Below, piece by piece: positions 1 to 64,000 of a stretch of DNA of 64,000 nucleotides. Both the position numbers and the translations under genes were made by a program. Location: assembly GCF_030684315.1 (NCBI RefSeq), contig NC_081391.1, positions 13,555,342 to 13,619,341 on the forward strand. The letters are read 5' to 3'. The notes below the pieces were generated by a model. It was not told where the DNA came from and made no database searches. It was given only the letters and a program-made list of their open reading frames with translations. Each line of letters starts with the position of its first letter. Position 1 is the stretch's first letter. This DNA is from Stegostoma tigrinum. Taxonomy: Eukaryota.

Positions 1-1470
1 TTAGCCAATGTTGTTTTCCCCTGTTCAGAGGATTGCAAATGTGGTTCCCCTGTTCAAGAAGGGGAGTAGAGACAACCCTGGTAATTGTAGACCAGTGAGC
101 CTTACCTCAGTTGTTGGTAAAGTGTTGGAAAAGGTTATAAGGGATAGGATTTATAATCATCTAGAAAAGAATAAATTGATTTTGGGATAGTCAGCACGGT
201 TTTATGAGGGGAAAGTCATGCTCATGCCTCACAAACCTTATTGAGTTATTTCAGAAGGTGACTAAACAGGTAGATGAGAGTAAACTGGTTGATGTGGTGT
301 ATATGGATTTGAGCAAGGCATTCGATAAGCTTCTAAGGTTCCCCACAAGAGGCTATTGTACAAAATGTGGAGGAATGGGATTGTGGAAGATATAGCAGTT
401 TGGATCAGAAATTGGCTTGCTGAAAGAAGACAGAGGGCGGTAGTCGATGGGAAATGTTCATCCTGGAGACCAGTTACTAGTGGTGTACTGCAAGGGTCGG
501 TGTTGGGTCCACTGCTGTTTCTCATTTTTAATAGGTGACCTGGATGAGGGCGTAGAAGGATGGGTTAGTAAATTTGCAGACAACACGAAGGTCGGTGGAG
601 TTGTGGATAGTGACGAAGGATGCTGTAGGTCGCAGAGAGACATAGATAAGCTGCGGAGCTGGGCTGAGAGGTGGCAAATGGAGTTTAATGCAGACGAGTG
701 TGAGGTGATGCACTTTGGTAGGAGTAACCGGAAGGCAAAGTACAGGGCTAATGGTAAGATTCTTGGTAGTTTAGATGAGCAGAGAGATGTCGGTGTCCAT
801 GTACACATATCCTTGAAAGTTGCCACCCAGGTTGACAGGGCGGTTAAGAAGGCATACAATGTTTTAGCTTTTATTAATAGAGGGATCGAGTTCCGGAACC
901 AAGAGGTTATGGCGAAGCTGTACAAAACTCTGGTGCGGCCGCAATTGGAGTATTGTGTACAGTTCTGGTCACCCCATTATAAGAAGGATGTAGAAGCTTT
1001 GGAAAGGGTGCAGAGGAGATTTACTAGGATGTTGCCTGGTATGGTGGGAAGGTCTTACGAGGAAATGCTGAGGGACTTGAGGCTGTTTTCATTAGAGGGA
1101 AGAAGTTTGCGAGGTGACTTAATTGAAACATATAAAATAATCAGAGGGTTAGATAGCGTGGATAGGGAGAGCCTTTTTCCTAGGATGGTGACAGCGAGCA
1201 CGAGGGGGCATAGCTTCAAATGGACGGGTGAAAGATATAGGACAGATGTCAGAGATAGTTTCTTTACTTGGAGAGTAGTGAGGGAATGGAACGCTTTGCC
1301 TGCAACAGTAGTAGATTCACCAACTTTAGGTACATTTAAGTCGTCATTGGACAAGCATATGGACGTACATGGAATAGTGTAGGTTAGATGGGCTTCATAT
1401 CGGTATGACAGGTCGGCACAACATCGAGGGCCGAAGTGCCTGTACTGTGCTGTAATCTTCTATGTTCTAT
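1..1470 (+). mobile_element. CR1-clade LINE, 5'-truncated and decayed (RT domain, 3'UTR, TTCTATG tail)
   Basis: Broken ORFs contain LINE RT motifs ([53 protein letters not shown]). The element ends in tctatgttctat at 1470. Confidence 0.95.
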
Positions 1471-1654
1471 GGCTCCAACAGCAACGTTCAAAAGTTATGA
1501 CGAATAATCCTTCAGATTAACAATCCAACAGAATTCTGCAAATCTGTGATGACTGTGGCTTCACGCACAACCTCAGATAGAAAAGCGAAGGTTTAGAGTA
1601 TATTTTATTGTCATTTTCTGGCAAATACATTTACAGAATGTGCACTTGTAGAGG

Positions 1655-1840
1655 AGGTCAAAGATCATTCAGCAATTCCATCATCGACCAGTTGTCAACC
1701 GTGATTCGTTTCTGGATCCAGTTCCCATCCTGCACTGATTGGACGTGGCAACTGATCAATTGATTAACAAGAGTGATTGGCCATCACTGATGATGTCATT
1801 TCCTGCTTCATAAAAAGAGGGTCAGCCCCTGGGGTATAAA
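1655..1840 (+). promoter_or_regulatory. Proximal promoter of ferritin copy A
   Basis: DR1-like AGGTCAAAGATCA 1655-1667, two ATTGG (inverted CCAAT), ATCAATTGAT, TGATGTCA, TATAAA 1835-1840. The block is conserved upstream of seven copies. Confidence 0.75.
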
Positions 1841-1927
1841 TAGAGTCCCACGGGAATGATGTTGATTGTTCTTCCTAATTTTGTTATTTTGGTGGTGAGG
1901 AGAATAAAAGAAATTTATTGTCACAAG

Positions 1928-4900
1928 ATGGCCTCCCAGATCAGTCAGAACTATCACCAGGATTGTGAAGCTGCTGTCAACAAGCAGATTAATGTGGAGC
2001 TCACTGCCTCCTATCTCTATCAGTCTTTGGTGAGTGCTGTCTCTCGGGGTTAAACATATAAATCTGTTCTGTTGAAGTAAATTCTTTGCCTGGCCTCTAG
2101 TGAAGCTGACAATCTAGTAGATTGAGGTTTTGTGGCTCCTACCTAAATATCAGTTCAGGATAGAGGTGGTGTTACTATCACGATGGTGTAGGATACTGAT
2201 GTATGTTAACTCAGGTCCCAGTTGGCCTTCAGTGGTATCTGGAGGGTAAAAGCCTCTTGCTTTTGTTTTCTTTCTGACACAAGTTTCCTGACTTCATTTG
2301 CCTGATCTCTGTGGTGGTCCTAAACAAACATGCTGATTTTTTTTAACACTGACAATAACAATAACTTCCCTGTTGCAGTGGCCCTTGTTAGTCTGAACAA
2401 ACCTGAAGCTAGTCTGTGACTAGCATCTGTTTTAAGTAGATCTCCTTCATTGAGGCTGACTTGGCTTTACTTGTATTTATTGAAGATGTGGGTGTGGCCT
2501 ATCCCGTCCCTACTGAGAGTTGATCTGCTGTGTGTGAGAAATGTTGGATCCCCACTCTGCCCCTTCTCCACCCCACCCCATGCTGGGGCTGCTGGAATGT
2601 GCTGAGGCTATTAGCCCAGTGACAGTGAAGGAATGGAGGTTGTTCCCATATCATTTAGCTTGACCTAAAACAAAATGTCCCCTCTATCCCAGTGGTGATG
2701 TGCTTGTGCCCTTCCAAGGAGTAGACTGTGCTTGGAAGGTATGTGTTGAAGTAACCTTGGTGAGTGCTGCAGGGGACCTGGTAGGTAATGGACTCTGAAA
2801 GGAGGTGGTGAATGCAGTCCCCATGAAGTGGGCTGCTCTGTCCTGGATGGTGTCTGCTTCTTGCATGTTGCAGGTCCCCTTCTCCAGACACATGGAGAAT
2901 ATTCATCTCTCTCTGGGCTTGTGCCTGTTGTGAGGAAGTTGTCTTGTAATGAGGACTAAGTCCCTATAAGCCTCACTTGGGAGGTGGGACAGCTTTATTG
3001 GTGATCCAGTGGTTGGGGTTTAATCACTGTGTCCCAACTCTGTTGGCACATGCTTCCCAAGGATAAAATCCCGACTATCTTCTGCCATGACGTGTAACTA
3101 CCCACTTAAACCAGAGATTTTTGCTTGCCTGACTGTGGTTTTTGGATTTGTGGATTAAAGTAACTTTTCAGGAGTCCTTCCCCAGAATGTAACTCTTAGC
3201 TGATGCTTCCAATAGTGACGATTAGCTCTTAAACCCTTACATCGAATTGTGAACATGACAGTTTAGATATGAGTCACATGGGCTGAAAGCCGACAGGATT
3301 TTTTGCCTGTTTGGGTTAAGTCAGGGCAAGTGCTTTTCCAGGTTACTGTTTTCACTAGTGACATTATCTACAGGCCACTGATATTTGACATTTGATCATT
3401 TGTTTCAGTCATGTGACTTGGTGCAAGTTTCTGACAGCCTGAGTTTGCACTATTTTTAGGCAGAGCAATAACCCACTGCTGCAACGATCCAAAGGCTGTT
3501 ACTGGGCAGGCTTTCCTTGGCATTATCTTAGTGCTAAACATCATACTGAAGATAGCGTACCCGTGTAGAGTTAATGTGTACACTTATGTCCAAATCTCAT
3601 TGATCCTGGGTTTGTAGAAAACATTCTCCCTACTATTCATTGACTAGAACAAGGTTCAACATCTTTTTTGAAAGTTTACCTGAAAGGCAAAACACAGTGC
3701 CTTGTGGCTCCTCCATCCTGTGTACATCCTGTACGCCAGCTCCTGGCACTTCCTGAAACCCTGTTCAACCAGTAACTTCATCCAATTCTGTTGGAGATTA
3801 ATGAATAGAAGCATGAATTCAGCTCTGTCTCTCCACAAAGGCTGTGCCAGGCACTCCTGAGCTAATCACCAGTAGATTCAAACCAAAATAAAACAGTATT
3901 TTTGGTTCCAGGAGGAAGCTGGACTGTTGTGATTTTGCCCAGTTGCTGGTGAATTGAACAACACTGGGTTCACAATCTGTTCAGTGTCTGACACATGAGC
4001 ATGCCTTCTGTCAGTTTGGTTTGAGTGCTCAAGTAGTCTTGTAGTTGAGAACTGCAATGGGGAGTGAGCCAGTGATGTCGAATGTAACTTGAACTTGTTC
4101 TTCCAGATGTCCTACTTTGCCCAAGACGATGTTGCCCTCCCCCATTTCTCCCAGTTCTTCAAAGATCAGTTCCAGGAGAAGCGGGAACATGCAGAAAAGC
4201 TGCTGAAATTCCAGAATCAGCGTGGCGGCCGAGTCCTCCTCCAGGATGTGAAGGTTGGGGTTGGGTGGTGGGGGAGTGCAGGGTGGAATGGCTGCTCTTG
4301 CGGTGTCATCTCCAGTGACAAGATTTTCAGATCCTGAGCGAGTGTGGAAAGTTCTTTTGCTTGGCTTCCCTGTTTGCTCTCCTCCATCTCCAGTGTTTCA
4401 GCATTTATACAAGCCTGACTTCCATCAAACAACCACCTCAGCCTCACCTGCTCAAAGGACAAGGAAAACCCCAGCCTGTCCAATCTCTCTCCTCACAATG
4501 GATTTTCTGTCTCGGGGAAACAACCTGGGGACCCTCACCAGCACCCCCTGCAGTGCTATCCTGTCCTTCTGACTAGCGAGGCCAAAGATAGAATGCAGCA
4601 GAGGCCGGAAGAACAATTTTCATAAAATGTGTTCAAAGGACTTGTCCCTGTGCTGTTCCTCACAACCCTGCCCCAAACTAACACATGTTACTTGGCCTAT
4701 GTCCCCTTTCACACACAGTTTGCCTTGTGTGAGCATTGAGGGATCGATGATCCTGTGTTTATTGTAAGCACATTACTGCCCCCGACAATGAATTCAAGTA
4801 ATGATGGTTCTGACCATGCCGCTCGGGCATGTATGAGGCCACAAGCACAAGTGAGACTTGAACATCAGCCTTGTCAACCGGAGCTTGGGACACTACCGCT

Positions 4901-6136
4901 ACTTCCCCCACAGCCCTTGGGATTCACTCATGAATATCCTTTTTAAGACTCCAGCAGATGGACACTGGTGCAAATGACTAATCTGGTACATATTTATTCC
5001 CTGTGGTACAAGGATATGTTCCTGAACTTCCGGCTTCAGGTCAAGGATAAATGGGGCAAGGTGAAAGGAGTCACCAAGTAGCTAATGTTTTCTTTATCTG
5101 GACTTCAGGGATGGCACAGTGGCTCAGTGGTTGGCACTGTTGACTCAGTGCCAGGGGTACCAGTTTGGTTCTGGCCCGTGACGAGAGTTTAAACGTTATC
5201 CCAAAGCATAGCATCCCCACACAGTAGAAAAGAAGATTGGCAACTTGAAATGCAGGTTACACGAACAGGGTGGGAATGGGACCAGATGGGATGCTCTTCA
5301 GCAGTTATGGTCTCAGTGGGGTGAATGGCCTGCTCCCATGCTGCAGGGATTCTGTTTCTGAAGCTTACCTGTCCTTCTCTCCATCCATAGAAGCCAGAGA
5401 GGATTGACTGGGGTAACAGCCTGCAGGCAATTCAGGTTGCCCTGAATCTGGAAAAGAATGTGAACCAGAGTTTGCTGGATCTACACCAACTCGCCACAGC
5501 CCAGACTGACCCTCATGTCAGCTTCACCTCCTCATTCACATCACTGCTAGACCCTCAAGGTAACGTTTCATTGGTTGGTCTGTGTGGATTGGAAATTCAC
5601 TGAAGTAACACTTTCCATCCATTACTTTCCTGAACTATTGTAACATTGATCACTTGGGATCATACTGATTACAATGAGGTATAAGGGGAATTTGATCTAT
5701 AATCTAGTGGAAGTGCTGAAATGACGTTGGCCACTGAGTTCTTCATTAGTATCATTGCAGTGGAATGATCATTGTCCATCACAATCCAACTCAGCTCCAT
5801 TTCACAAACAGCAAGATGGAGCAGCTGACATGTTGTCCTCACTGGCACAAATTCTCCAGGTGTTAGCTCGCTTTTCAGGGCTGTCCAGAGCTAGTCATGG
5901 CTAAGTCTGTCTTGCAGTGGGAATTCTGAAATTGTCGTGGATAGTATAAATGTACCAAGTGTCATATTCCTCTGTTGCAGCTGTGTGACTTCCTGGAGAC
6001 TCACTATTTGGATGAGGAGGTGGAGATCATCAAGCAACTTGGGGACTACATCACCAACCTGAAGCGCCTGGGAGCCCCTGAGAATGGGATGGGAGAGTAC
6101 CTGTTTGACAGGCTCTCCCTGGAGGACAGCAGTTAG
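1928..6136 (+). CDS. Ferritin subunit, L/M-chain-like, copy A (176 aa)
   Basis: Exons 1928-2029, 4107-4253, 5391-5516, 5981-6136, with phase-0 GT-AG introns and the canonical vertebrate ferritin exon layout. Protein runs [18 protein letters not shown]...[11 protein letters not shown]. The ORF is intact but has several private substitutions. Confidence 0.9.
2690..2900 (-). mobile_element. Ancient LINE (L2/CR1-like ORF2 C-terminal) relic in intron 1, shared by the array units
   Basis: Minus-strand translation [12 protein letters not shown] resembles the LINE ORF2 C-terminal motif (KLDxIQxxAARxI). It recurs near 18900, 25740, 43480 and 50100. Confidence 0.5.
5107..5350 (+). mobile_element. tRNA-derived SINE in intron 2 (orthologous copy in every unit)
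   Basis: gggatggcacagtggctcagtggttggcac A-box-like head followed by a degenerate B-box. Same position near 15040, 21470, 28505, 37210, 45785, 52888 and 61400. Confidence 0.65.
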
Positions 6137-7794
6137 TGTGGCCTGGAGTACTGTCTGCTTGGTCTGAATGTATTCCCTACTTCACCCTGGACAACCTGTC
6201 TCCTTCCAAGGAGAAGGGGCTTGTAGCAAACAATGTAATGGCTGAACCAGCTGAGTGGAAATGAATGAAATGTATTGATGTTGCTTATTGTCCATCATTG
6301 AGACCCTTGATATTAAAGAGCTTTTGAGAGCTTCAAGCCTGTAATTTTGGCTAATGAAATTATTAATTTGACAGAATATTTCCCTGGTCTTCCCTCCAAC
6401 ACCACCCCAGCATCAGTCTCGGAATTCCCGTGGAACTTCCTCTAAGTTATGAATCCAAGTTATTCCTCCAGCCAGAACTTGAGGTTGGGGCCTGCGGGGT
6501 GTCAAGTCACTTTGTACTATTATCCCACACCCAGGTATGATGAATACAGGTGCAGCTAAAATTTTCATTGCTTTCGAAAGAGAAAACACCCCTGTTTGGC
6601 CGAAAGAAAGACTTGACACCCACTTTCACAGAAACAGGGCTGTAGGATGCTTTATGTTCATGTCTAGTTTGCTTAGCAATAGCTTCCCTGTCAACCTCTG
6701 TCAACCTCCACCAACCGAGACTGATTGCTAAAGTCCACACAAATCACAAGTTGATGCCAATGTAAATTCTGTGCCAGCTGGCTCAGCTTGCCTCAACAAG
6801 AGCTTAAGGGAAGAGATCCAGCAGCGTCCCCTCTCTAGCCTTGTGGAGGAACCAGCAATGCTGGGAGCAATAAAATTAAACTTAGCAACTGGGATCTGAC
6901 ACACCTGGTCTATTCTGTTCAAATCAATGTTATTACTTTTTCCTGACAGTGCATCCTAGATTCACTCAGACCCAGTTGAGGTTCAAGCCAAGACCAGCCC
7001 TGTGGCCTCCTGATCCCCACCACCAACTGCCTGCCTCCGGACAGCCATCAGCAGTTACTCACAATGACCAGTTCATTTGTTCCTTCGCCTGAGGAACATG
7101 CGCTGCCCTCCCAGGCGATATGGATTAAATACCCATTGTAGCTCGACAAGAAAGCTCACACGGGGGGAACCATTTCCCAGGAGTAATCCAAAGCTGTCCT
7201 AATGTGGCTTTGCTCCGTTTACTTCCTTGCTCTCTGCCAAGTCTTGGTCAAAAACCCCACCACGCCTAGTAATAAACTTCAGGCCAGCCAGCCCAGAGAT
7301 GGGAATATTCAGCACAAGTCTGCTTGAAAAAATTCACCTGAACTGGATGCACTTAATGGCACCTACAGCAGGATAATAGTGACCTGGGAATAACACAGCA
7401 ACGCTCCTGGTTAAATGCTGCCATTTGATTGGCTCTTGCTGCTCAAGCCAGCATTGAGCGCACTAAGCTGCTCCCTTGGTTCCTCTGAGCTTCCCCCACG
7501 GGGAGGGTTACTCCTGATGCAGGTTGATTTCACCCGATCACATTGAAGGAGCAGTGTGACTCAGGGAGGAGAACTGGAGATGCTGACTTTCCTGAATGGC
7601 TGCTTCCTTTATCTTTCGAGGTGTCAGAGATCGTGGTTTAGGGAGGGGGCTGTCAGAGACATCCTGGGGAATGTTTCAGGGAGTTTTGTAGCGAGTGCAC
7701 ACTGCAGCCTTCACTGAGGTGTGGGTCTTTAAGGCACTGAATGTATTTGTTCCACCACGTAGAGTTTTATTTTAAACCATCTTGAGTCTTGGGT

Positions 7795-8100
7795 GTAGAA
7801 TCCCTGCAGTGCGGGAAGAGGTTGTTCAGCCCATTTAGTCTGCACTGATCCTCTGAAGAAGTTGTTCAGCCCATTTAGTCTGCACTGATCCTCTGAACAG
7901 CATCTTGTTCAGACACACCCTGCCTTCTTACGCCATCTTTCCCACGGCCAGTCCAAAATAAACTGCATGTCTTTGGACTGTGGGAAGAGGCCCACACAGG
8001 CACGGGGAGGATGTGCAGCCTCCACACGTGACTGAAATTGACCCCAGGTCCCTGGCACTATGAGGCAGTAATGCTGACCATTAAAATACCCTGCCATCCA
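7795..8100 (-). mobile_element. tRNA-derived SINE in the intergenic spacer (orthologous copies in other spacers)
   Basis: The reverse complement gives a SINE head. The best-preserved copies are at about 23790-24130 and 48150-48495 (rc gggggctcagtggttaacac...ggttcaattc). Confidence 0.6.
7821..7897. repeat. Local tandem duplication, period 40 nt
   Basis: gttgttcagcccatttagtctgcactgatcctctgaa occurs at 7821 and 7861. The orthologous region at about 17400 has it once. Confidence 0.9.
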
Positions 8101-8226
8101 AAAGTTACAAAAAACAGGAACACTCTGTTGCATAGAATTAGAGTGAATGACTCGTTTCTCACGGAAACAGACCCTTCGGTCCTACCTGTCCATGCTGACC
8201 AGATTTCCCAACCTGACATAGTCCCA

Positions 8227-8418
8227 AGATAATAAAATGTGAGGCTGGATGAACACAGCAGGCCAAGCAGCATCTCAGGAGCACAAAATCAGAGACGAAG
8301 GGTCTAGGCCCGAAACGTCAGCTTTTGTGCTCCTGAGATGCTGCTTGACCTGCTGTGTTCATCCAGCCTCACATGTTATTATCTTGGAATTCTCCAGCAT
8401 CTGCAGTTCCCATTATCA
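8227..8418. mobile_element. Palindromic Penelope-derived mini-element with 14-bp target duplication
   Basis: Inverted arms ggctggatgaacacagcaggccaagcagcatctcaggagcac / gtgctcctgagatgctgcttgacctgctgtgttcatccagcc, flanked by ctgacatagtccca (8213-8226) and ctgacattgtccca (8419-8432). Confidence 0.85.
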
Positions 8419-9093
8419 CTGACATTGTCCCACTTGTCTGCCTTTGGCCCATATCCTTCTAAACCATTCCTTTCCATGCAAATCTCCAAATGTCATTTAA
8501 ATGTTGTAATTCTAACTACCTCCACCACTGTCTCTGACAGCTCGTTCTAACAATGCACACCACCTTCTGTATGAAAATGTTGCCCCTCATGTCCCCATCA
8601 AATCTTACCCCTCTCCCCTCAAACCGATGCCCTCTAATTTTGGACCCCACCTGACCCTATCACAGCATGCTTTTTATATACAGTCAATCTTGAGTGTGCC
8701 AATGGCAAGGCTACATTTAGTGCTCAGCAACTGTTACACTTCAGGAGATGGTGATGAGCTGCTTATTGCAGTCCACCTGGTGTCGGAGAGACCGGAATGA
8801 TGCTGCTGCTGTTGCTGAGGAGGGGCTTCTGGGATCTTCACTCACAAACACTGATATTATTCCAAGTCAGGATGGTGATGGATTTACTTGGAGCTGCTTC
8901 AGTGTCACTGGGGCGGCATTGAGCTGGAAAATTGCAAACTACTCCAGCATTATTCCCAACTTCAGTCTTATCGATGGTGAACAGACTCTGGAAAGTCTGA
9001 AGTAGAGTTATTCACAACAGAATTCCCAGACTCTGACTTGGTCTCAAAGCCATGAGCACATGAATTAGGATTGACCTCTGCCCATGGTTTCTT

Positions 9094-10494
9094 AGAAAAT
9101 AGAACCTAGAACAGTGCAGCACAGTTCACGCCCTTCAGCCCACGATGTTGTTTCGAACTTTTATCCTAAACCCAAGGACGATCTCACCTCCACTACCTTA
9201 TATCCATCTGCTTATCTAATAGCCGCTTAAAATCCCCTAACGAGGCCGACTCCACTGCACTCTCCGGCAATGCATTCCACGCCCCAGCCACTCTCTGAGT
9301 AAAGAACCTACCTCTGACATCCACCCTATATCTACCTCCACTCACTTCAAAACTATGCCCCCTCATAATAGCTAACTCCATCCTAGGAAAAAGTCTCTGG
9401 CTGTCATATCTGCCTATACTTATGATCATTTTGTACACCTCTATCAAGTCACCTCTCATCCTTTGTTCTGAAGAGAAAAGCACTCGTTCTCTCAACCTTT
9501 CTTCGTAAGACCTTCCCTCCATTCCAAGCAACATCCTGGTAAATCTCCTCTGCACCTTTTCTAACACTTCCACATCTTTCCTGGAATGAGGTGACCAGAA
9601 CTGGACACAATACTCCAGATGTGGCCGAACCAGGCTTTTGTATAGCTGGAGCATAACTTCACAGCTCTTGAAATCAATCCCTCTATGAATGAAAGCTAAC
9701 ACACCACATGCCTTCTTGACAACTCTATCCACCTGACTGGCAGCTTTCAGGGAACTGTGGACATGAACCCCGAGATCCATCTGCTCCTCCACACTGCCAA
9801 GAATCTTTCCGTTAACCCTGTATTCTGCTTTAAAATTTGTCCTTCCAAAAGGAATCACTTCACGCTTTTCAGGGTTAAACTCTGTCTGCCACTTCTTAGC
9901 CCCGCTCGGCATCCTATCAATGTCCTTTTGTAACCTGGAACAGCCGTCCACACTATCCACAAGTCAAATCACCTTCGTATCTTCCAAAAACTTACTAATC
10001 CGCCATTCCACTCCTACATCCAAATCATTTACCAAAATCGTAAATAGAAGAGGACCCTGAACAGACCCTTGAGGTACACCACTCGTAACTGAGCGCCATG
10101 TTGAATATTTTCAGTCAACTGTCACCCATGTCTTCTATGGGTCAGCCAATTCTGAATCCAATCTGTCTCATTTCCCCCGTCACATGCCTCCTGACTTTCT
10201 GCATGAGCCTGCCATGGGGAACCTTATCAAACGCCTTACTTCAATCCATGTATCCCACATTCACTGATCTACCTTCATCCACACGTTTGGTCATCCCTTC
10301 AAAGAATTCAATCAGATTTGTGAGGCATGATGTACGCCTCACAAATCCACACTGGCCATCACAAATCATACTGTGCCTATCCAAGTGATCATTAATTCTG
10401 TTTCTTACAGCCCTTCCCATTAATTTGCCAACCACTGACATAAGACTAGCTGGCCTGTAATTTCCAGGGTTACCCCATTCCCTTTTTTGAACAC
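9094..10494 (-). mobile_element. CR1-clade LINE, 5'-truncated, minus strand
   Basis: ORFs 9193-9960 and 10241-10522 give RT motifs (NYRPASLMS, SCLTNLIEFFE, LEYCVQFWSP). The 3' tail agaaaatagaacctagaac is at about 9094-9112. Confidence 0.95.
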
Positions 10495-11275
10495 ATGAAT
10501 AATATTCAAACTTGTCATTCAAAGCTAAAAGATAGCACTAGACTGCATCCTGCTTTTTGAAGCAGATATTGAGTGAAAGTAACTTGCTTCCACCAGTCTG
10601 TACATCAGTGCTGTGATCATACTCGAACGTTCATTGGGGATCCTCAATTCCCAAAGCCTCACAGGCCACCAGTGCATGGGAGGCTGCTCCATTCAACACA
10701 GTTGCTGAGCCATACATTCTACAGAATGTAATGTAAACAGGACCAGCCACTCTCCATTTGGAAACATGCTGGAGTTAAGCTCTCGATCTACTTCAAACAA
10801 ATAAAAACCAAACTTTGCGATAGAAAGTTTGCATGTGCTATACATTTCCAGCAGCAATGTAGACAGGGAGGTGTGAGGTCTACTATGCAGGAGAGGCACT
10901 CAGCACATTTAGCACCTTGCTTTTCAAACTGCACTTCATGAACCCAACGTCAAGGAGATCACAGCAGATTCAGAATGGATCCACAAAGGAATGAGCTTCC
11001 TGTATGAGGTAACCCAAAAGCACATTGTTTCTGTCGATGCACAGCAATAAGAAAATGTTTACTGTTAACAAAATCTGGCCATTTTTCAATGGGCTCCAAC
11101 GCTGTTATTCAACAAGTACAAAGACTAATCCCTCAGAGTAACAAACTGACAGAATTCTGCCAATCTGTGATGAGTGTGTCTTAAGATATAATCTCAGATA
11201 CAATCGTGAACGTTTAGAGTATATTTTATTGTCATTTTCACAGAGAAATATTTCCAGGATTTGCACTTGTGCAGG

Positions 11276-11462
11276 AGGTCAAAGGTCAGTCAGCAATTCC
11301 ATCATCGACCAGTTGTCAATTCTGATCGTTTTCTGGATCCAATTCCCATCCTGCACTGATTGGACGTGGCAGCTGATCAATTGATGAATGAGAGTGATCG
11401 GCCATCACTGATGATGTCATTTCCTGCTCAAGAAAATAAAGGGCTGCTGCTCGAGTATAAAA
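11276..11462 (+). promoter_or_regulatory. Proximal promoter of ferritin copy B
   Basis: Perfect DR1 AGGTCAAAGGTCA 11276-11288, ATTGG, ATCAATTGAT, TGATGTCA, TATAAAA from 11456. Confidence 0.75.
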
Positions 11463-11558
11463 ATTGTCCCAAGAGAGCGATGTTTATGGTGTAGTTGATC
11501 ATCTTTCTAAGTTTGTTATTTGATTTTGGAGGAAAAGGAAATCTATTTTCTTCATAAA

Positions 11559-14500
11559 ATGGCCTCCCAGATCAGTCAGAACTATCACCAGGATTGTGAA
11601 GCTGCTGTCAACAAGCAGGTTAATGTGGAGCTCACTGCCTCCTATCTCTATCAGTCTTTGGTGAGTTTTGTCTTGATGGAGTTGAAATTAAATCTATTCT
11701 GCAAAAATGAGCTGATCCTCTTGTTTCTAATTAACTTCATAGTCTTGTAGATTTGAGGAGTTTAAGTTTGCACCTTGAAAAATCATTTTGGGATAAATGT
11801 AATGCCCTTTGGTGACAATGGATTTTGATATTGATGTGCAGTATCTAATTCACCAGCTGGGATTGAGTGATAGATGGAGGGCAAATTGTTCTGTCAATTA
11901 TTTTACAATTTACTGCCAGGTCTCTGCCTGGTGGTAACTGTCGTTTTCCTCCCCAGAATTGACCAAACTTTACTAAAATTAGATGTAATGGTGTTGGGAG
12001 TTGTAGGCACCCCTTGGCTAGTCATCCTGTAACATTTTAATTTACCTTGATCACACTTAATTTGTGCTCTGATCCTAAATACACATGACAGTTTCCATTC
12101 TGTGATGGAGAATGATGGCAGTGACTGGCTTCTCTGAGCATATGCACTTGTAACTTGCATTGAGGAGGCCTCAGATGTGGACTAGTTGGCTTTCTGCATT
12201 CTCAGTTCATGAATGGACTGTTAGTGGCCAGGAAGTCACTTGTTGTCCATTCCTCCAATAGATCAATACCCTCCTGTGAGTGCATGCACAGGGTGTCTGG
12301 AATAACCTGAGGTCTTCACTTCACCAAAAAAGGTGAAGAATTGGAGTTTCAAATTCCCACGGTATGGGAAATAGTGCCTTTCTCCAGGGAGCACTGTGCC
12401 TATGGCCTCTCAAAATGGCAGGCTATAATGGTTTGTAAATGTTGAAGCAGCTTTTGAAGGCTGCTAGATACCTGGTAGATAGTGGACACTGGGAGTGCAT
12501 TCACTCACTCCCTTCAATGAGGTGGGCTGCTCTGTCCTGCATAGTGTCTACTTTGTGCATGTTGCAGCTCCACTTCTTGGGAAAAAGGGAGAATATTCAT
12601 CCCTCCATGGGGCTTATGTCTGAGAAGCATTCTCTTCCCACTCTGAGGATGAAATCCCTGTACCCTTCCCTTTAGCAGGTGGGAACAGCTATCACCAATA
12701 AGCCTGTTGGGTCTTAACTGTTAGTGGTGTCCCATATCAATTGGGCAGCATGTGCCCAAACAACCTACTATTGTATATCTGTGAGATGCAGCTACCCGAG
12801 AAAAGCCAGAGAAATTTACATGACTGTTTTTTGACAAAAGAAACTTCTCAGCCTGATCAGTTGGAACTAGATAACCTGCTCTAACAAGGTGTAGAGCTGG
12901 ATGAACACAGCAGGCCAAGCACCATCAGGGGGAGCAGGAAGGCTGATGTTTTGGGCCTGGACCCTTGAGAAATGGGGAGGGGAAGGGGTCCCTGAAATAG
13001 GAAGGGGTGGGGAGGTGAATGGATGAGGGATAAAGAAACAGGTGGTGAGGAGACTCCAGTCTGAGGTAAGGATGGAGCCAATCAAGTCAAGTGAGTTGAG
13101 TAGGCCTGTCCGTGGGGATGGGATTTGAGGTGGCGGGGGTCGGCGGGAGGTGGGGTGGTGTGGGGAAGTAGGTGGGAGGAAGGACGGACCAGTCGGGGAG
13201 GTGGGAACTAGCTGAGCTGTGATTGGGGGAAGGGAGATCTTTCAGCTTAAGTCCTCACTGATACCATTGGGCTGCAGGGTTCCCAAGCAGAATACAAGGT
13301 GCTGTTCCTGCAACCTTTGGGTGGCATTGGAGGCCCAGAATGAACATCAACTGTCCCCTCCTGCCCCTCTGAAGGGGAAGTAGTTTGTGACTGGGAGGTG
13401 CAGCTGCTGGTCACGAGCCCAGCATAGGCACTCCACAAAGTGGTGTCAAGCCTCTGCTCGGATTTCCTGATGTAGAGGAGGCCACATTAGGAGCAGTGGA
13501 TACAGCATACCTAACTGCAGGTGTGTAGGTCCACTTCATCTTGATGTGGAAGGTCTTGGGGCCTGGGATGAGGGGAGGTGTAGCACAATCTGTGTGGCAG
13601 GAAAAAAGCCCTGGCTAGTGGAATGTACAAGGGAATCAGTGGTCTCTCCAGAAGGCAGCTAAGGTTGGAGAGGTAAAACATGTCTTTGTCAGATTGTAGA
13701 TTGTATAAGTGCCAGAGGATGATGCACTGGGTCCTGGCATTGAGGTGGTACTGAAGGATGAGAGGATTCTGTTTTGGTTGTGTGAGGGATAAGATGCAAG
13801 ACCGGTTGTGTTTTTCTTCCACTAAAGGGAAGTTACGCTCCCTCGGAAAACGAGGACATCTGGGATGCCCAGGAGTAGAATGCCTCCCCTCGGGGCTGGA
13901 GGTGAAGGAATTGGATTAGGGGATGGCGTTTTCCTTCCACAGGAAGGTGGGTAAGGTGTATTCTAGGTAGCTGTAGGAGTCAGTAGGTTTGAAATATATC
14001 AAAGATTGATAGACAAACTTAAGGTTGAGGTAGAAGGCTCTAATGAATTAGAGGAACCGTTCAAGCTCCTTTGTGGGATGTAATGGAGGAAGATGTGGAG
14101 TTTATGGCCCATCTCCCTGTAGAAGGATTGTTCCACAAATCCTAACAGAAGCAGGCACAGCCTGGGCCCATGCACGTGCCTATGGCCACCCCCTTCCTCT
14201 GTAGGAGGTGGGAGGAATTGAAGGAGAAGTTAGGGGTGAGGATGAGTTGGCTAGTGGACAAGGTTGTTGGTGAATGGGGACCAGTCAGACCTGCAGGATG
14301 AGAGAAGCAGAGGGCCTTCGGCTATCTCCATGGGGAATGGATGAGGTTGGAGGCTGTGGGTGGGAGGTCATCTCCAGTGAAGTTGTAAATGGACTAGGAG
14401 ATGGTTTGGTGGTCAGGGGTGGAGTCATGATGAAGGGCGGGGTGGTAGGAGGTATCGGCTGCTCTTCCACACAAGTATATGTGGCACTCCAGCTCCTGGC

Positions 14501-16131
14501 ATTTCCTTAAACCCTGTTCAGTCACGAACTTCATCCAATTCTGATGGTGCTTAGAGTGGAAATGCTCTTCTCTCTACAGACAAGAACAGGCATGGTCAAT
14601 TCACAGGTTTTGGTCAAGGAATTTCAAGTTTGCCTGGTTACCAGGAGGAGGCGAGGGTTGTTTTTGATGATCCTTGAACTGGAGCTACTGGCTAATTGGA
14701 CAATGGTTCTCATCCACCTTGATGTATTTAAAAAAACATGTCATGTTTATTGACTTCTCAATTTGATTGAAGGCTAAACCAGTCATGTCTGGCACCAATT
14801 GCATAATGTTTAATGGTTGTAACTTGTTTTCTCCCAGATGTCCTACTTTGACCGGGATGATGTTGCCCTCCCCCATGTCTCCCAGTTCTTCCAAGATCAG
14901 TCCCAGGAGAAGCAGGAACATGCAGAGAAGCTGCTGAAATTCCAGAATCGGCGTGGAGGCAGAGTCCTCCTCCAGGATGTGAAGGCTGGTGTTGGGTTTT
15001 TGGGGTGGGGGGAGTTGGGTGGTAGAGAGTGGCTGCTCCTCAGGGATGGCACAGTGACTCGGTGTTTACCATGCCTGCCTCAGTGCCAGGGATCCAAGTT
15101 TGGTTCTTGGTTCTAGGCTCCAGTGAACGACTGGAGTTTACTTGTTCTTGCCATGTCCACATTGGCTTCACGGTTCAATGACGTGTGGGTTAGAAGGATT
15201 GCCATTGAAAATGCAGGGTTACAGGAATAAGGTGGGATTGTTCACAGAAGGGACTTGTAGCGACGAACGCAGTGGCCGTACCTGCTGATCGGGGATGAAT
15301 AAAACGATGTAGTGACCTTTGTTATTGTCACCATGTGTCAAATAGCCTGTTCCCATGCTGCAGAGATTCTGAAGCTTACCTGTCCTTCTCTCCATCCCCA
15401 GAAGCCAGAGAGGGCTGAGTGGGGTAACAGCCTGCAGGCAATGCAGGTTGCCCTGGATCTGGAGAAGAATGTGAACCAGAGTTTGCTGGATCTACACCAA
15501 CTCGCCACAGCCCAGACTGACCCTCATGTGAGCTTTCCCACCTCCTCGTTCTGATCACTGCTAGGCCCTCAGGGCAACACCTCATTGGTCTTTTGTAGAT
15601 TAAAATTCACTGGGATACTTTGATCACAATATCATATCTGAACAGTATGTTCATTTAATCAACATTAAAACAGCTCAGCAATGAGCTGAAATGGGAATTT
15701 GGATTCAGTACCACGAGTGATGTTGGCCACTGAATTCACTTTCAGGTCCACTTGCAGTAGAATGATCATTGTCTGTCACAGTTCAGCTCGGCTCCACTTC
15801 ACAAACAACAAGGTGCATCTGGAATGTTACTGTCCTCCCTGGCGCAACATCTAGATGTCAGTGGCTTTTCCAGCTGTCGAGAGCCAGTTATGGTGGGGTC
15901 TGTTTCGCAGTGGGAATTCTGAAAATTTCCTGGATCATGCAAATGTACCAAGTTGCCATAATTCCTCTGTTGCAGCTGTGTGACTTCCTGGAGACCCACT
16001 ATTTGGATGAGGAGGTGGAGATCATCAAGCAACTTGGGGACTACATCACCAACCTGAAGCGCCTGGGAGCCCCTGAGAATGGGATGGGAGAGTACCTGTT
16101 TGACAGGCTCTCCCTGGAGGACAGCAGTTAG
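11559..16131 (+). CDS. Ferritin subunit, L/M-chain-like, copy B (176 aa if the GC donor of intron 2 is used)
   Basis: Exons 11559-11660, 14838-14984, 15402-15527, 15976-16131. The intron 2 donor is AAG|GCTGGT, where other copies have GTTGG. The terminal poly(A) signal is AGTAAA at 16259-16264. Confidence 0.7.
12870..14460 (-). mobile_element. Penelope-like retroelement fragment (RT plus GIY-YIG endonuclease, decayed) in intron 1 of copy B
   Basis: Minus-strand remnants [15 protein letters not shown] (PLE RT motif QxxGxAMG), CGLLYI (YIG) and [17 protein letters not shown] (GIY-YIG C-terminus). It ends in the same inverted terminal arms as the mini-elements. Confidence 0.85.
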
Positions 16132-17720
16132 TGTGGCCTGGAGTACTGTCTGCTTGGTCTGAATGCATTCCCCACTTCACCCTGGGCAATCTGTCTCCTT
16201 CCAGGGAGAAGGGACTTGTAGCAAAGAATGTAATGGCTGTACCAGCTGAATGCAAATGAGTAAAATGATGTGTTTATCTTGGTTCTTGTCCATCATTCAG
16301 ACAGCTGGACGCTGCAGGTTCTCACCAATAGGCCTATGGGAAGAGATATCAGGCTCTGCTTTCTGCCCAGGTGCAGGAAACAGCTCAGCTGGGACTGAGA
16401 TGAGTTCAACCTGACTCGTATCCTCCCAATGGGCCCTGACATGACCAGCATATTCTGTTTTACATTTGCTGCCTTTATCTCATGTGGACACAGCCTAAAG
16501 TTACTGGGAGCCGGTGAAGGTTCAAACCAAGGCCAGTACTGGTGGGCTGAGACCTACCCTGCCTTGTTACAGCCTACTGTAGTTGACAGCACTGAACAGT
16601 TCATTCCTCTTGTTGTGGGAGTTAAATATGCTGCTACCCTGAAGGGATCTTGGTGTAATTACCCTTAGCCTCGAGTCAATTCTCCTAGGAGCATTCTGAA
16701 GCTGGCCTAATGTGGCTTTTGTCAGTTTACTTTCTCTGACCTGTTCCAACACCTTCATTGCTTTTCTCACCCCTCCCACCACCCCACTCCTAGCAATAAA
16801 CTTCCACCCTGCCAGTCTACAGCTGGGAAAATTCAGCCCCAACATTGACAGCACCCATATTCCATGGAGTTAGCTCAGGAAATTATCTTGAACTGTTACA
16901 TGCTCATGTATGAGCTCAATACCACTTCGAGCACCATCACTGTGTCTTTTGGAGTAACACAGCAACACTCGTGGTTCAATGCTGCCATTTGATTGGCTCT
17001 TGCTGCTAAAGCCAGCATTGAGCACACTAAGCTGCTCCCTTGGTTCCTCTGTGCTTCACACACGCTGAGGGTTACTCCTGATGAAGGTAGATTTCACCCA
17101 ATCACATTGAAGCATCAGTGCGACTTGGAGAGGAGACCGTGAGATGCTGACTTTCCTGTACGACTGCTTCTTCTATCTTTTTGAGGTGTCAGAGAGATGA
17201 TGGGTTGAGGAGGGGGTGATCAGAGCCAGCCTGGGGATTGTTCCAGGGAGTTGTGTAGCGAGTGCACACTGCAGCTTTCACTGAAGGTGTGGGTCGTTCA
17301 GGCACTGAATGTATTTGTTCCACTACAAGAAGTGTTTTATTTCAAATAATCTTGAGTCTTGGCTGTAGAATCTGTGAATCCGTGCAGTGCAGGAAGAGAT
17401 TGTTCAGCCCATTTAGTCTGCACTGATCCTCTGTCCTCTGAACAGCATCTTGTTCAGACACACCCTGTCTTCTTGCCCCCATCTTTCTATCCCACAGCCA
17501 TTGCAAAGTAAACTGCATGTCTCTGGACTGTGGGAGGAAAGGAACCCACACAGACACGGGGACGATGTACAGCCTCGTCAGAGTCGCCCATGACTGGAAT
17601 TACATGTGGGTCCCGGGCACTATGCAGCAGCAGTGCTCATCAGTAAGATACCATGCCCCCGAAAGGAACAAAAACAGGAGCAGGTGGTGAGGAAAGTAAA
17701 GCAAGCTTTTCCTTTATAAG

Positions 17721-20700
17721 ATGAGTTCCCAGATCAGTCAGAACTGTCACCAGGATTGTGAAGCTGCTGTCAAAAGGCAGATTAATGTGGAGCTCACTGC
17801 CTCCGATCTCAATCACTCTTTGGTGAGTGCTGTCCCTGTGGGGTTAAAACTTGATCTATGTAGTTGAAGTAAATGTTTTCTCTTGAATTTAATTAACTGG
17901 ACCCTCTCTCTTTGTAGATTGAGTTTTGTAGTCCTTTCCTAAATATTAATTCAGGATAAGGGCAATGTTACTATACCAATGGGGTTTGATAATGATGTAC
18001 TCTGAAGCTGGGTCCCAGTTGGCCTTCAGAGATATGTGGAGGATGAAGTGTCCCTGGAGAAATTTGCCAGTTTGGTGTTTGAATTGGCAGTAGATGTCAT
18101 TCCCTCTAAGATTACCAAATGTTGGTAGGGTTACTTCAGAAAGGTATTATATTGATCAGACTGTGGGACTAGAATCACCCACTGGCTAGTTACCCTCTTT
18201 CTGACAGGTTTAAGTATCTGATTTTATATTTGCTTGCTTTTGTGGTGATACTTAAATATCAATTCTGATATTGACAATGATAATTCCCTATTGCAGTCTG
18301 CTGTGGCTAATCTGAGCAAACCTACTTGAGGTTAGGCTGTGAGTGACTGGTATCTGACTTTTTAAAGTAGATCTCAGCTGAGGCCTGCTTGGCATTTTGC
18401 ACTCCCATCATGAGATGGGTGTGGCCTATCCCTGAACCTGTAGAAAGTTGATCTGCTTTAGTGTGTGGCGTGTTGAAGCTTCTGCAAACCATGTTTGCCT
18501 CCTGCCCCCTCACCCACACCCTGCATCCCCTCTAGCTGCTGGAGTCTGAGATTCATGGTCCAGTCTCTATGCCATCCTGATAGGGAACAAACTGTCCCCT
18601 TTAGCCAGGTGGCAGTGAACCTGTAACTTTCCAATGGGTAGAATGTTTCAGACAGTAGGAACAGCAGATGCTGGAGAATCTGAGATAACAAGGTGTAGAG
18701 CTGAATGAACACAGCAGGCCAAGCAGCATCAGAGGAGCAGGAAGGCTGATGTCTTGGGGCATGACCCTTCTGAAGGTGGGCCTAGGCCCAAAACAGCAGC
18801 CTTCCTGCTCCTCTGCTTGGCCTGATGTGTTCATCCAGCTCTACATCATCGTATCTCAAGGGGTAGAATGTGTTTGGAAGGTGTGTGTTGAAGTAACCTT
18901 GGTGAGTGCTGCAGGGGACCTGGTAGATAATGGACCCTGAAAGGAGGTGGTGAATGCAGTCCCCATGAAGTGGGCTGCTCTGTCCTGGATGGTGTCTGCA
19001 TCTTGAATGTTGCAGCTCCACTTCCACAGACACATGGAGAATCTTCTTCACTCTCAGCTTTTGTCTGTTAGAAAGAAGATGTCTCATGACAGATGGATGA
19101 AGCCCGTATAAACTCCATTTGGGAGGTGGGTACAGCTTTCATTGGTGAGCCAGTTGACGGGTTTTAATTACTGACCAGGGTCCCATTTCCCTTGGGGAAC
19201 ACGTGTGCCAATTATAAAATCCTTCCTATTCTCTCCTGCCACAGCTTGTCCCTACCCCGTTAAACAGACAAGAAATTTTGTTTGACTGCTTCTACATGAA
19301 GACAATAACTTCCCACCAGGCTTCCTCGACAACAAAACTCTTAGCTCCTGTTTCAAATATCAGAAGAATAGCCCTTCATAAACCTCAAGGCATTGGATTG
19401 TGAATATCTCGGTTCGGAAGTGAGTCACATATGGGTGGACAAACAACAGAACGGTGCCAGCTGGGATAAGCCAAACTTTGTTGTCCAGCTTTGTGTTAAC
19501 TAGTGACGTTAGATCAGCCATTATCTGTAGATACAGGTCACATTGGTTCTTTCTCTCCAATATTTGACCTTCCCTCAGTTTGATTCAATTTGTTTTGTTC
19601 ATGTGACCCTTGTTCTCCCCCTTCTGGATGTGAGTGCACTAATTTTAGTGTGCTATAAACTAAACTGCAACAATCCAGAGGCAGTTACTGGGTAGGTTTT
19701 CCTTTGCACTATCTTGTTGTCGCTTTCTCTCATTCGCCTCTATTATATCTTGTAGTCATAAAATATACCGTACATTCAATCTCCCTGGTTTTGAGGCCAC
19801 AGAAACCTTGCTTCCTCCTGGTTATATTGTTACAGCAGTGTCTAACATGTATTTCCATGCCAGCCCCAAAGGAGCAATAGTGTTACAGCTCCCTACTCAA
19901 GTATAGCCTGCACTCCAGCTCCTGGTGCTTGTTTCAGCTGTTTGTTTGGCACTAATATTGTCCAATTCGAATGAAGGTTAGTGAGTGCAAACATGGCTGG
20001 ATACAAGAAGAGCTATAATGCTGTGCCAGGCAGCCTGAGCAATTTACTGTTTGTTTTAAGCCAAACTTTTGCCAGTTTCCAACAGGAAATTGGGATTGTT
20101 CTGTTTGATCCCAGTTGAAGGATCTGCTGGACAGCTGGACATCATTGGGTTCTCAAACATGTTCACATACCAGGCAGTTGGTTTGCTGCAGAAGGCTGAA
20201 CTAGAATTTGGAGTCAGTGCTGTGTTTAATGGGCTTTAACATGTTATCTCCCTTCCAGATGTCCTACTTTGACCGGGATGATGTGGCCCTCCCCCACTTC
20301 TCCAGGTTCTTCAAAGATCAGTCCCGGGAGAAGCAGGAACATGCAGAGAAGCTGCTGAAATTCCAGAATCAGCGTGGAGGCCGAGTCCTCCTCCAGGATG
20401 TGAAGGTTGGAGTTGTGTGGGAGGGTTGCAGCTGTGGAGGAGAGAATGGCAGCTCTTGTGGTGCTGCGTCCTGTTGGGATGTGAAAATCCTATTTTGGCC
20501 TGGCTTCCCTGTTTGATTTCTTTTGAAGGCAGTTTCTAAACAAGCCCTATTGTCCACCATGTCTATGCTGCCCACAAACATCAAACTACATTAACACAAT
20601 TTCCTGCACTTAGTCCACAGCCGACTATCTTCTGGCATGAAGAAGTTGTTGAGATTAGCCTTCAATGTTGCTGGAGTAACTGCCTCCACTGACCCCACAG

Positions 20701-22449
20701 GTAATGCATCCCATACCTCTCCCACCCTCGACTGGGTGGGTGGGTCCTCCAATCTCCTCAAACCTGTGCCATCTGGTCTTCATGTCTGCCATGGGGACTG
20801 TGTATTGTCCATCCTCCCTGATCTTCCACACTTCCATCAGATCACCATCCCAGGCTATCCAACCTCCCTCTCATCATTGTATTTTTGTTGTCTTTTTTTG
20901 CTTCCATCTTGGGCCAACATCCTGATGACCCTCACCTGTACCCCCTGCAGTGCCACCTTGTCCCTCTGATGGTGGTTCTGGTCACCACACTACATTCCAT
21001 CTTTGGTCTGGCCAATGCTGCCATGTTTGTGGCAAGACTCATCCTTTCTACTGAGCCCCAAATCATGGAGACCAGCATCATGTCAGCCCCTTCCCCACTC
21101 TGTCTACCTTTGCTGAACCTTGAGGGATGGACTTGGGCATTTGTTGCTTGTCCCTTTTACTGTAAGCACATTGCTCCCTTCAATGAATTAAATAGTAGTG
21201 ATGTCTGATCATCCTGCTCAGACATGGATGAAGCCACCAGCACAGGTGAGACATAGATGCCTGGCCTGCAAGGTGCAGATTGGTACTCTACCTCAAGAGC
21301 CCTTGAGACTAAGGTGTCAATGTCCTCATCTAAATGCCAAATGGGCACTGGTGCAAACAGTTGAACTTTGTGTGAAATAAATCCCTAGCCCACAATGACT
21401 TCATGCTTCAGATCAAGGATAAATGGAGCAAAGTGAAGTCACTTCACAAGTAATGAATGTGGGTTTTAGGGGTGGCACAGTTGCTCAGTGCCAGGGACAC
21501 AGGTTTAGCTCTGGCCTCTGATGACTGGTGATTACATGTTCAGGTTTCTTCCTACAGTCCAAATATGGGCAGGCTGGGTGAAGTAGCCATGGGGGAATTG
21601 CAGTGCAAATGGCTCAGGTAAATCTGAGATCTTCTTCAGAAGGTTGATTGCAGACTCAATGGGCTGAATGGCCTGCTCCCATGCTGCGGCGAGTCTCTGA
21701 TTCTGAAGCTTAACTGTTCCTGTTTCCATCCTCAGAAGCCTGAGAGGGATGAGTTGGGTAACAGTCTGCAGGCAATGCAGGTTGCCCTGGATGTGGAGAA
21801 GAATGTGAACCAGAGTTTGCTGGATCTACACCAACTCGCCACAGCCCAGACTGACCCTCATGCAAGCTTCACCTCTTCATTCTCATCACTGCCAGGCCTC
21901 CTCAACTTCATTGGTTGGTCTTTGTGGAGTGGAAATTCACAGACGTAACTTTGTCCAGATGCTACATTGTACCTTTGTCATCATAATTATGATGACAATG
22001 TTAAACTGCTCAACACCGAACTGAAATAGGAATTTGGATTACAGTCTGGTGGGAATGCTGATGTGATTTTTGGCTGCTGAATTGGGGATTGTTGCACTAT
22101 ACAATACAACTTGGAGCTCTTTAAGAAGGTGAGATGAAGCAGCTGAAATGTGCTCACTGGCACAAATTCTCCACCTGTTAGCTAGATTTTCAGGGCTGTC
22201 TAGAGCTCGTTATGGCTCAGTCTTTTTCAGTAGGAATTGTGAAGTTGTCTTGGATAGTATAAATGTACCAAGTGTCATATTCCTCTGTTGCAGCTGTGTG
22301 ACTTCCTGGAGACTCACTATTTGGATGAGGAGGTGGAGATCATCAAGCAACTCGGGGACTACATCACCAACCTGAAGCGCCTGGGAGCCCCTGAGAATGG
22401 GATGGGAGAGTACCTGTTTGACAGGCTCTCCCTGGAGGACAGCAGTTAG
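17721..22449 (+). pseudogene. Ferritin copy C, probable pseudogene (promoter deleted)
   Basis: Exons 17721-17822, 20259-20405, 21736-21861, 22294-22449. No DR1/CCAAT/TATA block upstream. Exon 1 encodes [34 protein letters not shown] (Y to C, D and N changes). W to L in exon 3, and the intron 3 donor is CAT|GCAAGC. Confidence 0.8.
18647..18856. mobile_element. Palindromic Penelope-derived mini-element in intron 1 of copy C
   Basis: Same inverted arms, flanked by caatgggtagaatgt and caaggggtagaatgt (about 15-bp duplication). Absent from the other units. Confidence 0.8.
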
Positions 22450-22574
22450 TGTGGCCTGGAGTACTGTCTGCTTGTTCTGAATGCATTCCCCACTTCACCC
22501 TGGGCAACCCGTCTCCTTCCAGGGAGAAGAGGCTTGTAGCAAAGAATAATGGCTGTACCAGCTGAATGCAAATG

Positions 22575-22580
22575 AATAAA
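22575..22580 (+). terminator. Polyadenylation signal AATAAA (copy C)
   Basis: About 125 nt after the stop codon. Equivalents at 29646, 38337, 46939, 54029 and 62524; variant AATGAA in A (6264) and AGTAAA in B (16259). Confidence 0.7.
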
Positions 22581-24378
22581 ATCATTTATGATCTTGCTTA
22601 TTGTCCATCATTCAGAGCACTGGATATTTTGGGAAATGTCTTATTGAGCTTGAAGGCAGTTCTCTTTCTGTAATTTGGCTGACCCAATTACTAATTGGAC
22701 ATGAAAACAACCTTTCAATGGATGTATTTACTCACTCTCGATCATTGCACAGTAACTAGACGGACTTCCTTTTTCTCATGACACAGGAGACTCGAGACTT
22801 TCCCCTCTAAGTAGGATGAGGTTGGTGTTTCCCCAATTGTGGGGTGGAAAATCTTCCAGAGGTCAATTAGTACACTTCTGGATACTCTAGGTTCAATTGT
22901 CGATCAGAACTTGTCTTCCTTTTTGAGACAGGAAGTTCCCGTACCTGCTCGAAGGGATAAACCAGACGCCCATTCCATAGGATGTGGGATATCTACGTTC
23001 AATGCCAGGTTTCCCTTCCTACAGGCTCCCCTCAGTCACCACGAGCAATGAGATTTGTCACTCGGACGATAATCTAATGGGAAGACAAGTCTGTGATTTG
23101 GAGGCTGGATCAGTTGACAAAATGCTGGCGGAAGTAGATATATCAAGTTCTGCTCTAAATCCAGTTGCAGGAACCAGCTAAGTTAGGAAAGACACAGGCT
23201 TGACTCATCTGGTGTAACCTCCCCAGTGAGGCCCTACCATGACCAGTATTTTCTATTCTCAGCGTTGTTGTTTTTGGTCTCCTGTGGATGTAGCCTAGGG
23301 ATCTTGGAGCCGGTTATGGATCAAAGCAGGACCAGCACTGGAGGCCTGTGACCTTCTCTTTCTCCCCATCTCTTGTTCCAGCCAACTGCAGTTGCACCCC
23401 CTACCCGGTTAAATCCCTCTTGACATTTCTGAGGGAGGGTGGCTGGACTCACTGTAGGTTGGCTTTTTCATTCCTCCATCTGAGTAACATCGACCGCTCC
23501 ATCTTTGCTCAAGAAGGAGTCAGTTCACACTGGGGCTGAGCTTTTCCCAAGAGCAATCCAAAATTGTCTTTCATGTGCCATCCTCCCCTTCTTCCTCCTC
23601 CTTTCTCCACCACACCCCACTTCTCTCCCAGCATTCACTCCAACAAGCTACCCAGCCCAGATCTGGGAAAACTCAGCCCAAACGTTCACAGAAGCCATTT
23701 ACCAAGAGGTCAGCTGGAATTCCCCTGATCTGTATGGGATTACAATGTCTGCTCTCGATGCTAACAACAGGAAGTTGTAGTTTTTGCTGTAGAATCCCTC
23801 AATGCGGGCAGATGCCATTCAGCTGATTAAATTTGTAATGACCTACTGAGCAACCTCCTGCTCAGGGACACCCTGTTCCCTTAATCCCACATTTCCCATG
23901 GCTAATCTAACAAATCCGAATGCCCCTTGTCACTGTCAGCAATTATCTTTGCCAATCGACTTACTCTGCAGGCCATTGGACGAGGGGAGGGAGTCGGAGC
24001 AGATGGTGGAAACCCATGCAGACACAGGGAGAATGTGCAAACTCCACTCATGTTGCCAAAGGCTCGAATTGAACCAGAGTCCCTGTGGCTGTGACGTAAC
24101 AGTGTTAACCACTGAGCCCCCATCACGCCCAAAAGTACCAAACAAAAGGGGGAGGCTGTTGCACAGTCATCAAGTCGTACATCATGGAAATAGACTCTTC
24201 TGCCCACACAGTCCTTACACACCAGGTTTCCAAAATTCTGTAGTGCCATTTGGCCCATCTTCCTCGAAGCCATTCCTTCCCCCATAAGTGTCCAAATGTC
24301 TTATCAAAGTGGTAATTATACGTCTATTTTATTCTCATTTTCAGCTTGATAAACTTATACAATTTGTTCTTGCACAGG

Positions 24379-24559
24379 AGGTCAAAGGTCATTCAGCAAT
24401 TCCATCATCCACCAGTTGTCAATTCTGGTTTCTGGATCCAATTCCCATCCTGCACTGATTGGACGTGGCAACTGATCAATTGATTAACAAGAGTGATTGG
24501 CCATCACTGATGATGTCATTTCCTGCTCAAAAAATGAGGGTCTTCTCCTGGAGTATAAA
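24379..24559 (+). promoter_or_regulatory. Proximal promoter of ferritin copy D
   Basis: Perfect DR1 24379-24391, two ATTGG, ATCAATTGAT, TGATGTCA, TATAAA 24554-24559. Confidence 0.75.
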
Positions 24560-24656
24560 TAGAGCCCAATGGCATTGCTATTTTAGGTGTAGCTGATTTT
24601 CTTTCTATATTTATAATTTGGTTTTGTTGGATAAGGAAAGCTGTTTCTATCACAAA

Positions 24657-27600
24657 ATGGCCTCCCAGATCAGTCAGAACTATCACCAGGATTGTGAAGC
24701 TGCTGTCAACAAGCAGATTAATGTGGAGCTCACTGCCTCCTATCTCTATCAGTCTTTGGTGAGTGCTGTCCCTGTGGGGTTGGAGTTACTTCTGTTATGA
24801 AGTGAACTGTTTTTTTTTAAAACAAACTAGATTAATACTCTTGTATAATAAAATGTGAGGCTGGATGAACACAGCAGGCCAAGCAGCATCTCAGGAGCAC
24901 ACGTTTAGCTTTTGTGCTCCTGAGATGCTGCTTGGCCTGCTGTGTTCATCCAGCCTCACATTTCATTATCTTGGAATTCTCCAGCATCTGCAGTTCCCAT
25001 TATCTTTAACACTCTTGTAGACTTGTTTGTTTTTTTTTTGTATCTCTCTTAGCTATTTCTTGATTCAGCGTAAATGTGGTGACAATGGGATATGATACTG
25101 ATATGCAGCAACTGAGGCCCCAGTTGTCTCAATGATATATGGAGGGTGAAGCATCTTGTGATTTATCTTAAAATTCCTTTTTGGGCTGTGATTGCCTATA
25201 ACTGGCTGTGGCTCTCCATAATTTTCTAAACTACTGTCAAGCTTTGATCCAGATAACCATTGGCTAACTACCTTTTTAAATCTGCCTTGATGTATCTGCT
25301 TTAATTTTGTGCATGTAAATAAACAAACATACTGGTTTTGGTATTTACAATAAGGTGTTGTAGTAATTTGACAAATCAGATTTTTTTAAGCTGAACTGAA
25401 GTCCTTGAGGTAAGACAAGCTGCTCCCTGCTTAAGTAGGTCTCCGATATTATTTTGGCTTTCTGTGCTCTATATCATGAAGTGGGTTTGATCCATCACTT
25501 CACAACCTATAGAAAGTTGACTTGTTATAGGTGCCTGCCCCCCCCGACCCCCCCGCCCCCAAAAGGGGGCTGCTGGAACATGCTGAGGCTATTGACCCAG
25601 AGGTGAAGAAATAAATGTTCTTCCTTTACCATTTAACCAGATAAAGAAACAAACTGGCTCCTCCCACCATGTGGTGGTGCCCCTGTGCCCTTCCCAGGAG
25701 TAGAATGTGTTCAGAAGGTGTTGAGGTCCCCTTGGTGAGTGCTGCAGGGGACCTGGTAGATAATGGACCCTGAAAGGAGGTGGTGAATGCAGTCCCCACG
25801 AAGTGGGCTGCTCTGTCCTGGATGGTGTCTGCTTCTTGCACGTTGCAGCTCCACTTTTCTCCAGACACATGGAGAATATTCATCACTCTCTGGGCTTGTG
25901 CCTATTGGAAGGAAGTCCTATCTAGGGACATGAGGATAAAGTCCCTATAACTACCTTTTTGGGAGGTGGGAATAGCTTTAACTAGTGAACCAATTGTTGG
26001 GTTTTAGTCACTGACCACTGTCCCAACTCAATAGGGAATCTTGTGTGCTGATAATAAAATCCCCACTATTCTTCACCTTCTACAACTTAACTACCCAATT
26101 AAACCACTTTTTTAACTTTTAGTTTGTATTTGAGGATTAAACTAACTTCTCACCAGGATTCTACCAAAGAACAACTTCTTCTTTTGATGTCAATAGACTG
26201 TTCCTAATCAGCAGTAACTTGTTGGATTGTGAATCTCAGTTGAAAAGTGAGTGAAATGAGTGGGGAAAACAATAGTTTAGCCTCTTGGAATAAGCTAAAT
26301 TGAGCTCTCCAGCTTTGAACAAGTCAATAATCTATAGGTCACACAGTCCTGCAGATACCATTAGGTCTCCTGAACATTTGATCTTGTTTCAGTTGTGAAT
26401 TTTAATGCTTTGCTTTGCAAGCTTCTGGCAACCTGAGTGCATGGCATAAACAAATGTGATAAACTATTGCTGCAACAAGCCAAAGGCTGTCACTGGGCAG
26501 GCTCTCCTTTAGCACCAAGATTCTCCTAATCGCCCTCATTCTCCTGCATACTGCAAACAGCATCTCTTGTAGAGCTGCTTTATGTAAAAAAAAATACAGT
26601 ACATCTGATCCAATTGGTTGCAGAAGACCTGTACCTACCAGCTATATTAATGTCCAGCATCTGCATGTTACTCTAGCACCAGGGGAGACATGTAATGACT
26701 GGAAGTTGCCTGACCCTGTGCACATCCTGCATTCCAGCTCCTGGCACTTGTTTAAACCCTATTCAGTTACCACTTCCATCCATTTCTGGAGGCTAGATGG
26801 TAGAAATGTGCTTTCAGCTTTTCTCTCCAGGCTGTGCCAGACACCCCCCCCCAAACAATTCAGCAGGGTTTACAAACCAAAACACTGAATTTGCATCTTA
26901 CGTGGAAGAAGCTGGGGTTGTTTGGTTTCCTCCAATTAAAGGAGCTGCTGGCTAATTTTGCAACACCATTAGTGAACATTGTAAGGTGTCAACAATTTTC
27001 AGCTGATTGAATCATTAGTTTGCTTTAGACTAAACCAGTCCTCCAGTTCTGAGCATGAGAAATGGGGTCAATGATGTGTTTAATGGGCTTTAACATGTTA
27101 TCTCCCTTCTAGATGTCCTACTTTGACCGGGATGATGTTGCCCTCACCCATGTCTCCCGGTTCTTCAAAGATCAGTCCCAGGAGAAGCAGGAACATGCAG
27201 AGAAGCTGCTGAAATTCCAGAATCAGCGTGGAGGCAGAGTCCTCCTCCAGGATGTGAAGGTTGGAGTTTGGGAGGGGGGCATGGTGTGGTGTGCAGGAAT
27301 GGTAGCTCATGGTGTTTTCTGTTAGTAGTGACAAGATTTTCATGTGGTAAAGGATGTGAAGGTTGGAGTTGGAGAAGGCAGGCAGTGGGGAGGAGATGTG
27401 AGAAATGGCTGCTTATGGTGTGGTTTCATGTCCTGAAAGAAAGTGAAAACTGTTTTGTTTGGCTCCCCTCCTTTTGATGAAAAGGAAAGAAATCCTAGAA
27501 ACACGCCTCTTGGCTCCCCTCCACCTGCTGCTTCTCCACCCCCCCCCCAACCCCGCCCCCCCACACCACCCCACCCCATGCTGACCCGATAAACACCAAA

Positions 27601-29516
27601 CCACATTAATCCCATTTACTGCACTTGGTCTACAGCCCCCATGGCATTGGTAGTTGTCTAGAAGCTGCTTAAATATTGCAGCAGGAGATGCCTCCCCCAC
27701 TGCCCCACCCCCCCCATATTATTTTTCCACTACCCTCTGGGCAAAGGATTCCTCTAACCTGCTGACTCCTCACATCAGTGCCCTCTGGTCTTAATGTCTC
27801 TTTCTCCCCACCCCCTCATAGCAGACACTCCCCATCTACTATCAAGACTCCACACTAATCAAATGCCATCACATAAACATCTCAACTGACTTCACTCTGA
27901 GGATTGGAGTGAGAAATCTAATCTCTCCTTTTAATGGATTTTTCAGTCTTGGGGCAACATCCTGGTGACCCTTCCAGTGCCATTGTGGCTCTGGTCACCA
28001 CACAGTATTCCACCTTTGCATGGCCAATGCTGCAAAGTTTGTGACAAGACTGGAGTACCTGTACTGCGCCCCAAGAAATGGGGAAGGGCATTGTGGAAGC
28101 CAACTTCCCCACCTGTCTACACTTATGGATCCTTGAAATATCTCTAGTCTTGTTCTTTTGGTTCCTTTTATTGTCAACATATTGCTGTCCCTTCAATGAA
28201 TTAAATAGTAGTGATGCTTTTGATCATTCAGGTCAGTCCGAGATGAAGCCATAAGCACAAGTGGGACTTCAACCTGGGCCTATGCTCCAAACCTAGGGAC
28301 AGTACCACTGCTTAACGAGCCCTGGGATTAAGTTGTGAATATCTTCCTTGGGATGCCATCAGATGGGCACTGACAATTCTGTGCAAACATAACTCTTATC
28401 CCCACTATGACCTGGTTGTGAATTGACTTTCCTTTCGGAAGAAGCAAATAGGGCTAGGTGAAAGCAATTCCTTAAATAACTGATCTGTTCTTCCTAAGGA
28501 CTTCAGGGATGGCGGTGGTTAGCACAACTGCATCAGTGCTTGGGGCACAAGCTTAATTCTGGAGTTGACATGTTCACCACATCTCTACATAGGCTTCCTC
28601 CCACAGTCCAAAGATGTGCAGGGTAGGATAGGGCATGAAAAATGCAGGATTACATGGCTGGGGCTAGGACCAGGTTGGATGCTCTTCAGATGGTCATGAG
28701 TGGGCAGAATGGCCTGATGCATGCTGCAGGGATGTTGTTTCTGAGGCTTACCTGTCCTTCTTTCCATCCTCAGAAGCCAGAGAGGGATGAGTGGGCAACA
28801 GTCTGCAGGCGCTGCAGGTTGCCCTGGATCTGGAGAAGAATGTGAACCAGAGTTTGCTGGATCTACACCAACTCTCCACGGCCCAGACTGACCCTCATGT
28901 AAGCTTCACCACTTCATTCTCATCACTGCGAGACCCTCAGGGTAACACTTCATTGGTTGGTCTGTGTGGATTGGAAATTCACAGGTGTGCACTGATCACT
29001 TTGGGTCCATGCTGCTGAGCAGTTGTTACATGGTGATCAGTAATGAAGTGAAATGGGAGTTTGGAAGGCAATCCATTGGGAGTGATGAAGTGATATTGGC
29101 CATTGAATTCCCATTCTCACTTGGGAGCATTACAGTGGAATGATCATTGTCCATCACCATCCAACTCAGCTCCACTTCACAAGCAGCAAGATGGAGCAGC
29201 TGAAATCCTATTGTCATCACCGACACAGATTTTCCAGGTGTTAGCTAAATTTTCAGGGCTGTCTGGAACTAGTATGGTAAAGCCTGTTTTTTTCAGTGGG
29301 AATTCTGAAATTGTCTTGGATAGTGTTAATGCACCCAGTTGTCATATTCCTCTGTTGCAGCTGTGTGACTTCCTGGAGACTCACTATTTGGATGAGGAGG
29401 TGGAGATCATCAAGCAACTCGGGGACTACATCACCAACCTGAAGCGCCTGGGAGCCCCTGAGAATGGGATGGGAGAGTACCTGTTTGACAGGCTCTCCCT
29501 GGAGGACAGCAGTTAG
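24657..29516 (+). pseudogene. Ferritin copy D with 1-nt frameshift in exon 3 (pseudogene or assembly error)
   Basis: Exons 24657-24758, 27113-27259, 28774-28898 (125 nt instead of 126), 29361-29516. gagtgggcaac replaces gagtggggtaac, giving [23 protein letters not shown] with a stop at 28845. Confidence 0.75.
24846..25005. mobile_element. Palindromic Penelope-derived mini-element in intron 1 of copy D
   Basis: Near-perfect inverted arms with the loop deleted, flanked by ttaatactcttgta and ttaacactcttgta (14 bp). Confidence 0.85.
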
Positions 29517-30282
29517 TGTGGCCTGGAGTACTGTCTGCTTGGTCTGAATGCATTCCCCACTTCACCCTGGACAACCTGTCTCCTTCCAAGGAGAAGGGAC
29601 TTTTGTAGCAAAGAATGTAATGGCTGTACCAGCTAAATGGAAATGAATAAAATGATGTGTTGATCTTGCTTATTGTCCATCATTCAGAGCTCTGAATACT
29701 TTGGGTGATAGCTCTTGCTTGAAGCCAATTCGTTTTCTGTCATTTGATTGGTCCAATTTCTAATTGGATTAGGCAACCCTTCACAGAATAGCTCACTATC
29801 CCCACATTAGAATGTAACTCGATGGAGTGTTTTTTTTGGTTAGTCCTGTGGAAATTGAAGGTGTTTCTCCTCCAAATAGGATAAGGTTGGAATTTGTCAA
29901 TTGTGGCATTGGCTTTCTTCTAGAGGACAATTAGTGCACTTCTGGAGATGGTGGGTTCAACTGTAGCTCAAAGCAATTGTCTTCCTCTGGTGACAGGAAG
30001 TTCCCACACCTTCTAAATAGACTTCTCTACCCAGCCTGATAGAATTTGGGATAGTGGTGTTCAATTGCACATTTCCCTTAATCTCTTCCCCGCCTCAGCC
30101 ATCCTGCGTACTCAATTATTGCCTGAATGATGACAGCAACACAAAGTGAAGACAGCCCTTTATCTACTGACCCAGCTGCCTGATCACCAAGGTCTAAAGG
30201 AAGAGGCCCAGCAGGCTCTGATTTCAATCCAGCTGGCGGAAGCAGCAGAGGTGTGAAACAATCTCAACTGCCTGGTATATCT

Positions 30283-30467
30283 GAGATAATGGGAACTGCA
30301 GATGCTGGAGATTCCAAGATAATAAAATGTGAGGCTGGATGAACACAGCAGGCCAAGCAGCATCTCAGGAGCACAGGCTCTGATGAAGGGTCTAGGCCCG
30401 AAACGTCAGCTTTTGTGCTCCTGAGATGCTGCTTGGCCTGCTGTGTTCATCCAGCCTCACATTTTAT
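30283..30467. mobile_element. Young palindromic Penelope-derived mini-element with perfect 14-bp target duplication
   Basis: tgcctggtatatct at 30269-30282 and 30468-30481. The paralogous site at about 54653-54666 is empty. Confidence 0.9.
30371..30420 (+). ncRNA. Minimal type I hammerhead ribozyme motif (PLE-type)
   Basis: CUGAUGA (30380-86), stem II GGG-UCUAGG-CCC, GAAA (30400-03), palindromic ACGU stem III, GUC cleavage triplet (30405-07), stem I ggcu/agcu. Confidence 0.7.
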
Positions 30468-32778
30468 TGCCTGGTATATCTCTTCTTTTTTTTTTTTTTC
30501 CCCCCCATTGGGCCCTACCCTGACCAATAAACACTATATTCTCAGTATTGTTACTTTTGGTTTCACCATCCCAAACTGTGGCTGGAGCTCTTTCTCTTCC
30601 GCTTCTCCCCACTTCGCTCACCCCGCCCTCCCCCCACCCGACCTTTTCTATCCACGTGCCCCACCAGCCTAAACATTCACCACAGCCCCTTTCCCTGGGA
30701 GTCAGCTCAAGACGTTCACCTGAACTGTACTGGATTATAATGTAGGGCCTCATTGCTGCTTACAGCAGGATAACAGGGACCTGGGAAGAACACAGCAATG
30801 CACTTGGTTAAATGCTGCTGTTTGATTGGCTCTTGTTGCTAATGCCAGCATTGAGCACACTAAGCTGCTCCCTTGGTTCCTCTGAGCTTTCCCCCATGGT
30901 GAACATTACTCCTGATGCAGGTTGATTGGGTGAAATCACATTGAAGGAGCAAAGTGGCTCGGAGAGGAGACATGGAGATGCTGACTTTCCTTTACGGCTG
31001 CTTCTTTTATCTTTCAAGGTGTCAGAGATCATGGGTTCGTGAGGGGGCGATCTGAGACATCCTGAGGATTGTTCCAGGGAGTTTTGTAGCGGGTGTACAC
31101 TGCAGCCTTCATCGAGGTTGGCGGGGGGGGTGCTGCAGAGTCAAAAGGCACTCAACATATTTGTTCCAACCTCATAAAGCAATTTATTTTTGGTGAAAAT
31201 AAGTCTAGGCTACAGTAACCCTCAAGTGCAGGAAGGGACCATTAGGCCCATTAAATCTGCATAGACCTTCTGAACAGCATCCTCCTTAGACCCAACCCCT
31301 TTGCCTTAACTCCACATTCCCCATGGTTATTCGACCAAGCCTGCATGCCCCTGCTCACTATCGACAATCTGCAAATCGTCGGGCTGTGTGAGGAAACTCC
31401 AGCACCTGGAGGAAATCCACGCAGTCCATCGCCCAGGGGTAGAATCGAACCTGGGTCCCTGGCACTGAGGCGCCAAAACATTCTAAAGTACCAAAGGAAA
31501 GGAATACACTGCGGCAAACTACGCCATGGGAATAGACTCTGCAGCGCAGCCCGAACTTGCAGACCAGGTTTTCATAAACTGTGTAGTGCCATTTGCCTAC
31601 GTTTGGCCCATCTTTCTCTAAACCGTTCCTTTCCATGTAAATCTCCAAATGTCACTTAAATGTTGTAATTCTATCCACCTCTACCACTTCCTCTGGCAGC
31701 TCGTTCCATACACGCAACACCCTCTGTGTGACAATGTTGTCACTCACGCCCCTTTTAAATCTTGCCCCTCTCCCCTCAAACCGGTGCCCTCTAGTTTTGG
31801 AACCCCCCTACCCTGTCCCAGCATGCTTTTTATATACAGTCAATCTTGAGTGTGCCAATGGCAAGGCTACATTTAGTGCTCAGCAACTGTTACACTCCAG
31901 GAGGTGGTGATGAGCTGCTTATTACAGTCCACCTGGTGTCGGAGAGACCGGAATGATGCTGCTGCTGCTGCTGTTGCTGAGGAGGGGCTCCTGGGATTTT
32001 CATTCACAAACAGGGATAGTGTTCCAAGTCAGGATGGTGACAGAGTTACATGGAGCTGCTTGAGTGTCGTTGGTGCTGCCTCCAGCGAGAACATTGTAAA
32101 CTAATTCCAGCACAACTCCCAACTTCAGCCTTATTGAGGGTGGGCAGGTTTTGGAAACTCAGGAGTTGAGTACTTCCTGACAGAATTCCCAGCATCTGAA
32201 TTCCCAGTTTCTGAGCTGTACCATCGAGAGAACGCAATGTAAACTGAACCAGAAATTCTTCACTTGGAAACATGCTGGGGTGAATCACTAGTTCTACTTC
32301 AAACAACGAAAACGAAACTGGGAGACAGAAATGTTCAACGTGCGATACATTTCTAGCAGCAACTGAGGCATAGAGGCCTGAGGCCTACTGTGTAGAAGAG
32401 GCACTCAGCACATTTAGCGTTTTGCTTTTCAAACTGGGCTTCAAGGTCAAGGTCAGGGAGATCACATCAGATGCAGAATGGATCCACAAAGTACATCAGT
32501 TGCCTGTTTTAGATGATCCAAAAGCACATTATTTCTGTTGCTGCACAGAAATAGGAAAATGTTCAGATCAACCAAATCGAGCCATTTTTCAAAGAGCTCC
32601 AACACCAACGTTCAAAAATTATGACGACTAATCCCTCAGAATAGCAATCCGACAGAATTCTGCAAATCTGTGATGAGTGTGTCTTAACGCACAACCTCAG
32701 ATAGAAAAGTGAAGTTTTAGAGTATATTTTATTCTCATTTTCAGGGAGATGTCCTTCCAGAATTTGCACTTGTGCGGG

Positions 32779-32965
32779 AGGTCAAAGGTCATTTCAGCAA
32801 TTTCATCATCAACCAGTTGTCAATTCTGATTGGTTTTTTGACCCGATTCCCATCCTGCGCTGATTGGATGTGGCAGCTGATCAATTGATTAACAAGAGTG
32901 TTTGGCCATCACTGATGATCTCATTTCCTGCTTCATAAAATGAGTGTTGGCTCCTGGAGTATAAA
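32779..32965 (+). promoter_or_regulatory. Proximal promoter of ferritin copy E (variant)
   Basis: Perfect DR1 32779-32791, ATTGG, ATCAATTGAT, TATAAA 32960-32965. The second CCAAT and the TGATGTCA are altered (gtgtttggcc, tgatctca). Confidence 0.7.
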
Positions 32966-33053
32966 TAGAGTCCCACGGGAGGCATGTTTACTGTTGCTCT
33001 TAACTTTGTCATTTTTGTGGTGAGGAAAATAAAGCAAGTGTTTCCTTTATAAG

Positions 33054-36000
33054 ATGGCCTCTCAGATTAGTCAGAACTATCACCAGGATTGTGAAGCTGC
33101 TGTCAACAAGCAGATTAATGTGGAGCTCACTGCCTCCTATCTCTATCAGTCTTTGGTGAGTGGAGTCTCTGTTGGGTGAAACATACTTCTGTTCTGTTGA
33201 AGTGAACTCTTCCCCTTGGATGTAATTAAGTTGTCTATCTTATAGACTGAGTTTTGTGGCTCCTACCCCTTTCTCAATGCAGGATGAGTGTGATGTTATT
33301 ATAACAATAGTTTGGTGCCTAATGTTACTGTAACTTGGGTCCCAGTTGGTTGTCAGTGAGATGTGGAGTGTTCTTGTAGTTACTTGCCTGTCCCATGATG
33401 GTGCTGTGACTGGTGGTAATTATCGCTTCCTGTGACTGTTTGAAACTTGAGGGAACTAATTTAAAAATGAATTGGGACTCACCATTGTGGGAATGGAAGC
33501 ACCATCAGCTAGTCATTGCTTTTCTTTTCCCTCTTGTATCCTTGTTTCTATTTGAATCTTGTGGGGATCTGAAGTAAACCTGCCAATTGATACTGAGAAT
33601 CTTGGTTTCCTATTGCAATCAGCTTAGAATAGGCTTGTTCTAGCCCTGCAGAGCGGGGCTGAGAGGTGGCAAATGGAGTTTAATGCAGTCAAGTGTGAGC
33701 TGATGCACTGTGTTAGGAGTAACCGGAAGGCAAAGTACAGGGCTGATGGTAAGATTCTTGGTAGTGTAGATGAGCAGAGAGATCTGTGTCGATAGGTAGA
33801 CACGGATTGTTCAAAGTTGCCACCCAGGTTGACAGGGCAATTAAGGCAGTGTTTTGTCTTTTATTAAGAGGATTGAGTTCTGGAACCAAGTGGTTATGGT
33901 GAAGCTATCCAAAAACTCTGGTGCATACAGTTCTGGTCACTGCATTATAAGGATGTGAAGCTTTGGAAAGGGTGTAGAGGAGATCTGCTAGGATGTTTCC
34001 TGGTATGGAAGGAACATCTTATGAGGAAAGGCTGAGGGACTTGAGGCTCTCTTCATTAGAGAGAAGAAGGTTGAGAGGTGACTTAATTGAAACATATAAA
34101 ATAATCAGAGGGCTAGTTCGGGTGGATAGGGAGAGCCTTTTTCCTAGATGGTGATGGTGAGCATGAGGTGGGGTAGCTTTAAATTGAGGGCTGATAAATA
34201 TAGGACAGATGTCAGAGGTAGTTTCTTTACTCAGTCAGGGAATGCAATGCTTTGCCTGTGACAGTAGTAGATTTGCCCACTTTAGGTACACTTAAGTCAT
34301 CATTGGATAAGCAAATGGGCGTACATGGAATAGTGTAGGTTAGATGGGCTTGAGATCAGTATGACAAGTCGGCACAACATCAAGGGCTGAAGGGCCTGCA
34401 CTTGGCTGTTATGTTCTATGCTCAGATTAAACTGGGTGAGGTTGTGACTCTTATCTGATTCAGCAGATCTCCATTTGAAATCTACCTTGCTTTTCTTCAT
34501 ACTCATGAGGTGGGTGTGGGCTGTCTGTATGTCAAGTGTTGGAGCTTTTCAAAGGCACAGCACTGCCATGGGGCTGAGAATGTACTGACCCAGTGACTCT
34601 GGTAAAAAGTTTGTGCCCGTTGTATTTGGCCTGATTCTAAACTAACTGGACCCTCTTTCCCCAGGTGGGGTGCTTGTGCCCTTCCAAGGGGTAGAAGGTG
34701 TTTACGTAACCTTGGTGTTTGTTGCAGGGTGCTCTCTGGGCTTGTCCCTGTCAGCAGGAAGTCCCCCTCCTGATGAGGATCAAGCCCCTGTCAGCCCCAG
34801 TTTGGGAGGGGGAACAGCTTTCATTGAGCCAGCAGTTGGGTTTTAATCACTGACCCATTGTCCCAACACACCTTGTAAGCATGTGCCAGGAATGAAATCC
34901 TTACTATTCTACATCTTCTAACTGCACATTTAAATCGCAAAGATAAATTGTGCTTGTGTTTGCATTTGAGAATTGAAGCAACTTTTTTCAGCAGGATTTG
35001 TAAGAATGTGCTTGTTACTGGCTGCTTCCAATAGCAGACCTGCTAAACCTCAATACATTGAATTGTGAACATCCTGGTTTAGAAATCTACAGGACTTTGC
35101 CTGTTGGATTAAGTCAACAGTGGTTTTTCCAGGTTAATGAGGGATCTTGTCTGGAGAGTAGTTGATCTGCGGATCACTGTCATATTTGTCATGTGATCAG
35201 TTTGTTTTGTCAGTCTTTGTTTCATGTGTAATGGTACAAGTTGCTAGCAGTCTGAGTCAGTGCAGCTGTTTTAGATGCAACAATAAACTGTTGCAGTAAC
35301 AACCCAAAGGCTGTCCTTAGGCAGGCTTTCCTTGGCAGATTCTTGGAGCTAACATCCTTCATTCATCTCCTCCTCTCCCCCCCCCCCCCAGCCACCCCAA
35401 TACTGCAGTTCTTGTCAAACTAATACATACAGTGCATCCAATTGCATTGATCCTGACTCAGCAGAAAATGTGCTTCTTCCAAGCTGTTAATTGCAGTGTC
35501 TAGGATCTGTTTTCTGGCCTTTGCCAAAGCAGCAATACAGTGCCCTGCAGCTGTTCTATTGGTGTACATCCTGCACTCCAGCCCCTGGCATTTCTTGAAA
35601 CCCGATTCAATCAAAGATTTATCCCATTTCTGGTGGAGGTTAATCAGTAAAAACATCAATTCACACTTGTTCTCACCAAATGCTGTGCCAGACCCTCCTG
35701 GGCAATTTGCCTGGAGTTTCAAACCAAAATAAAACACATGGTATTTACAGCTTACTGGAGGAAGCTGGGATTGTTTTGATTTTTCCAATTCAACAGCAAC
35801 TGTTCAAAACTGGGTTCTGAATTGTTAATGCATCAGGTACTTAACAGCTTATTGTCAGTTTGATTTTGAGAATGCTCAACTAGCCCTGTAGTTCTGAACT
35901 GAAATTGGCCCATGACTTGTTAATGGACTTTACCTTGTTCTCCCTTCCAGATGTCCTACTTTGACCGGGACGATGTTGCCCTTCCCCATTTTTCCCAGTT

Positions 36001-38210
36001 CTTCAAACATCAGTCTCAGGAGAAGCGGGAACATGCAGAGAAGCTGCTGAAATTCCAGAATCAGCGTGGAGGCGGAGTCTTCCTCCAGGATGTGAAGGTT
36101 GGAGTTGGGTGGGGTGGGGAATGGGATGGTAATGGCTGCTCTTGTGGTGTGGTTTCAAGTCAGTGACAAGGTTTTCATTTGAGTCAAAACTTTGTTCAGC
36201 CTGTTTGATCTCCTTTTTGAAGCCAGTGTGGAAAGAAGCCCTTTGGCCCACCATGTCTATGCTGACCCCACAAACACTAACAACATTAATCCCACTTACC
36301 TGCCCTTGGTCCACAGGCCACTGTCCTGGCACTAAGTATTTGTCCAGCTGGACCCTAAACTGATCTGGAGTAGCTGTCTCCACCACCATCCAACCCTTTA
36401 TGTGGTTCATCTCATATTTCAAACAGCCCCTCAGAGGGGTGGGGGTGGGGTGAAGTTTCCTCCAATCCCCTCTAACCTGCTTACTCCTCAAACCTGGTTT
36501 CTCTCCTGTCTTGGTGTCTGCCATGGGAAGACATTCCATCAACTGGCCACTCTCTATTCTTCAATTACATCAGGTCACTCCCTCAGCTGTTCCTGCTCCA
36601 CAGAAAATCCCAGCCTATCTAACCTCCAATCAATGGATCTTGGGCAACAGCCTGGGGAACCTCACCAGCTTCCCCCTGCAGTGCCATCCTGTCCAGGTGA
36701 CTGGTGAGGCCAAAGAGGAATAATGTGGTGACCAGAAAAACAAACTGAGGAGACTGGTCCCCTTCCTGTTCCACCACACCCAACTAATAGAGGTTGCTTG
36801 CCCTCTGTCACTGTTACACCCTGTTGACCTTGTCTGAACTTTGAGGGATCTATGGTTGTGGGCCTTTCTTAACTGTTAGCAGCACAACACACTTTGCAAA
36901 CACCTCGCTGTCCCTTTGATGAATTAAATAGCCGTGATGTTTCTGATCATCCTGCTCGGGCATGTATGAAGCCACCAGCACAAGTGGTACTTGAACCTTG
37001 GCCTTGTCAGCCAGAGACAGGGGCACTACCACTGTACCATGACAGCATTTAGGATTCACTCGTGAATATCCTCGCAATTCCATCAGATGGACCCTGATGC
37101 AAATCTTGTCATTATCCCCCACAATGACCTGTTATTCACCTTCCTCCTTCAGATCAAGGACCGACAGGCAAGGTGAAAGCAATTCTGAAGGAACTGTGCT
37201 CCAGGGCTGCCTCAGGGGCTAGCAGTGTTCTCAGTGCCAGGGACACAGGTTTTGATCTGGCCTCTGGTGAGGGACTGGTGTTTACATGTCCTCCCCATGT
37301 CTGCGTTGGTGTCCTCATAGTATAAGAGGATTGGCCATCTGAAATGCAGGGTTACAGGAATAGGGTGGGAGAAGGACGAGTTGGGATCCTCTTCAGAGCA
37401 GTTACAGACTGATCCACGTTGTAGAGATTCTGAAGCTAAACTGTCCTTCTTTGCCTCCTCCCAGAAGCCAGAGAGGGATGAGTGGGGTAACAGCCTGCAG
37501 GCAATGCAGGTTGCCCTGGATCTGGAGAAGAATGTGAACCAGAGTTTGCTGGATCTACACCAAGTCGCCACTGCCCAGGCTGACCCTCATGTAAGCTTCA
37601 CCTCCTCATTGACTTCACTGCTAGGCCCTCAGGGCAACACCTTCATTGGTTGGTCTTTTGTGGATTAGAAATTCAGTTAGACTTTGTTTTTGTGCAGATG
37701 ACATGGATCACTTCAGATCCATAGTGATTACAAAATCATTGCTGAGCAGTTGACTCCAAGTATGTATTTTAACTTGTAAACCTGTGGGGAGGACTGAGGC
37801 GATATTGGTGACTGAATTCTCATTCAGGGCCACTGCAGTGGAATGACTTTTATCCATCACAAGTCAACTCTGCTCCAGTAAATAAACAGCAAGATGAAGC
37901 AGCTAAAAAGCAGTTGTCCTCATTGCACAATTTCTCCAGGCGTTGGCTCTAGTCATCCCTGACAATCTCCCTCCATATGCATGTTTTTCAGTGGGGATTG
38001 TGAAGTTGTCTTGGATAGTGTTAATGTACCAAGTGTCATATTCCTCTGTTGCAGCTGTGTGACTTCCTGGAGACCCACTATTTGGATGAGGAGGTGAGGA
38101 TCATCAAGCAACTTGGGGACTACATCACCAACCTGAAGCGCCTGGGAGCCCCTGAGAATGGGATGGGAGAGTACCTGTTTGACAGGCTCTCCCTGGAGGA
38201 CAGCAGTTAG
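33054..38210 (+). CDS. Ferritin subunit, L/M-chain-like, copy E (176 aa)
   Basis: Exons 33054-33155, 35951-36097, 37465-37590, 38055-38210, GT-AG introns, intact ORF ([22 protein letters not shown]). Confidence 0.9.
33646..34420 (+). mobile_element. CR1 LINE 3' fragment in intron 1 of copy E
   Basis: Highly similar to positions about 650-1470 (gagaggtggcaaatggagtttaatgcag...atgttctatg), with internal deletions. Confidence 0.9.
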
Positions 38211-40741
38211 TGTGGCCTGGAGTACTGTCTGCTTGTCAGAATGCATTCCCCACTTCACCCTGGCCAATCTGTCTCTCTCCAGGGAGAAAGGACTTTGAGC
38301 AAAGAATGTAATGGCTGTCCCAGCCGAATGGAAATGAATAAAATGATCTCTTGATCTCAGTTACTGTGCATCATTTTGAGACCACTGATACCTCTTTGGT
38401 CAAGCAAGCTTTCTTGCCTCTCTTCACCATTGCTTTTCCCCAACCCCCTGTGGACAGACTCCAGGCCTATGGGAGCCAGTTGGGGTTCAAATGGGGCCTG
38501 TGACCGACCCTGACGACAACCATCAACTAGTGGCCCTGCTGACCAGTTCACTTTGTCACTGAAGTCTGCTGCTCCTCCCAGGGGCCCTTGGGTTTTCTGA
38601 ACTTTCTTGGTTCAACTGCATAGATTTGTTTTTCCCCCAGAAGGAATCCAAAATTCCTTCAAGTGGCTTCCTCGGTTTGTTGCTTTCTTTCCTCCGCCCA
38701 GGGCTCAGGCCCTCCCCATAACTGGAAGTCCACCAGCCCTGAGCTGGGGGAAATTCAGCCCAAACATTATGAACAGTCACATTCCAGAGAATCATCTCCA
38801 GATTCTCTGGGGCTACTTGATTGATAGTGGATGCTCTTTAAACCATAAATACAAGGATTGGTGACCTGGAGCTTGGATGATTGCCCATGGTTCAAAATAC
38901 TCACATTTGGTTTATGCTTGCTGCTACAACTGGCCTCTGACTGTTGAAGGGTTTGTACAAAAAGCTGCTGCCTTGGTTCTTGGAACCTTTCCATGGGCTG
39001 ATGAAATTTTTTTTTGACCCAGTGAGGGAGCAGGGATTTCTGGGGAAGATGGGGGCTGTCTCCTTCAGTCAAGATGCCTGGACATGCTGACTTTGCCTTA
39101 CAGCTGTTTCCTTGATCATTCAAGGTGTCTGATCATGGGTTAGGGAGGGGGTGATCAGAGACAGCCCGGAGATTATCTTGAGTTTTGGCACAAGTGCACA
39201 CTGTAGCCTTAGGAAGAGTGTGGGTCATTAAGGTACTGAATAGATTTGTTCCATCACAAAAATCGTTGTTGTTTGGCCCAGTCTCTATCCTTGGTGATAG
39301 AATCCCTGCTCTCTGGCAAGAGGCCATTTGACCCAGGTAGCATCAACCTCCTGACCAGAATCCTGCTCAGACCCACCCCAGTCCTTTAACCCTGTGTCTT
39401 CCCCATGGCTAATCCAGCTTGCCCCTTGTCAATATCACCAACTTAGCATTGCCTATCCACTTGACCAGCAAATAGTTCAGATGGTGGGTGGGAAACCAAA
39501 CAGACACTGTAAATGTACAAACTCCCCAGGGTGCCCTAAGGCTGTAATAAATCCCATGTCGCTGTGAGGTAAGTGTTCGCTACTGAGACACTGTTTCACC
39601 CTAAAGTACCGAACAAAGGAATATGCTGTTGCATACTGTCAGAGTCCTACAGCAGAGATACAGGTTGTTTGGCTCAAACCGTCCAGGTCGAGCAGTGTTC
39701 CAAATCTGAACTAGTTGTGTTTGCCCCGTTTCCCTCAACCAGTCCTTTCCCTGGAAATCACCAAATGTCTTTTAACAACTGCAATTGCACCTACTTCTCC
39801 TGCTTTATGTAGCCACTCATTCTTGACATAAACCATTTTCTGTGGGGGAAAAGCTGTTCTTCAGATTCCTTCCCTCTCCTCTTTTCTCCCCCCCCCCCCC
39901 CCCCCAAACTCCACATGCCTGTGTGTGAAAACATTACCCCTACCACCTCTAGTTTTGGACTCCCCTACCCTGTCCCAGCATGCTTACTGTATGCAGTCAA
40001 TCGTGAGTCTGCCAAGGGCAAGGCCACATTTAGTACTCAGCAAGTGTTACACTTCAGGAGGTGGTGATGAGCTGGTCATTACAGTCCATCTGGTGTAGGA
40101 GAGACTGGAATGATGCTGCTGAGGAGGGGCTTCTGGGATTTTCATTCTCAAACAGGGATATTTTCCCAAGTCAGGATGGTGACAGACTTACATGGAGCTC
40201 CATTGCATGTTGTTGGTGCTGCCTCCAGCCAGAACATTGAAAACTGTTCCAGCATTACTCACTCCTAACTTCAGTCTTATTGATGGTGGACCGGCTTTGG
40301 AAAGTTAGAAGTTGTGTAATCACAACAGAATTCCCTGCCTCTGACTTCCCAATTCTTGAGTTGTTCACTCTACAGAATGCAATGAAAACTGTAACAGATA
40401 CTGTCACCTTGGAAACATGCTGGCGTTAAGCGCTGATTCAACTTCAACAATGAAAAACCAAACATGGAGACAGAAATGTTCAACGTGCGATACATTTCTA
40501 GCAGCAGCTGAGACATAGAACCCTGAGGCCTACTGTGTATAAGAGGCACTCAGCACATTTAGCATCTTGCTTTTCAAACTGGGCTTCATGCGACCCTAAG
40601 TCACGGTGATCACAGCAGATTCAGAATGGATCTGCAAAGGACATCGGTTGCCTGTAGCAGACGATCCAAAAGCACATTATTCTGTTGCTGCACAGAAATA
40701 GGAAAATGTTCATATCAACCAAATCAGGGCATTTGACAAAG

Positions 40742-42202
40742 ATGAGGATTGCAAATGTCATTCCCCTGTTCAGAGGATAGCAAATGTGGTTCCCCTGTGC
40801 AAGAAGGGGAGTAGAGACAACCCTGGTAATTGTAGACCAGTCAGCCTTACCTCAGTTGTTGGTAAAGTGTTGAAAAAGGTTATAAGGGATAGGATTTATA
40901 ATTATCTCGAAAAGAATAAATTGGTTAGGGATAGTCAGCATGGTTTTGCGAAGGGAAGGTCGTGCCTCACAAACCTTATTGAATTCTTTCAGAAGGTGAT
41001 CAAACAGGTATTTGAGAGTAAACCGGTTGATGTGGTGCATATGGATTTCAGCAAGTCGTTCGATTAGGTTCGCCACAGTCGGCTATTGTACAAAATGCGG
41101 AGGAATGGAATTGTGGGAGATATAGCAGTTTGGATCGGAAATTGACTTGCTGAAAGAAGACACAGGGTGGTAGTTGATGGAAAATGTTCATCCTGGAGAC
41201 CAGTTACTAGTGGTGTACTGCAAGGGTCGGTGTTGGGTCCACTGCTGTTTGTCATTTTTATAAATGACCTGGATGAGTTTGTAGAAGGATGGGTTAGTAA
41301 ATTTGCAGACGACACTAAGGTCAGTGGAGTTGTGGATAGTGACGAAGGTAGCTGTAGGTCGCAGAGAGACATAGATAAGCTGCAGAGCTGGGCTGAGAAG
41401 TGGCAAATGGAGTTTAATGCAGACAGGTGTGAGGTGATGCACTTTTGTAGGAGTAACTGGAAGGCAAAGTACAGGGCTAATGGTAAGATTCTTGGTGGTG
41501 TAGATGAGCAGAGAGATCTCGGTGTCCATGTACACAGATCCTTGAAAGTTGCCACCCAGGTTGACAGGGTGGTTGAGAAGGCATACAATGTTTTGGCTTT
41601 TATTAATAGAGGGATTGAGTTCCAGAACCAAGAGGTTATGGCGAAGCTGTACAAAACTCTGGTTAGGCCGCACTTGGAGTATTGTGTATAGTTCTGGTCA
41701 CCCCATTATAAGAAGGATGTAGAAGCTTTGGAAAGGGTGCAGAGGAGATTTACTAGGATGTTGCCTGGTATGGAGGGAAGGTCTTAAGAGGAAATGCTGA
41801 GGGACTTGAGGCTGTTTTCATTCGAGAGAAGAAGGCTGAGAGGTGACTTAATTGAAACATATAAAATAATTAGAGGGTTGGATAAGGAGAGCCTTTTTCC
41901 TAGGATGGTGACAGCGAGCACGAGGGGGCATTGCTTTAAATTGAGGTGTGAACGATATAGGACAGATTTCAGAGGTAGTTTCTCTACTCAGAGTAGTGAG
42001 GGAATGGAACGCTTTGCCTGCAACGGTAGTAGATTCGCCAACTTGAGGTACATTTCAGTCGTCATTGGACGAGCATCTGGACGTACATGGAATAGTGTCG
42101 GTTAGATGGGCTCCATATCGGTATGACTGGTCGGCACAACATCGAGGGCCGAAGGGCCTGTACTGTGCTGTAATGTTCTATGTTTTATGTTCTATATTCT
42201 AT
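40742..42202 (+). mobile_element. CR1 LINE, paralogous copy of the element at 1-1470
   Basis: RT ORFs 40786-41067, 41167-41691 and 41794-42105; TTCTAT-type tail. Inserted at caaag|gctcc; the empty site is visible at about 32590 and 56775. Confidence 0.95.
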
Positions 42203-45200
42203 GGCTCCAACACCAACGTTCAAAAGTTATGACGACTATTCCCTCAGATTAACAATCCGACAGAATTCCGCAAATCTGTGATGACTGAGTCTTAATGCAC
42301 AACCTCAGATACACAAGTGAAGGTTTAGAGTATATTTTATTGTCATTTTGTGGCAAATACATTTACAGAATGTGCACTTGTAGAGGAGGTCAAAGCTCAT
42401 TCAGCAATTCCATCATCGACCAGTTGTCAACTGTGATTCGTTTCTGGATCCAGTTCCCATCCTGCACTGATTGGACGTGGCAGCTGATCAACTGATCATC
42501 AAGAGTGATTGGCCATCACTGATGATGTCATTTCCTGCTTCATAAAAAGAGGGTCTGCCCCTGGGGTATAAATAGAGTCCCACGGGAATGATGTTGATTG
42601 TTCTTCCTAATTTTGTTATTTTGGTGGTGAGGAGAATAAAAGAAGTTTATTGTCACAAGATGGCCTCCCAGATCAGTCAGAACTATCACCAGGATTGTGA
42701 AGCTGCTGTCAACAAGCAGATTAATGTGGAGCTCACTGCCTCCTATCTCTATCAGTCTTTGGTGAGTGCTGTCTCTCGGGGTTAAACATATAAATCTGTT
42801 CTGTTGAAGTAAATTCTTTGCCTGGCCTCTAGTGAAGCTGACAATCTAGTAGATTGAGGTTTTGTGGCTCCTACCTAAATATCAGTTCAGGATAGAGGTG
42901 GTGTTACTGTCACGATGGTGTAGGATACTGATGTATGTTAACTCAGGTCCCAGTTGGCCTTCAGTGGTATCTGGAGGGTAAAAGCCTCTTGCTTTTGTTT
43001 TCTTTCTGACACAAGTTTCCTGACTTCATTTGCCTGATCTCTGTGGTGGTCCTAAACAAACATGCTGATTTTTTTTAACACTGACTATAACAATAACTTC
43101 CCTGTTGCAGTGGCCCTTGTTAGTCTGAACAAACCTGAGGCTAGTCTGTGACTGGTATCTATTTTATGTGGATCTCCTTCATTGAGGCTGACTTGGCTTT
43201 ACTTGTATTTATTCAAGAGGTGGGTGTGGCCTATCCCGTTCCTACTGAGAGTTGATCTGCCGTGTGTGAGAAATGTTGGATTCCCTCTCCACCCCACCCC
43301 ACCCCACACTGGGGCTGCAGGAATGTGCTGAGGCTATTAGCCCAGTGACATTGAAGAAATGGAGGTTGTTCCCATATCATTCAGCTTGACCTAAAACAAA
43401 ATGTCCCCTCTAACCCGGTGGTGATGTGACTGTGCCCTTCCAAGGAGTAGAATGTGCTTGGAAGCTATGTGTTGAAGTAACCTTGGTGAGTGCTGCAGGG
43501 GACCTGGTAGGTAATGGACCCTGAAAGGAGGTGGTGAATGCAGTCCCCATGAAGTGGGCTGCCCTGTCCTGGATGGTGTCTGCTTCTTGCATGTTGTAGC
43601 TCCCCTTCTACAGACACACGGGGAATATTCATCTCTCTCTGGGCTTGTGCCTCTTGGAAGGAAGTTGTCTTGTAATGAGGACTAAGTCCCTATAAGCCTC
43701 ACTTGGGAGGTGGGACCGCTTTAATGGTGAGCCAGTTGTTGGGGTTTCATCACTGTGTCCCAACTCTATTGGCACATGCTTCCCAAGGATAAAATCCCGA
43801 CTATCTTCTGCCACAACTTGTAACTACCCACTGAAACCACAGATATTTGCTTGCCTGACTGTGGTTTTTGGATTTGAGGATTAAAGTAACTTTACAGGAG
43901 TCCTTCCCCAGAATGTAATTCTTAGCTGATGCTTCCAATAGCGAGCATTAGCTCTTAAACCCTTACATCGAATTGTGAACATGACAGTTTAGATATGAGT
44001 CACATGGGCTGAAAACCTACAGGATTTTTTGCCTGTTTGGGTAAAGTCAGGGCAAGTGTTTTTCCAGGTTACTGTTTTCACTAGTGACGTTATCTACAGG
44101 CCACTAATAGTTGACATTTGATCATTTGTTTTGCAATTTGTTTCAGTCATGTGACTTGGTGCAAGTTTCTGACAGCCTGAGTTTGCACTATTTAGGCAGA
44201 GCAATAACCCACTGCTGCAACGATCCAAAGGCTGTTACTGGGCAGGCTTTCCTCGGCATTATCTTAGTGCCAAACTCCATACTGGAGACAGCACACCTTT
44301 GTAGAGTTCATGTGTACACTTACATCCCAATCTCATTGATCCTGGGTTTGCAGAAAACATGCTCCCTACTAGTCGTTGACTACAGCAGGGTTTCAACATC
44401 TTTTTTCCAGTTTTCCCCAAAGGCAAAACATAGTGCCTTGCGTCTTGTAGTTGAGAACTGGAATGGGGAGTGAGCCAGTGATGTCTGATGTAATTTTAAC
44501 TTGATCTTCCAGATGTCCTACTTTGACCGGGACGATGTTGCCCTCGCCCATTTCTCCCGGTTCTTCAAAGATCAGTCCCAGGAGAAGCGGGAACATGCAG
44601 AAAAGCTGCTGAAATTCCAGAATCAGCGTGGAGGCCGAGTCCTCCTCCAGGATGTGAAGGTTGGGGTTGGGTGGTGGGGGAAGTGCAGGGGGGAATGGCT
44701 GCTCTTGCGGTGTCATCTCCAGTGACAAGATTTTCAGATCCTGAGCGAGTGTGAGAAGTTCTTTTGCTTGGCTTCCCTGTTTGCTCTTCTCCATCTCCAG
44801 TGTTTCAGCATTTATGCAAGCCCTCTGGTCCACCAGGCCTATGCTGACGCAGCAAAGACCGAACTGTACTCACCCTGTACTTGGTCCAGGCCCTACTATA
44901 CCCTAGTGTTTAGCACTCGCCCAGCTAGTCCTTTAAACAGTGCTGCAGTAGCCGTTTCCAGCACTTTGTTCTTCCGTTCCCCAACACACCCACCAAATTT
45001 CCTCCAATCCCCTCTATCCTGCTTCCTCAAACCTGTGCCCTCTGGTCTGAGTGTCTGCCATGGGGAAGACATTTTCCCCATCTACTGTCCAGACTTCCTT
45101 GTCTTCCATCAAACAACCACCTCAGCCTCACCTGCTCAAAGGAAAACCCCCAGCCCATCCAATCTCTCTCCTCAATGGATTTTCTGTCTTGGCGAAACAA

Positions 45201-46610
45201 CCTGGGGACCCTCACCAGCACCCCCTGCAGTAGCATCCTGTCCTTCTGACCAGTGAGGCCAACGATAGAATGCAGCAGAGACCGGAAGAACAATTTTCAT
45301 AAAATGTGTTCAAAGGACTTGTCCCTGTGCTGTTCCTCACAACCCTGCCCCAAACTAACACATGTTACTTGGCCTATGTCCCCTTTCACACACAGTTTGC
45401 CTTGTGTGAGCATTGAGGGATCGATGATCCTGTGTTTATTGTAAGCACATTACTGCCCCCCACAATGAATTCAAGTCATGATGGTTCTGACCATGCTGCT
45501 CGGGCATGTATGAGGCCACAAGCACAAGTGAGACTTGAACCTCAGCCTTGTCAACCGGAGCTTGGGACACTACCGCTACTTCCCCCACAGCCCTTGGGAT
45601 TCACTCCTGAATATCCTTTTTAAGACTCCAGCAGATGGACACTGGTGCAAATAACTAATCTGGTACATTTTTATTCCCTGTGGTACAAGGATACGTTCCT
45701 GAGCTTCCGGCTTCAGGTCAAGGATAAATGGGGCAAGGTGAAAGGAGTCACCAAGTAGCTAATGTTTTCTTTACCTGGACTTCAGGGATGGCACAGTGGC
45801 TCAGTGGTTGGCACTGTTGACTCAGTGCCAGGGGCACCAGTTTGGTTCTGGCCTGTGACGAGAATTTAAACGTTATCCCAAAGCATGGCTTCCCCACAGA
45901 GTAGAAAAGAGGATTGGCAACTTGAAATGCAGGTTACACGAACAGGGTGGGAATGGGGCCAGATGGGATGCTCTTCAGCAGTTATGGTCTCAATGGGGTG
46001 AATGGCCAGCTCCCATGCTGCAGGGATTCTGTTTCTAAAGCTTACCTGTCCTTCTCTCCATCCCCAGAAGCCAGAGAGGGATGAGTGGGGTAACAGTCTG
46101 CAGGCAATGCAGGTTGCCCTGGATCTGGAGAAGAATGTGAACCAGAGTTTGCTGGATCTCCACCAACTCGCCACAGCACAGACTGACCCTCATGTAAGCT
46201 TCACCTCCTCATTCACATCACTGCTAGACTCTCAGGGTAATGTTTCATTGGTTGGTCTGTGTGGATTGGAAATTCACTAATGTAACACTTTCCATCCATT
46301 ACTTTCCTGAACTATTGTAACATTGATCACTTGGGATCATACTGATTACAATGAGGTATAAGGGGAATTTGATCTCGAATCTAGTGGAAGTGCTGAAATG
46401 ACGTTGGCCACTGAGTTCTTCATTAGTATCATTGCAGTGGAATGATCATTGTCCATCACAATCCAACTCAGCTCCATTTCACAAACAGCAAGATGCAGCA
46501 GCTGACATGTTGTCCTCACTGGCACAAATTCTCCAGGTGTTAGCTCGCTTTTCAGGGCTGTCCAGAGCTAGTCATGGCTAAGTCTGTCTTGCAGAGGGAA
46601 TTCTGAAATT
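40750..46610 (+). repeat. Duplicate of segment 1 to about 5935 (CR1 plus copy A up to intron 3)
   Basis: ATG offset 1928 vs 42660 = 40732. Introns are colinear, with reciprocal deletions. Confidence 0.95.
42387..42572 (+). promoter_or_regulatory. Proximal promoter of ferritin copy A'
   Basis: DR1-like AGGTCAAAGCTCA 42387-42399, two ATTGG, TGATGTCA, TATAAA 42567-42572. Confidence 0.7.
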
Positions 46611-46813
46611 GTCTTGGATAGTATAAATGTACCAAGTGTCATATTCCTCTGTTGCAGCTGTGTGACTTCCTGGAGACTCACTATTTGGATGAGGAGGTGG
46701 AGATCATCAAGCAACTCGGGGACTACATCACCAACCTGAAGCGCCTGGGAGCCCCTGAGAATGGGATGGGAGAGTACCTGTTTGACAGGCTCTCCCTGGA
46801 GGACAGCAGTTAG
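42660..46813 (+). CDS. Ferritin subunit, L/M-chain-like, chimeric copy A'/C (176 aa)
   Basis: Exons 42660-42761, 44513-44659, 46068-46193, 46658-46813, GT-AG introns, intact ORF, AATAAA at 46939. Confidence 0.92.
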
Positions 46814-48742
46814 TGTGGCCTGGAGTACTGTCTGCTTGTTCTGAATGTATTCCCCACTTCACCCTGGGCAACCCGTCTCCTTCCAGGGAGAAGAGGCTTG
46901 TAGCAAAGAATAATGGCTGTACCAGCTGAATGCAAATGAATAAAATCATTTATGATCTTGCTTATTGTCCATCATTCAGAGCACTGGATATTTTGGGAAA
47001 TGTCTTATTGAGCTTGAAGGCAGTTCTCTTTCTGTAATTTGGCTGACCCAATTACTAATTGGACATGAAAACAACCTTTCAATGGATGTATTTACTCACT
47101 CTCGATCATTGCACAGTAACTAGACGGACTTCCTTTTTCTCATGACACAGGAGACTCAAGACTTTCCCCTCTAAGTAGGATGAGGTTGGTGTTTCCCCAA
47201 TTGTGGGGTGGAAAATCTTCCAGAGGTCAATTAGTACAGTTCTGGATACTCTAGGTTCAATTGTCGATCAGAACTTGTCTTCCTTTTTGAGACAGGAAGT
47301 TCCCGTACCTGCTCGAAGGGATAAACCAGACGCCCATTCCATAGGATGTGGGATATCTACGTTCAATGCCAGGTTTCCCTTCCTGCAGCCTCCCCTCAGT
47401 CACCACGCGCAATGAGATTTGTCACTCGGACGATAATCTAATGGGAAGACAAGTCTGTGATTTGGAGGCTGGATCAGTTGACAAAATGCTGGCGGAAGTA
47501 GATATATCAAGTTCTGCTCTAAATCCAGTTGCAGGAACCAGCTAAGTTAGGAAAGACACAGGCTTGACTCATCTGGTGTAACCTCCCCAGTGAGGCCCTA
47601 CCATGACCAGTATTTTCTATTCTCAGCATTGTTGTTTTTGGTCTCCTGTGAATGTAGCCTAGGGATCTTGGAGCCGGTTATGGATCAAAGCAGGACCAGC
47701 ACTGGAGGCCTGTGACCTTCTCTTTCTCCCCATCTCTTGTTCCAGCCAACTGCAGTTGCACCCCCTACCCAGTTAAATCCCTCTTGACATTTCTGAGGGA
47801 GGGTGGCTGGACTCACTGTGGGTTGGCTTTTTCATTCCTCCATCTGAGTAACATAGCCCGCTCCATCTTTGCTCAAGAAGGAGTCAGTTCACACTGGGGC
47901 TGAGCTTTTCCCAAGAGCAATCCAAAATTGTCTTTAATGTGGCATCCTCCCCTTCTTCCTCCTCCTTTCTCCACCACACCCCCCTTCTCTCCCAGCATTC
48001 ACTCCAACAAGCTGCCCAGCCCAGATCTGGGAAAATTCAGCCCAACCGTTCACAGAAGCCACATACCAAGAGGTCAGCTGGAATTCCCCTGATCTGTATG
48101 GGATTCCAATGTCTGCTCTCGATGCTAACAACAGGAAGTTTTAGTTTTTGCTGTAGAATCCCTCAATGCGGGCAGATGCCATTCAGCTGATTAAATTTGT
48201 AATGACCTACTGAGCAACCTCCTGCTGAGGGACACCCTATTCCCTTAATCCCACATTTCCCATGGCTAATCTAACAAATCCGAATGCCCCTTGTCACTGT
48301 CAGCAATTATCTTTGCCAATCGACCTAATCTGCAGCCCATTGGACTAGGGGAGGGAGTCGGAGCAGATGGTGGAAATCCATGCAGACACAGGGAGAATGT
48401 GCAAACTCCACTCATGTTGCCAAAGGCTCGAATTGAACCAGAGTCCCTGTGGCTGTGACGTATCAGTGTTAACCACTGAGCCCCCATCACGTCCAAAAGT
48501 ACCATACAAAAGGGGGAGGCTGTTGCACAGTCATCAAGTCATACATCATGGAAATAGACTCTTCTGCCCACACAGTCCCTACAGACCAGGTTTCCAAAAC
48601 TCTGTAGTGCCATTTGGCCCATCTTCCTCGAAGCCATTCCTTCCCCCATAAGTGTCCAAATGTCTTATCAAAGTGGTAATTATACGTCTATTTTATTCTC
48701 ATTTTCAGCTTGATAAACTTATACAATTTGTTCTTGCACAGG

Positions 48743-48923
48743 AGGTCAAAGGTCATTCAGCAATTCCATCATCCACCAGTTGTCAATTCTGGTTTCTGGA
48801 TCCAATTCCCATCCTGCACTGATTGGACGTGGCAACTGATCAATTGATTAACAAGAGTGATTGGCCATCACTGATGATGTCATTTCCTGCTCAAAAAATG
48901 AGGGTCTTCTCCTGGAGTATAAA
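48743..48923 (+). promoter_or_regulatory. Proximal promoter of ferritin copy D'
   Basis: Perfect DR1 48743-48755, two ATTGG, ATCAATTGAT, TGATGTCA, TATAAA 48918-48923. Confidence 0.75.
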
Positions 48924-49020
48924 TAGAGCCCAATGGCATTGCTATTTTAGGTGTAGCTGATTTTCTTTCTATATTTATAATTTGGTTTTGTTGGATAAGG
49001 AAAGCTGTTTCTATCACAAA

Positions 49021-52000
49021 ATGGCCTCCCAGATCAGTCAGAACTATCACCAGGATTGTGAAGCTGCTGTCAACAAGCAGATTAATGTGGAGCTCACTGC
49101 CTCCTATCTCTATCAGTCTTTGGTGAGTGCTGTCCCTGTGGGGTTGGAGTTACTTCTGTTATGAAGTGAACTGTTTTTTTTTTAAAACAAACTAGATTAA
49201 TACTCTTGTATAATAAAATGTGAGGCTGGATGAACACAGCAGGCCAAGCAGCATCTCAGGAGCACACGTTTAGCTTTTGTGCTCCTGAGATGCTGCTTGG
49301 CCTGCTGTGTTCATCCAGCCTCACATTTTATTATCTTGGAATTCTCCAGCATCTGCAGTTCCCATTATCTTTAACACTCTTGTAGACTTGTTTGTTTTTT
49401 TTTGTATCTCTCTTAGCTATTTCTTGATTCAGCGTAAATGTGGTGACAATGGGATATGATACTGATATGCAGCAACTGAGGCCCCAGTTGTCTCAATGAT
49501 ATATGGAGGGTGAAGCATCTTGTGATTTATCTTACAATTCCTTTTAGGGCTGTGATTGCCTATAACTGGCTGTGGCTCTCCATAATTTTCTAAACTACTG
49601 TCAAGCTTTGATCCAGATAACCATTGGCTAACTACCTTTTTAAATCTGCCTTGATGTATCTGCTTTAATTTTGTGCATGTAAATAAACAAACATACTGGT
49701 TTTGGTATTTACAATAAGGTGTTGTAGTAATTTGACAAATCAGATTTTTTTAAGCTGAACTGAAGTCCTTGAGGTAAGACAAGCTGCTCCCTGCTTAAGT
49801 AGGTCTCCGATATTATTTTGGCTTTCTGTGCTCTATATCATGAAGTGGGTTTGATCCATCACTTCACAACCTATAGAAAGTTGACTTGTTATAGGTGCCT
49901 GCCCCCCCCGACCCCCCCGCCCCCAAAAGGGGGCTGCTGGAACATGCTGAGGCTATTGACCCAGAGGTGAAGAAATAAATGTTCTTCCTTTACCATTTAA
50001 CCAGATAAAGAAACAAACTGGCTCCTCCCACCATGTGGTGGTGCCCCTGTGCCCTTCCAAGGAGTAGAATGTGTTCAGAAGGTGTTGAGGTCCCCTTGGT
50101 GAGTGCTGCAGGGGACCTGGTAGATAATGGACCCTGAAAGGAGGTGGTGAATGCAGTCCCCACGAAGTGGGCTGCTCTGTCCTGGATGGTGTCTGCTTCT
50201 TGCACGTTGCAGCTCCACTTTTCTCCAGACACATGGAGAATATTCATCACTCTCTGGGCTTGTGCCTATTGGAAGGAAGTCCTATCTAGGGACATGAGGA
50301 TAAAGTCCCTATAACTACCTTTTTGGGAGGTGGGAATAGCTTTAACTAGTGAACCAATTGTTGGGTTTTAGTCACTGACCACTGTCCCAACTCAATAGGG
50401 AATCTTGTGTGCTGATAATAAAATCCCCACTATTCTTCACCTTCTACAACTTAACTACCCAATTAAACCACTTTTTTAACTTTTAGTTTGTATTTGAGGA
50501 TTAAACTAACTTCTCACCAGGATTCTACCAAAGAACAACTTCTTCTTTTGATGTCAATAGACTGTTCCTAATCAGCAGTAACTTGTTGGATTGTGAATCT
50601 CAGTTGAAAAGTGAGTGAAATGAGTGGGGAAAACAATAGTTTAGCCTCTTGGAATAAGCTAAATTGAGCTCTCCAGCTTTGAACAAGTCAACAATCTATA
50701 GGTCACACAGTCCTGCAGATACCATTAGGTCTCCTGAACATTTGATCTTGTTTCAGTTGTGAATTTTAATGCTTTGCTTTGCAAGCTTCTGGCAACCTGA
50801 GTGCATGGCATAAACAAATGTGATAAACTATTGCTGCAACAAGCCAAAGGCTGTCACTGGGCAGGCTCTCCTTTAGCACCAAGATTCTCCTAATCGCCCT
50901 CATTCTCCTGCATACTGCAAACAGCATCTCTTGTAGAGCTGCTTTATGTAAAAAAAAAAAACAGTACATCTGATCCAATTGGTTGCAGAAGACCTGTACC
51001 TACCAGCTATATTAATGTCCAGCATCTGCATGTTACTCGAGCACCAGGGGAGACATGTAATGACTTGAAGTTGCCTGACCCTGTGCACATCCTGCATTCC
51101 AGCTCCTGGCACTTGTTTAAACCCTATTCAGTTACCACTTCCATCCATTTCTGGAGGCTAGATGGTAGAAATGTGCTTTCAGCTTTTCTATCCAGGCTGT
51201 GCCAGACACCCCCCCCCCCCAACCAATTCAGCAGGGTTTACAAACCAAAACACTGAAATTGTATCTTACATGGAAGAAGCTGGGGTTGTTTGGTTTCCTC
51301 CAATTAAAGGAGCTGCTGGCTAACTTTGCAACACCATTAGTGAACATTGTAAGGTGTCAACAATTTTCAGCTGATTGAATCATTAGTTTGCTTTAGACTA
51401 AACCAGTCCTCCAGTTCTGAGCATGAGAAATGGGGTCAATGATGTGTTTAATGGGCTTTAACATGTTATCTCCCTTCTAGATGTCCTACTTTGACCGGGA
51501 TGATGTTGCCCTCACCCATGTCTCCCGGTTCTTCAAAGATCAGTCCCAGGAGAAGCAGGAACATGCAGAGAAGCTGCTGAAATTCCAGAATCGGCGTGGA
51601 GGCAGAGTCCTCCTCCAGGATGTGAAGGTTGGAGTTTGGGAGGGGGGCATGGTGTGGTGTGCAGGAATGGTAGCTCATGGTGTTTTCTGTTAGTAGTGAC
51701 AAGATTTTCATGTGGTAAAGGATGTGAAGGTTGGAGTTGGAGAAGGCAGGCAGTGGGGAGGAGATGTGAGAAATGGCTGCTTATGGTGTGGTTTCATGTC
51801 CTGAAAGAAAGTGAAAACTGTTTTGTTTGGCTCCCCTCCTTTTGATGAAAAGGAAAGAAATCCTAGAAACAAGCCTCTTGGCTCCCCTCCACCTGCTGCT
51901 TTCCCCCACACCCACCCCCCCACCCCCCCACCCCCCCACCCCCCCACCCCCCCACCACCATGCTGACCCGATAAACACCAAACCACATTAATCCCATTTA

Positions 52001-53901
52001 CTGCACTTGGTCTACAGCCCCCATGGCATTGGTAGTTGTCTAGAAGCTGCTTAAATATTGCAGCAGGAGATGCCTCCCCCACTGCCCCACCCCCCCCATA
52101 TTATTTTTCCACTACCCTCTCGGCAAAGGATTCCTCTAACCTGCTTACTCCTCACATCAGTGCCCTCTGGTCTTAATGTCTCTTTCTCCCCACCCCCTCA
52201 TAGCAGACACTCCCCATCTACTATCAAGACTCCACACTAATCAAATGCCATCACATAAACATCTCAACTGACTTCACTCTGAGGATTGGAGTGAGAAATC
52301 TGATCTCTCCTTTTAATGGATTTTTCAGTCTTGGGGCAACATCCTGGTGACCCTTCCAGTGCCATTGTGGCTCTGGTCACCACACAGTATTCCACCTTTG
52401 CATGGCCAATGCTGCAAAGTTTGTGACAAGACTGGAGTCCCTGTACTGCGCCCCAAGAAATGGGGAAGGGCATTGTGGAAGCCAACTTCCCCACCCTGTC
52501 TACACTTATGGATCCTTGAAATATCTCTAGTCTTGTTCTCTTGGTTCCTTTTATTGTCAACATATTGCTGTCCCTTCAATGAATTAAATAGTAGTGATGC
52601 TTTTGATCATTCAGGTCAGTCCTATATGAAGCCATAAGCACAAGTGGGACTTCAACCTGGGCCTATGCTCCAAACCTAGGGACAGTACCACTGCATTACG
52701 AGCCCTGGGATTAAGTTGTGAATATCCTCCTTGGGATGCCATCAGATGGGCACTGACAATTCTGTGCAAACATAACTCTTATCCCCACTATGACCTGGTT
52801 GTGAATTGACTTTCCTTTCGGAAGAAGCAAATAGGGCTAGGTGAAAGCAATTCCTTAAATAACTGATCTGTTCTTCCTAAGGACTTCAGGGATGGCGGTG
52901 GTTAGCACAACTGCATCAGTGCTTGGGGCACAAGCTTAATTCTGGAGTTGACATGTTCACCGCATCTCTACATAGGCTTCCTCCCACAGTCCAAAGATGT
53001 GCAGGGTAGGATAGGCCATGAAAAATGCAGGATTACATGGCTGGGGCTAGGACCAGGTTGGATGCTCTTCAGATGGTCATGAGTGGGCAGAATGGCCTGA
53101 TGCATGCTGCAGGGATGTTGTTTCTGAGGCTTACCTGTCCTTCTTTCCATCCTCAGAAGCCAGAGAGGGATGAGTGGGGTAACAGTCTGCAGGCGCTGCA
53201 GGTTGCCCTGGATCTGGAGAAGAATGTGAACCAGAGTTTGCTGGATCTACACCAACTCTCCACAGCCCAGACTGACCCTCATGTAAGCTTCACCACCTCC
53301 TCATTCTCATCACTGCTAGACCCTCAGGGCAACACTTCATTGGTTGGTCTGTGTGGATTGGAAATTCACAGGTGTGCACTGATCACTTTGGGTCCATGCT
53401 GCTGAGCAGTTGTTACATGGTGATCAGTAATGAAGTGAAATGGGAGTTTGGAAGGCAATCCATTGGGAGTGATGAAGTGATATTGGCCATTGAATTCCCA
53501 TTCTCACTTGGGAGCATTACAGTGGAATGATCATTGTCCATCACCATCCAACTCAGCTACACTTCACAAACAGCAAGATGGAGCAGCTGACATCCTATTG
53601 TCTTCACTGGCACAGATTTTCCAGGTGTTAGCTAAATTTTCAGGGCTGTCTGGAACTAGTATGGTAAAGCCTGTTTTTCAGTGGGAATTCTGAAATTGTC
53701 TTGGATAGTGTTAATGCACCCAGTTGTCATATTCCTCTGTTGCAGCTGTGTGACTTCCTGGAGACTCACTATTTGGATGAGGAGGTGGAGATCATCAAGC
53801 AACTTGGGGACAACATCACCAACCTGAAGCGCCTGGGAGCCCCTGAGAATGGGATGGGAGAGTACCTGTTTGACAGGCTCTCCCTGGAGGACAGCAGTTA
53901 G
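49021..53901 (+). CDS. Ferritin subunit, L/M-chain-like, copy D' (176 aa)
   Basis: Exons 49021-49122, 51481-51627, 53157-53282, 53746-53901, GT-AG introns, intact ORF (Y to N change in GDNITN). Confidence 0.9.
49211..49370. mobile_element. Palindromic Penelope-derived mini-element in intron 1 of D' (paralog of 24846-25005)
   Basis: Same sequence and same 14-bp flanking duplication. Confidence 0.85.
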
Positions 53902-56900
53902 TGTGGCCTGGAGTACTGTCTGCTTGGTCTGAATGCATTCCCCACTTCACCCTGGACAACCTGTCTCCTTCCAAGGAGAAGGGACTTGGAGCAAAGAATG
54001 TAATGGCTGTACCAGCTAAATGGAAATGAATAAAATCATGTATTGATCTTGCTTATTGTCCATCATTCAGAGCTCTGAATACTTTGGGTGATAGCTCTTG
54101 CTTGAAGCCAATTCGTTTTCTGTCATTTGATTGGTCCAATTTCTAATTGGATTAGGCAACCCTTCACAGAATAGCTCACTATCCCCACATTAGAATGTAA
54201 CTCGATGGAGTGTTTTTTTTTGGTTAGTCCTGTGGAAATTGAAGGTGTTTCTCCTCCAAATAGGATAAGGTTGGGATTTGTCAATTGTGGCATTCTCCCT
54301 CTTCTAGAGGACAATTAGTGCGCTTCTGGATATGGTGGGTTCAACTGTAGCTCAAAGAAATTGTCTTCCTCTGGTGACAGGAAGTTCCCACACCTTCTAA
54401 ATAGACTTCTCTACCCAGCCTGATAGAATTTGGGATAGTGGTGTTCAATTGCACATTTCCCTTAATCTCTTCCCCGCCTCAGCCATCCTGCGTACTCAAT
54501 TATTGCCTGAATGATGACAGCAACACAAAGTGAAGACAGCCCTTTATCTACTGACCCAGCTGCCTGATCACAAAGGTCTAAAGGAAGAGGCCCAGCAGGC
54601 TCTGATTTCAATCCAGCTGGCGGAAGCAGCAGAGGTGTGAAACAATCTCGACTGCCTGGTATATCTCTTTTTTTTTTTTTTCCCCCATTGGGCCCTACCC
54701 TGACCAATAAACACTATATTCTCAGTATTGTTACTTTTGGTTTCACCATCCCAAACTGTGGCTGGCGCTCTTTCTCTTCCGCTTCTCCTCACTTCTCTCA
54801 CCCCGCCCTCCCCCCACCCAACCTTTTCTATCCACGTGCCCCCACCAGCCTAAACATTCACCACAGCCCCTTTCCCTGGGAGTCAGCTCCAGACGTTCAC
54901 CTGAACTGTACTGGATTATAATGCAGGGCCTCATTGCTGCTTACAGCAGGATAACAGGGACCTGGGAAGAACACAGCAATGCACCTGGTTAAATGCTGCT
55001 GTTTGATTGGCTCTTGTTGCTAATGCCAGCATTGAGCACACTAAGCTGCTCCTTTGGTTCCTCTGAGCTTTCCCCCATGGTGAACATTACTCCTGATGCA
55101 GGTTGATTGGGTGAAATCACATTGAAGGAGCAAAGTGGCTCGGAGGAGACATGGAGATGCTGACTTTCCTTTACGGCTGCTTCTTTTATCTTTCAAGGTG
55201 TCAGAGATCATGGGTTCGTGAGGGGGCTATCAGAGACATCCTGAGGATTGTTCCAGGGAGTTTTGTAGCGAGTGCACACTGCAGCCTTCATCGAGGTTGG
55301 CTGGGGTGGGGGGGGGTGCTGCAGAGTCAAAAGGCACTCAACATATTTGTTCCACCACATAAAGCAATTTATTTTTGGTGACAATAAGTCTTGGCTACAG
55401 TAACCCTCAAGTGCAGGAAGGGACCATTAGGCCCATTAAATCTGCATCGACCTTCTGAACAGCATCCTCCTTAGACCCAACCCCTTTGCCTTAACTCCAC
55501 ATTTCCCACGGCTAATCGACCTAGCCTGCAGGCCCCTGCTCACGATCGACAATCTGCAAATCGTTGGGCTGTGTGAGGAAACTCAAGCACCTGGAAGAAA
55601 TCCACGCAGTCCATCACCCAGGGGGAGAATCGAACCTGGGTCCCTGGCACTGAGGCGCCAAAACATTCTAAAGTACCAAAGGAAAGGAATACACTGCGGC
55701 AAACTACGCCATGGGAATAGACTCTGCAGCGCAGCCCGAACTTGCAGACCAGGTTTTCATAAACTGTGTAGTGCCATTTGCCTACGTTTGGCCCATCTTT
55801 CTCTAAACCGTTCCTTTCCATGTAAATCTCCAAATGTCACTTAAATGTTGTAATTCTATCCACCTCGACCACTTCCTCTGGCAGCTCGTTCCATACACGC
55901 ACCACCCTCTGTGTGACAATGTTGTCACTCACGCCCCTTTTAAATCTTGCCGCTCTCCCCTCAAACCGGTGCCCTCTAGTTTTGGACTCCCCTACCCTGT
56001 CCCAGCATGCTTTTTATATACAGTCAATCTTGAGTGTGCCAATGGCAAGGCTACATTTAGTGCTCAGCAACTGTTACACTTCAGGAGGTGGTGATGAGCT
56101 GCTTATTACAGTCCACCTGGTGTCGGAGAGACCGGAATGATGCTGCTGCTGCTGCTGTTGCTGAGGAGGGGCTCCTGGGATTTTCATTCACAAACAGGGA
56201 TATTGTTCCAAGTCAGGATGGTGACAGAGTTACATGGAGCTGCTTGAGTGTCGTTGGTGCTGCCTCCAGCAAGAACATTGTAAACTATTCCAGCACTACT
56301 CCCAATTTCAGCCTTATTGAGGGTGGGCAGGTTTTGGAAACTCAGGAGTTGAGTACTTCCTGACAGAATTCCCAGCATCTGAATTCCCAGTTTCTGAGCT
56401 GTACCATCTAGAGAACGCAATGTAAACAGAACCAGAAATTCTTCACTTGGAAACATGCTGGGGTGAATCACTAGTTCTACTTCAAACAACGAAAAACGAA
56501 ACTGGGAGACAGAAATGTTCAACGTGCAATACATTTCTAGCAGCAACTGAAACATAGAGGCCTGAGGCCTACTGTGTAGAAGAGGCACTCAGCACATTTA
56601 GCGTTTTGCTTTTCAAACTGGGCTTCAAGGTCAAGGTCAGGGAGATCACATCAGATGCAGATTGGACCCACAAAGTACATCAGTTGCCTGTTTTAGATGA
56701 TCCAAAAGCACATTATTTGTGTTGCTGCACAGAAATAGGAAAATGTTCTGATCAACCAAATCGAGCCATTTTTCAAAGAGCTCCAACACCAACGTTCAAA
56801 AATTATGACGACTAATCCCTCAGAATAGCAATCCGACAGAATTCTGCAAATCTGTGATGAATGTGTCTTAACGCACAACCTCAGATACAGACGTGAAGTT

Positions 56901-56962
56901 TTAGAGTATATTTTATTCTCATTTTCAGGGAGATGTCCTTCCAGAATTTGCACTTGTGCGGG

Positions 56963-57149
56963 AGGTCAAAGGTCATTTCAGCAATTTCATCATCAACCAG
57001 TTGTCAATTCTGATTGGTTTTTTGACCCGATTCCCATCCTGCACTGATTGGATGTGGCAGCTGATCAATTGATTAACAAGAGTGTTTGGCCATCACTGAT
57101 GATCTCATTTCCTGCTTCATAAAATGAGTGTTGGCTCCTGGAGTATAAA
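56963..57149 (+). promoter_or_regulatory. Proximal promoter of ferritin copy E' (variant)
   Basis: Perfect DR1 56963-56975, ATTGG, ATCAATTGAT, TATAAA 57144-57149. Confidence 0.7.
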
Positions 57150-57237
57150 TAGAGTCCCAGGGCAGGGATGTTTACTGTTGCTTTTAGCTGTGTCATTTTT
57201 CTGGGGAGGAAAATAAAGCAAGTGTTTCCTTTATAAG

Positions 57238-60200
57238 ATGGCCTCCCAGATCAGTCAGAACTATCACCAGGATTGTGAAGCTGCTGTCAACAAGCAGATT
57301 AATGTGGAGCTCACTGCCTCCTATCTCTATCAGTCTTTGGTGAGTGGTGTCTCTGTTGGGTGAAACATACTTCTGTTCTGTTGAAGTGAACTCTTCCCCT
57401 TGGATGTAATTAAGTTGTCTATCTTATAGACTGAGTTTTGTGGCTCCTCCCTCTTTCTCAATGCAGGATGAGTGTGATGTTACTGTAACAATAGTTTGGT
57501 GTCTAATGTTACTCTAACTTGGGTCCCAGTTGGTTGTCAGTGAGATGTGGAGGGTGGAGTGTTCTTGTAGTTACTTGCCTGTCCCATGATGGTGCTGTGA
57601 CTGGTGGTAATTATAGCTTCCTGTGGCTGTTTGAAACTTGAGGGAACAAAATTAAAAATGAATTGGGACTCACCATTGTGGGAATGGAAGCACCATCAGC
57701 TAGTCACTGCTTTTCTTGTATCCTTGTTTCTATTTGAATCTTGTGGGGATCTGAAGTAAACCTGCCAATTGTGACTGAGAATCTTGGTTTCCTATTGCAA
57801 TCAGCTTAGAATAGGCTTGTTCTAGCCCTACAGTGATGGGCCGAGAGGTGGCAAATGGAGTTTAATGCAGACAAGTGTGAGCTGATGCACTTTGGTAGGA
57901 GTAACCGGAAGGCAAAGTACAGGGCTAATGGTAAGATTCTTGGTAGTGTAGATGAGCAGAGAGATCTGTGTCGATAGGTAGACACGGATTGTTCAAAGTT
58001 GCCACCCAGGTTGACAGGGCAATTAAGGCAGTGTTTTGTCTTTTATTAAGAGGATTGAGTTCTGGAACCAAGAGGTTATGGTGAAGCTATCCAAAAACTC
58101 TGGTGCATACAGTTCTGGTCACTGCATTATAAGGATGTGAAGCTTTGGAAAGGGTGTAGAGGAGATCTGCTAGGATGTTTCCTGGTATGGAAGGAACATC
58201 TTATGAGGAAAGGCTGAGGGACTTGAGGCTCTCTTCATTAGAGAGAAGAAGGTTGAGAGGTGACTTAATTGAAACATATAAAATAATCAGAGGGCTAGTT
58301 CGGGTGGATAGGGAGAGCCTTTTACCTAGATGGTGATGGTGAGCATGAGGTGGGGTAGCTTTAAATTGAGGGCTGATAAATATAGGACAGATGTCAGAGG
58401 TAGTTTCTTTACTCAGTAAGGGAATGCAATGCTTTGCCTGTGACAGTAGTAGATTTGCCCACTTTAGGTACACTTACGTCATCATTGGATAAGCAAATGG
58501 GCGTACATGGAATAGTGTAGGTTAGATGGGCTTGAGATCAGTATGACAAGTCGGCACAACATCAAGGGCTGAAGGGCCTGCACTTGGCTGTTATGTTCTA
58601 TGCTCAGATTAAACTGGGTGAGGTTGTGACTCTTATCTGATTAAGCAGATCTCCATTTGAAATCTACCTTGCTTTTCTTCATACTCATGAGGTGGGTGTG
58701 GGCTGTCTGTATGTCAAGTGTTGGAGCTTTTCAAAGGCACAGCACTGCCATGGGGCTGAGAATGTACTGACCCAGTGACTCTGGTTAAAAAGTTTATGCC
58801 CATTGTATTTGGCCTGATTGTAAACTAACTGGACCCTCTTTCCCCAGGTGGGGTGCTTGTGCCCTTCCAAGGGGTAGAAGGTGTTTACGTAACCTTGGTG
58901 TTTGTTGCAGGGTGCTCTCTGGGCTTGTCCCTGTCACCAGGAAGTCCCCCTCCTGATGAGGATCAAGCCCCTGTCAGCCCCAGTTTGGGAGGGGGAACAG
59001 CTTTCATTGAGCCAGCAGTTGGGTTTTAATCACTGACCCATTGTCCCAACACACCTTGTAAGCATGTGCCAGGAATGAAATCCTTACTATTCTACATCTT
59101 CTAACTGCACATTTAAATCGCAAAGATAAATTGTGCTTGTGTTTGCATTTGAGAATTGAAGCAACTTTTTTCAGCAGGATTTGTAAGAATGTGCTTGTTA
59201 CTGGCTGCTTCCAATAGCAGACCTGCTAAACCTCAATACATTGAATTGTGAACATCCTGGTTTAGAAATCTACAGGACTTTGCCTGTTGGATTAAGTCAA
59301 CAGTGGTTTTTCCAGGTTAATGAGGGATCTTGTCTGGAGAGTAGTTGATCTGCAGATCACTGTCATATTTGTCATGTGATCAGTTTGTTTTGTCAGTCTT
59401 TGTTTCATGTGTAATGGTACAAGTTGCTAGCAGTCTGAGTCAGTGCAGCTGTTTCAGATGCAACAATAAACTGTTGCAGTAACAACCCAAAGGCTGTCCT
59501 TAGGCAGGCTTTCCTTGGCAGATTCTTGGAGCTAACATCCTTCATTCATCTCCTCATGCCCCCCCCAGCCACCCCAATACTGCAGTTCTTGTCAAACTAA
59601 TAGATACAGTGCATCCAATTGCATTGATCCTGACTCAGCAGAAAATGTGCTTCTTCCAAGCTGTTAATTGCAGTGTCTAGGATCTGTTTTCTGGTCTTTG
59701 CCAAAGCAGCAATACAGTGCCCTGCAGCTGTTCTATTGGTGTACATCCTGCACTCCAGCCCCTGGCATTTCTTGAAACCCGATTCAATCAAAGATTTATC
59801 CCATTTCTGGTGGAGGTTAATCAGTAAAAACATCAATTCACACTTGTTCTCACCAAATGCTGTGCCAGACCCTCCTGGGCAATTTGCCTGGAGTTTCAAA
59901 CCAAAATAAAACACATGGTATTTACAGCTTACTGGAGGAAGCTGGGATTGTTTTGATTTTTCCAATTCAACAGCAACTGCTCAAAACTGGGTTCTGAATT
60001 GTTAATGCATCAGGTACTTAACAGCTTATTGTCAGTTTGATTTTGAGAATGCTCAAGTAGCCCTGTAGTTCTGAACTGAAATTGGCCCATGACTTGTTAA
60101 TGGACTTTACCTTGTTCTCCCTTCCAGATGTCCTACTTTGACCGGGACGATGTTGCCCTTCCCCATTTTTCCCAGTTCTTCAAACATCAGTCTCAGGAGA

Positions 60201-62397
60201 AGTGGGAACATGCAGAGAAGCTGCTGAAATTCCAGAATCAGCGTGGAGGCGGAGTCTTCCTCCAGGATGTGAAGGTTGGAGTTGGGTGGGGTGGGGAATG
60301 GGATGGTAATGGCTGCTCTTGTGGTGTGGTTTCAAGTCAGTGACAAGGTTTTCATTTGAGTCAAAACTTTGTTCAGCCTGTTTGATCTCCTTTTTGAAGC
60401 CAGTGTGGAAAGAAGCCCTTTGGCCCACCATGTCTATGCTGACCCCACAAACACGAACAACATTAATCCCACTTACCTGCCCTTGGTCCACAGGCCACTG
60501 TCCTGGCACTAAGTATTTGTCCAGCTGGACCCTAAACTGATCTGGAGTAGCTGTCTCCACCACCATCCAACCCTTTATGTGGTTCATCTCATATTTCAAA
60601 CAGCCCCTCAGAGGGGTGGGGGTGGGGTGAAGTTTCCTCCAATCCCCTCTAACCTGCTTACTCCTCAAACCTGGTTTCTCTCCTGTCTTGGTGTCTGCCA
60701 TGGGAAGACATTCCATCAACTGGCCACTCTCTATTCTTCAATTACATCAGGTCACTCCCTCAGCTGTTCCTGCTCCACAGAAAATCCCAGCCTATCTAAC
60801 CTCCAATCAATGGATCTTGGGCAACAGCCTGGGGAACCTCACCAGCTTCCCCCTGCAGTGCCATCCTGTCCAGGTGACTGGTGAGGCCAAAGAGGAATAA
60901 TGTGGTGACCAGAAAAACAAACTGAGGAGACTGGTCCCCTTCCTGTTCCACCACACCCAACTAATAGAGGTTGCTTGCCCTCTGTCACTGTTACACCCTG
61001 TTGACCTTGTCTGAACTTTGAGGGATCTATGGTTGTGGGCCTTTCTTAACTGTTAGCAGCACAACACACTTTGCAAACACCTCGCTGTCCCTTGGATGAA
61101 TTAAATAGCCGTGATGTTTCTGATCATCCTGCTCAGGCATGTATGAAGCCACCAGCACAAGTGGTACTTGAACCTTGGCCTTGTCAGCCAGAGACAGGGG
61201 CACTACCACTGTACCATGACAGCATTTAGGATTCACTTGTGAATATCCTCGCAATTCCATCAGATGGACCCTGATGCAAATCTTGTCATTAACCCCCACA
61301 ATGACCTGTTATTCACCTTCCTCCTTCAGATCAAGGACCGACAGGCAAGGTGAAAGCAATTCTGAAGGAACTGTTCTTCAGCTGTGCTCCAGGGCTCCCT
61401 CAGGGGCTAGCAGTGTTCTCAGTGCCAGGGACACAGGTTTTGATCTGGCCTCTGGTGAGGGACTGGTGTTTACATGTCCTCCCCTTGTCTGCGTTGGTGT
61501 CCTCATAGTAAAAGAGGATTGGCCATCTGAAATGCAGGGTTACAGGAATAGGGTGGGAGAAGGACGAGTTGGGATCCTCTTCAGAGCAGTTACAGACTGA
61601 TCCACGTTGTAGAGATTCTGAAGCTTAACAGTCCTTCTTTCCCTCCTCCAGAAGCCAGAGAGGGATGAGTGGGGTAACAGCCTGCAGGCAATGCAGGTTG
61701 CCCTGGATCTGGAGAAGAATGTGAACCAGAGTTTGCTGGATCTACACCAAGTTGCCACTGCCCAGGCTGACCCTCATGTAAGCTTCACCTCCTCATTGAC
61801 TTCACTGCTAGGCCCTCAGGGCAACACCTTCATTGGTTGGTCTTTTGTGGATTAGAAATTCAGTTAGACTTTGTTTTTGTGCAGATGACATGGATCACTT
61901 CAGATCCATAGTGATTACAAAATCATTGCTGAGCAGTTGACTCCAAGTATGTATTTTAACTTGTAAACCTGTGGGGAGGACTGAGGGGATATTGGCGACT
62001 GAATTCTCATTCAGGGCCACTGCAGTGGAATGACTTTTATCCATCACAAGTCAACTCTGCTCCAGTAAATAAACAGCAAGATGAAGCAGCTAAAAAGCAG
62101 TTGTCCTCTTTGCACAATTTCTCCAGGCGTTGGCTCTAGTCATCCCTGACAATCTCCCTCCATATGCATGTTTTTCAGTGGGGATTCTGAAGTTGTCTTG
62201 GATAGTGTTGATGTACCAAGTGTCATATTCCTCTGTTGCAGCTGTGTGACTTCCTGGAGACCCACTATTTGGATGAGGAGGTGGAGATCATCAAGCAACT
62301 TGGGGACTACATCACCAACCTGAAGCGCCTGGGAGCCCCTGAGAATGGGATGGGAGAGTACCTGTTTGACAGGCTCTCCCTGGAGGACAGCAGTTAG
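57238..62397 (+). CDS. Ferritin subunit, L/M-chain-like, copy E' (176 aa)
   Basis: Exons 57238-57339, 60128-60274, 61652-61777, 62242-62397, GT-AG introns, intact ORF (EKWEH variant), AATAAA at 62524. Confidence 0.9.
57828..58601 (+). mobile_element. CR1 LINE 3' fragment in intron 1 of copy E'
   Basis: Paralog of 33646-34420. Confidence 0.9.
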
Positions 62398-64000
62398 TGT
62401 GGCCTGGAGTACTGTCTGCTTGTCTGAATGCATTCCCCACTTCACCCTGGGCAATCTGCCTCTCTCCAGGGAGAAAGGACTTTGAGCAAAGAATGTAATG
62501 GCTGTACCAGCCGAATGGAAATGAATAAAATGATCTCTTGATCTCAGTTACTGTGCATCATTTTGAGACCACTGATACCGCTTTGGTCAAGCAAGCTTTC
62601 TTGCCTCACTTCACCATTGCTTTTCCCCAACCCCCTGTGGACAGACTCCAGGCCTATGGGAGCCAGTTGGGGTTCAAATGGGGCCTGTGACCGACCCTGA
62701 CGACAACCATCAACTGGTGGCCCTGCTGACCAGTTCCCTTTGTCACTGAAGTCTGCTGCTCCTCCCAGGGGCCCTTGGGTTTTCTGAACTTTCTTGGTTC
62801 AACTGCATAGATTTGTTTTTCCCCCAGAAGGAATCCAAAATTCCTTCAAGTGGCTTCCTCAGTTTTTTGCTTTCTTTCCTTCGCCCTGGGCTCAGTCCCT
62901 CCCCATAACTGGAAGTCCACCAGCCCTGAGCTGGGGAAATTCAGCCCAAACATTCTGAACAGTCACATTCCAGAGAATCATCTCCAGATTCTCTGGGGCT
63001 ACTTGATTGATAGTGGATGCTCTTGATACCATAAATACAAGGATTGGTGACCTGGGGCTTGGATGATTGCCCATGGTTCAAAATACTCACATTTGGTTTA
63101 TGCTTGCAGCTACAACTGGCCTCTGACTGTTGAAGGGTTTGTACAAAAAGCTGCTACCTTGGTTCTTGGAACCTTTCCATGGGCTGATGAAATTTTTTTT
63201 TTGACCCAGTGAGGGAGCAGGGATTTCTGGGGAAGATGGGGGCTGTCTCCTTCAGTCAAGATGCCTGGACATGCTGACTTTGCCTTACAGCTGTTTCCTT
63301 GATCATTCAAGGTGTCTGATCATGGGTTAGGGAGGGTGTGATCAGAGACAGCCCGGAGATTATCTTGAGTTTTGGCACAAGTGCACACTGTAGCCTTAGG
63401 AAGAGTGTGGGTCATTAAGGTACTGAATAGATTTGTTCCATCACAAAAATCCTTGTTGTTTGGCCCAGTCTCTATCCTTGGTGATAGAATCCCTGCTCTC
63501 TGGCAAGAGGCCATTTGACCCAGGTAGCATCAACCTTCTGACCAGAATCCTGCTCAGTCCCACCCCAGTCCTTTAACCCTGTGTCTTCCCCATGGCTAAT
63601 CCAGCTTGCCCCTTGTCAATATCACCAACTTAGCATTGCCTATCCACTTGACCAGCAAATAGTTCAGATGGTGGGTGGGAAACCAAACAGACACTGTAAA
63701 TGTACAAACTCCCCAGGGTGCCCTAAGGCTGTAATAAATCCCATGTCGCTGTGAGGTAAGTGTTCGCTACTGAGACACTGTCTCACCCGAAAGTACCGAA
63801 CAAAGGAATATGCTGTTGCATACTGTCAGAGTCCTACAGCAGAGATACAGGTTGTTTGGCTCAAACCGTCCAGGTCGAGCAGTGTTCCAAATCTGAACTA
63901 GTTGTGTTTGCCCCATATCCCTCAACCAGTCCTTTCCCTGGAAATCACCAAATGTCTTTTAACAACTGCAATTGCACCTACTTCTCGTGCTTTATGTAGC

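Follow-up and report, generated by a model that had tools for sequence, protein, structure and literature searches.

A tandem ferritin array of Stegostoma tigrinum without canonical iron-responsive elements looks like a specialised, possibly egg-cell, ferritin

Large tandem clusters of ferritin genes have already been described in sharks. For the Greenland shark, the available sections of Sahm 2024 (10.1101/2024.09.09.611499) report 155 copies labelled 'FTL' and 179 labelled 'FTH1', with the largest cluster being ovary-specific. The available sections of Yang 2026 (PMC13214024) count 59 FTH1b copies in the same species, a raised copy number in sharks in general, FTH1a and FTL as separate genes on a different chromosome, and expression of some FTH1b copies in fin and blood; there the expansion is tied to flexibility in iron regulation, to ferroptosis and to longevity, and FTH1b is likened functionally to FTH1a. 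By word search, 'IRE' and 'ferroxidase' are absent from the main texts of both studies, and 'ferroxidase' and 'iron-responsive' from five PNAS supplement files of Yang 2026. The Yang 2025 preprint does not mention ferritin, and PMC5568229, the accessible part of PMC13701976 and 10.64898/2026.05.15.724572 add nothing further on the array. Our literature search found no paper on the IREs of shark ferritins. In other animals, the accessible text of PMC7760355 describes FTMT as not IRE/IRP-regulated and FTHL17 as germ-cell expressed, partly nuclear and encoded by six tandem genes in mouse, and the part of PMC1488847 available to us describes abundant ferritin in the ovaries and eggs of vertebrates.

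The window analyzed here is a stretch of 64,000 nt of S. tigrinum DNA, in which self-comparison and exon probes revealed eight tandem ferritin genes on the + strand, with four coding exons apiece and start codons at 1928, 11559, 17721, 24657, 33054, 42660, 49021 and 57238 (copies 1 to 8). The locus shares its tandem, multi-exon layout with the published shark FTH1b and 'FTL+FTH1' clusters, and the eight copies, together with a copy 2 protein identical to S. tigrinum RefSeq P0154 (XP_059496766.1), place it in the shark FTH1b array. The remaining six translatable copies agreed with fetched proteins in 166-175 of 176 residues. RefSeq names the array proteins 'middle/heavy subunit-like', and the 26.9-Mb S. 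tigrinum contig carries dozens of ferritin models, including that of P0154 and others of the E62 type. Two exon peptides matched PDB entries at E ~1e-19, as expected of eukaryotic ferritins (PF00210), and the AlphaFold model of P0006, 98% identical to copy 6, contains the ferritin helices (pLDDT 86). The gene copies are laid out as follows.

1928..2029, + strand: copy 1 exon 1 (coding)
4107..4253, + strand: copy 1 exon 2; codon 4179-4181 AAG is K62 (E in H/M chains)
5391..5516, + strand: copy 1 exon 3; E107 kept, the intron 3 donor here being of the GC..AG kind
5981..6136, + strand: copy 1 exon 4 to stop; codon 6017-6019 GAG is E141 (Q in H/M chains)
11456..16131, + strand: copy 2, TATA to stop; leader without IRE
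17683..22449, + strand: copy 3; promoter replaced upstream of ATG 17721, frame open with Y34N
24554..29516, + strand: copy 4, TATA to exon 4 end; IRE-less leader, exon 3 short by one base
32960..38210, + strand: copy 5, TATA to stop; leader without IRE
42567..46813, + strand: copy 6, TATA to stop; IRE-less leader, 5' part duplicates copy 1 at 92-95%
48918..53901, + strand: copy 7, TATA to stop; leader without IRE
57144..62397, + strand: copy 8, TATA to stop; leader without IRE

A 176-amino-acid frame is open in every copy except copy 4, whose one-base deficit in exon 3 is either a frameshift or an assembly error. Seven of the eight copies share a TATA promoter; in copy 3 it has been replaced, about 40 nt before the ATG, by sequence homologous to spacer elsewhere in the array. 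Because of recent block duplications, the seven promoter-bearing copies collapse to four unit types (copies 1 and 6, copy 2, copies 4 and 7, copies 5 and 8). The pN/pS ratio was below 1 in all 21 copy pairs, ranging from 0.19 to 0.72.

The initial annotation had described an AT-rich segment of roughly 90-100 nt between TATA and ATG, and this proved accurate: 1835-1930 runs exactly from the copy 1 TATA box TATAAATA (1835-1842) through the ATG (1928-1930), and in all seven promoter-bearing copies the segment measures 93-103 nt with 62-71% AT, compared to about 54% in the window. The absence of a CAGTGN loop or C-bulged stem, also claimed there, was borne out, as CAGWG occurs in none of the seven leaders and three methods detected no IRE. 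The Infernal search with Rfam models that it had proposed returned no IRE_I or IRE_II match in the window, either at the gathering score or at E<=10, or in 1480-2030 alone. By all the scans, the leaders lack the feature that defines IRE_I (RF00037), a CAGWGH loop on a 5-bp C-bulged stem in the 5'UTR. A SIREs-style scan, written from the rules in the available text of PMC2896125, found no canonical IRE core on the + strand across the 64 kb; chance expectation for the same scan is 1.2 (range 0-4, 30 Markov samples), so this blank carries weight only given the prior expectation of an IRE in ferritin mRNAs. The 16 SELEX loop variants were covered just by a generic paired-triloop scan, which gave 112 matches, three of them no further than 400 nt from an ATG; each of the three is over 300 nt upstream and folds at above -0.5 kcal/mol. 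With a custom IRE model trained on 12 fetched IREs and run with filters off, the best score in the window was 12.6 bits (E 0.64) and no leader matched, compared to 38-39 bits for two held-out controls whose core is shared with a training sequence. As positive controls, Rfam IRE_I was found in 5 of 20 ferritin contigs at 46-57 bits (20 of 45 animal contigs fetched) and SIREs-style cores in 14 of 31 (31 of 45 animal contigs fetched); the vertebrate control IREs sit 164-256 nt before the ATG. An upstream exon carrying an IRE, the exception for which the initial annotation had allowed, is excluded in its canonical form for copies 2 and 4-8, whose entire spacers were scanned; copy 1 offers 1.9 kb of upstream sequence and is duplicated by copy 6. 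The array leaders and spacers thus hold no canonical IRE. A candidate relic, the promoter element TTTCCTGCTTCA at -129, resembles the 5' arm of an IRE and was rejected because it scores at chance level: comparison of five promoters with three vertebrate IRE cores gave shuffle p values of 0.12-0.93, and the best promoter local score was 23, with background tiles reaching at least 22 in 25 of 213 cases and at least 24 in 6 of 213.

What this absence means depends on where transcription begins. We infer that the TATA-to-ATG segment is the 5'UTR; a start about 30 nt past the TATA box would leave an unconstrained, AT-rich leader of 63-73 nt, which in copy 1 is placed as follows.

1865..1927, + strand: predicted 5' leader of copy 1, 63 nt, IRE-less, with the start set at TATA+30

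We considered the segment as the 3' end of an intron and rejected this, as no conserved YAG acceptor lies near the ATG in the seven copies. By eye, the RefSeq N-terminal extensions of P0155 and P0128 (whale shark/zebra shark) resemble a translated leader, and the P0008 extension aligns over 81% of the leader plus exon 1. For basking-shark P0021, the BLAST match did not extend into the leader, and the likeness is by eye and in another frame. Back-translation of P0155, P0128, P0021 and P0090 permits no canonical IRE core, whereas a core is permitted in 3 of the 12 extensions (P0008, P0048 and P0127); the test is a weak one. P0008 itself, a chimeric 340-amino-acid model, seems by eye to splice into the leader, and the region upstream of it is also IRE-less.

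Contigs from related sharks, presumed by a program to derive from RNA and drawn from runs of unknown tissue in two studies, join all three introns at GT..AG, the first joint corresponding to 2028-4106 in copy 1. Two spliced orthologous contigs reach 106 and 150 letters further 5' than their aligned part, which begins 10 nt before the ATG, and these extensions exceed the TATA-predicted leader length. A leader that has diverged or is longer, a minor start further upstream, adapter, or a copy with an IRE could each account for them; adapter sequence was present in another extension of the same run, which shows that such lengths can be inflated. Contig cover of the promoter and leader was zero in four runs and is uninformative. 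Translational block by IRP1/2 in low iron requires a 5' IRE. Of the proposed escape from iron-dependent translational control, the loss of 5'-IRE/IRP repression is well supported if transcription starts near TATA+30, while an absence of IRP binding and freedom from iron control at other levels go beyond what the data support.

It had also been observed that the leader diverges between units while the flanking promoter and exon 1 are conserved. This is true, but the divergence amounts to intron-level drift and carries no special signal. Between unit types (18 pairs), identity was 0.61 in the leader, 0.59 in intron 1 and 0.70 in intron 3, compared to 0.90 in the promoter core, 0.99 in exon 1 and 0.90 in the 3'UTR. 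Leader identity close to that of intron 1 indicates an unconstrained leader, as expected in the absence of an RNA element. Four-fold sites differ at 0.035-0.081 between copies, suggesting that the exons have probably been homogenised, which would exaggerate the contrast between leader and exon. The conserved promoter contains the following elements, shown for copy 1.

1655..1667, + strand: DR1-like repeat AGGTCAAAGnTCA, in 7 of 7 promoters
1689..1694, + strand: E-box CAGTTG, in 7 of 7 promoters
1735..1742, + strand: inverted CCAAT / Y-box-like CTGATTGG, in 7 of 7
1749..1754, + strand: E-box CA(A/G)CTG, in 7 of 7, with the CAGCTG form in 4 of 7
1773..1780, + strand: second inverted CCAAT GTGATTGG, in 4 of 7
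1797..1805, + strand: ETS-like CATTTCCTG, in 7 of 7
1835..1842, + strand: copy 1 TATA box TATAAATA

An ATCAAT element is also conserved in the array promoters. The motif names are our assumptions: we take AGGTCAAAGnTCA to be a DR1-like nuclear-receptor repeat, CTGATTGG to be Y-box-like and CATTTCCTG ETS-like, and the DR1-like repeat and ATCAAT element presumably correspond to HNF4/ONECUT sites. The set could presumably be read as one of oocyte factors, and liver or gut factors would fit as well. No paper backing the oocyte reading of these motifs was found in our literature search, and the promoter pattern had no match among metagenome contigs.

The coding sequence departs from that of H and M chains at the ferroxidase centre. 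All seven translatable copies carry E62K and Q141E, and six of them read E27, Y34, E61, K62, H65, E107 and E141, with N34 in copy 3; the H/M set (E27, Y34, E61, E62, H65, E107, Q141) is therefore incomplete. All 47 of the 176-amino-acid proteins fetched at 77% identity or more have K62, 33 with E141 and 14 with Q141, and these K62 proteins form a supported clade (99/96 and 100/99) spanning Heptranchias, Heterodontus, Mustelus and carpet sharks, with lamniform members in further trees. In FTHL17, E62K alone suffices to abolish ferroxidase activity (PMC7760355, available text), and by this established precedent the array subunit should be ferroxidase-dead. The 3-fold channel residues D131 and E134 are kept in 7 of 7 copies. 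K62 and E141 are the L-chain residues; at positions 57, 60, 61 and 64 in H numbering, which we take to be the L-chain nucleation glutamates, the array copies have D/H57, Q/R60, E61 and E64 and thus just two or three of four carboxylates, compared to four glutamates in the fetched L chain L009. One tree placed the K62 clade as sister to reptile L at 99/81, a placement that other trees did not resolve. When the seven ferroxidase columns were left out, the clade grouped with the shark array H-type (E62) at 85/90, unstarred, and an AU test (p=0.43) did not reject an L clade. Orthology to tetrapod FTL is not established, in that it failed to hold once the diagnostic columns or the taxa changed.

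The closest known ferritins each resemble the array in part. Tetrapod FTL shares K62 and E141, as the reptile and mammalian-type L chains that we fetched show, but FTL keeps its IRE (L009, 57 bits), which the array copies lack, and the array differs further in retaining E27 and H65 and in having no E60. Fish and amphibian M chains and housekeeping H (FTH1a) share the length of 176 amino acids and ~66-73% identity; however, M and H chains keep E62 and Q141, and an IRE is present in the teleost-like H and M contigs that were fetched. FTMT and, judging from a title alone, schistosome ferritins share with the array a position outside IRE/IRP regulation, although FTMT is intronless, mitochondrial and ferroxidase-active. 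FTHL17 is alike in E62K, germline association and tandem copies in mouse; on the other hand, it has E61D and is X-linked and mammalian, while the array keeps E61 and belongs to a shark-only clade. Our trees were built without FTHL17. To our knowledge, FTHL17 has neither an IRE nor introns. The array proteins may work like FTHL17, yet they are no FTHL17. The contrast drawn in the initial annotation with the 5' IRE of vertebrate FTH and FTL is not quite apt: these genes belong to a K62 subclass of FTH1b in which a key ferroxidase ligand is missing, and non-IRP-regulated or germline ferritins such as FTMT and FTHL17 are already known.

These genes look like a specialised ferritin, possibly of egg cells, rather than ordinary iron-regulated storage, and the use is probably germline, in parallel with FTHL17. 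The reading we favor, with modest confidence, is that these genes form a K62 subclass of the shark FTH1b array that encodes an IRP-independent, ferroxidase-dead, L-like subunit produced in bulk in the oocyte or ovary independently of iron, in partnership with E62 subunits. Output of the array would then be set by the promoter and gene dosage rather than by cytosolic iron, the likeliest use would be iron-independent bulk synthesis of the L-like subunit in oocytes or ovary, and the K62 subunit would co-assemble with ferroxidase-intact (E62) array products to form a maternal ferritin stock. The ovary specificity of the largest Greenland shark cluster counts in its favor; counting against it, those data come from another species and pool the K62 and E62 subclasses, with the orthology of the window being deduced. 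Neither does the lack of a cytoplasmic polyadenylation element (CPE) in the 3'UTRs (0 of 8), the expression of FTH1b in fin and blood or the incomplete nucleation site speak for an oocyte L-like product. Cytoplasmic polyadenylation as a replacement control was ruled out, as none of the eight 3'UTRs has a CPE.

A somatic role would account for part of the same evidence. Here the array would supply an IRE-less, IRP-free, transcriptionally controlled L-like heteropolymer partner in liver, gut or blood, or under stress, with no oocyte product, which we regard as rather unlikely. The conserved DR1-like repeat and ATCAAT element, the CPE-free 3'UTRs, the spliced K62-type contigs from two studies of unknown tissue and the fin and blood expression of Greenland shark FTH1b copies (PMC13214024, available text) would all suit it, but ovary specificity is reported for the largest Greenland shark cluster (10.1101/2024.09.09.611499, available text) and a burst of demand would explain hundreds of copies better than housekeeping. 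It is improbable, in our judgment, that this is a birth-and-death array under relaxed constraint, in which decay of the IRE and the ferroxidase centre followed duplication, leaving most copies with little function. Different shark orders all have K62 fixed, identity in the promoter core is 0.90 beside a leader and introns at ~0.6, the D131/E134 channel is kept in all seven copies and the P0006 fold is predicted to be intact (pLDDT 86), against which stand the two damaged copies (the lost promoter of copy 3 and the frameshifted copy 4), pN/pS values of up to 0.72 with many amino-acid differences in exons 2 and 3, and a four-fold divergence that is low relative to introns and points to homogenisation beside selection.

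Iron regulation could also persist if the leader were longer and held a non-canonical IRP site, or if an IRE-bearing founder copy lay beyond the window. The unaligned 106- and 150-letter extensions of the orthologous contigs and the distance of control vertebrate IREs from the ATG (164-256 nt) would leave room for this, but with no canonical IRE on the + strand, spacers included, the three near-ATG triloop matches distant and barely folding, and adapter in one extension of the same run, we consider it highly improbable. That the product has no iron-storage role and forms a structural, nuclear or regulatory apoferritin-like cage, as FTHL17 might, is barely credible to us: E62K is common to the array and to that germ-cell, partly nuclear protein with tandem copies in mouse (PMC7760355, available text), and the nucleation site is incomplete, but the channel residues are kept and a heteropolymer could draw its ferroxidase activity from E62-intact array paralogs encoded on the same contig of S. 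tigrinum.

For the K62 subclass, K62 and the missing IRE contradict the FTH1a-like function that Yang 2026 assigned to FTH1b. If a large subclass has neither an IRE nor a working ferroxidase centre, the reading in which paralogs are alike and serve longevity needs revising, and copies labelled 'FTL' in the Greenland shark may be a convergent shark invention. We found no prior report of E62K plus Q141E or of IRE loss in this array, so these observations appear to be new, whereas the array itself has already been published. The kind of system is not new, as IRP-independent ferritins and E62K germline ferritins already exist. A 2007 survey of IRE evolution by Piccinelli and Samuelsson may bear on novelty.

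The favored oocyte reading could extend to the whole shark array, whose copy number reaches hundreds in some species. In this tentative extension, which we hold to be possible and short of probable, the array would be an IRE-free amplification driven by an oocyte promoter, with its own E62/K62 pair of H-like and L-like subunits that arose independently of tetrapod FTL and FTHL17 and provides maternal ferritin for very large eggs. If true, the expansion would be reproductive, and no iron-responsive adaptation to ferroptosis or longevity. By eye, the basking-shark P0090 extension looks like the translation of a TATA box lying ~69 nt upstream of the ATG, and it has no IRE-permitting window, a hint that the E62 class may also be without an IRE.

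Two changes in the ferroxidase centre, E62K and Q141E (ferritin H numbering), occupy equivalent codons in all the copies in the window. Among the fetched proteins, E62K was found shark-wide and Q141E was seen in carpet sharks. The copy 1 positions of these codons, and of the regions compared between copies, are:

4179-4181 and 6017-6019, codons of the E62K / Q141E changes (copy 1 reference positions)
1928-2029 and 5981-6270, near-identical regions
4107-5516, divergent region

Between the four unit types (copies 1/6, 2, 4/7 and 5/8), identity is 0.99 in both exon 1 and exon 4 and 0.90 in the 3′ UTR, and amino-acid differences in these two exons amount to 3/204 and 6/306 codon comparisons. Most of the differences sit in exons 2 and 3 (39/294 and 25/252). 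The contrast between exons suggests that gene conversion acted unevenly or that helices B-C came under diversifying pressure.

Position 19 in these proteins corresponds to H-numbering 22, where arginine is the NCOA4 contact. This arginine is replaced by lysine in six of the seven copies, and the lysine is shared by P0035, a fetched shark array protein that keeps E62, while dispersed shark ferritins retain the arginine. Since the contact residue is replaced, the array ferritins might, judging from sequence, be resistant to ferritinophagy. For the E62 class, the N-terminal extension of the basking shark array protein P0090 resembles, by eye, a translated TATA box ~69 nt before the ATG, and back-translation of this extension revealed no IRE-permitting window, which hints at short leaders lacking an IRE in the E62 array genes as well.

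The segments at 21655-39813 and 45989-64000 represent a recent tandem duplication with a period of ~24 kb (96.7-97.8% identity), which made siblings of copies 4/7 and 5/8 and accounts for copy 6, a mosaic of the copy 1 and copy 3 types. Exon 3 of copy 4 (28774-28898) is short by one base. Since copy 7, which duplicates copy 4 at 97%, shows no such defect, the missing base may be an assembly error. The promoterless gene carries Y34N plus further changes, and a related S. tigrinum model, P0137, matches it at 172 of 176 residues:

17683-22449, forward strand, copy 3

GC replaces GT at the donors of copy 2 intron 2 (14985) and copy 3 intron 3 (21862), and copy 1 intron 3 (5517) starts with GTCAGC, where most copies have GTAAGC. 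AATAAA lies ~125-130 nt past the stop in copies 3-8 and is absent from copies 1 and 2, which have ATTAAA further down (6312) and AGTAAA (16259), respectively.

Several ferritin copies are preceded by, or contain, broken LINE-like fragments of reverse transcriptase, and a short palindromic dispersed repeat, which we infer to be MITE-like, gave sub-threshold matches to miRNA models:

1-1470, 9093-10493, 33646-34423, 40761-42200 and 57837-58605, LINE-like reverse-transcriptase fragments
8224-8425, 18650-18839, 24845-25005, 30284-30468 and 49210-49370, palindromic dispersed repeat

What the first reader, a model, noticed from the sequence alone, without database searches (positions are those of the whole stretch)
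1928..62397. Tandem array of at least eight intron-containing ferritin genes
Seen: eight head-to-tail 4-exon ferritin genes fill the window at 6-10 kb spacing. Five have intact canonical ORFs, and both window edges lie inside repeat units, so the array probably continues. Known: most vertebrates have only a few intron-bearing ferritin loci (H, M, L), and the extra mammalian copies are mostly retrocopies. Inference: a lineage-specific dosage expansion of one subunit type, which could mean a high-abundance specialised role such as bulk iron storage, secretion or a structural use.
Basis: partly seen in the sequence, partly recalled or inferred. Interest (0 to 1): 0.85.

Follow-up and report, generated by a model that had tools for sequence, protein, structure and literature searches.

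The report
Shark egg ferritin gene array
This is a real stretch of a very large, briefly reported shark cluster of iron-storage (ferritin) genes, and all eight copies here encode a subunit with a broken iron-oxidising site and no iron-sensing switch, which points to bulk, probably egg-specific, production of a light-chain-like partner subunit.

Summary
Confirmed: eight head-to-tail four-exon ferritin genes at 6.2-9.6 kb spacing, five fully canonical, both window edges inside repeat units. Best hits are zebra shark (Stegostoma) proteins at 98-99%. The expansion is not lineage-specific. A Greenland shark preprint reports 334 ferritin copies, mostly in three clusters syntenic with white shark, the largest expressed specifically in ovary. 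Not found in print: all eight copies have Lys at ferroxidase ligand 62 and Glu at 141, as in light chains, with the fold intact. They have no IRE. They belong to a pan-shark K62 clade (100/99) that shares a contig with a second, catalytically intact expanded clade in 8 of 8 species checked. Orthology to tetrapod L is unresolved (AU p 0.44-0.46). Exons 1 and 4 are homogenised: 0-2 synonymous differences in 53 sites against about 20% non-coding divergence. Best reading: iron-independent mass production of an L-like subunit for oocyte H/L-type cages. Expression and activity of these copies are untested.

The parts
1928..6136 (+). Ferritin copy 1 (lineage A); exons 1928-2029, 4107-4253, 5391-5516, 5981-6136; intact, canonical; K62/E141; ATTAAA at 6312
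11559..16131 (+). Copy 2 (lineage B); exons 11559-11660, 14838-14984, 15402-15527, 15976-16131; frame open, GC donor at intron 2 (splicing doubtful); AGTAAA at 16259
17721..22449 (+). Copy 3 (lineage C); exons 17721-17822, 20259-20405, 21736-21861, 22294-22449; frame open, GC donor at intron 3, promoter lost (spacer sequence joined to the 5' UTR at about 17683), seven changed codons in exon 1 including Y34N; probable pseudogene
24657..29516 (+). Copy 4 (lineage D); exons 24657-24758, 27113-27259, 28774-28898, 29361-29516; 1-nt deletion in exon 3 gives a frameshift (real or a consensus error)
33054..38210 (+). Copy 5 (lineage E); exons 33054-33155, 35951-36097, 37465-37590, 38055-38210; intact, canonical
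42660..46813 (+). Copy 6; exons 42660-42761, 44513-44659, 46068-46193, 46658-46813; intact, canonical; chimera with a copy-1-type 5' part and a copy-3-type 3' part
49021..53901 (+). Copy 7 (lineage D'); exons 49021-49122, 51481-51627, 53157-53282, 53746-53901; intact, canonical
57238..62397 (+). Copy 8 (lineage E'); exons 57238-57339, 60128-60274, 61652-61777, 62242-62397; intact, canonical
1724..1840 (+). Conserved promoter of copy 1: 83-bp core (1724-1806) with inverted CCAAT boxes and E-boxes, then TATAAA at 1835. Present in 7 of 8 copies (TATAAA also at 11456, 24554, 32960, 42567, 48918, 57144); missing in copy 3
   Evidence: core differs at 4-7 of 83 sites between lineages, against 26-36 of 85-97 sites between TATA and ATG
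1841..1927 (+). Stretch from TATA to ATG (holds the short 5' UTR): A+T-rich, unconstrained, no iron-responsive element (same in all copies)
22294..39813 (+). First unit of a recent 24.3-kb-period duplication (3' end of copy 3, copies 4 and 5)
   Evidence: 98 of 7984 and 150 of 9319 aligned bases differ from the second unit
46658..64000 (+). Second unit of the duplication (3' end of copy 6, copies 7 and 8), running off the window
46608..46717 (+). Approximate crossover zone in copy 6: informative sites switch from copy-1 type (to 46608) to copy-3 type (from 46614), at the conserved end of intron 3 and start of exon 4
40702..42194 (+). Decayed LINE retrotransposon fragment (reverse transcriptase) upstream of copy 6; related pieces at 16-1470 (+), 9093-10493 (-), 33646-34423 and 57828-58605
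   Evidence: RVT_1 E 6e-9 and 1.5e-11 on 2 of 4 ORFs tested

Best explanation
The window is an internal 64-kb piece of the large ferritin gene cluster of a carpet shark, almost certainly Stegostoma (inferred from best hits). SHOWN: the eight genes encode one cytosolic, light-chain-like subunit. The iron-bridging Glu62 is Lys, Gln141 is Glu, the helical fold and the three-fold channel acids D131 and E134 are kept, and there is no IRE. The genes belong to an old pan-shark clade that lies beside a second expanded clade with an intact ferroxidase centre. Exons 1 and 4 are far more alike than their introns, and one copy is a chimera that switches at exon 4. INFERRED: the genes are transcribed in bulk from a conserved CCAAT/E-box/TATA promoter, most likely in oocytes. 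They are translated regardless of iron status. The K62 subunit cannot oxidise iron quickly and co-assembles with the catalytic clade into H/L-type 24-mers, where it adds stability and mineral storage for the egg's iron reserve. Copy number supplies dosage. Gene conversion between exons and unequal crossover, filtered by purifying selection, keep the subunits interchangeable and turn the array over.
For: K62 in 8 of 8 copies and E141 in 8 of 8. A review passage names E27/E62/H65 and E62/E107/Y34/Q141 as the two iron sites and says E62K+H65G abolishes activity (PMC6929972). Another passage says L chains replace the ligands with a salt bridge and that heteropolymers load iron best (PMC4642653). 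All 10 tetrapod L chains aligned have K62 and E141. The K clade has support 97/99, or 100/99 with 8 centre columns masked, and Heptranchias and Stegostoma members are still 85% identical. K and intact-centre clades share a longest-contig length in 8 of 8 species that had a K-clade hit on a multi-megabase contig. AlphaFold model of P0012: pLDDT 88, five helices, TM 0.92-0.96 to solved ferritins. No IRE by Rfam at either threshold or by pattern, and 4 of 4 leaders folded no better than shuffles. Promoter core 5-8% divergent against about 30-42% for the TATA-to-ATG stretch. Ovary-specific expression of the largest Greenland shark cluster. Ferritin abundant in fish and amphibian eggs, per passages and cited titles in PMC1488847. 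Exons 1+4: 0-2 synonymous differences in 53 sites in all 6 lineage pairs, against 9.5-11.6 expected, P 3e-5 to 6e-4 per pair.
Against: No expression, protein or activity data exist for these copies. The ovary result is from another shark order and does not separate K62 from E62 copies. The inactivating mutant in the passage is the double E62K/H65G, whereas these copies keep H65, Y34, E27 and E107 (7 of 8 keep all four), so residual activity is not excluded. The cavity acids that L chains use for nucleation are only partly present (D/H57, Q60, E61, E64), which weakens a nucleation role. Three of 8 copies are damaged, and exon 2 has pN/pS near 0.5, so constraint is partly relaxed. The six pairs in the synonymous test are not independent. 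Exons 2+3 show only a weak deficit (P 0.03-0.17 in 5 of 6 pairs). Co-assembly was not tested. No K62-clade protein appeared among the listed hits from rays, catsharks, sawshark or horn shark (lists capped at 120).
Confidence: 0.55

Rival explanations
1. The K62 subunit forms iron-poor homopolymers with a non-storage role, such as a stable bulk cage protein of the egg, a carrier for another ligand, or a protective structural protein.
For: Ferroxidase ligand lost, cavity acids only partly kept, and no iron control of translation. Variation is concentrated in exon 2, which carries helix B (pN 0.052 against 0.004-0.025 in the other exons). IRE-less atypical ferritins with E62K and unknown function are described in sponges (PMC8395497 passages).
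Against: The iron-entry residues D131 and E134 are conserved in all 7 K-clade proteins aligned. The genes sit beside an intact-centre array in 8 of 8 species checked, as expected for partners.
Confidence: 0.2
2. The copies are mostly by-products of array turnover: relaxed or decaying duplicates in which E62K spread by conversion without a function of its own.
For: 3 of 8 copies are damaged. Position 62 is also changed in scattered copies of the intact-centre clade (K in P0025; N in P0200, P0176 and P0121). Glu to Lys needs only one base change.
Against: The K62 clade is kept across four shark orders at 78-93% identity. pN is 0.004-0.05 against about 0.20 non-coding divergence. The promoter core is conserved.
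Confidence: 0.12
3. The array serves somatic iron or oxidative-stress handling (liver, red cells) rather than the egg, like the tandem fthl27 expansion of the hadal snailfish.
For: 14 mostly tandem fthl27 copies, highly expressed in most tissues and protective against ROS in cells, are reported in PMC10746142 (passages). The promoter motifs seen here are generic.
Against: The only expression statement found for a shark cluster is ovary-specific. Somatic ferritins normally carry an IRE (established knowledge). A subunit without a working centre is a poor stand-alone antioxidant.
Confidence: 0.1
4. The array is inflated by assembly error (false duplication of haplotypes).
For: The 24.3-kb block is duplicated at only 1.2-1.6% substitutions, which two haplotypes could give. 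The copy-4 frameshift lies in a G run.
Against: Five lineages differ by about 18-22% in alignable non-coding DNA (for four of them; for copy 3), and copies 1 and 6 differ by 5% with a chimeric end. Differences in the young block are mostly substitutions (98 and 150) rather than indels (12 and 16). Their low Ts/Tv (0.69-0.76) resembles that of old pairs (0.80-0.94). Many species hold many such proteins. At most copies 7-8 could be artefactual.
Confidence: 0.05

Closest known systems
Shark FTL/FTH1 clusters in Greenland shark and white shark (bioRxiv 10.1101/2024.09.09.611499, section 6 read in full)
   Same: Many full-length ferritin genes in large clusters, ancient and syntenic across shark orders; two types counted (155 'FTL', 179 'FTH1'); ovary-specific expression of the largest cluster.
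   Different: That section gives no active-site, IRE, promoter, phylogenetic or conversion analysis and labels copies by human orthologue. Whether its 'FTL' copies equal the K62 clade is untested. The preprint's supplements could not be seen and may bear on this.
Tetrapod ferritin light chain (mammalian FTL; amphibian and reptile 'light chain, oocyte isoform')
   Same: K62 and E141, leucine-lined C-terminal helix (L169, L173), four exons, no leader peptide.
   Different: E27, Y34 and H65 are retained here, while 8 of 10 L chains aligned have lost E27 and 8 of 10 have lost H65. No IRE. Multi-copy array. E141 arose inside the shark clade (3 orectolobiforms have E; Heptranchias, Mustelus, Cetorhinus and Carcharodon have Q), so it is convergent. 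Orthology is unresolved.
Fish and frog ferritin M (middle) subunit
   Same: Best structural matches are frog M ferritins (69-72% identity). Database names are often 'middle subunit-like'. Same 176-aa length.
   Different: M chains keep a complete ferroxidase centre (E62, Q141 in 6 of 6 aligned). These copies do not.
Teleost tandem fthl expansions (hadal snailfish fthl27, PMC10746142 passages)
   Same: Tandem amplification of a vertebrate ferritin gene for dosage.
   Different: Recent, 14 copies, broad tissue expression and a ROS role, against an ancient array of L-like subunits here.
Concerted evolution of tandem lysozyme c genes in ruminants and rodents (PMC3141428 passages)
   Same: Tandem dosage genes homogenised within a species. 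That coding exons are homogenised while introns diverge in ruminant stomach lysozymes is recalled, not shown in the passages read.
   Different: Different gene family. Here homogenisation is strongest in the first and last exons.

Membership tests
Eukaryotic cytosolic ferritin (PF00210) | Ferritin domain, four-helix bundle plus short E helix | tested here: met
   P0012 (98% identical to copy 6): Pfam E 6.7e-36; helices 11-39, 46-72, 93-120, 124-154, 163-172; TM 0.92-0.96 to ferritins
Eukaryotic cytosolic ferritin (PF00210) | Acidic three-fold iron channel (D131, E134) | tested here: met
   D131 and E134 in all 7 K-clade rows; exon 4 of the window copies is 98-100% identical to copy 1
Eukaryotic cytosolic ferritin (PF00210) | Assembles a 24-mer cage and stores iron | not testable with these tools
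   needs protein work
Ferritin H or M chain | Complete di-iron centre E27, Y34, E62, H65, E107, Q141 | tested here: not met
   K62 and E141 in 8 of 8 copies
Ferritin H or M chain | Groups with the FTH1 or M clades in trees | tested here: not met
   shark FTH1 (P0068, P0108) sits in a separate clade, 99-100/98; the K clade is outside the H and M groups
Ferritin L chain | Lys62 replacing the bridging glutamate; Glu141 | tested here: met
Ferritin L chain | Loss of further ligands (E27, H65) | tested here: not met
   E27 and H65 kept in all 8 copies
Ferritin L chain | Cavity nucleation glutamates at H-numbered 57, 60, 61, 64 (definition recalled) | tested here: inconclusive
   D or H57, Q60 (R in copy 3), E61, E64: two or three of four are acidic
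Ferritin L chain | Orthology to tetrapod FTL | tested here: inconclusive
   K+L 71/48 with all columns; K+A 86/84 with the centre masked; AU p 0.443 and 0.456
Ferritin L chain | No ferroxidase activity; K62-E107 salt bridge | not testable with these tools
IRP-regulated vertebrate ferritin mRNAs (H, M, L) | IRE hairpin in the 5' UTR | tested here: not met
   0 Rfam hits at gathering score; 5 weak hits at E<=1, none an IRE; none of 7 loose pattern hits lies in a leader; 4 of 4 leaders unstructured, z -0.57 to 0.82
Secreted yolk or mitochondrial ferritins | N-terminal targeting leader | tested here: not met
   N-terminus aligns flush with cytosolic chains; no predictor run
Shark ovary ferritin clusters | Tandem full-length genes of a family shared across shark orders | tested here: met
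Shark ovary ferritin clusters | Synteny with the reported cluster; ovary-specific expression | not testable with these tools
   no flanking genes in the window; no shark genome or RNA-seq collection available
Processed retrocopies | No introns | tested here: not met
   three introns in every copy

The most novel reading that the evidence does not exclude
Sharks evolved their own two-subunit ferritin, independently of the tetrapod H/L system. An ancestral egg-ferritin array split into a catalytic clade and a non-catalytic K62 clade, carpet sharks then added a second L-type change (E141), and the IRE was dropped so that tens to hundreds of genes can load giant eggs with iron regardless of iron status. 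This would be a convergent origin of the ferritin light chain, still part-way along (E27 and H65 kept), held uniform by exon-limited gene conversion.
Probability: 0.35. Interest if true: 0.72.

Novelty: new variant of a known kind. Interest (0 to 1): 0.48.

Why it matters
The array as such is not new: huge shark ferritin clusters were reported in one paragraph of a 2024 preprint, and RefSeq models many copies. What this window adds is their nature. If the reading holds, sharks devote a large gene cluster to an iron-independent, L-like subunit. That gives a natural intermediate for how light chains arise from catalytic chains, either as the oldest true L orthologue or as a convergent one. It gives a testable account of maternal iron supply to very large shark eggs. 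It also gives a clear vertebrate case where conversion tracts follow exon edges and seed unequal crossover. And it warns that 'heavy' and 'middle' annotations of these shark genes are misleading.

Tried and rejected
IRE or other RNA elements: none. The mir-3926, mir-4776 and mir-31 hits are far below their gathering scores and are treated as chance matches to repeats. tRNA genes: 0. Other protein genes: none among the 49 stop-to-stop ORFs of 110 aa or more, judged by eye apart from four LINE-like ORFs scanned by Pfam. L-chain orthology: my first tree printout seemed to give K+L 98.9/98, but re-rooting had shifted the labels; the correct support is 71/48, so the claim was dropped. Low Ts/Tv as a sign of assembly error: rejected, since old pairs are similarly low. 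mRNA-templated (cDNA) conversion: disfavoured, because the 5' UTR is not homogenised while the intron-3 acceptor end is. Species-resolved copy counts: the cluster-member look-up could not be made, so cluster sizes such as 45, 76, 127 and 180 are not per-species counts. No complex prediction was run, because ferritin pairs would pass by likeness to solved cages. Literature: a second Greenland shark preprint (10.1101/2025.02.19.638963) and the catshark genome paper (PMC11979771) had 0 ferritin mentions; PMC13701976 had two irrelevant ones. The search for oocyte-promoter papers returned 0, so the link from CCAAT/E-box promoters to oocytes is recalled only. The search on vertebrate H/M/L phylogeny returned 2 irrelevant papers. 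Most subscription literature is not in the library. Metagenome and viral contig collections were unchecked; they are unlikely to bear on a shark locus.
Full report
OBSERVATION. The four exons of copy 1 (102, 147, 126 and 156 nt) find eight complete units on the + strand between 1928 and 62397, spaced 6162-9631 bp apart. Copies 1, 5, 6, 7 and 8 have GT-AG introns and an open 176-aa frame. Copy 2 has a GC donor at intron 2. Copy 3 has a GC donor at intron 3, seven changed codons in exon 1, and no promoter. Copy 4 has a one-base deletion in exon 3. Both window edges align to internal repeat units. The spacers hold decayed LINE pieces (RVT_1 on 2 of 4 ORFs tested) and no tRNA or Rfam gene.

SOURCE AND PRIOR REPORT. 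Exon searches rank Stegostoma tigrinum proteins first (98% for exon 2, 100% for exon 4). Whole exons of the window match exactly only Stegostoma proteins among 161 named hits; the species is an inference from this. Many shark species hold many such proteins, and 90% clusters list up to 180 members, though these could not be resolved by species. The Greenland shark preprint 10.1101/2024.09.09.611499 (section 6 read in full; supplements not seen) reports 155 FTL and 179 FTH1 copies. About 80% lie in three clusters syntenic with white shark, and the largest is expressed specifically in ovary. So the expansion is known and ancient.

WHAT THE PROTEIN IS. In H-chain numbering all eight copies have E27, K62, H65, E107 and E141, and seven have Y34. 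A review passage lists E62 and Q141 among the iron ligands and says E62K with H65G abolishes ferroxidase activity (PMC6929972). Another says L chains replace the ligands with a salt bridge and help mineralisation in heteropolymers (PMC4642653). All 10 tetrapod L chains I aligned have K62 and E141; all 13 H and M rows have E62 and Q141. A model of P0012 (98% identical to copy 6) is a normal ferritin subunit, pLDDT 88 and TM 0.92-0.96, and D131/E134 are kept. Loss of fast iron oxidation is therefore inferred, not measured: the tested mutant was a double one, and H65 is retained here. There is no leader peptide.

FAMILY HISTORY. I used 70 named proteins of the 120 hits and 91 of the 93 new hits. 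Of these, 84 near-full-length rows plus 7 window copies went into a quick tree, where the K62 proteins form one clade of 17 rows (SH-aLRT 93). A hand-picked 46-row tree gives this clade 97/99, or 100/99 with eight centre columns masked. It spans Heptranchias, Mustelus, Cetorhinus, Carcharodon, Stegostoma, Chiloscyllium and Hemiscyllium. A second shark-expanded clade keeps E62 and Q141 (100/99). In 8 of 8 species with a K-clade hit on a multi-megabase contig, both clades show the same longest-contig length, which suggests one chromosome. E141 is confined to the carpet-shark members, so it is convergent with tetrapod L. Whether K62 is shared by descent with L is open: K+L 71/48 unmasked, K+A 86/84 masked, AU p 0.443 and 0.456. 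The support labels printed were shifted by re-rooting and should be ignored. Position 62 is also altered in a few copies of the intact clade, so the change arises easily.

REGULATION. No IRE was found by Rfam at gathering score (0 hits), at E<=1 (5 unrelated weak hits), or by pattern (7 loose hits, none in a leader). Four of 4 leaders fold no better than shuffles. The TATA-to-ATG stretch differs at 26-36 of 85-97 sites between lineages, so it is unconstrained. The 83-bp core upstream differs at only 4-7 sites and holds inverted CCAAT boxes and E-boxes before a TATAAA, in 7 of 8 copies. That such promoters drive oocyte genes is recalled; my search for it returned nothing. Abundant ferritin in fish and amphibian eggs, and IRE-less ferritin mRNAs in schistosomes, appear in passages and cited titles of PMC1488847.

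ARRAY DYNAMICS. There are five old lineages, in the order A B C D E A' D' E'. Among copies 6, 2, 7 and 8, alignable non-coding DNA differs by 17.9-22.0%. Yet synonymous divergence is 0.000 in exon 1, 0.035 in exon 4, 0.097 in exon 2 and 0.116 in exon 3. For exons 1+4 each of 6 pairs has 0-2 differences in 53 sites against 9.5-11.6 expected (P 3e-5 to 6e-4; pairs not independent). For exons 2+3 the deficit is weak in 5 of 6 pairs. Identity falls off at the ATG and a few bases into intron 1, and extends about 16 nt into the intron-3 acceptor and 26 nt past the stop. Gene conversion limited to conserved exons is the simplest cause; strong selection on codons is not formally excluded. Copy 6 is copy-1-like up to 46608 and copy-3-like from 46614, placing an unequal crossover at the homogenised exon-4 region. 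The block 22294-39813 recurs at 46658-64000 with 98 of 7984 and 150 of 9319 substitutions. This could be a young duplication or, less likely, two haplotypes; it affects at most two copies.

MECHANISM. Most likely (0.55): bulk, iron-independent synthesis of an L-like subunit in oocytes, which co-assembles with the neighbouring catalytic clade to build the egg's iron store, with copy number supplying dosage. Shown: gene anatomy, residues, absence of an IRE, clade structure, homogenisation. Inferred: tissue, loss of activity, co-assembly. Rivals: a non-storage homopolymer (0.2), decaying by-products (0.12), a somatic stress role as in snailfish fthl27 (PMC10746142 passages; 0.1), assembly inflation (0.05).

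NOVELTY. The cluster is already reported. The K62, IRE-less character, the two-clade organisation and the exon-limited conversion were not found in searches (listings only, plus the passages cited); the library lacks most subscription papers. It works like an L chain, but membership of the L family is unproven and it fails the H/M test. Verdict: new variant of a known kind, interest 0.48.

Noticed in passing
protein hits P0059, P0148, P0029, P0181: A second shark-expanded ferritin clade with an intact centre and a characteristic M144, also seen in a ray (Pristis); a few members carry K or N at position 62.
   Followed up: partly
   Followed up: no
P0001-P0008: Database models of 205-721 aa with two or three ferritin domains are probably annotation fusions of neighbouring array copies.
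   Followed up: no
P0212 and P0052: A UniRef 'Ailuropoda' ferritin groups inside squamate L chains, and a 176-aa 'Aeromonas veronii' ferritin on an 866-bp contig looks vertebrate-like; both are probably mislabelled or contaminant records.
   Followed up: no
window 17683: Copy 3 lost its promoter through a junction joining spacer sequence (homologous to 7387-8122) to the 5' UTR; its exon 1 has since drifted 8.8% while its exon 4 is still identical to copies 4 and 6.
   Followed up: partly
exon 2 of all copies (e.g. 44513-44659): Amino-acid variation between copies is concentrated here (pN 0.052, pS 0.097), including position 63 (R/Q/W) next to K62; relaxed or diversifying selection not distinguished.
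   Followed up: partly
whole array: Ts/Tv is low (0.69-1.13) in both young and old comparisons; unexplained.
   Followed up: partly
8224-8425, 24845-25005, 30277-30468, 49210-49370: A roughly 190-bp interspersed repeat occurs in both orientations and gives the sub-threshold miRNA-like Rfam hits at 8231 and 30345.
   Followed up: no
51903-51956 and 7815-7897: C-rich tract in intron 2 of copy 7, and a 40-bp two-copy tandem repeat.
   Followed up: no

Follow-up and report, generated by a model that had tools for sequence, protein, structure and literature searches.

A tandem array of lysine-62 ferritin genes with a putatively lost ferroxidase centre in Stegostoma tigrinum

Organization of the ferritin array

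The window, by which is meant the whole 64-kb stretch of DNA analysed, contains eight ferritin genes (A to H) of four exons each, placed head-to-tail on the plus strand. This organization matches the four exons and three introns reported for vertebrate ferritin genes (PMC4117605). The reading frame is open in seven of the eight copies, with copy D as the exception. The features are as follows.

1655..1842, plus strand: promoter block of copy A, with a DR1-like element at 1655, inverted CCAAT/Y-box-like motifs at 1736 and 1774, and a TATA box at 1835
1928..2029, plus strand: copy A exon 1, with the ATG, E27 and Y34; short 5' leader without an IRE
4107..4253, plus strand: copy A exon 2, with E61, K62 (codon AAG at 4179) and H65
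5391..5516, plus strand: copy A exon 3, with E107; reads IDWG
5981..6136, plus strand: copy A exon 4, with the E141 codon at 6017 and the stop
11559..16131, plus strand: copy B; open frame, GC donor after exon 2, K62 at 14910
17721..22449, plus strand: copy C; open frame, Y34N and further exon-1 changes, K62 at 20331
24657..29516, plus strand: copy D; frameshift from a 1-nt deletion in exon 3, K62 at 27185
33054..38210, plus strand: copy E; open frame, K62 at 36023
42660..46813, plus strand: copy F; open frame, 98% identical to protein P0012, K62 at 44585
49021..53901, plus strand: copy G; open frame, K62 at 51553
57238..62397, plus strand: copy H; open frame, K62 at 60200

The sequence-only reading had placed its subunit at 4107-6136. 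This span was found to hold exons 2 to 4 of copy A, the first gene of the array, on the plus strand, and exon 1 lies separately at 1928-2029. Copy C has a GC donor after exon 3, is without a TATA box and promoter block, and is probably decaying. No ferritin with an intact site (E62/Q141) was found within the 64-kb window. Among the matches listed, the closest named proteins were S. tigrinum ferritins annotated as 'heavy subunit-like' and 'middle subunit-like', at identities of at most 98%.

Site residues, motifs and fold

H-chain numbering was anchored on macaque FTH (P0288) and checked at all seven key positions. E27, E61, H65 and E107 were present in 8/8 copies, K62 and E141 in 8/8 each, and Y34 in 7/8, copy C having N at this position, all in agreement with the sequence-only reading. 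Codon 62 is AAG and codon 141 is GAG in every copy (8/8); AAG is one transition away from GAG. The complete H/M ferroxidase centre (E27, Y34, E62, H65, E107, Q141) is absent, K62 and E141 standing in all eight copies. The copies carry K62 with E107, the combination (usually with E141) by which L chains are recognized.

The short motifs described earlier were largely recovered. EKREH or EKQEH surrounds position 62 in general, with EKWEH in copy H as the exception, and both LDEEV and GEYLFDRL were found in 8/8 copies. The C-terminal motif [12 protein letters not shown] was present in six copies, with the ADPH variant in copies E and H; DEWG was intact in only four, copy A, whose exons 2 to 4 the sequence-only reading had located, reading IDWG instead. 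The use of these motifs as a light-chain signature could not be upheld. DEWG occurs in 4/6 FTH1 and 4/10 M-type rows, the 12-residue motif in 7/11 rows of the intact-site ferritins of sharks (described below), and GEYLFDRL in 4/11 of the same rows. Since they are carried by the shark intact-site type, the C-terminal motifs do not track K62, and by their distribution they appear to mark ancestry or gene conversion rather than the dead site. The 12-residue motif and GEYLFDRL occur in tetrapod L as well as in the two array types of sharks, and were found in 0/19 M-type/FTH1 rows.

P0012 matched the Pfam Ferritin family (PF00210) at E=6.7e-36. An AlphaFold model of this protein, built from an alignment, had a pLDDT of 88.1 and a TM score of 0.94-0.95 to frog M ferritin; the model predicts a normal ferritin fold, with four bundled helices and an E helix. 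Residues H118, D131 and E134 of the three-fold channel are intact. The residue pattern is not attributed to chance because of the Pfam score and because K62 is common to four shark orders.

The full set of L-chain cavity glutamates (57, 60, 61 and 64) is said to nucleate the mineral. This set is not complete in the window copies, which have D/H57, Q60 (R in copy C), E61 and E64; in tetrapod L, E57 was found in 9/16 and E60 in 13/16. Nucleation of the L type is doubtful because D/H57 and Q60 replace cavity glutamates; positions 57 and 64 (after renumbering) are named as L nucleation glutamates in PMC4117605.

Distribution of K62 and E141

Residues were surveyed in 156 named proteins from three sequence searches, among the matches listed. 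E62/Q141 was found in 93 of these rows, K62/E141 in 46 and K62/Q141 in 9. E141 occurred alongside E62 in 0/94 rows and alongside K62 in 46 of the 156 named rows; since the rows are related, the association of K62 with E141 reflects about two events. Among the matches listed, the sharks with K62/E141 were Stegostoma, Chiloscyllium and Hemiscyllium, and those with K62/Q141 were Mustelus, Cetorhinus, Carcharodon and Heptranchias. K62 spans four shark orders, and a partial protein of the whale shark also has it. Two K62 shark proteins, P0125 and P0127, have H65R. Among the named rows aligned from the matches listed, K62 was not seen in rays, chimaera, coelacanth or ray-finned fish.

Main trees were built from an alignment of about 175 columns with 62 hand-chosen rows, comprising 2 window copies and 60 of the 156 named proteins. 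With the trait columns removed, the K62 sharks formed one clade (100/99), in which Heptranchias branched first and the E141-bearing carpet sharks were nested (97/86 and 100/98). When residues were mapped on the tree, K62 needed two changes and E141 two, and loss of E27 and of H65 took 4 and 6 changes, respectively. On these trees K62 is read as an old trait of sharks. E141 most likely followed at a later point, confined to carpet sharks and in parallel to tetrapod L. The earlier proposal of an evolutionary intermediate between M and L is not borne out, E141 being nested in carpet sharks and the remaining K62 sharks having Q141. Forcing the carpet-shark E141 rows beside L cost 21.4 log units, with a borderline AU p=0.054. 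A closer relationship of the carpet-shark E141 type to L than to the other K62 sharks was considered and is disfavoured, chiefly by the nesting in the K62 clade.

The non-shark K62 rows among the matches listed (n=39) have E107 throughout, E141 in 37, E27 in 6 and H65 in 3; E27, E61 and H65 occur together in none of them (0/39). Xenopus P0249 (Xenopus tropicalis, light chain, oocyte isoform) retains both E27 and H65, and has K61. The alligator protein P0214, another of the six that keep E27, has an M-type first exon and is probably a chimeric model. The subunit had been described as an H/L hybrid, but it does not form a unique type, because retention of E27 or H65 is frequent in amphibian L chains and P0249 keeps both. 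The shark K62 subunit is the least eroded example among the rows compared rather than a separate class. As some non-shark K62 rows still retain E27 or H65, the loss of these residues is interpreted as later erosion, with K62 as the constant L feature.

A second amplified shark type

Sharks also have an E62/Q141 intact-site type, which is 71-75% identical to the K62 type. Clusters of the intact type had 69, 127, 138 and 180 members and clusters of the K62 type had 11, 19, 43, 45 and 76; such sizes may pool species and are not copies per species. That the K62 type was the one amplified was consequently not confirmed, since clusters of the intact type equal or exceed those of the K62 type in size (69-180 members vs 11-76 for the larger K62 clusters). 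In 8 shark species the two types were found on contigs of identical length, which was taken as a proxy for the same chromosome; they thus appear to lie on one chromosome. E62K is also present in one intact-type member from Heptranchias (P0025). The stingray protein P0174 was considered as a ray counterpart of the K62 lineage and rejected, as it was placed in the intact-type clade instead.

Origin of K62

Besides the main trees, a tree without the shark intact type (51 rows), a tree of exons 2-4 (65 rows) and a quick tree were made; from the quick tree 17 of 120 rows were dropped (11 gappy, 6 doubtful models). FTH1, with the ray and chimaera rows included, was a separate clade (100/97), and the K62 genes fell outside it. 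The K62 clade was sister to the shark intact type both without the trait columns (93/83) and with them (95/82). This pairing was found in 284/300 bootstrap trees and K62 with L in 0/300. Copy F is 64.7% identical to tetrapod L vs 72.5% to the shark intact type, and the columns specifically in common with tetrapod L are only two (L37 and K62). A separate origin of shark K62 is somewhat more likely on this evidence. A single codon change, from GAG to AAG, would then have produced K62 in a cluster that is related to the L/M locus of tetrapods. E62K appears easily reached, because it is also found in Heptranchias P0025 and in a sponge ferritin.

It is possible, though less likely, that the subunit is a true L orthologue. 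K62 would then have arisen once, before the split of sharks and bony vertebrates, in a tandem cluster adjoining an M-type gene; sharks and tetrapods would have kept it, ray-finned fish would have lost it, and E141 would have been fixed later in parallel. The function would be the same as that proposed below for the preferred reading. The AU test does not reject K62 with L as one clade (p=0.414) or a grouping of L with the two shark types (p=0.415). In the quick tree K62 and reptile L came out together (SH 86), and in the tree of exons 2-4 L clustered with the K62 and intact shark types (98/72). Once the shark intact type was removed the base of the tree lost its resolution, and K62 with L appeared in 82/300 bootstrap trees. 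Gene conversion, seen among the exons of the window, could artificially draw the shark types together, and the 12-residue motif and GEYLFDRL, as noted above, link shark arrays to tetrapod L. L and M-type genes were found on contigs of identical length in 6 tetrapods, the smallest being a 187-kb contig of Nanorana, and a mixed L/M-type cluster may therefore be ancestral. Amphibian and reptile L chains carry the annotation 'oocyte isoform'. Against common origin, both careful full-length trees favour K62 with the shark intact type, the specifically shared columns are two, E62K needs a single transition, and none of the K62 rows among the matches listed came from rays, chimaera, coelacanth or ray-finned fish.

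In its widest form, which is put forward only tentatively and is less likely than not, a ferroxidase-dead L chain would be as old as jawed vertebrates. Its starting point would have been a K62 subunit with hardly any erosion, encoded in a tandem cluster that was expressed in oocytes, and sharks would have amplified it with its active partner. If so, the teleost M chain would be a tandem paralogue and not an L orthologue, ray-finned fish would have lost L, and sharks would preserve the order of decay: K62 first, then E141, with loss of E27 and H65 last.

Promoters and array dynamics

No IRE was found in the 64 kb, Rfam giving 0 matches at the gathering threshold, and none was present among four weak matches at 1400-2100, around the start of copy A. 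Four IRE-like pattern matches occur in the window, all on the minus strand, opposite to the genes. A TATA box lies 93-103 nt upstream of the ATG in 7/8 copies (not C), and upstream of it the same number share a conserved block with a core divergence of 0.06-0.07. The block contains a putative DR1-type element (with one mismatch in copy A), inverted CCAAT/Y-box-like motifs and an E-box. Motifs of these kinds are linked to oocyte or liver expression; the DR1 element would rather suit expression in liver or gut.

Silent divergence was lowest in exons 1 and 4 (0.03-0.04), intermediate in exons 2 and 3 (0.10-0.13) and highest in intron 3 (0.19). The lower divergence of exons than of intron 3 indicates exon homogenisation. 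pN was below pS in all four exons, only narrowly in exon 1. Homogenised exons, together with a frameshift in one of eight copies and the missing promoter of another, would suit an array of mostly redundant, decaying duplicates in which K62 was spread passively by concerted evolution and has no specific role. This explanation is regarded as very improbable, because K62 is kept across four orders, pN is below pS, seven of eight frames are open and the promoter core is conserved.

Proposed function

On balance, the array probably encodes a cytosolic subunit of 176 residues that has lost its ferroxidase centre and is the partner of the intact type in bulk iron storage, probably in oocytes. That the subunit is ferroxidase-deficient and L-like, as had been proposed, is a sound deduction from its residues, in that K62 would replace the bridging ligand as in L chains. 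In L chains a Lys62-Glu107 bridge is reported to take the place of the iron site (PMC11396501), and in human H chain the double mutant E62K+H65G is reported to have abolished activity (PMC6929972). The cited knock-out is a double change, whereas the shark subunit retains H65.

The Lys amine is expected to fill the di-iron site and to pair with E107 (and E141). The subunit would be unable to carry out fast Fe(II) oxidation, yet would build a stable cage. Its role would be like that of an L chain, namely co-assembly with intact-site subunits, which would carry out the oxidation. Many copies without an IRE may give a large, transcription-driven output independent of iron level, the purpose of which is most likely the stocking of oocytes with iron. 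Its residues would thus suit a subunit that stabilises the cage, oxidises iron slowly or not at all, and assembles together with the intact type. Ovary-specific expression, reported for a shark ferritin cluster (10.1101/2024.09.09.611499), is in keeping with a role in oocytes.

Alternatively, the site may be remodelled rather than dead, with the carpet-shark subunit keeping slow ferroxidase activity or single-metal binding and E141 acting as a new carboxylate. In keeping with this, E27, Y34, E61, H65 and E107 are all kept in 7/8 copies, two changes were made in the knock-out reported in PMC6929972, and exon 4 is matched best by engineered variants of frog M that carry Glu at this position and were solved with cobalt (3ka9). 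We consider it improbable. Most sampled non-carpet K62 sharks have Q141, and H65R in P0125 and P0127 suggests that constraint was already relaxed; moreover, E141 accompanies K62 in 37/39 tetrapod L rows, where the site is inactive.

Significance

The ferritins described from fish are H and M chains only, and both are active. Retention of K62 across four shark orders leaves two histories for the division of labour between H and L: it is older than bony vertebrates, or it evolved on two occasions through identical substitutions in an identical order. The sharks also offer natural single-step variants, K62/Q141 (Mustelus) and K62/E141 (carpet sharks) with E27 and H65 intact, in which K62 alone can be tested. 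The published expansion of shark ferritins would, judging from these residues, contain two functionally different subunit types. Amplification of shark ferritins is already known, and it is the division between dead-site and intact types, together with the history of K62 followed by E141, that seems not to have been described before. A term search of the main text of two papers on elasmobranch genomes (PMC10620051 and 10.1101/2025.06.08.657570) gave no mention of ferritin. In a literature search with subscription journals mostly outside its coverage, no description of a shark K62 ferritin lineage was found.

Comparison with known ferritins

Large ferritin clusters are likewise reported from the Greenland shark and white shark. 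For the Greenland shark, ancient clusters labelled FTL (155) and FTH1 (179), common to the white shark, are described, with ovary-specific expression of the ferritin cluster not split by subunit type; the labels there are annotation gene symbols (10.1101/2024.09.09.611499). FTL in these arrays may or may not correspond to the K62 type. A second Greenland shark genome paper reportedly also described a ferritin expansion.

Germ-line FTHL17 of mammals is comparable as a dead-site, IRE-less analogue of unrelated lineage. Sponge ferritin HdF2, an atypical ferritin of an invertebrate, is reported to have E62K and to have lost its IRE (PMC8395497). It is likewise a dead-site, IRE-less analogue but of an unrelated lineage, and E27Q, E61S and H65S show that further residues were also lost.

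The M chain of teleosts and frogs is the best solved-structure match to the K62 subunit, but it keeps E62/Q141 and is active; it is reported to be orthologous to L (PMC4117605). The nearest group by identity is the shark intact-site type (RefSeq 'heavy chain A/B-like' and 'higher subunit-like'; P0029, P0059, P0148, P0181). It too is amplified and has the C-terminal motifs in common with the K62 type, from which it differs in having E62/Q141 and a complete ferroxidase centre.

With tetrapod FTL, of which P0249 is an example, the shark subunit shares K62, E107, E141 and the four-helix ferritin fold, and with P0249 in particular also the retained E27, Y34 and H65. Unlike tetrapod L, it combines E27, E61 and H65, has Q60 and D/H57 in place of cavity glutamates, and is only 64% identical to P0249; its genes, in which no IRE was found, stand in tandem arrays.

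Array duplication and repeats

A higher-order duplication of approximately 24.3 kb, with an identity of 96.7-97.8%, was located inside the window, in two segment pairs. Reverse transcriptase remnants of LINE type, presumably CR1-like, were found in some intergenic regions and also within some of the ferritin genes.

21655-39813 and 45989-64000, duplicated segment pair
16-6314 and 40761-46992, duplicated segment pair
1-1470, + strand, LINE-type remnant
about 9100-10490, - strand, LINE-type remnant
33646-34423, LINE-type remnant
about 40800-42190, + strand, LINE-type remnant
57837-58605, LINE-type remnant

Copy F of the eight ferritin genes (A-H, 5' to 3') resembles copy A at its 5' end, and the sequence 3' of its exon 4 matches copy C.

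Promoter block, splice donors and exon divergence

A promoter block was retained in seven of the eight copies and conserved between them. It comprises a DR1-type element (perfect in five copies, with one mismatch in the other two), inverted CCAAT/Y-box-like motifs, an E-box and a TATA element. Two introns carry a GC donor in place of GT.

1655-1842, + strand, promoter block of copy A
at 11276, 24379, 32779, 42387, 48743 and 56963, counterpart blocks of other copies
14985-14986, GC donor, copy B intron 2
21862-21863, GC donor, copy C intron 3

In all copies the silent divergence of exons 1 and 4 was 0.03-0.04, compared with about 0.2-0.3 in the neighbouring introns, and it fell abruptly at the exon boundaries. 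This pattern suggests exon-limited gene conversion or else selection acting at the mRNA level.

Related ferritins

H65R (human H-chain numbering; P0125, P0127, P0134, P0142, P0145 and P0174) recurred in both shark ferritin types, K62 and intact-site, the two rays included, and is a second route, beside K62, to a damaged site. The organism labels of P0052, P0212 and P0232 look wrong, with a shark-like ferritin entered under Aeromonas and reptile-like light (L) chains under panda and nematode.

The alligator gene model P0214 has an M-type (middle chain) first exon followed by L-type sequence, and L/M-type pairs such as P0153/P0067 and P0262/P0199 have contigs of equal length. Together these suggest that non-mammalian tetrapods carry their L and M-type genes next to each other in tandem, an arrangement that would complicate the published orthology of M with L.
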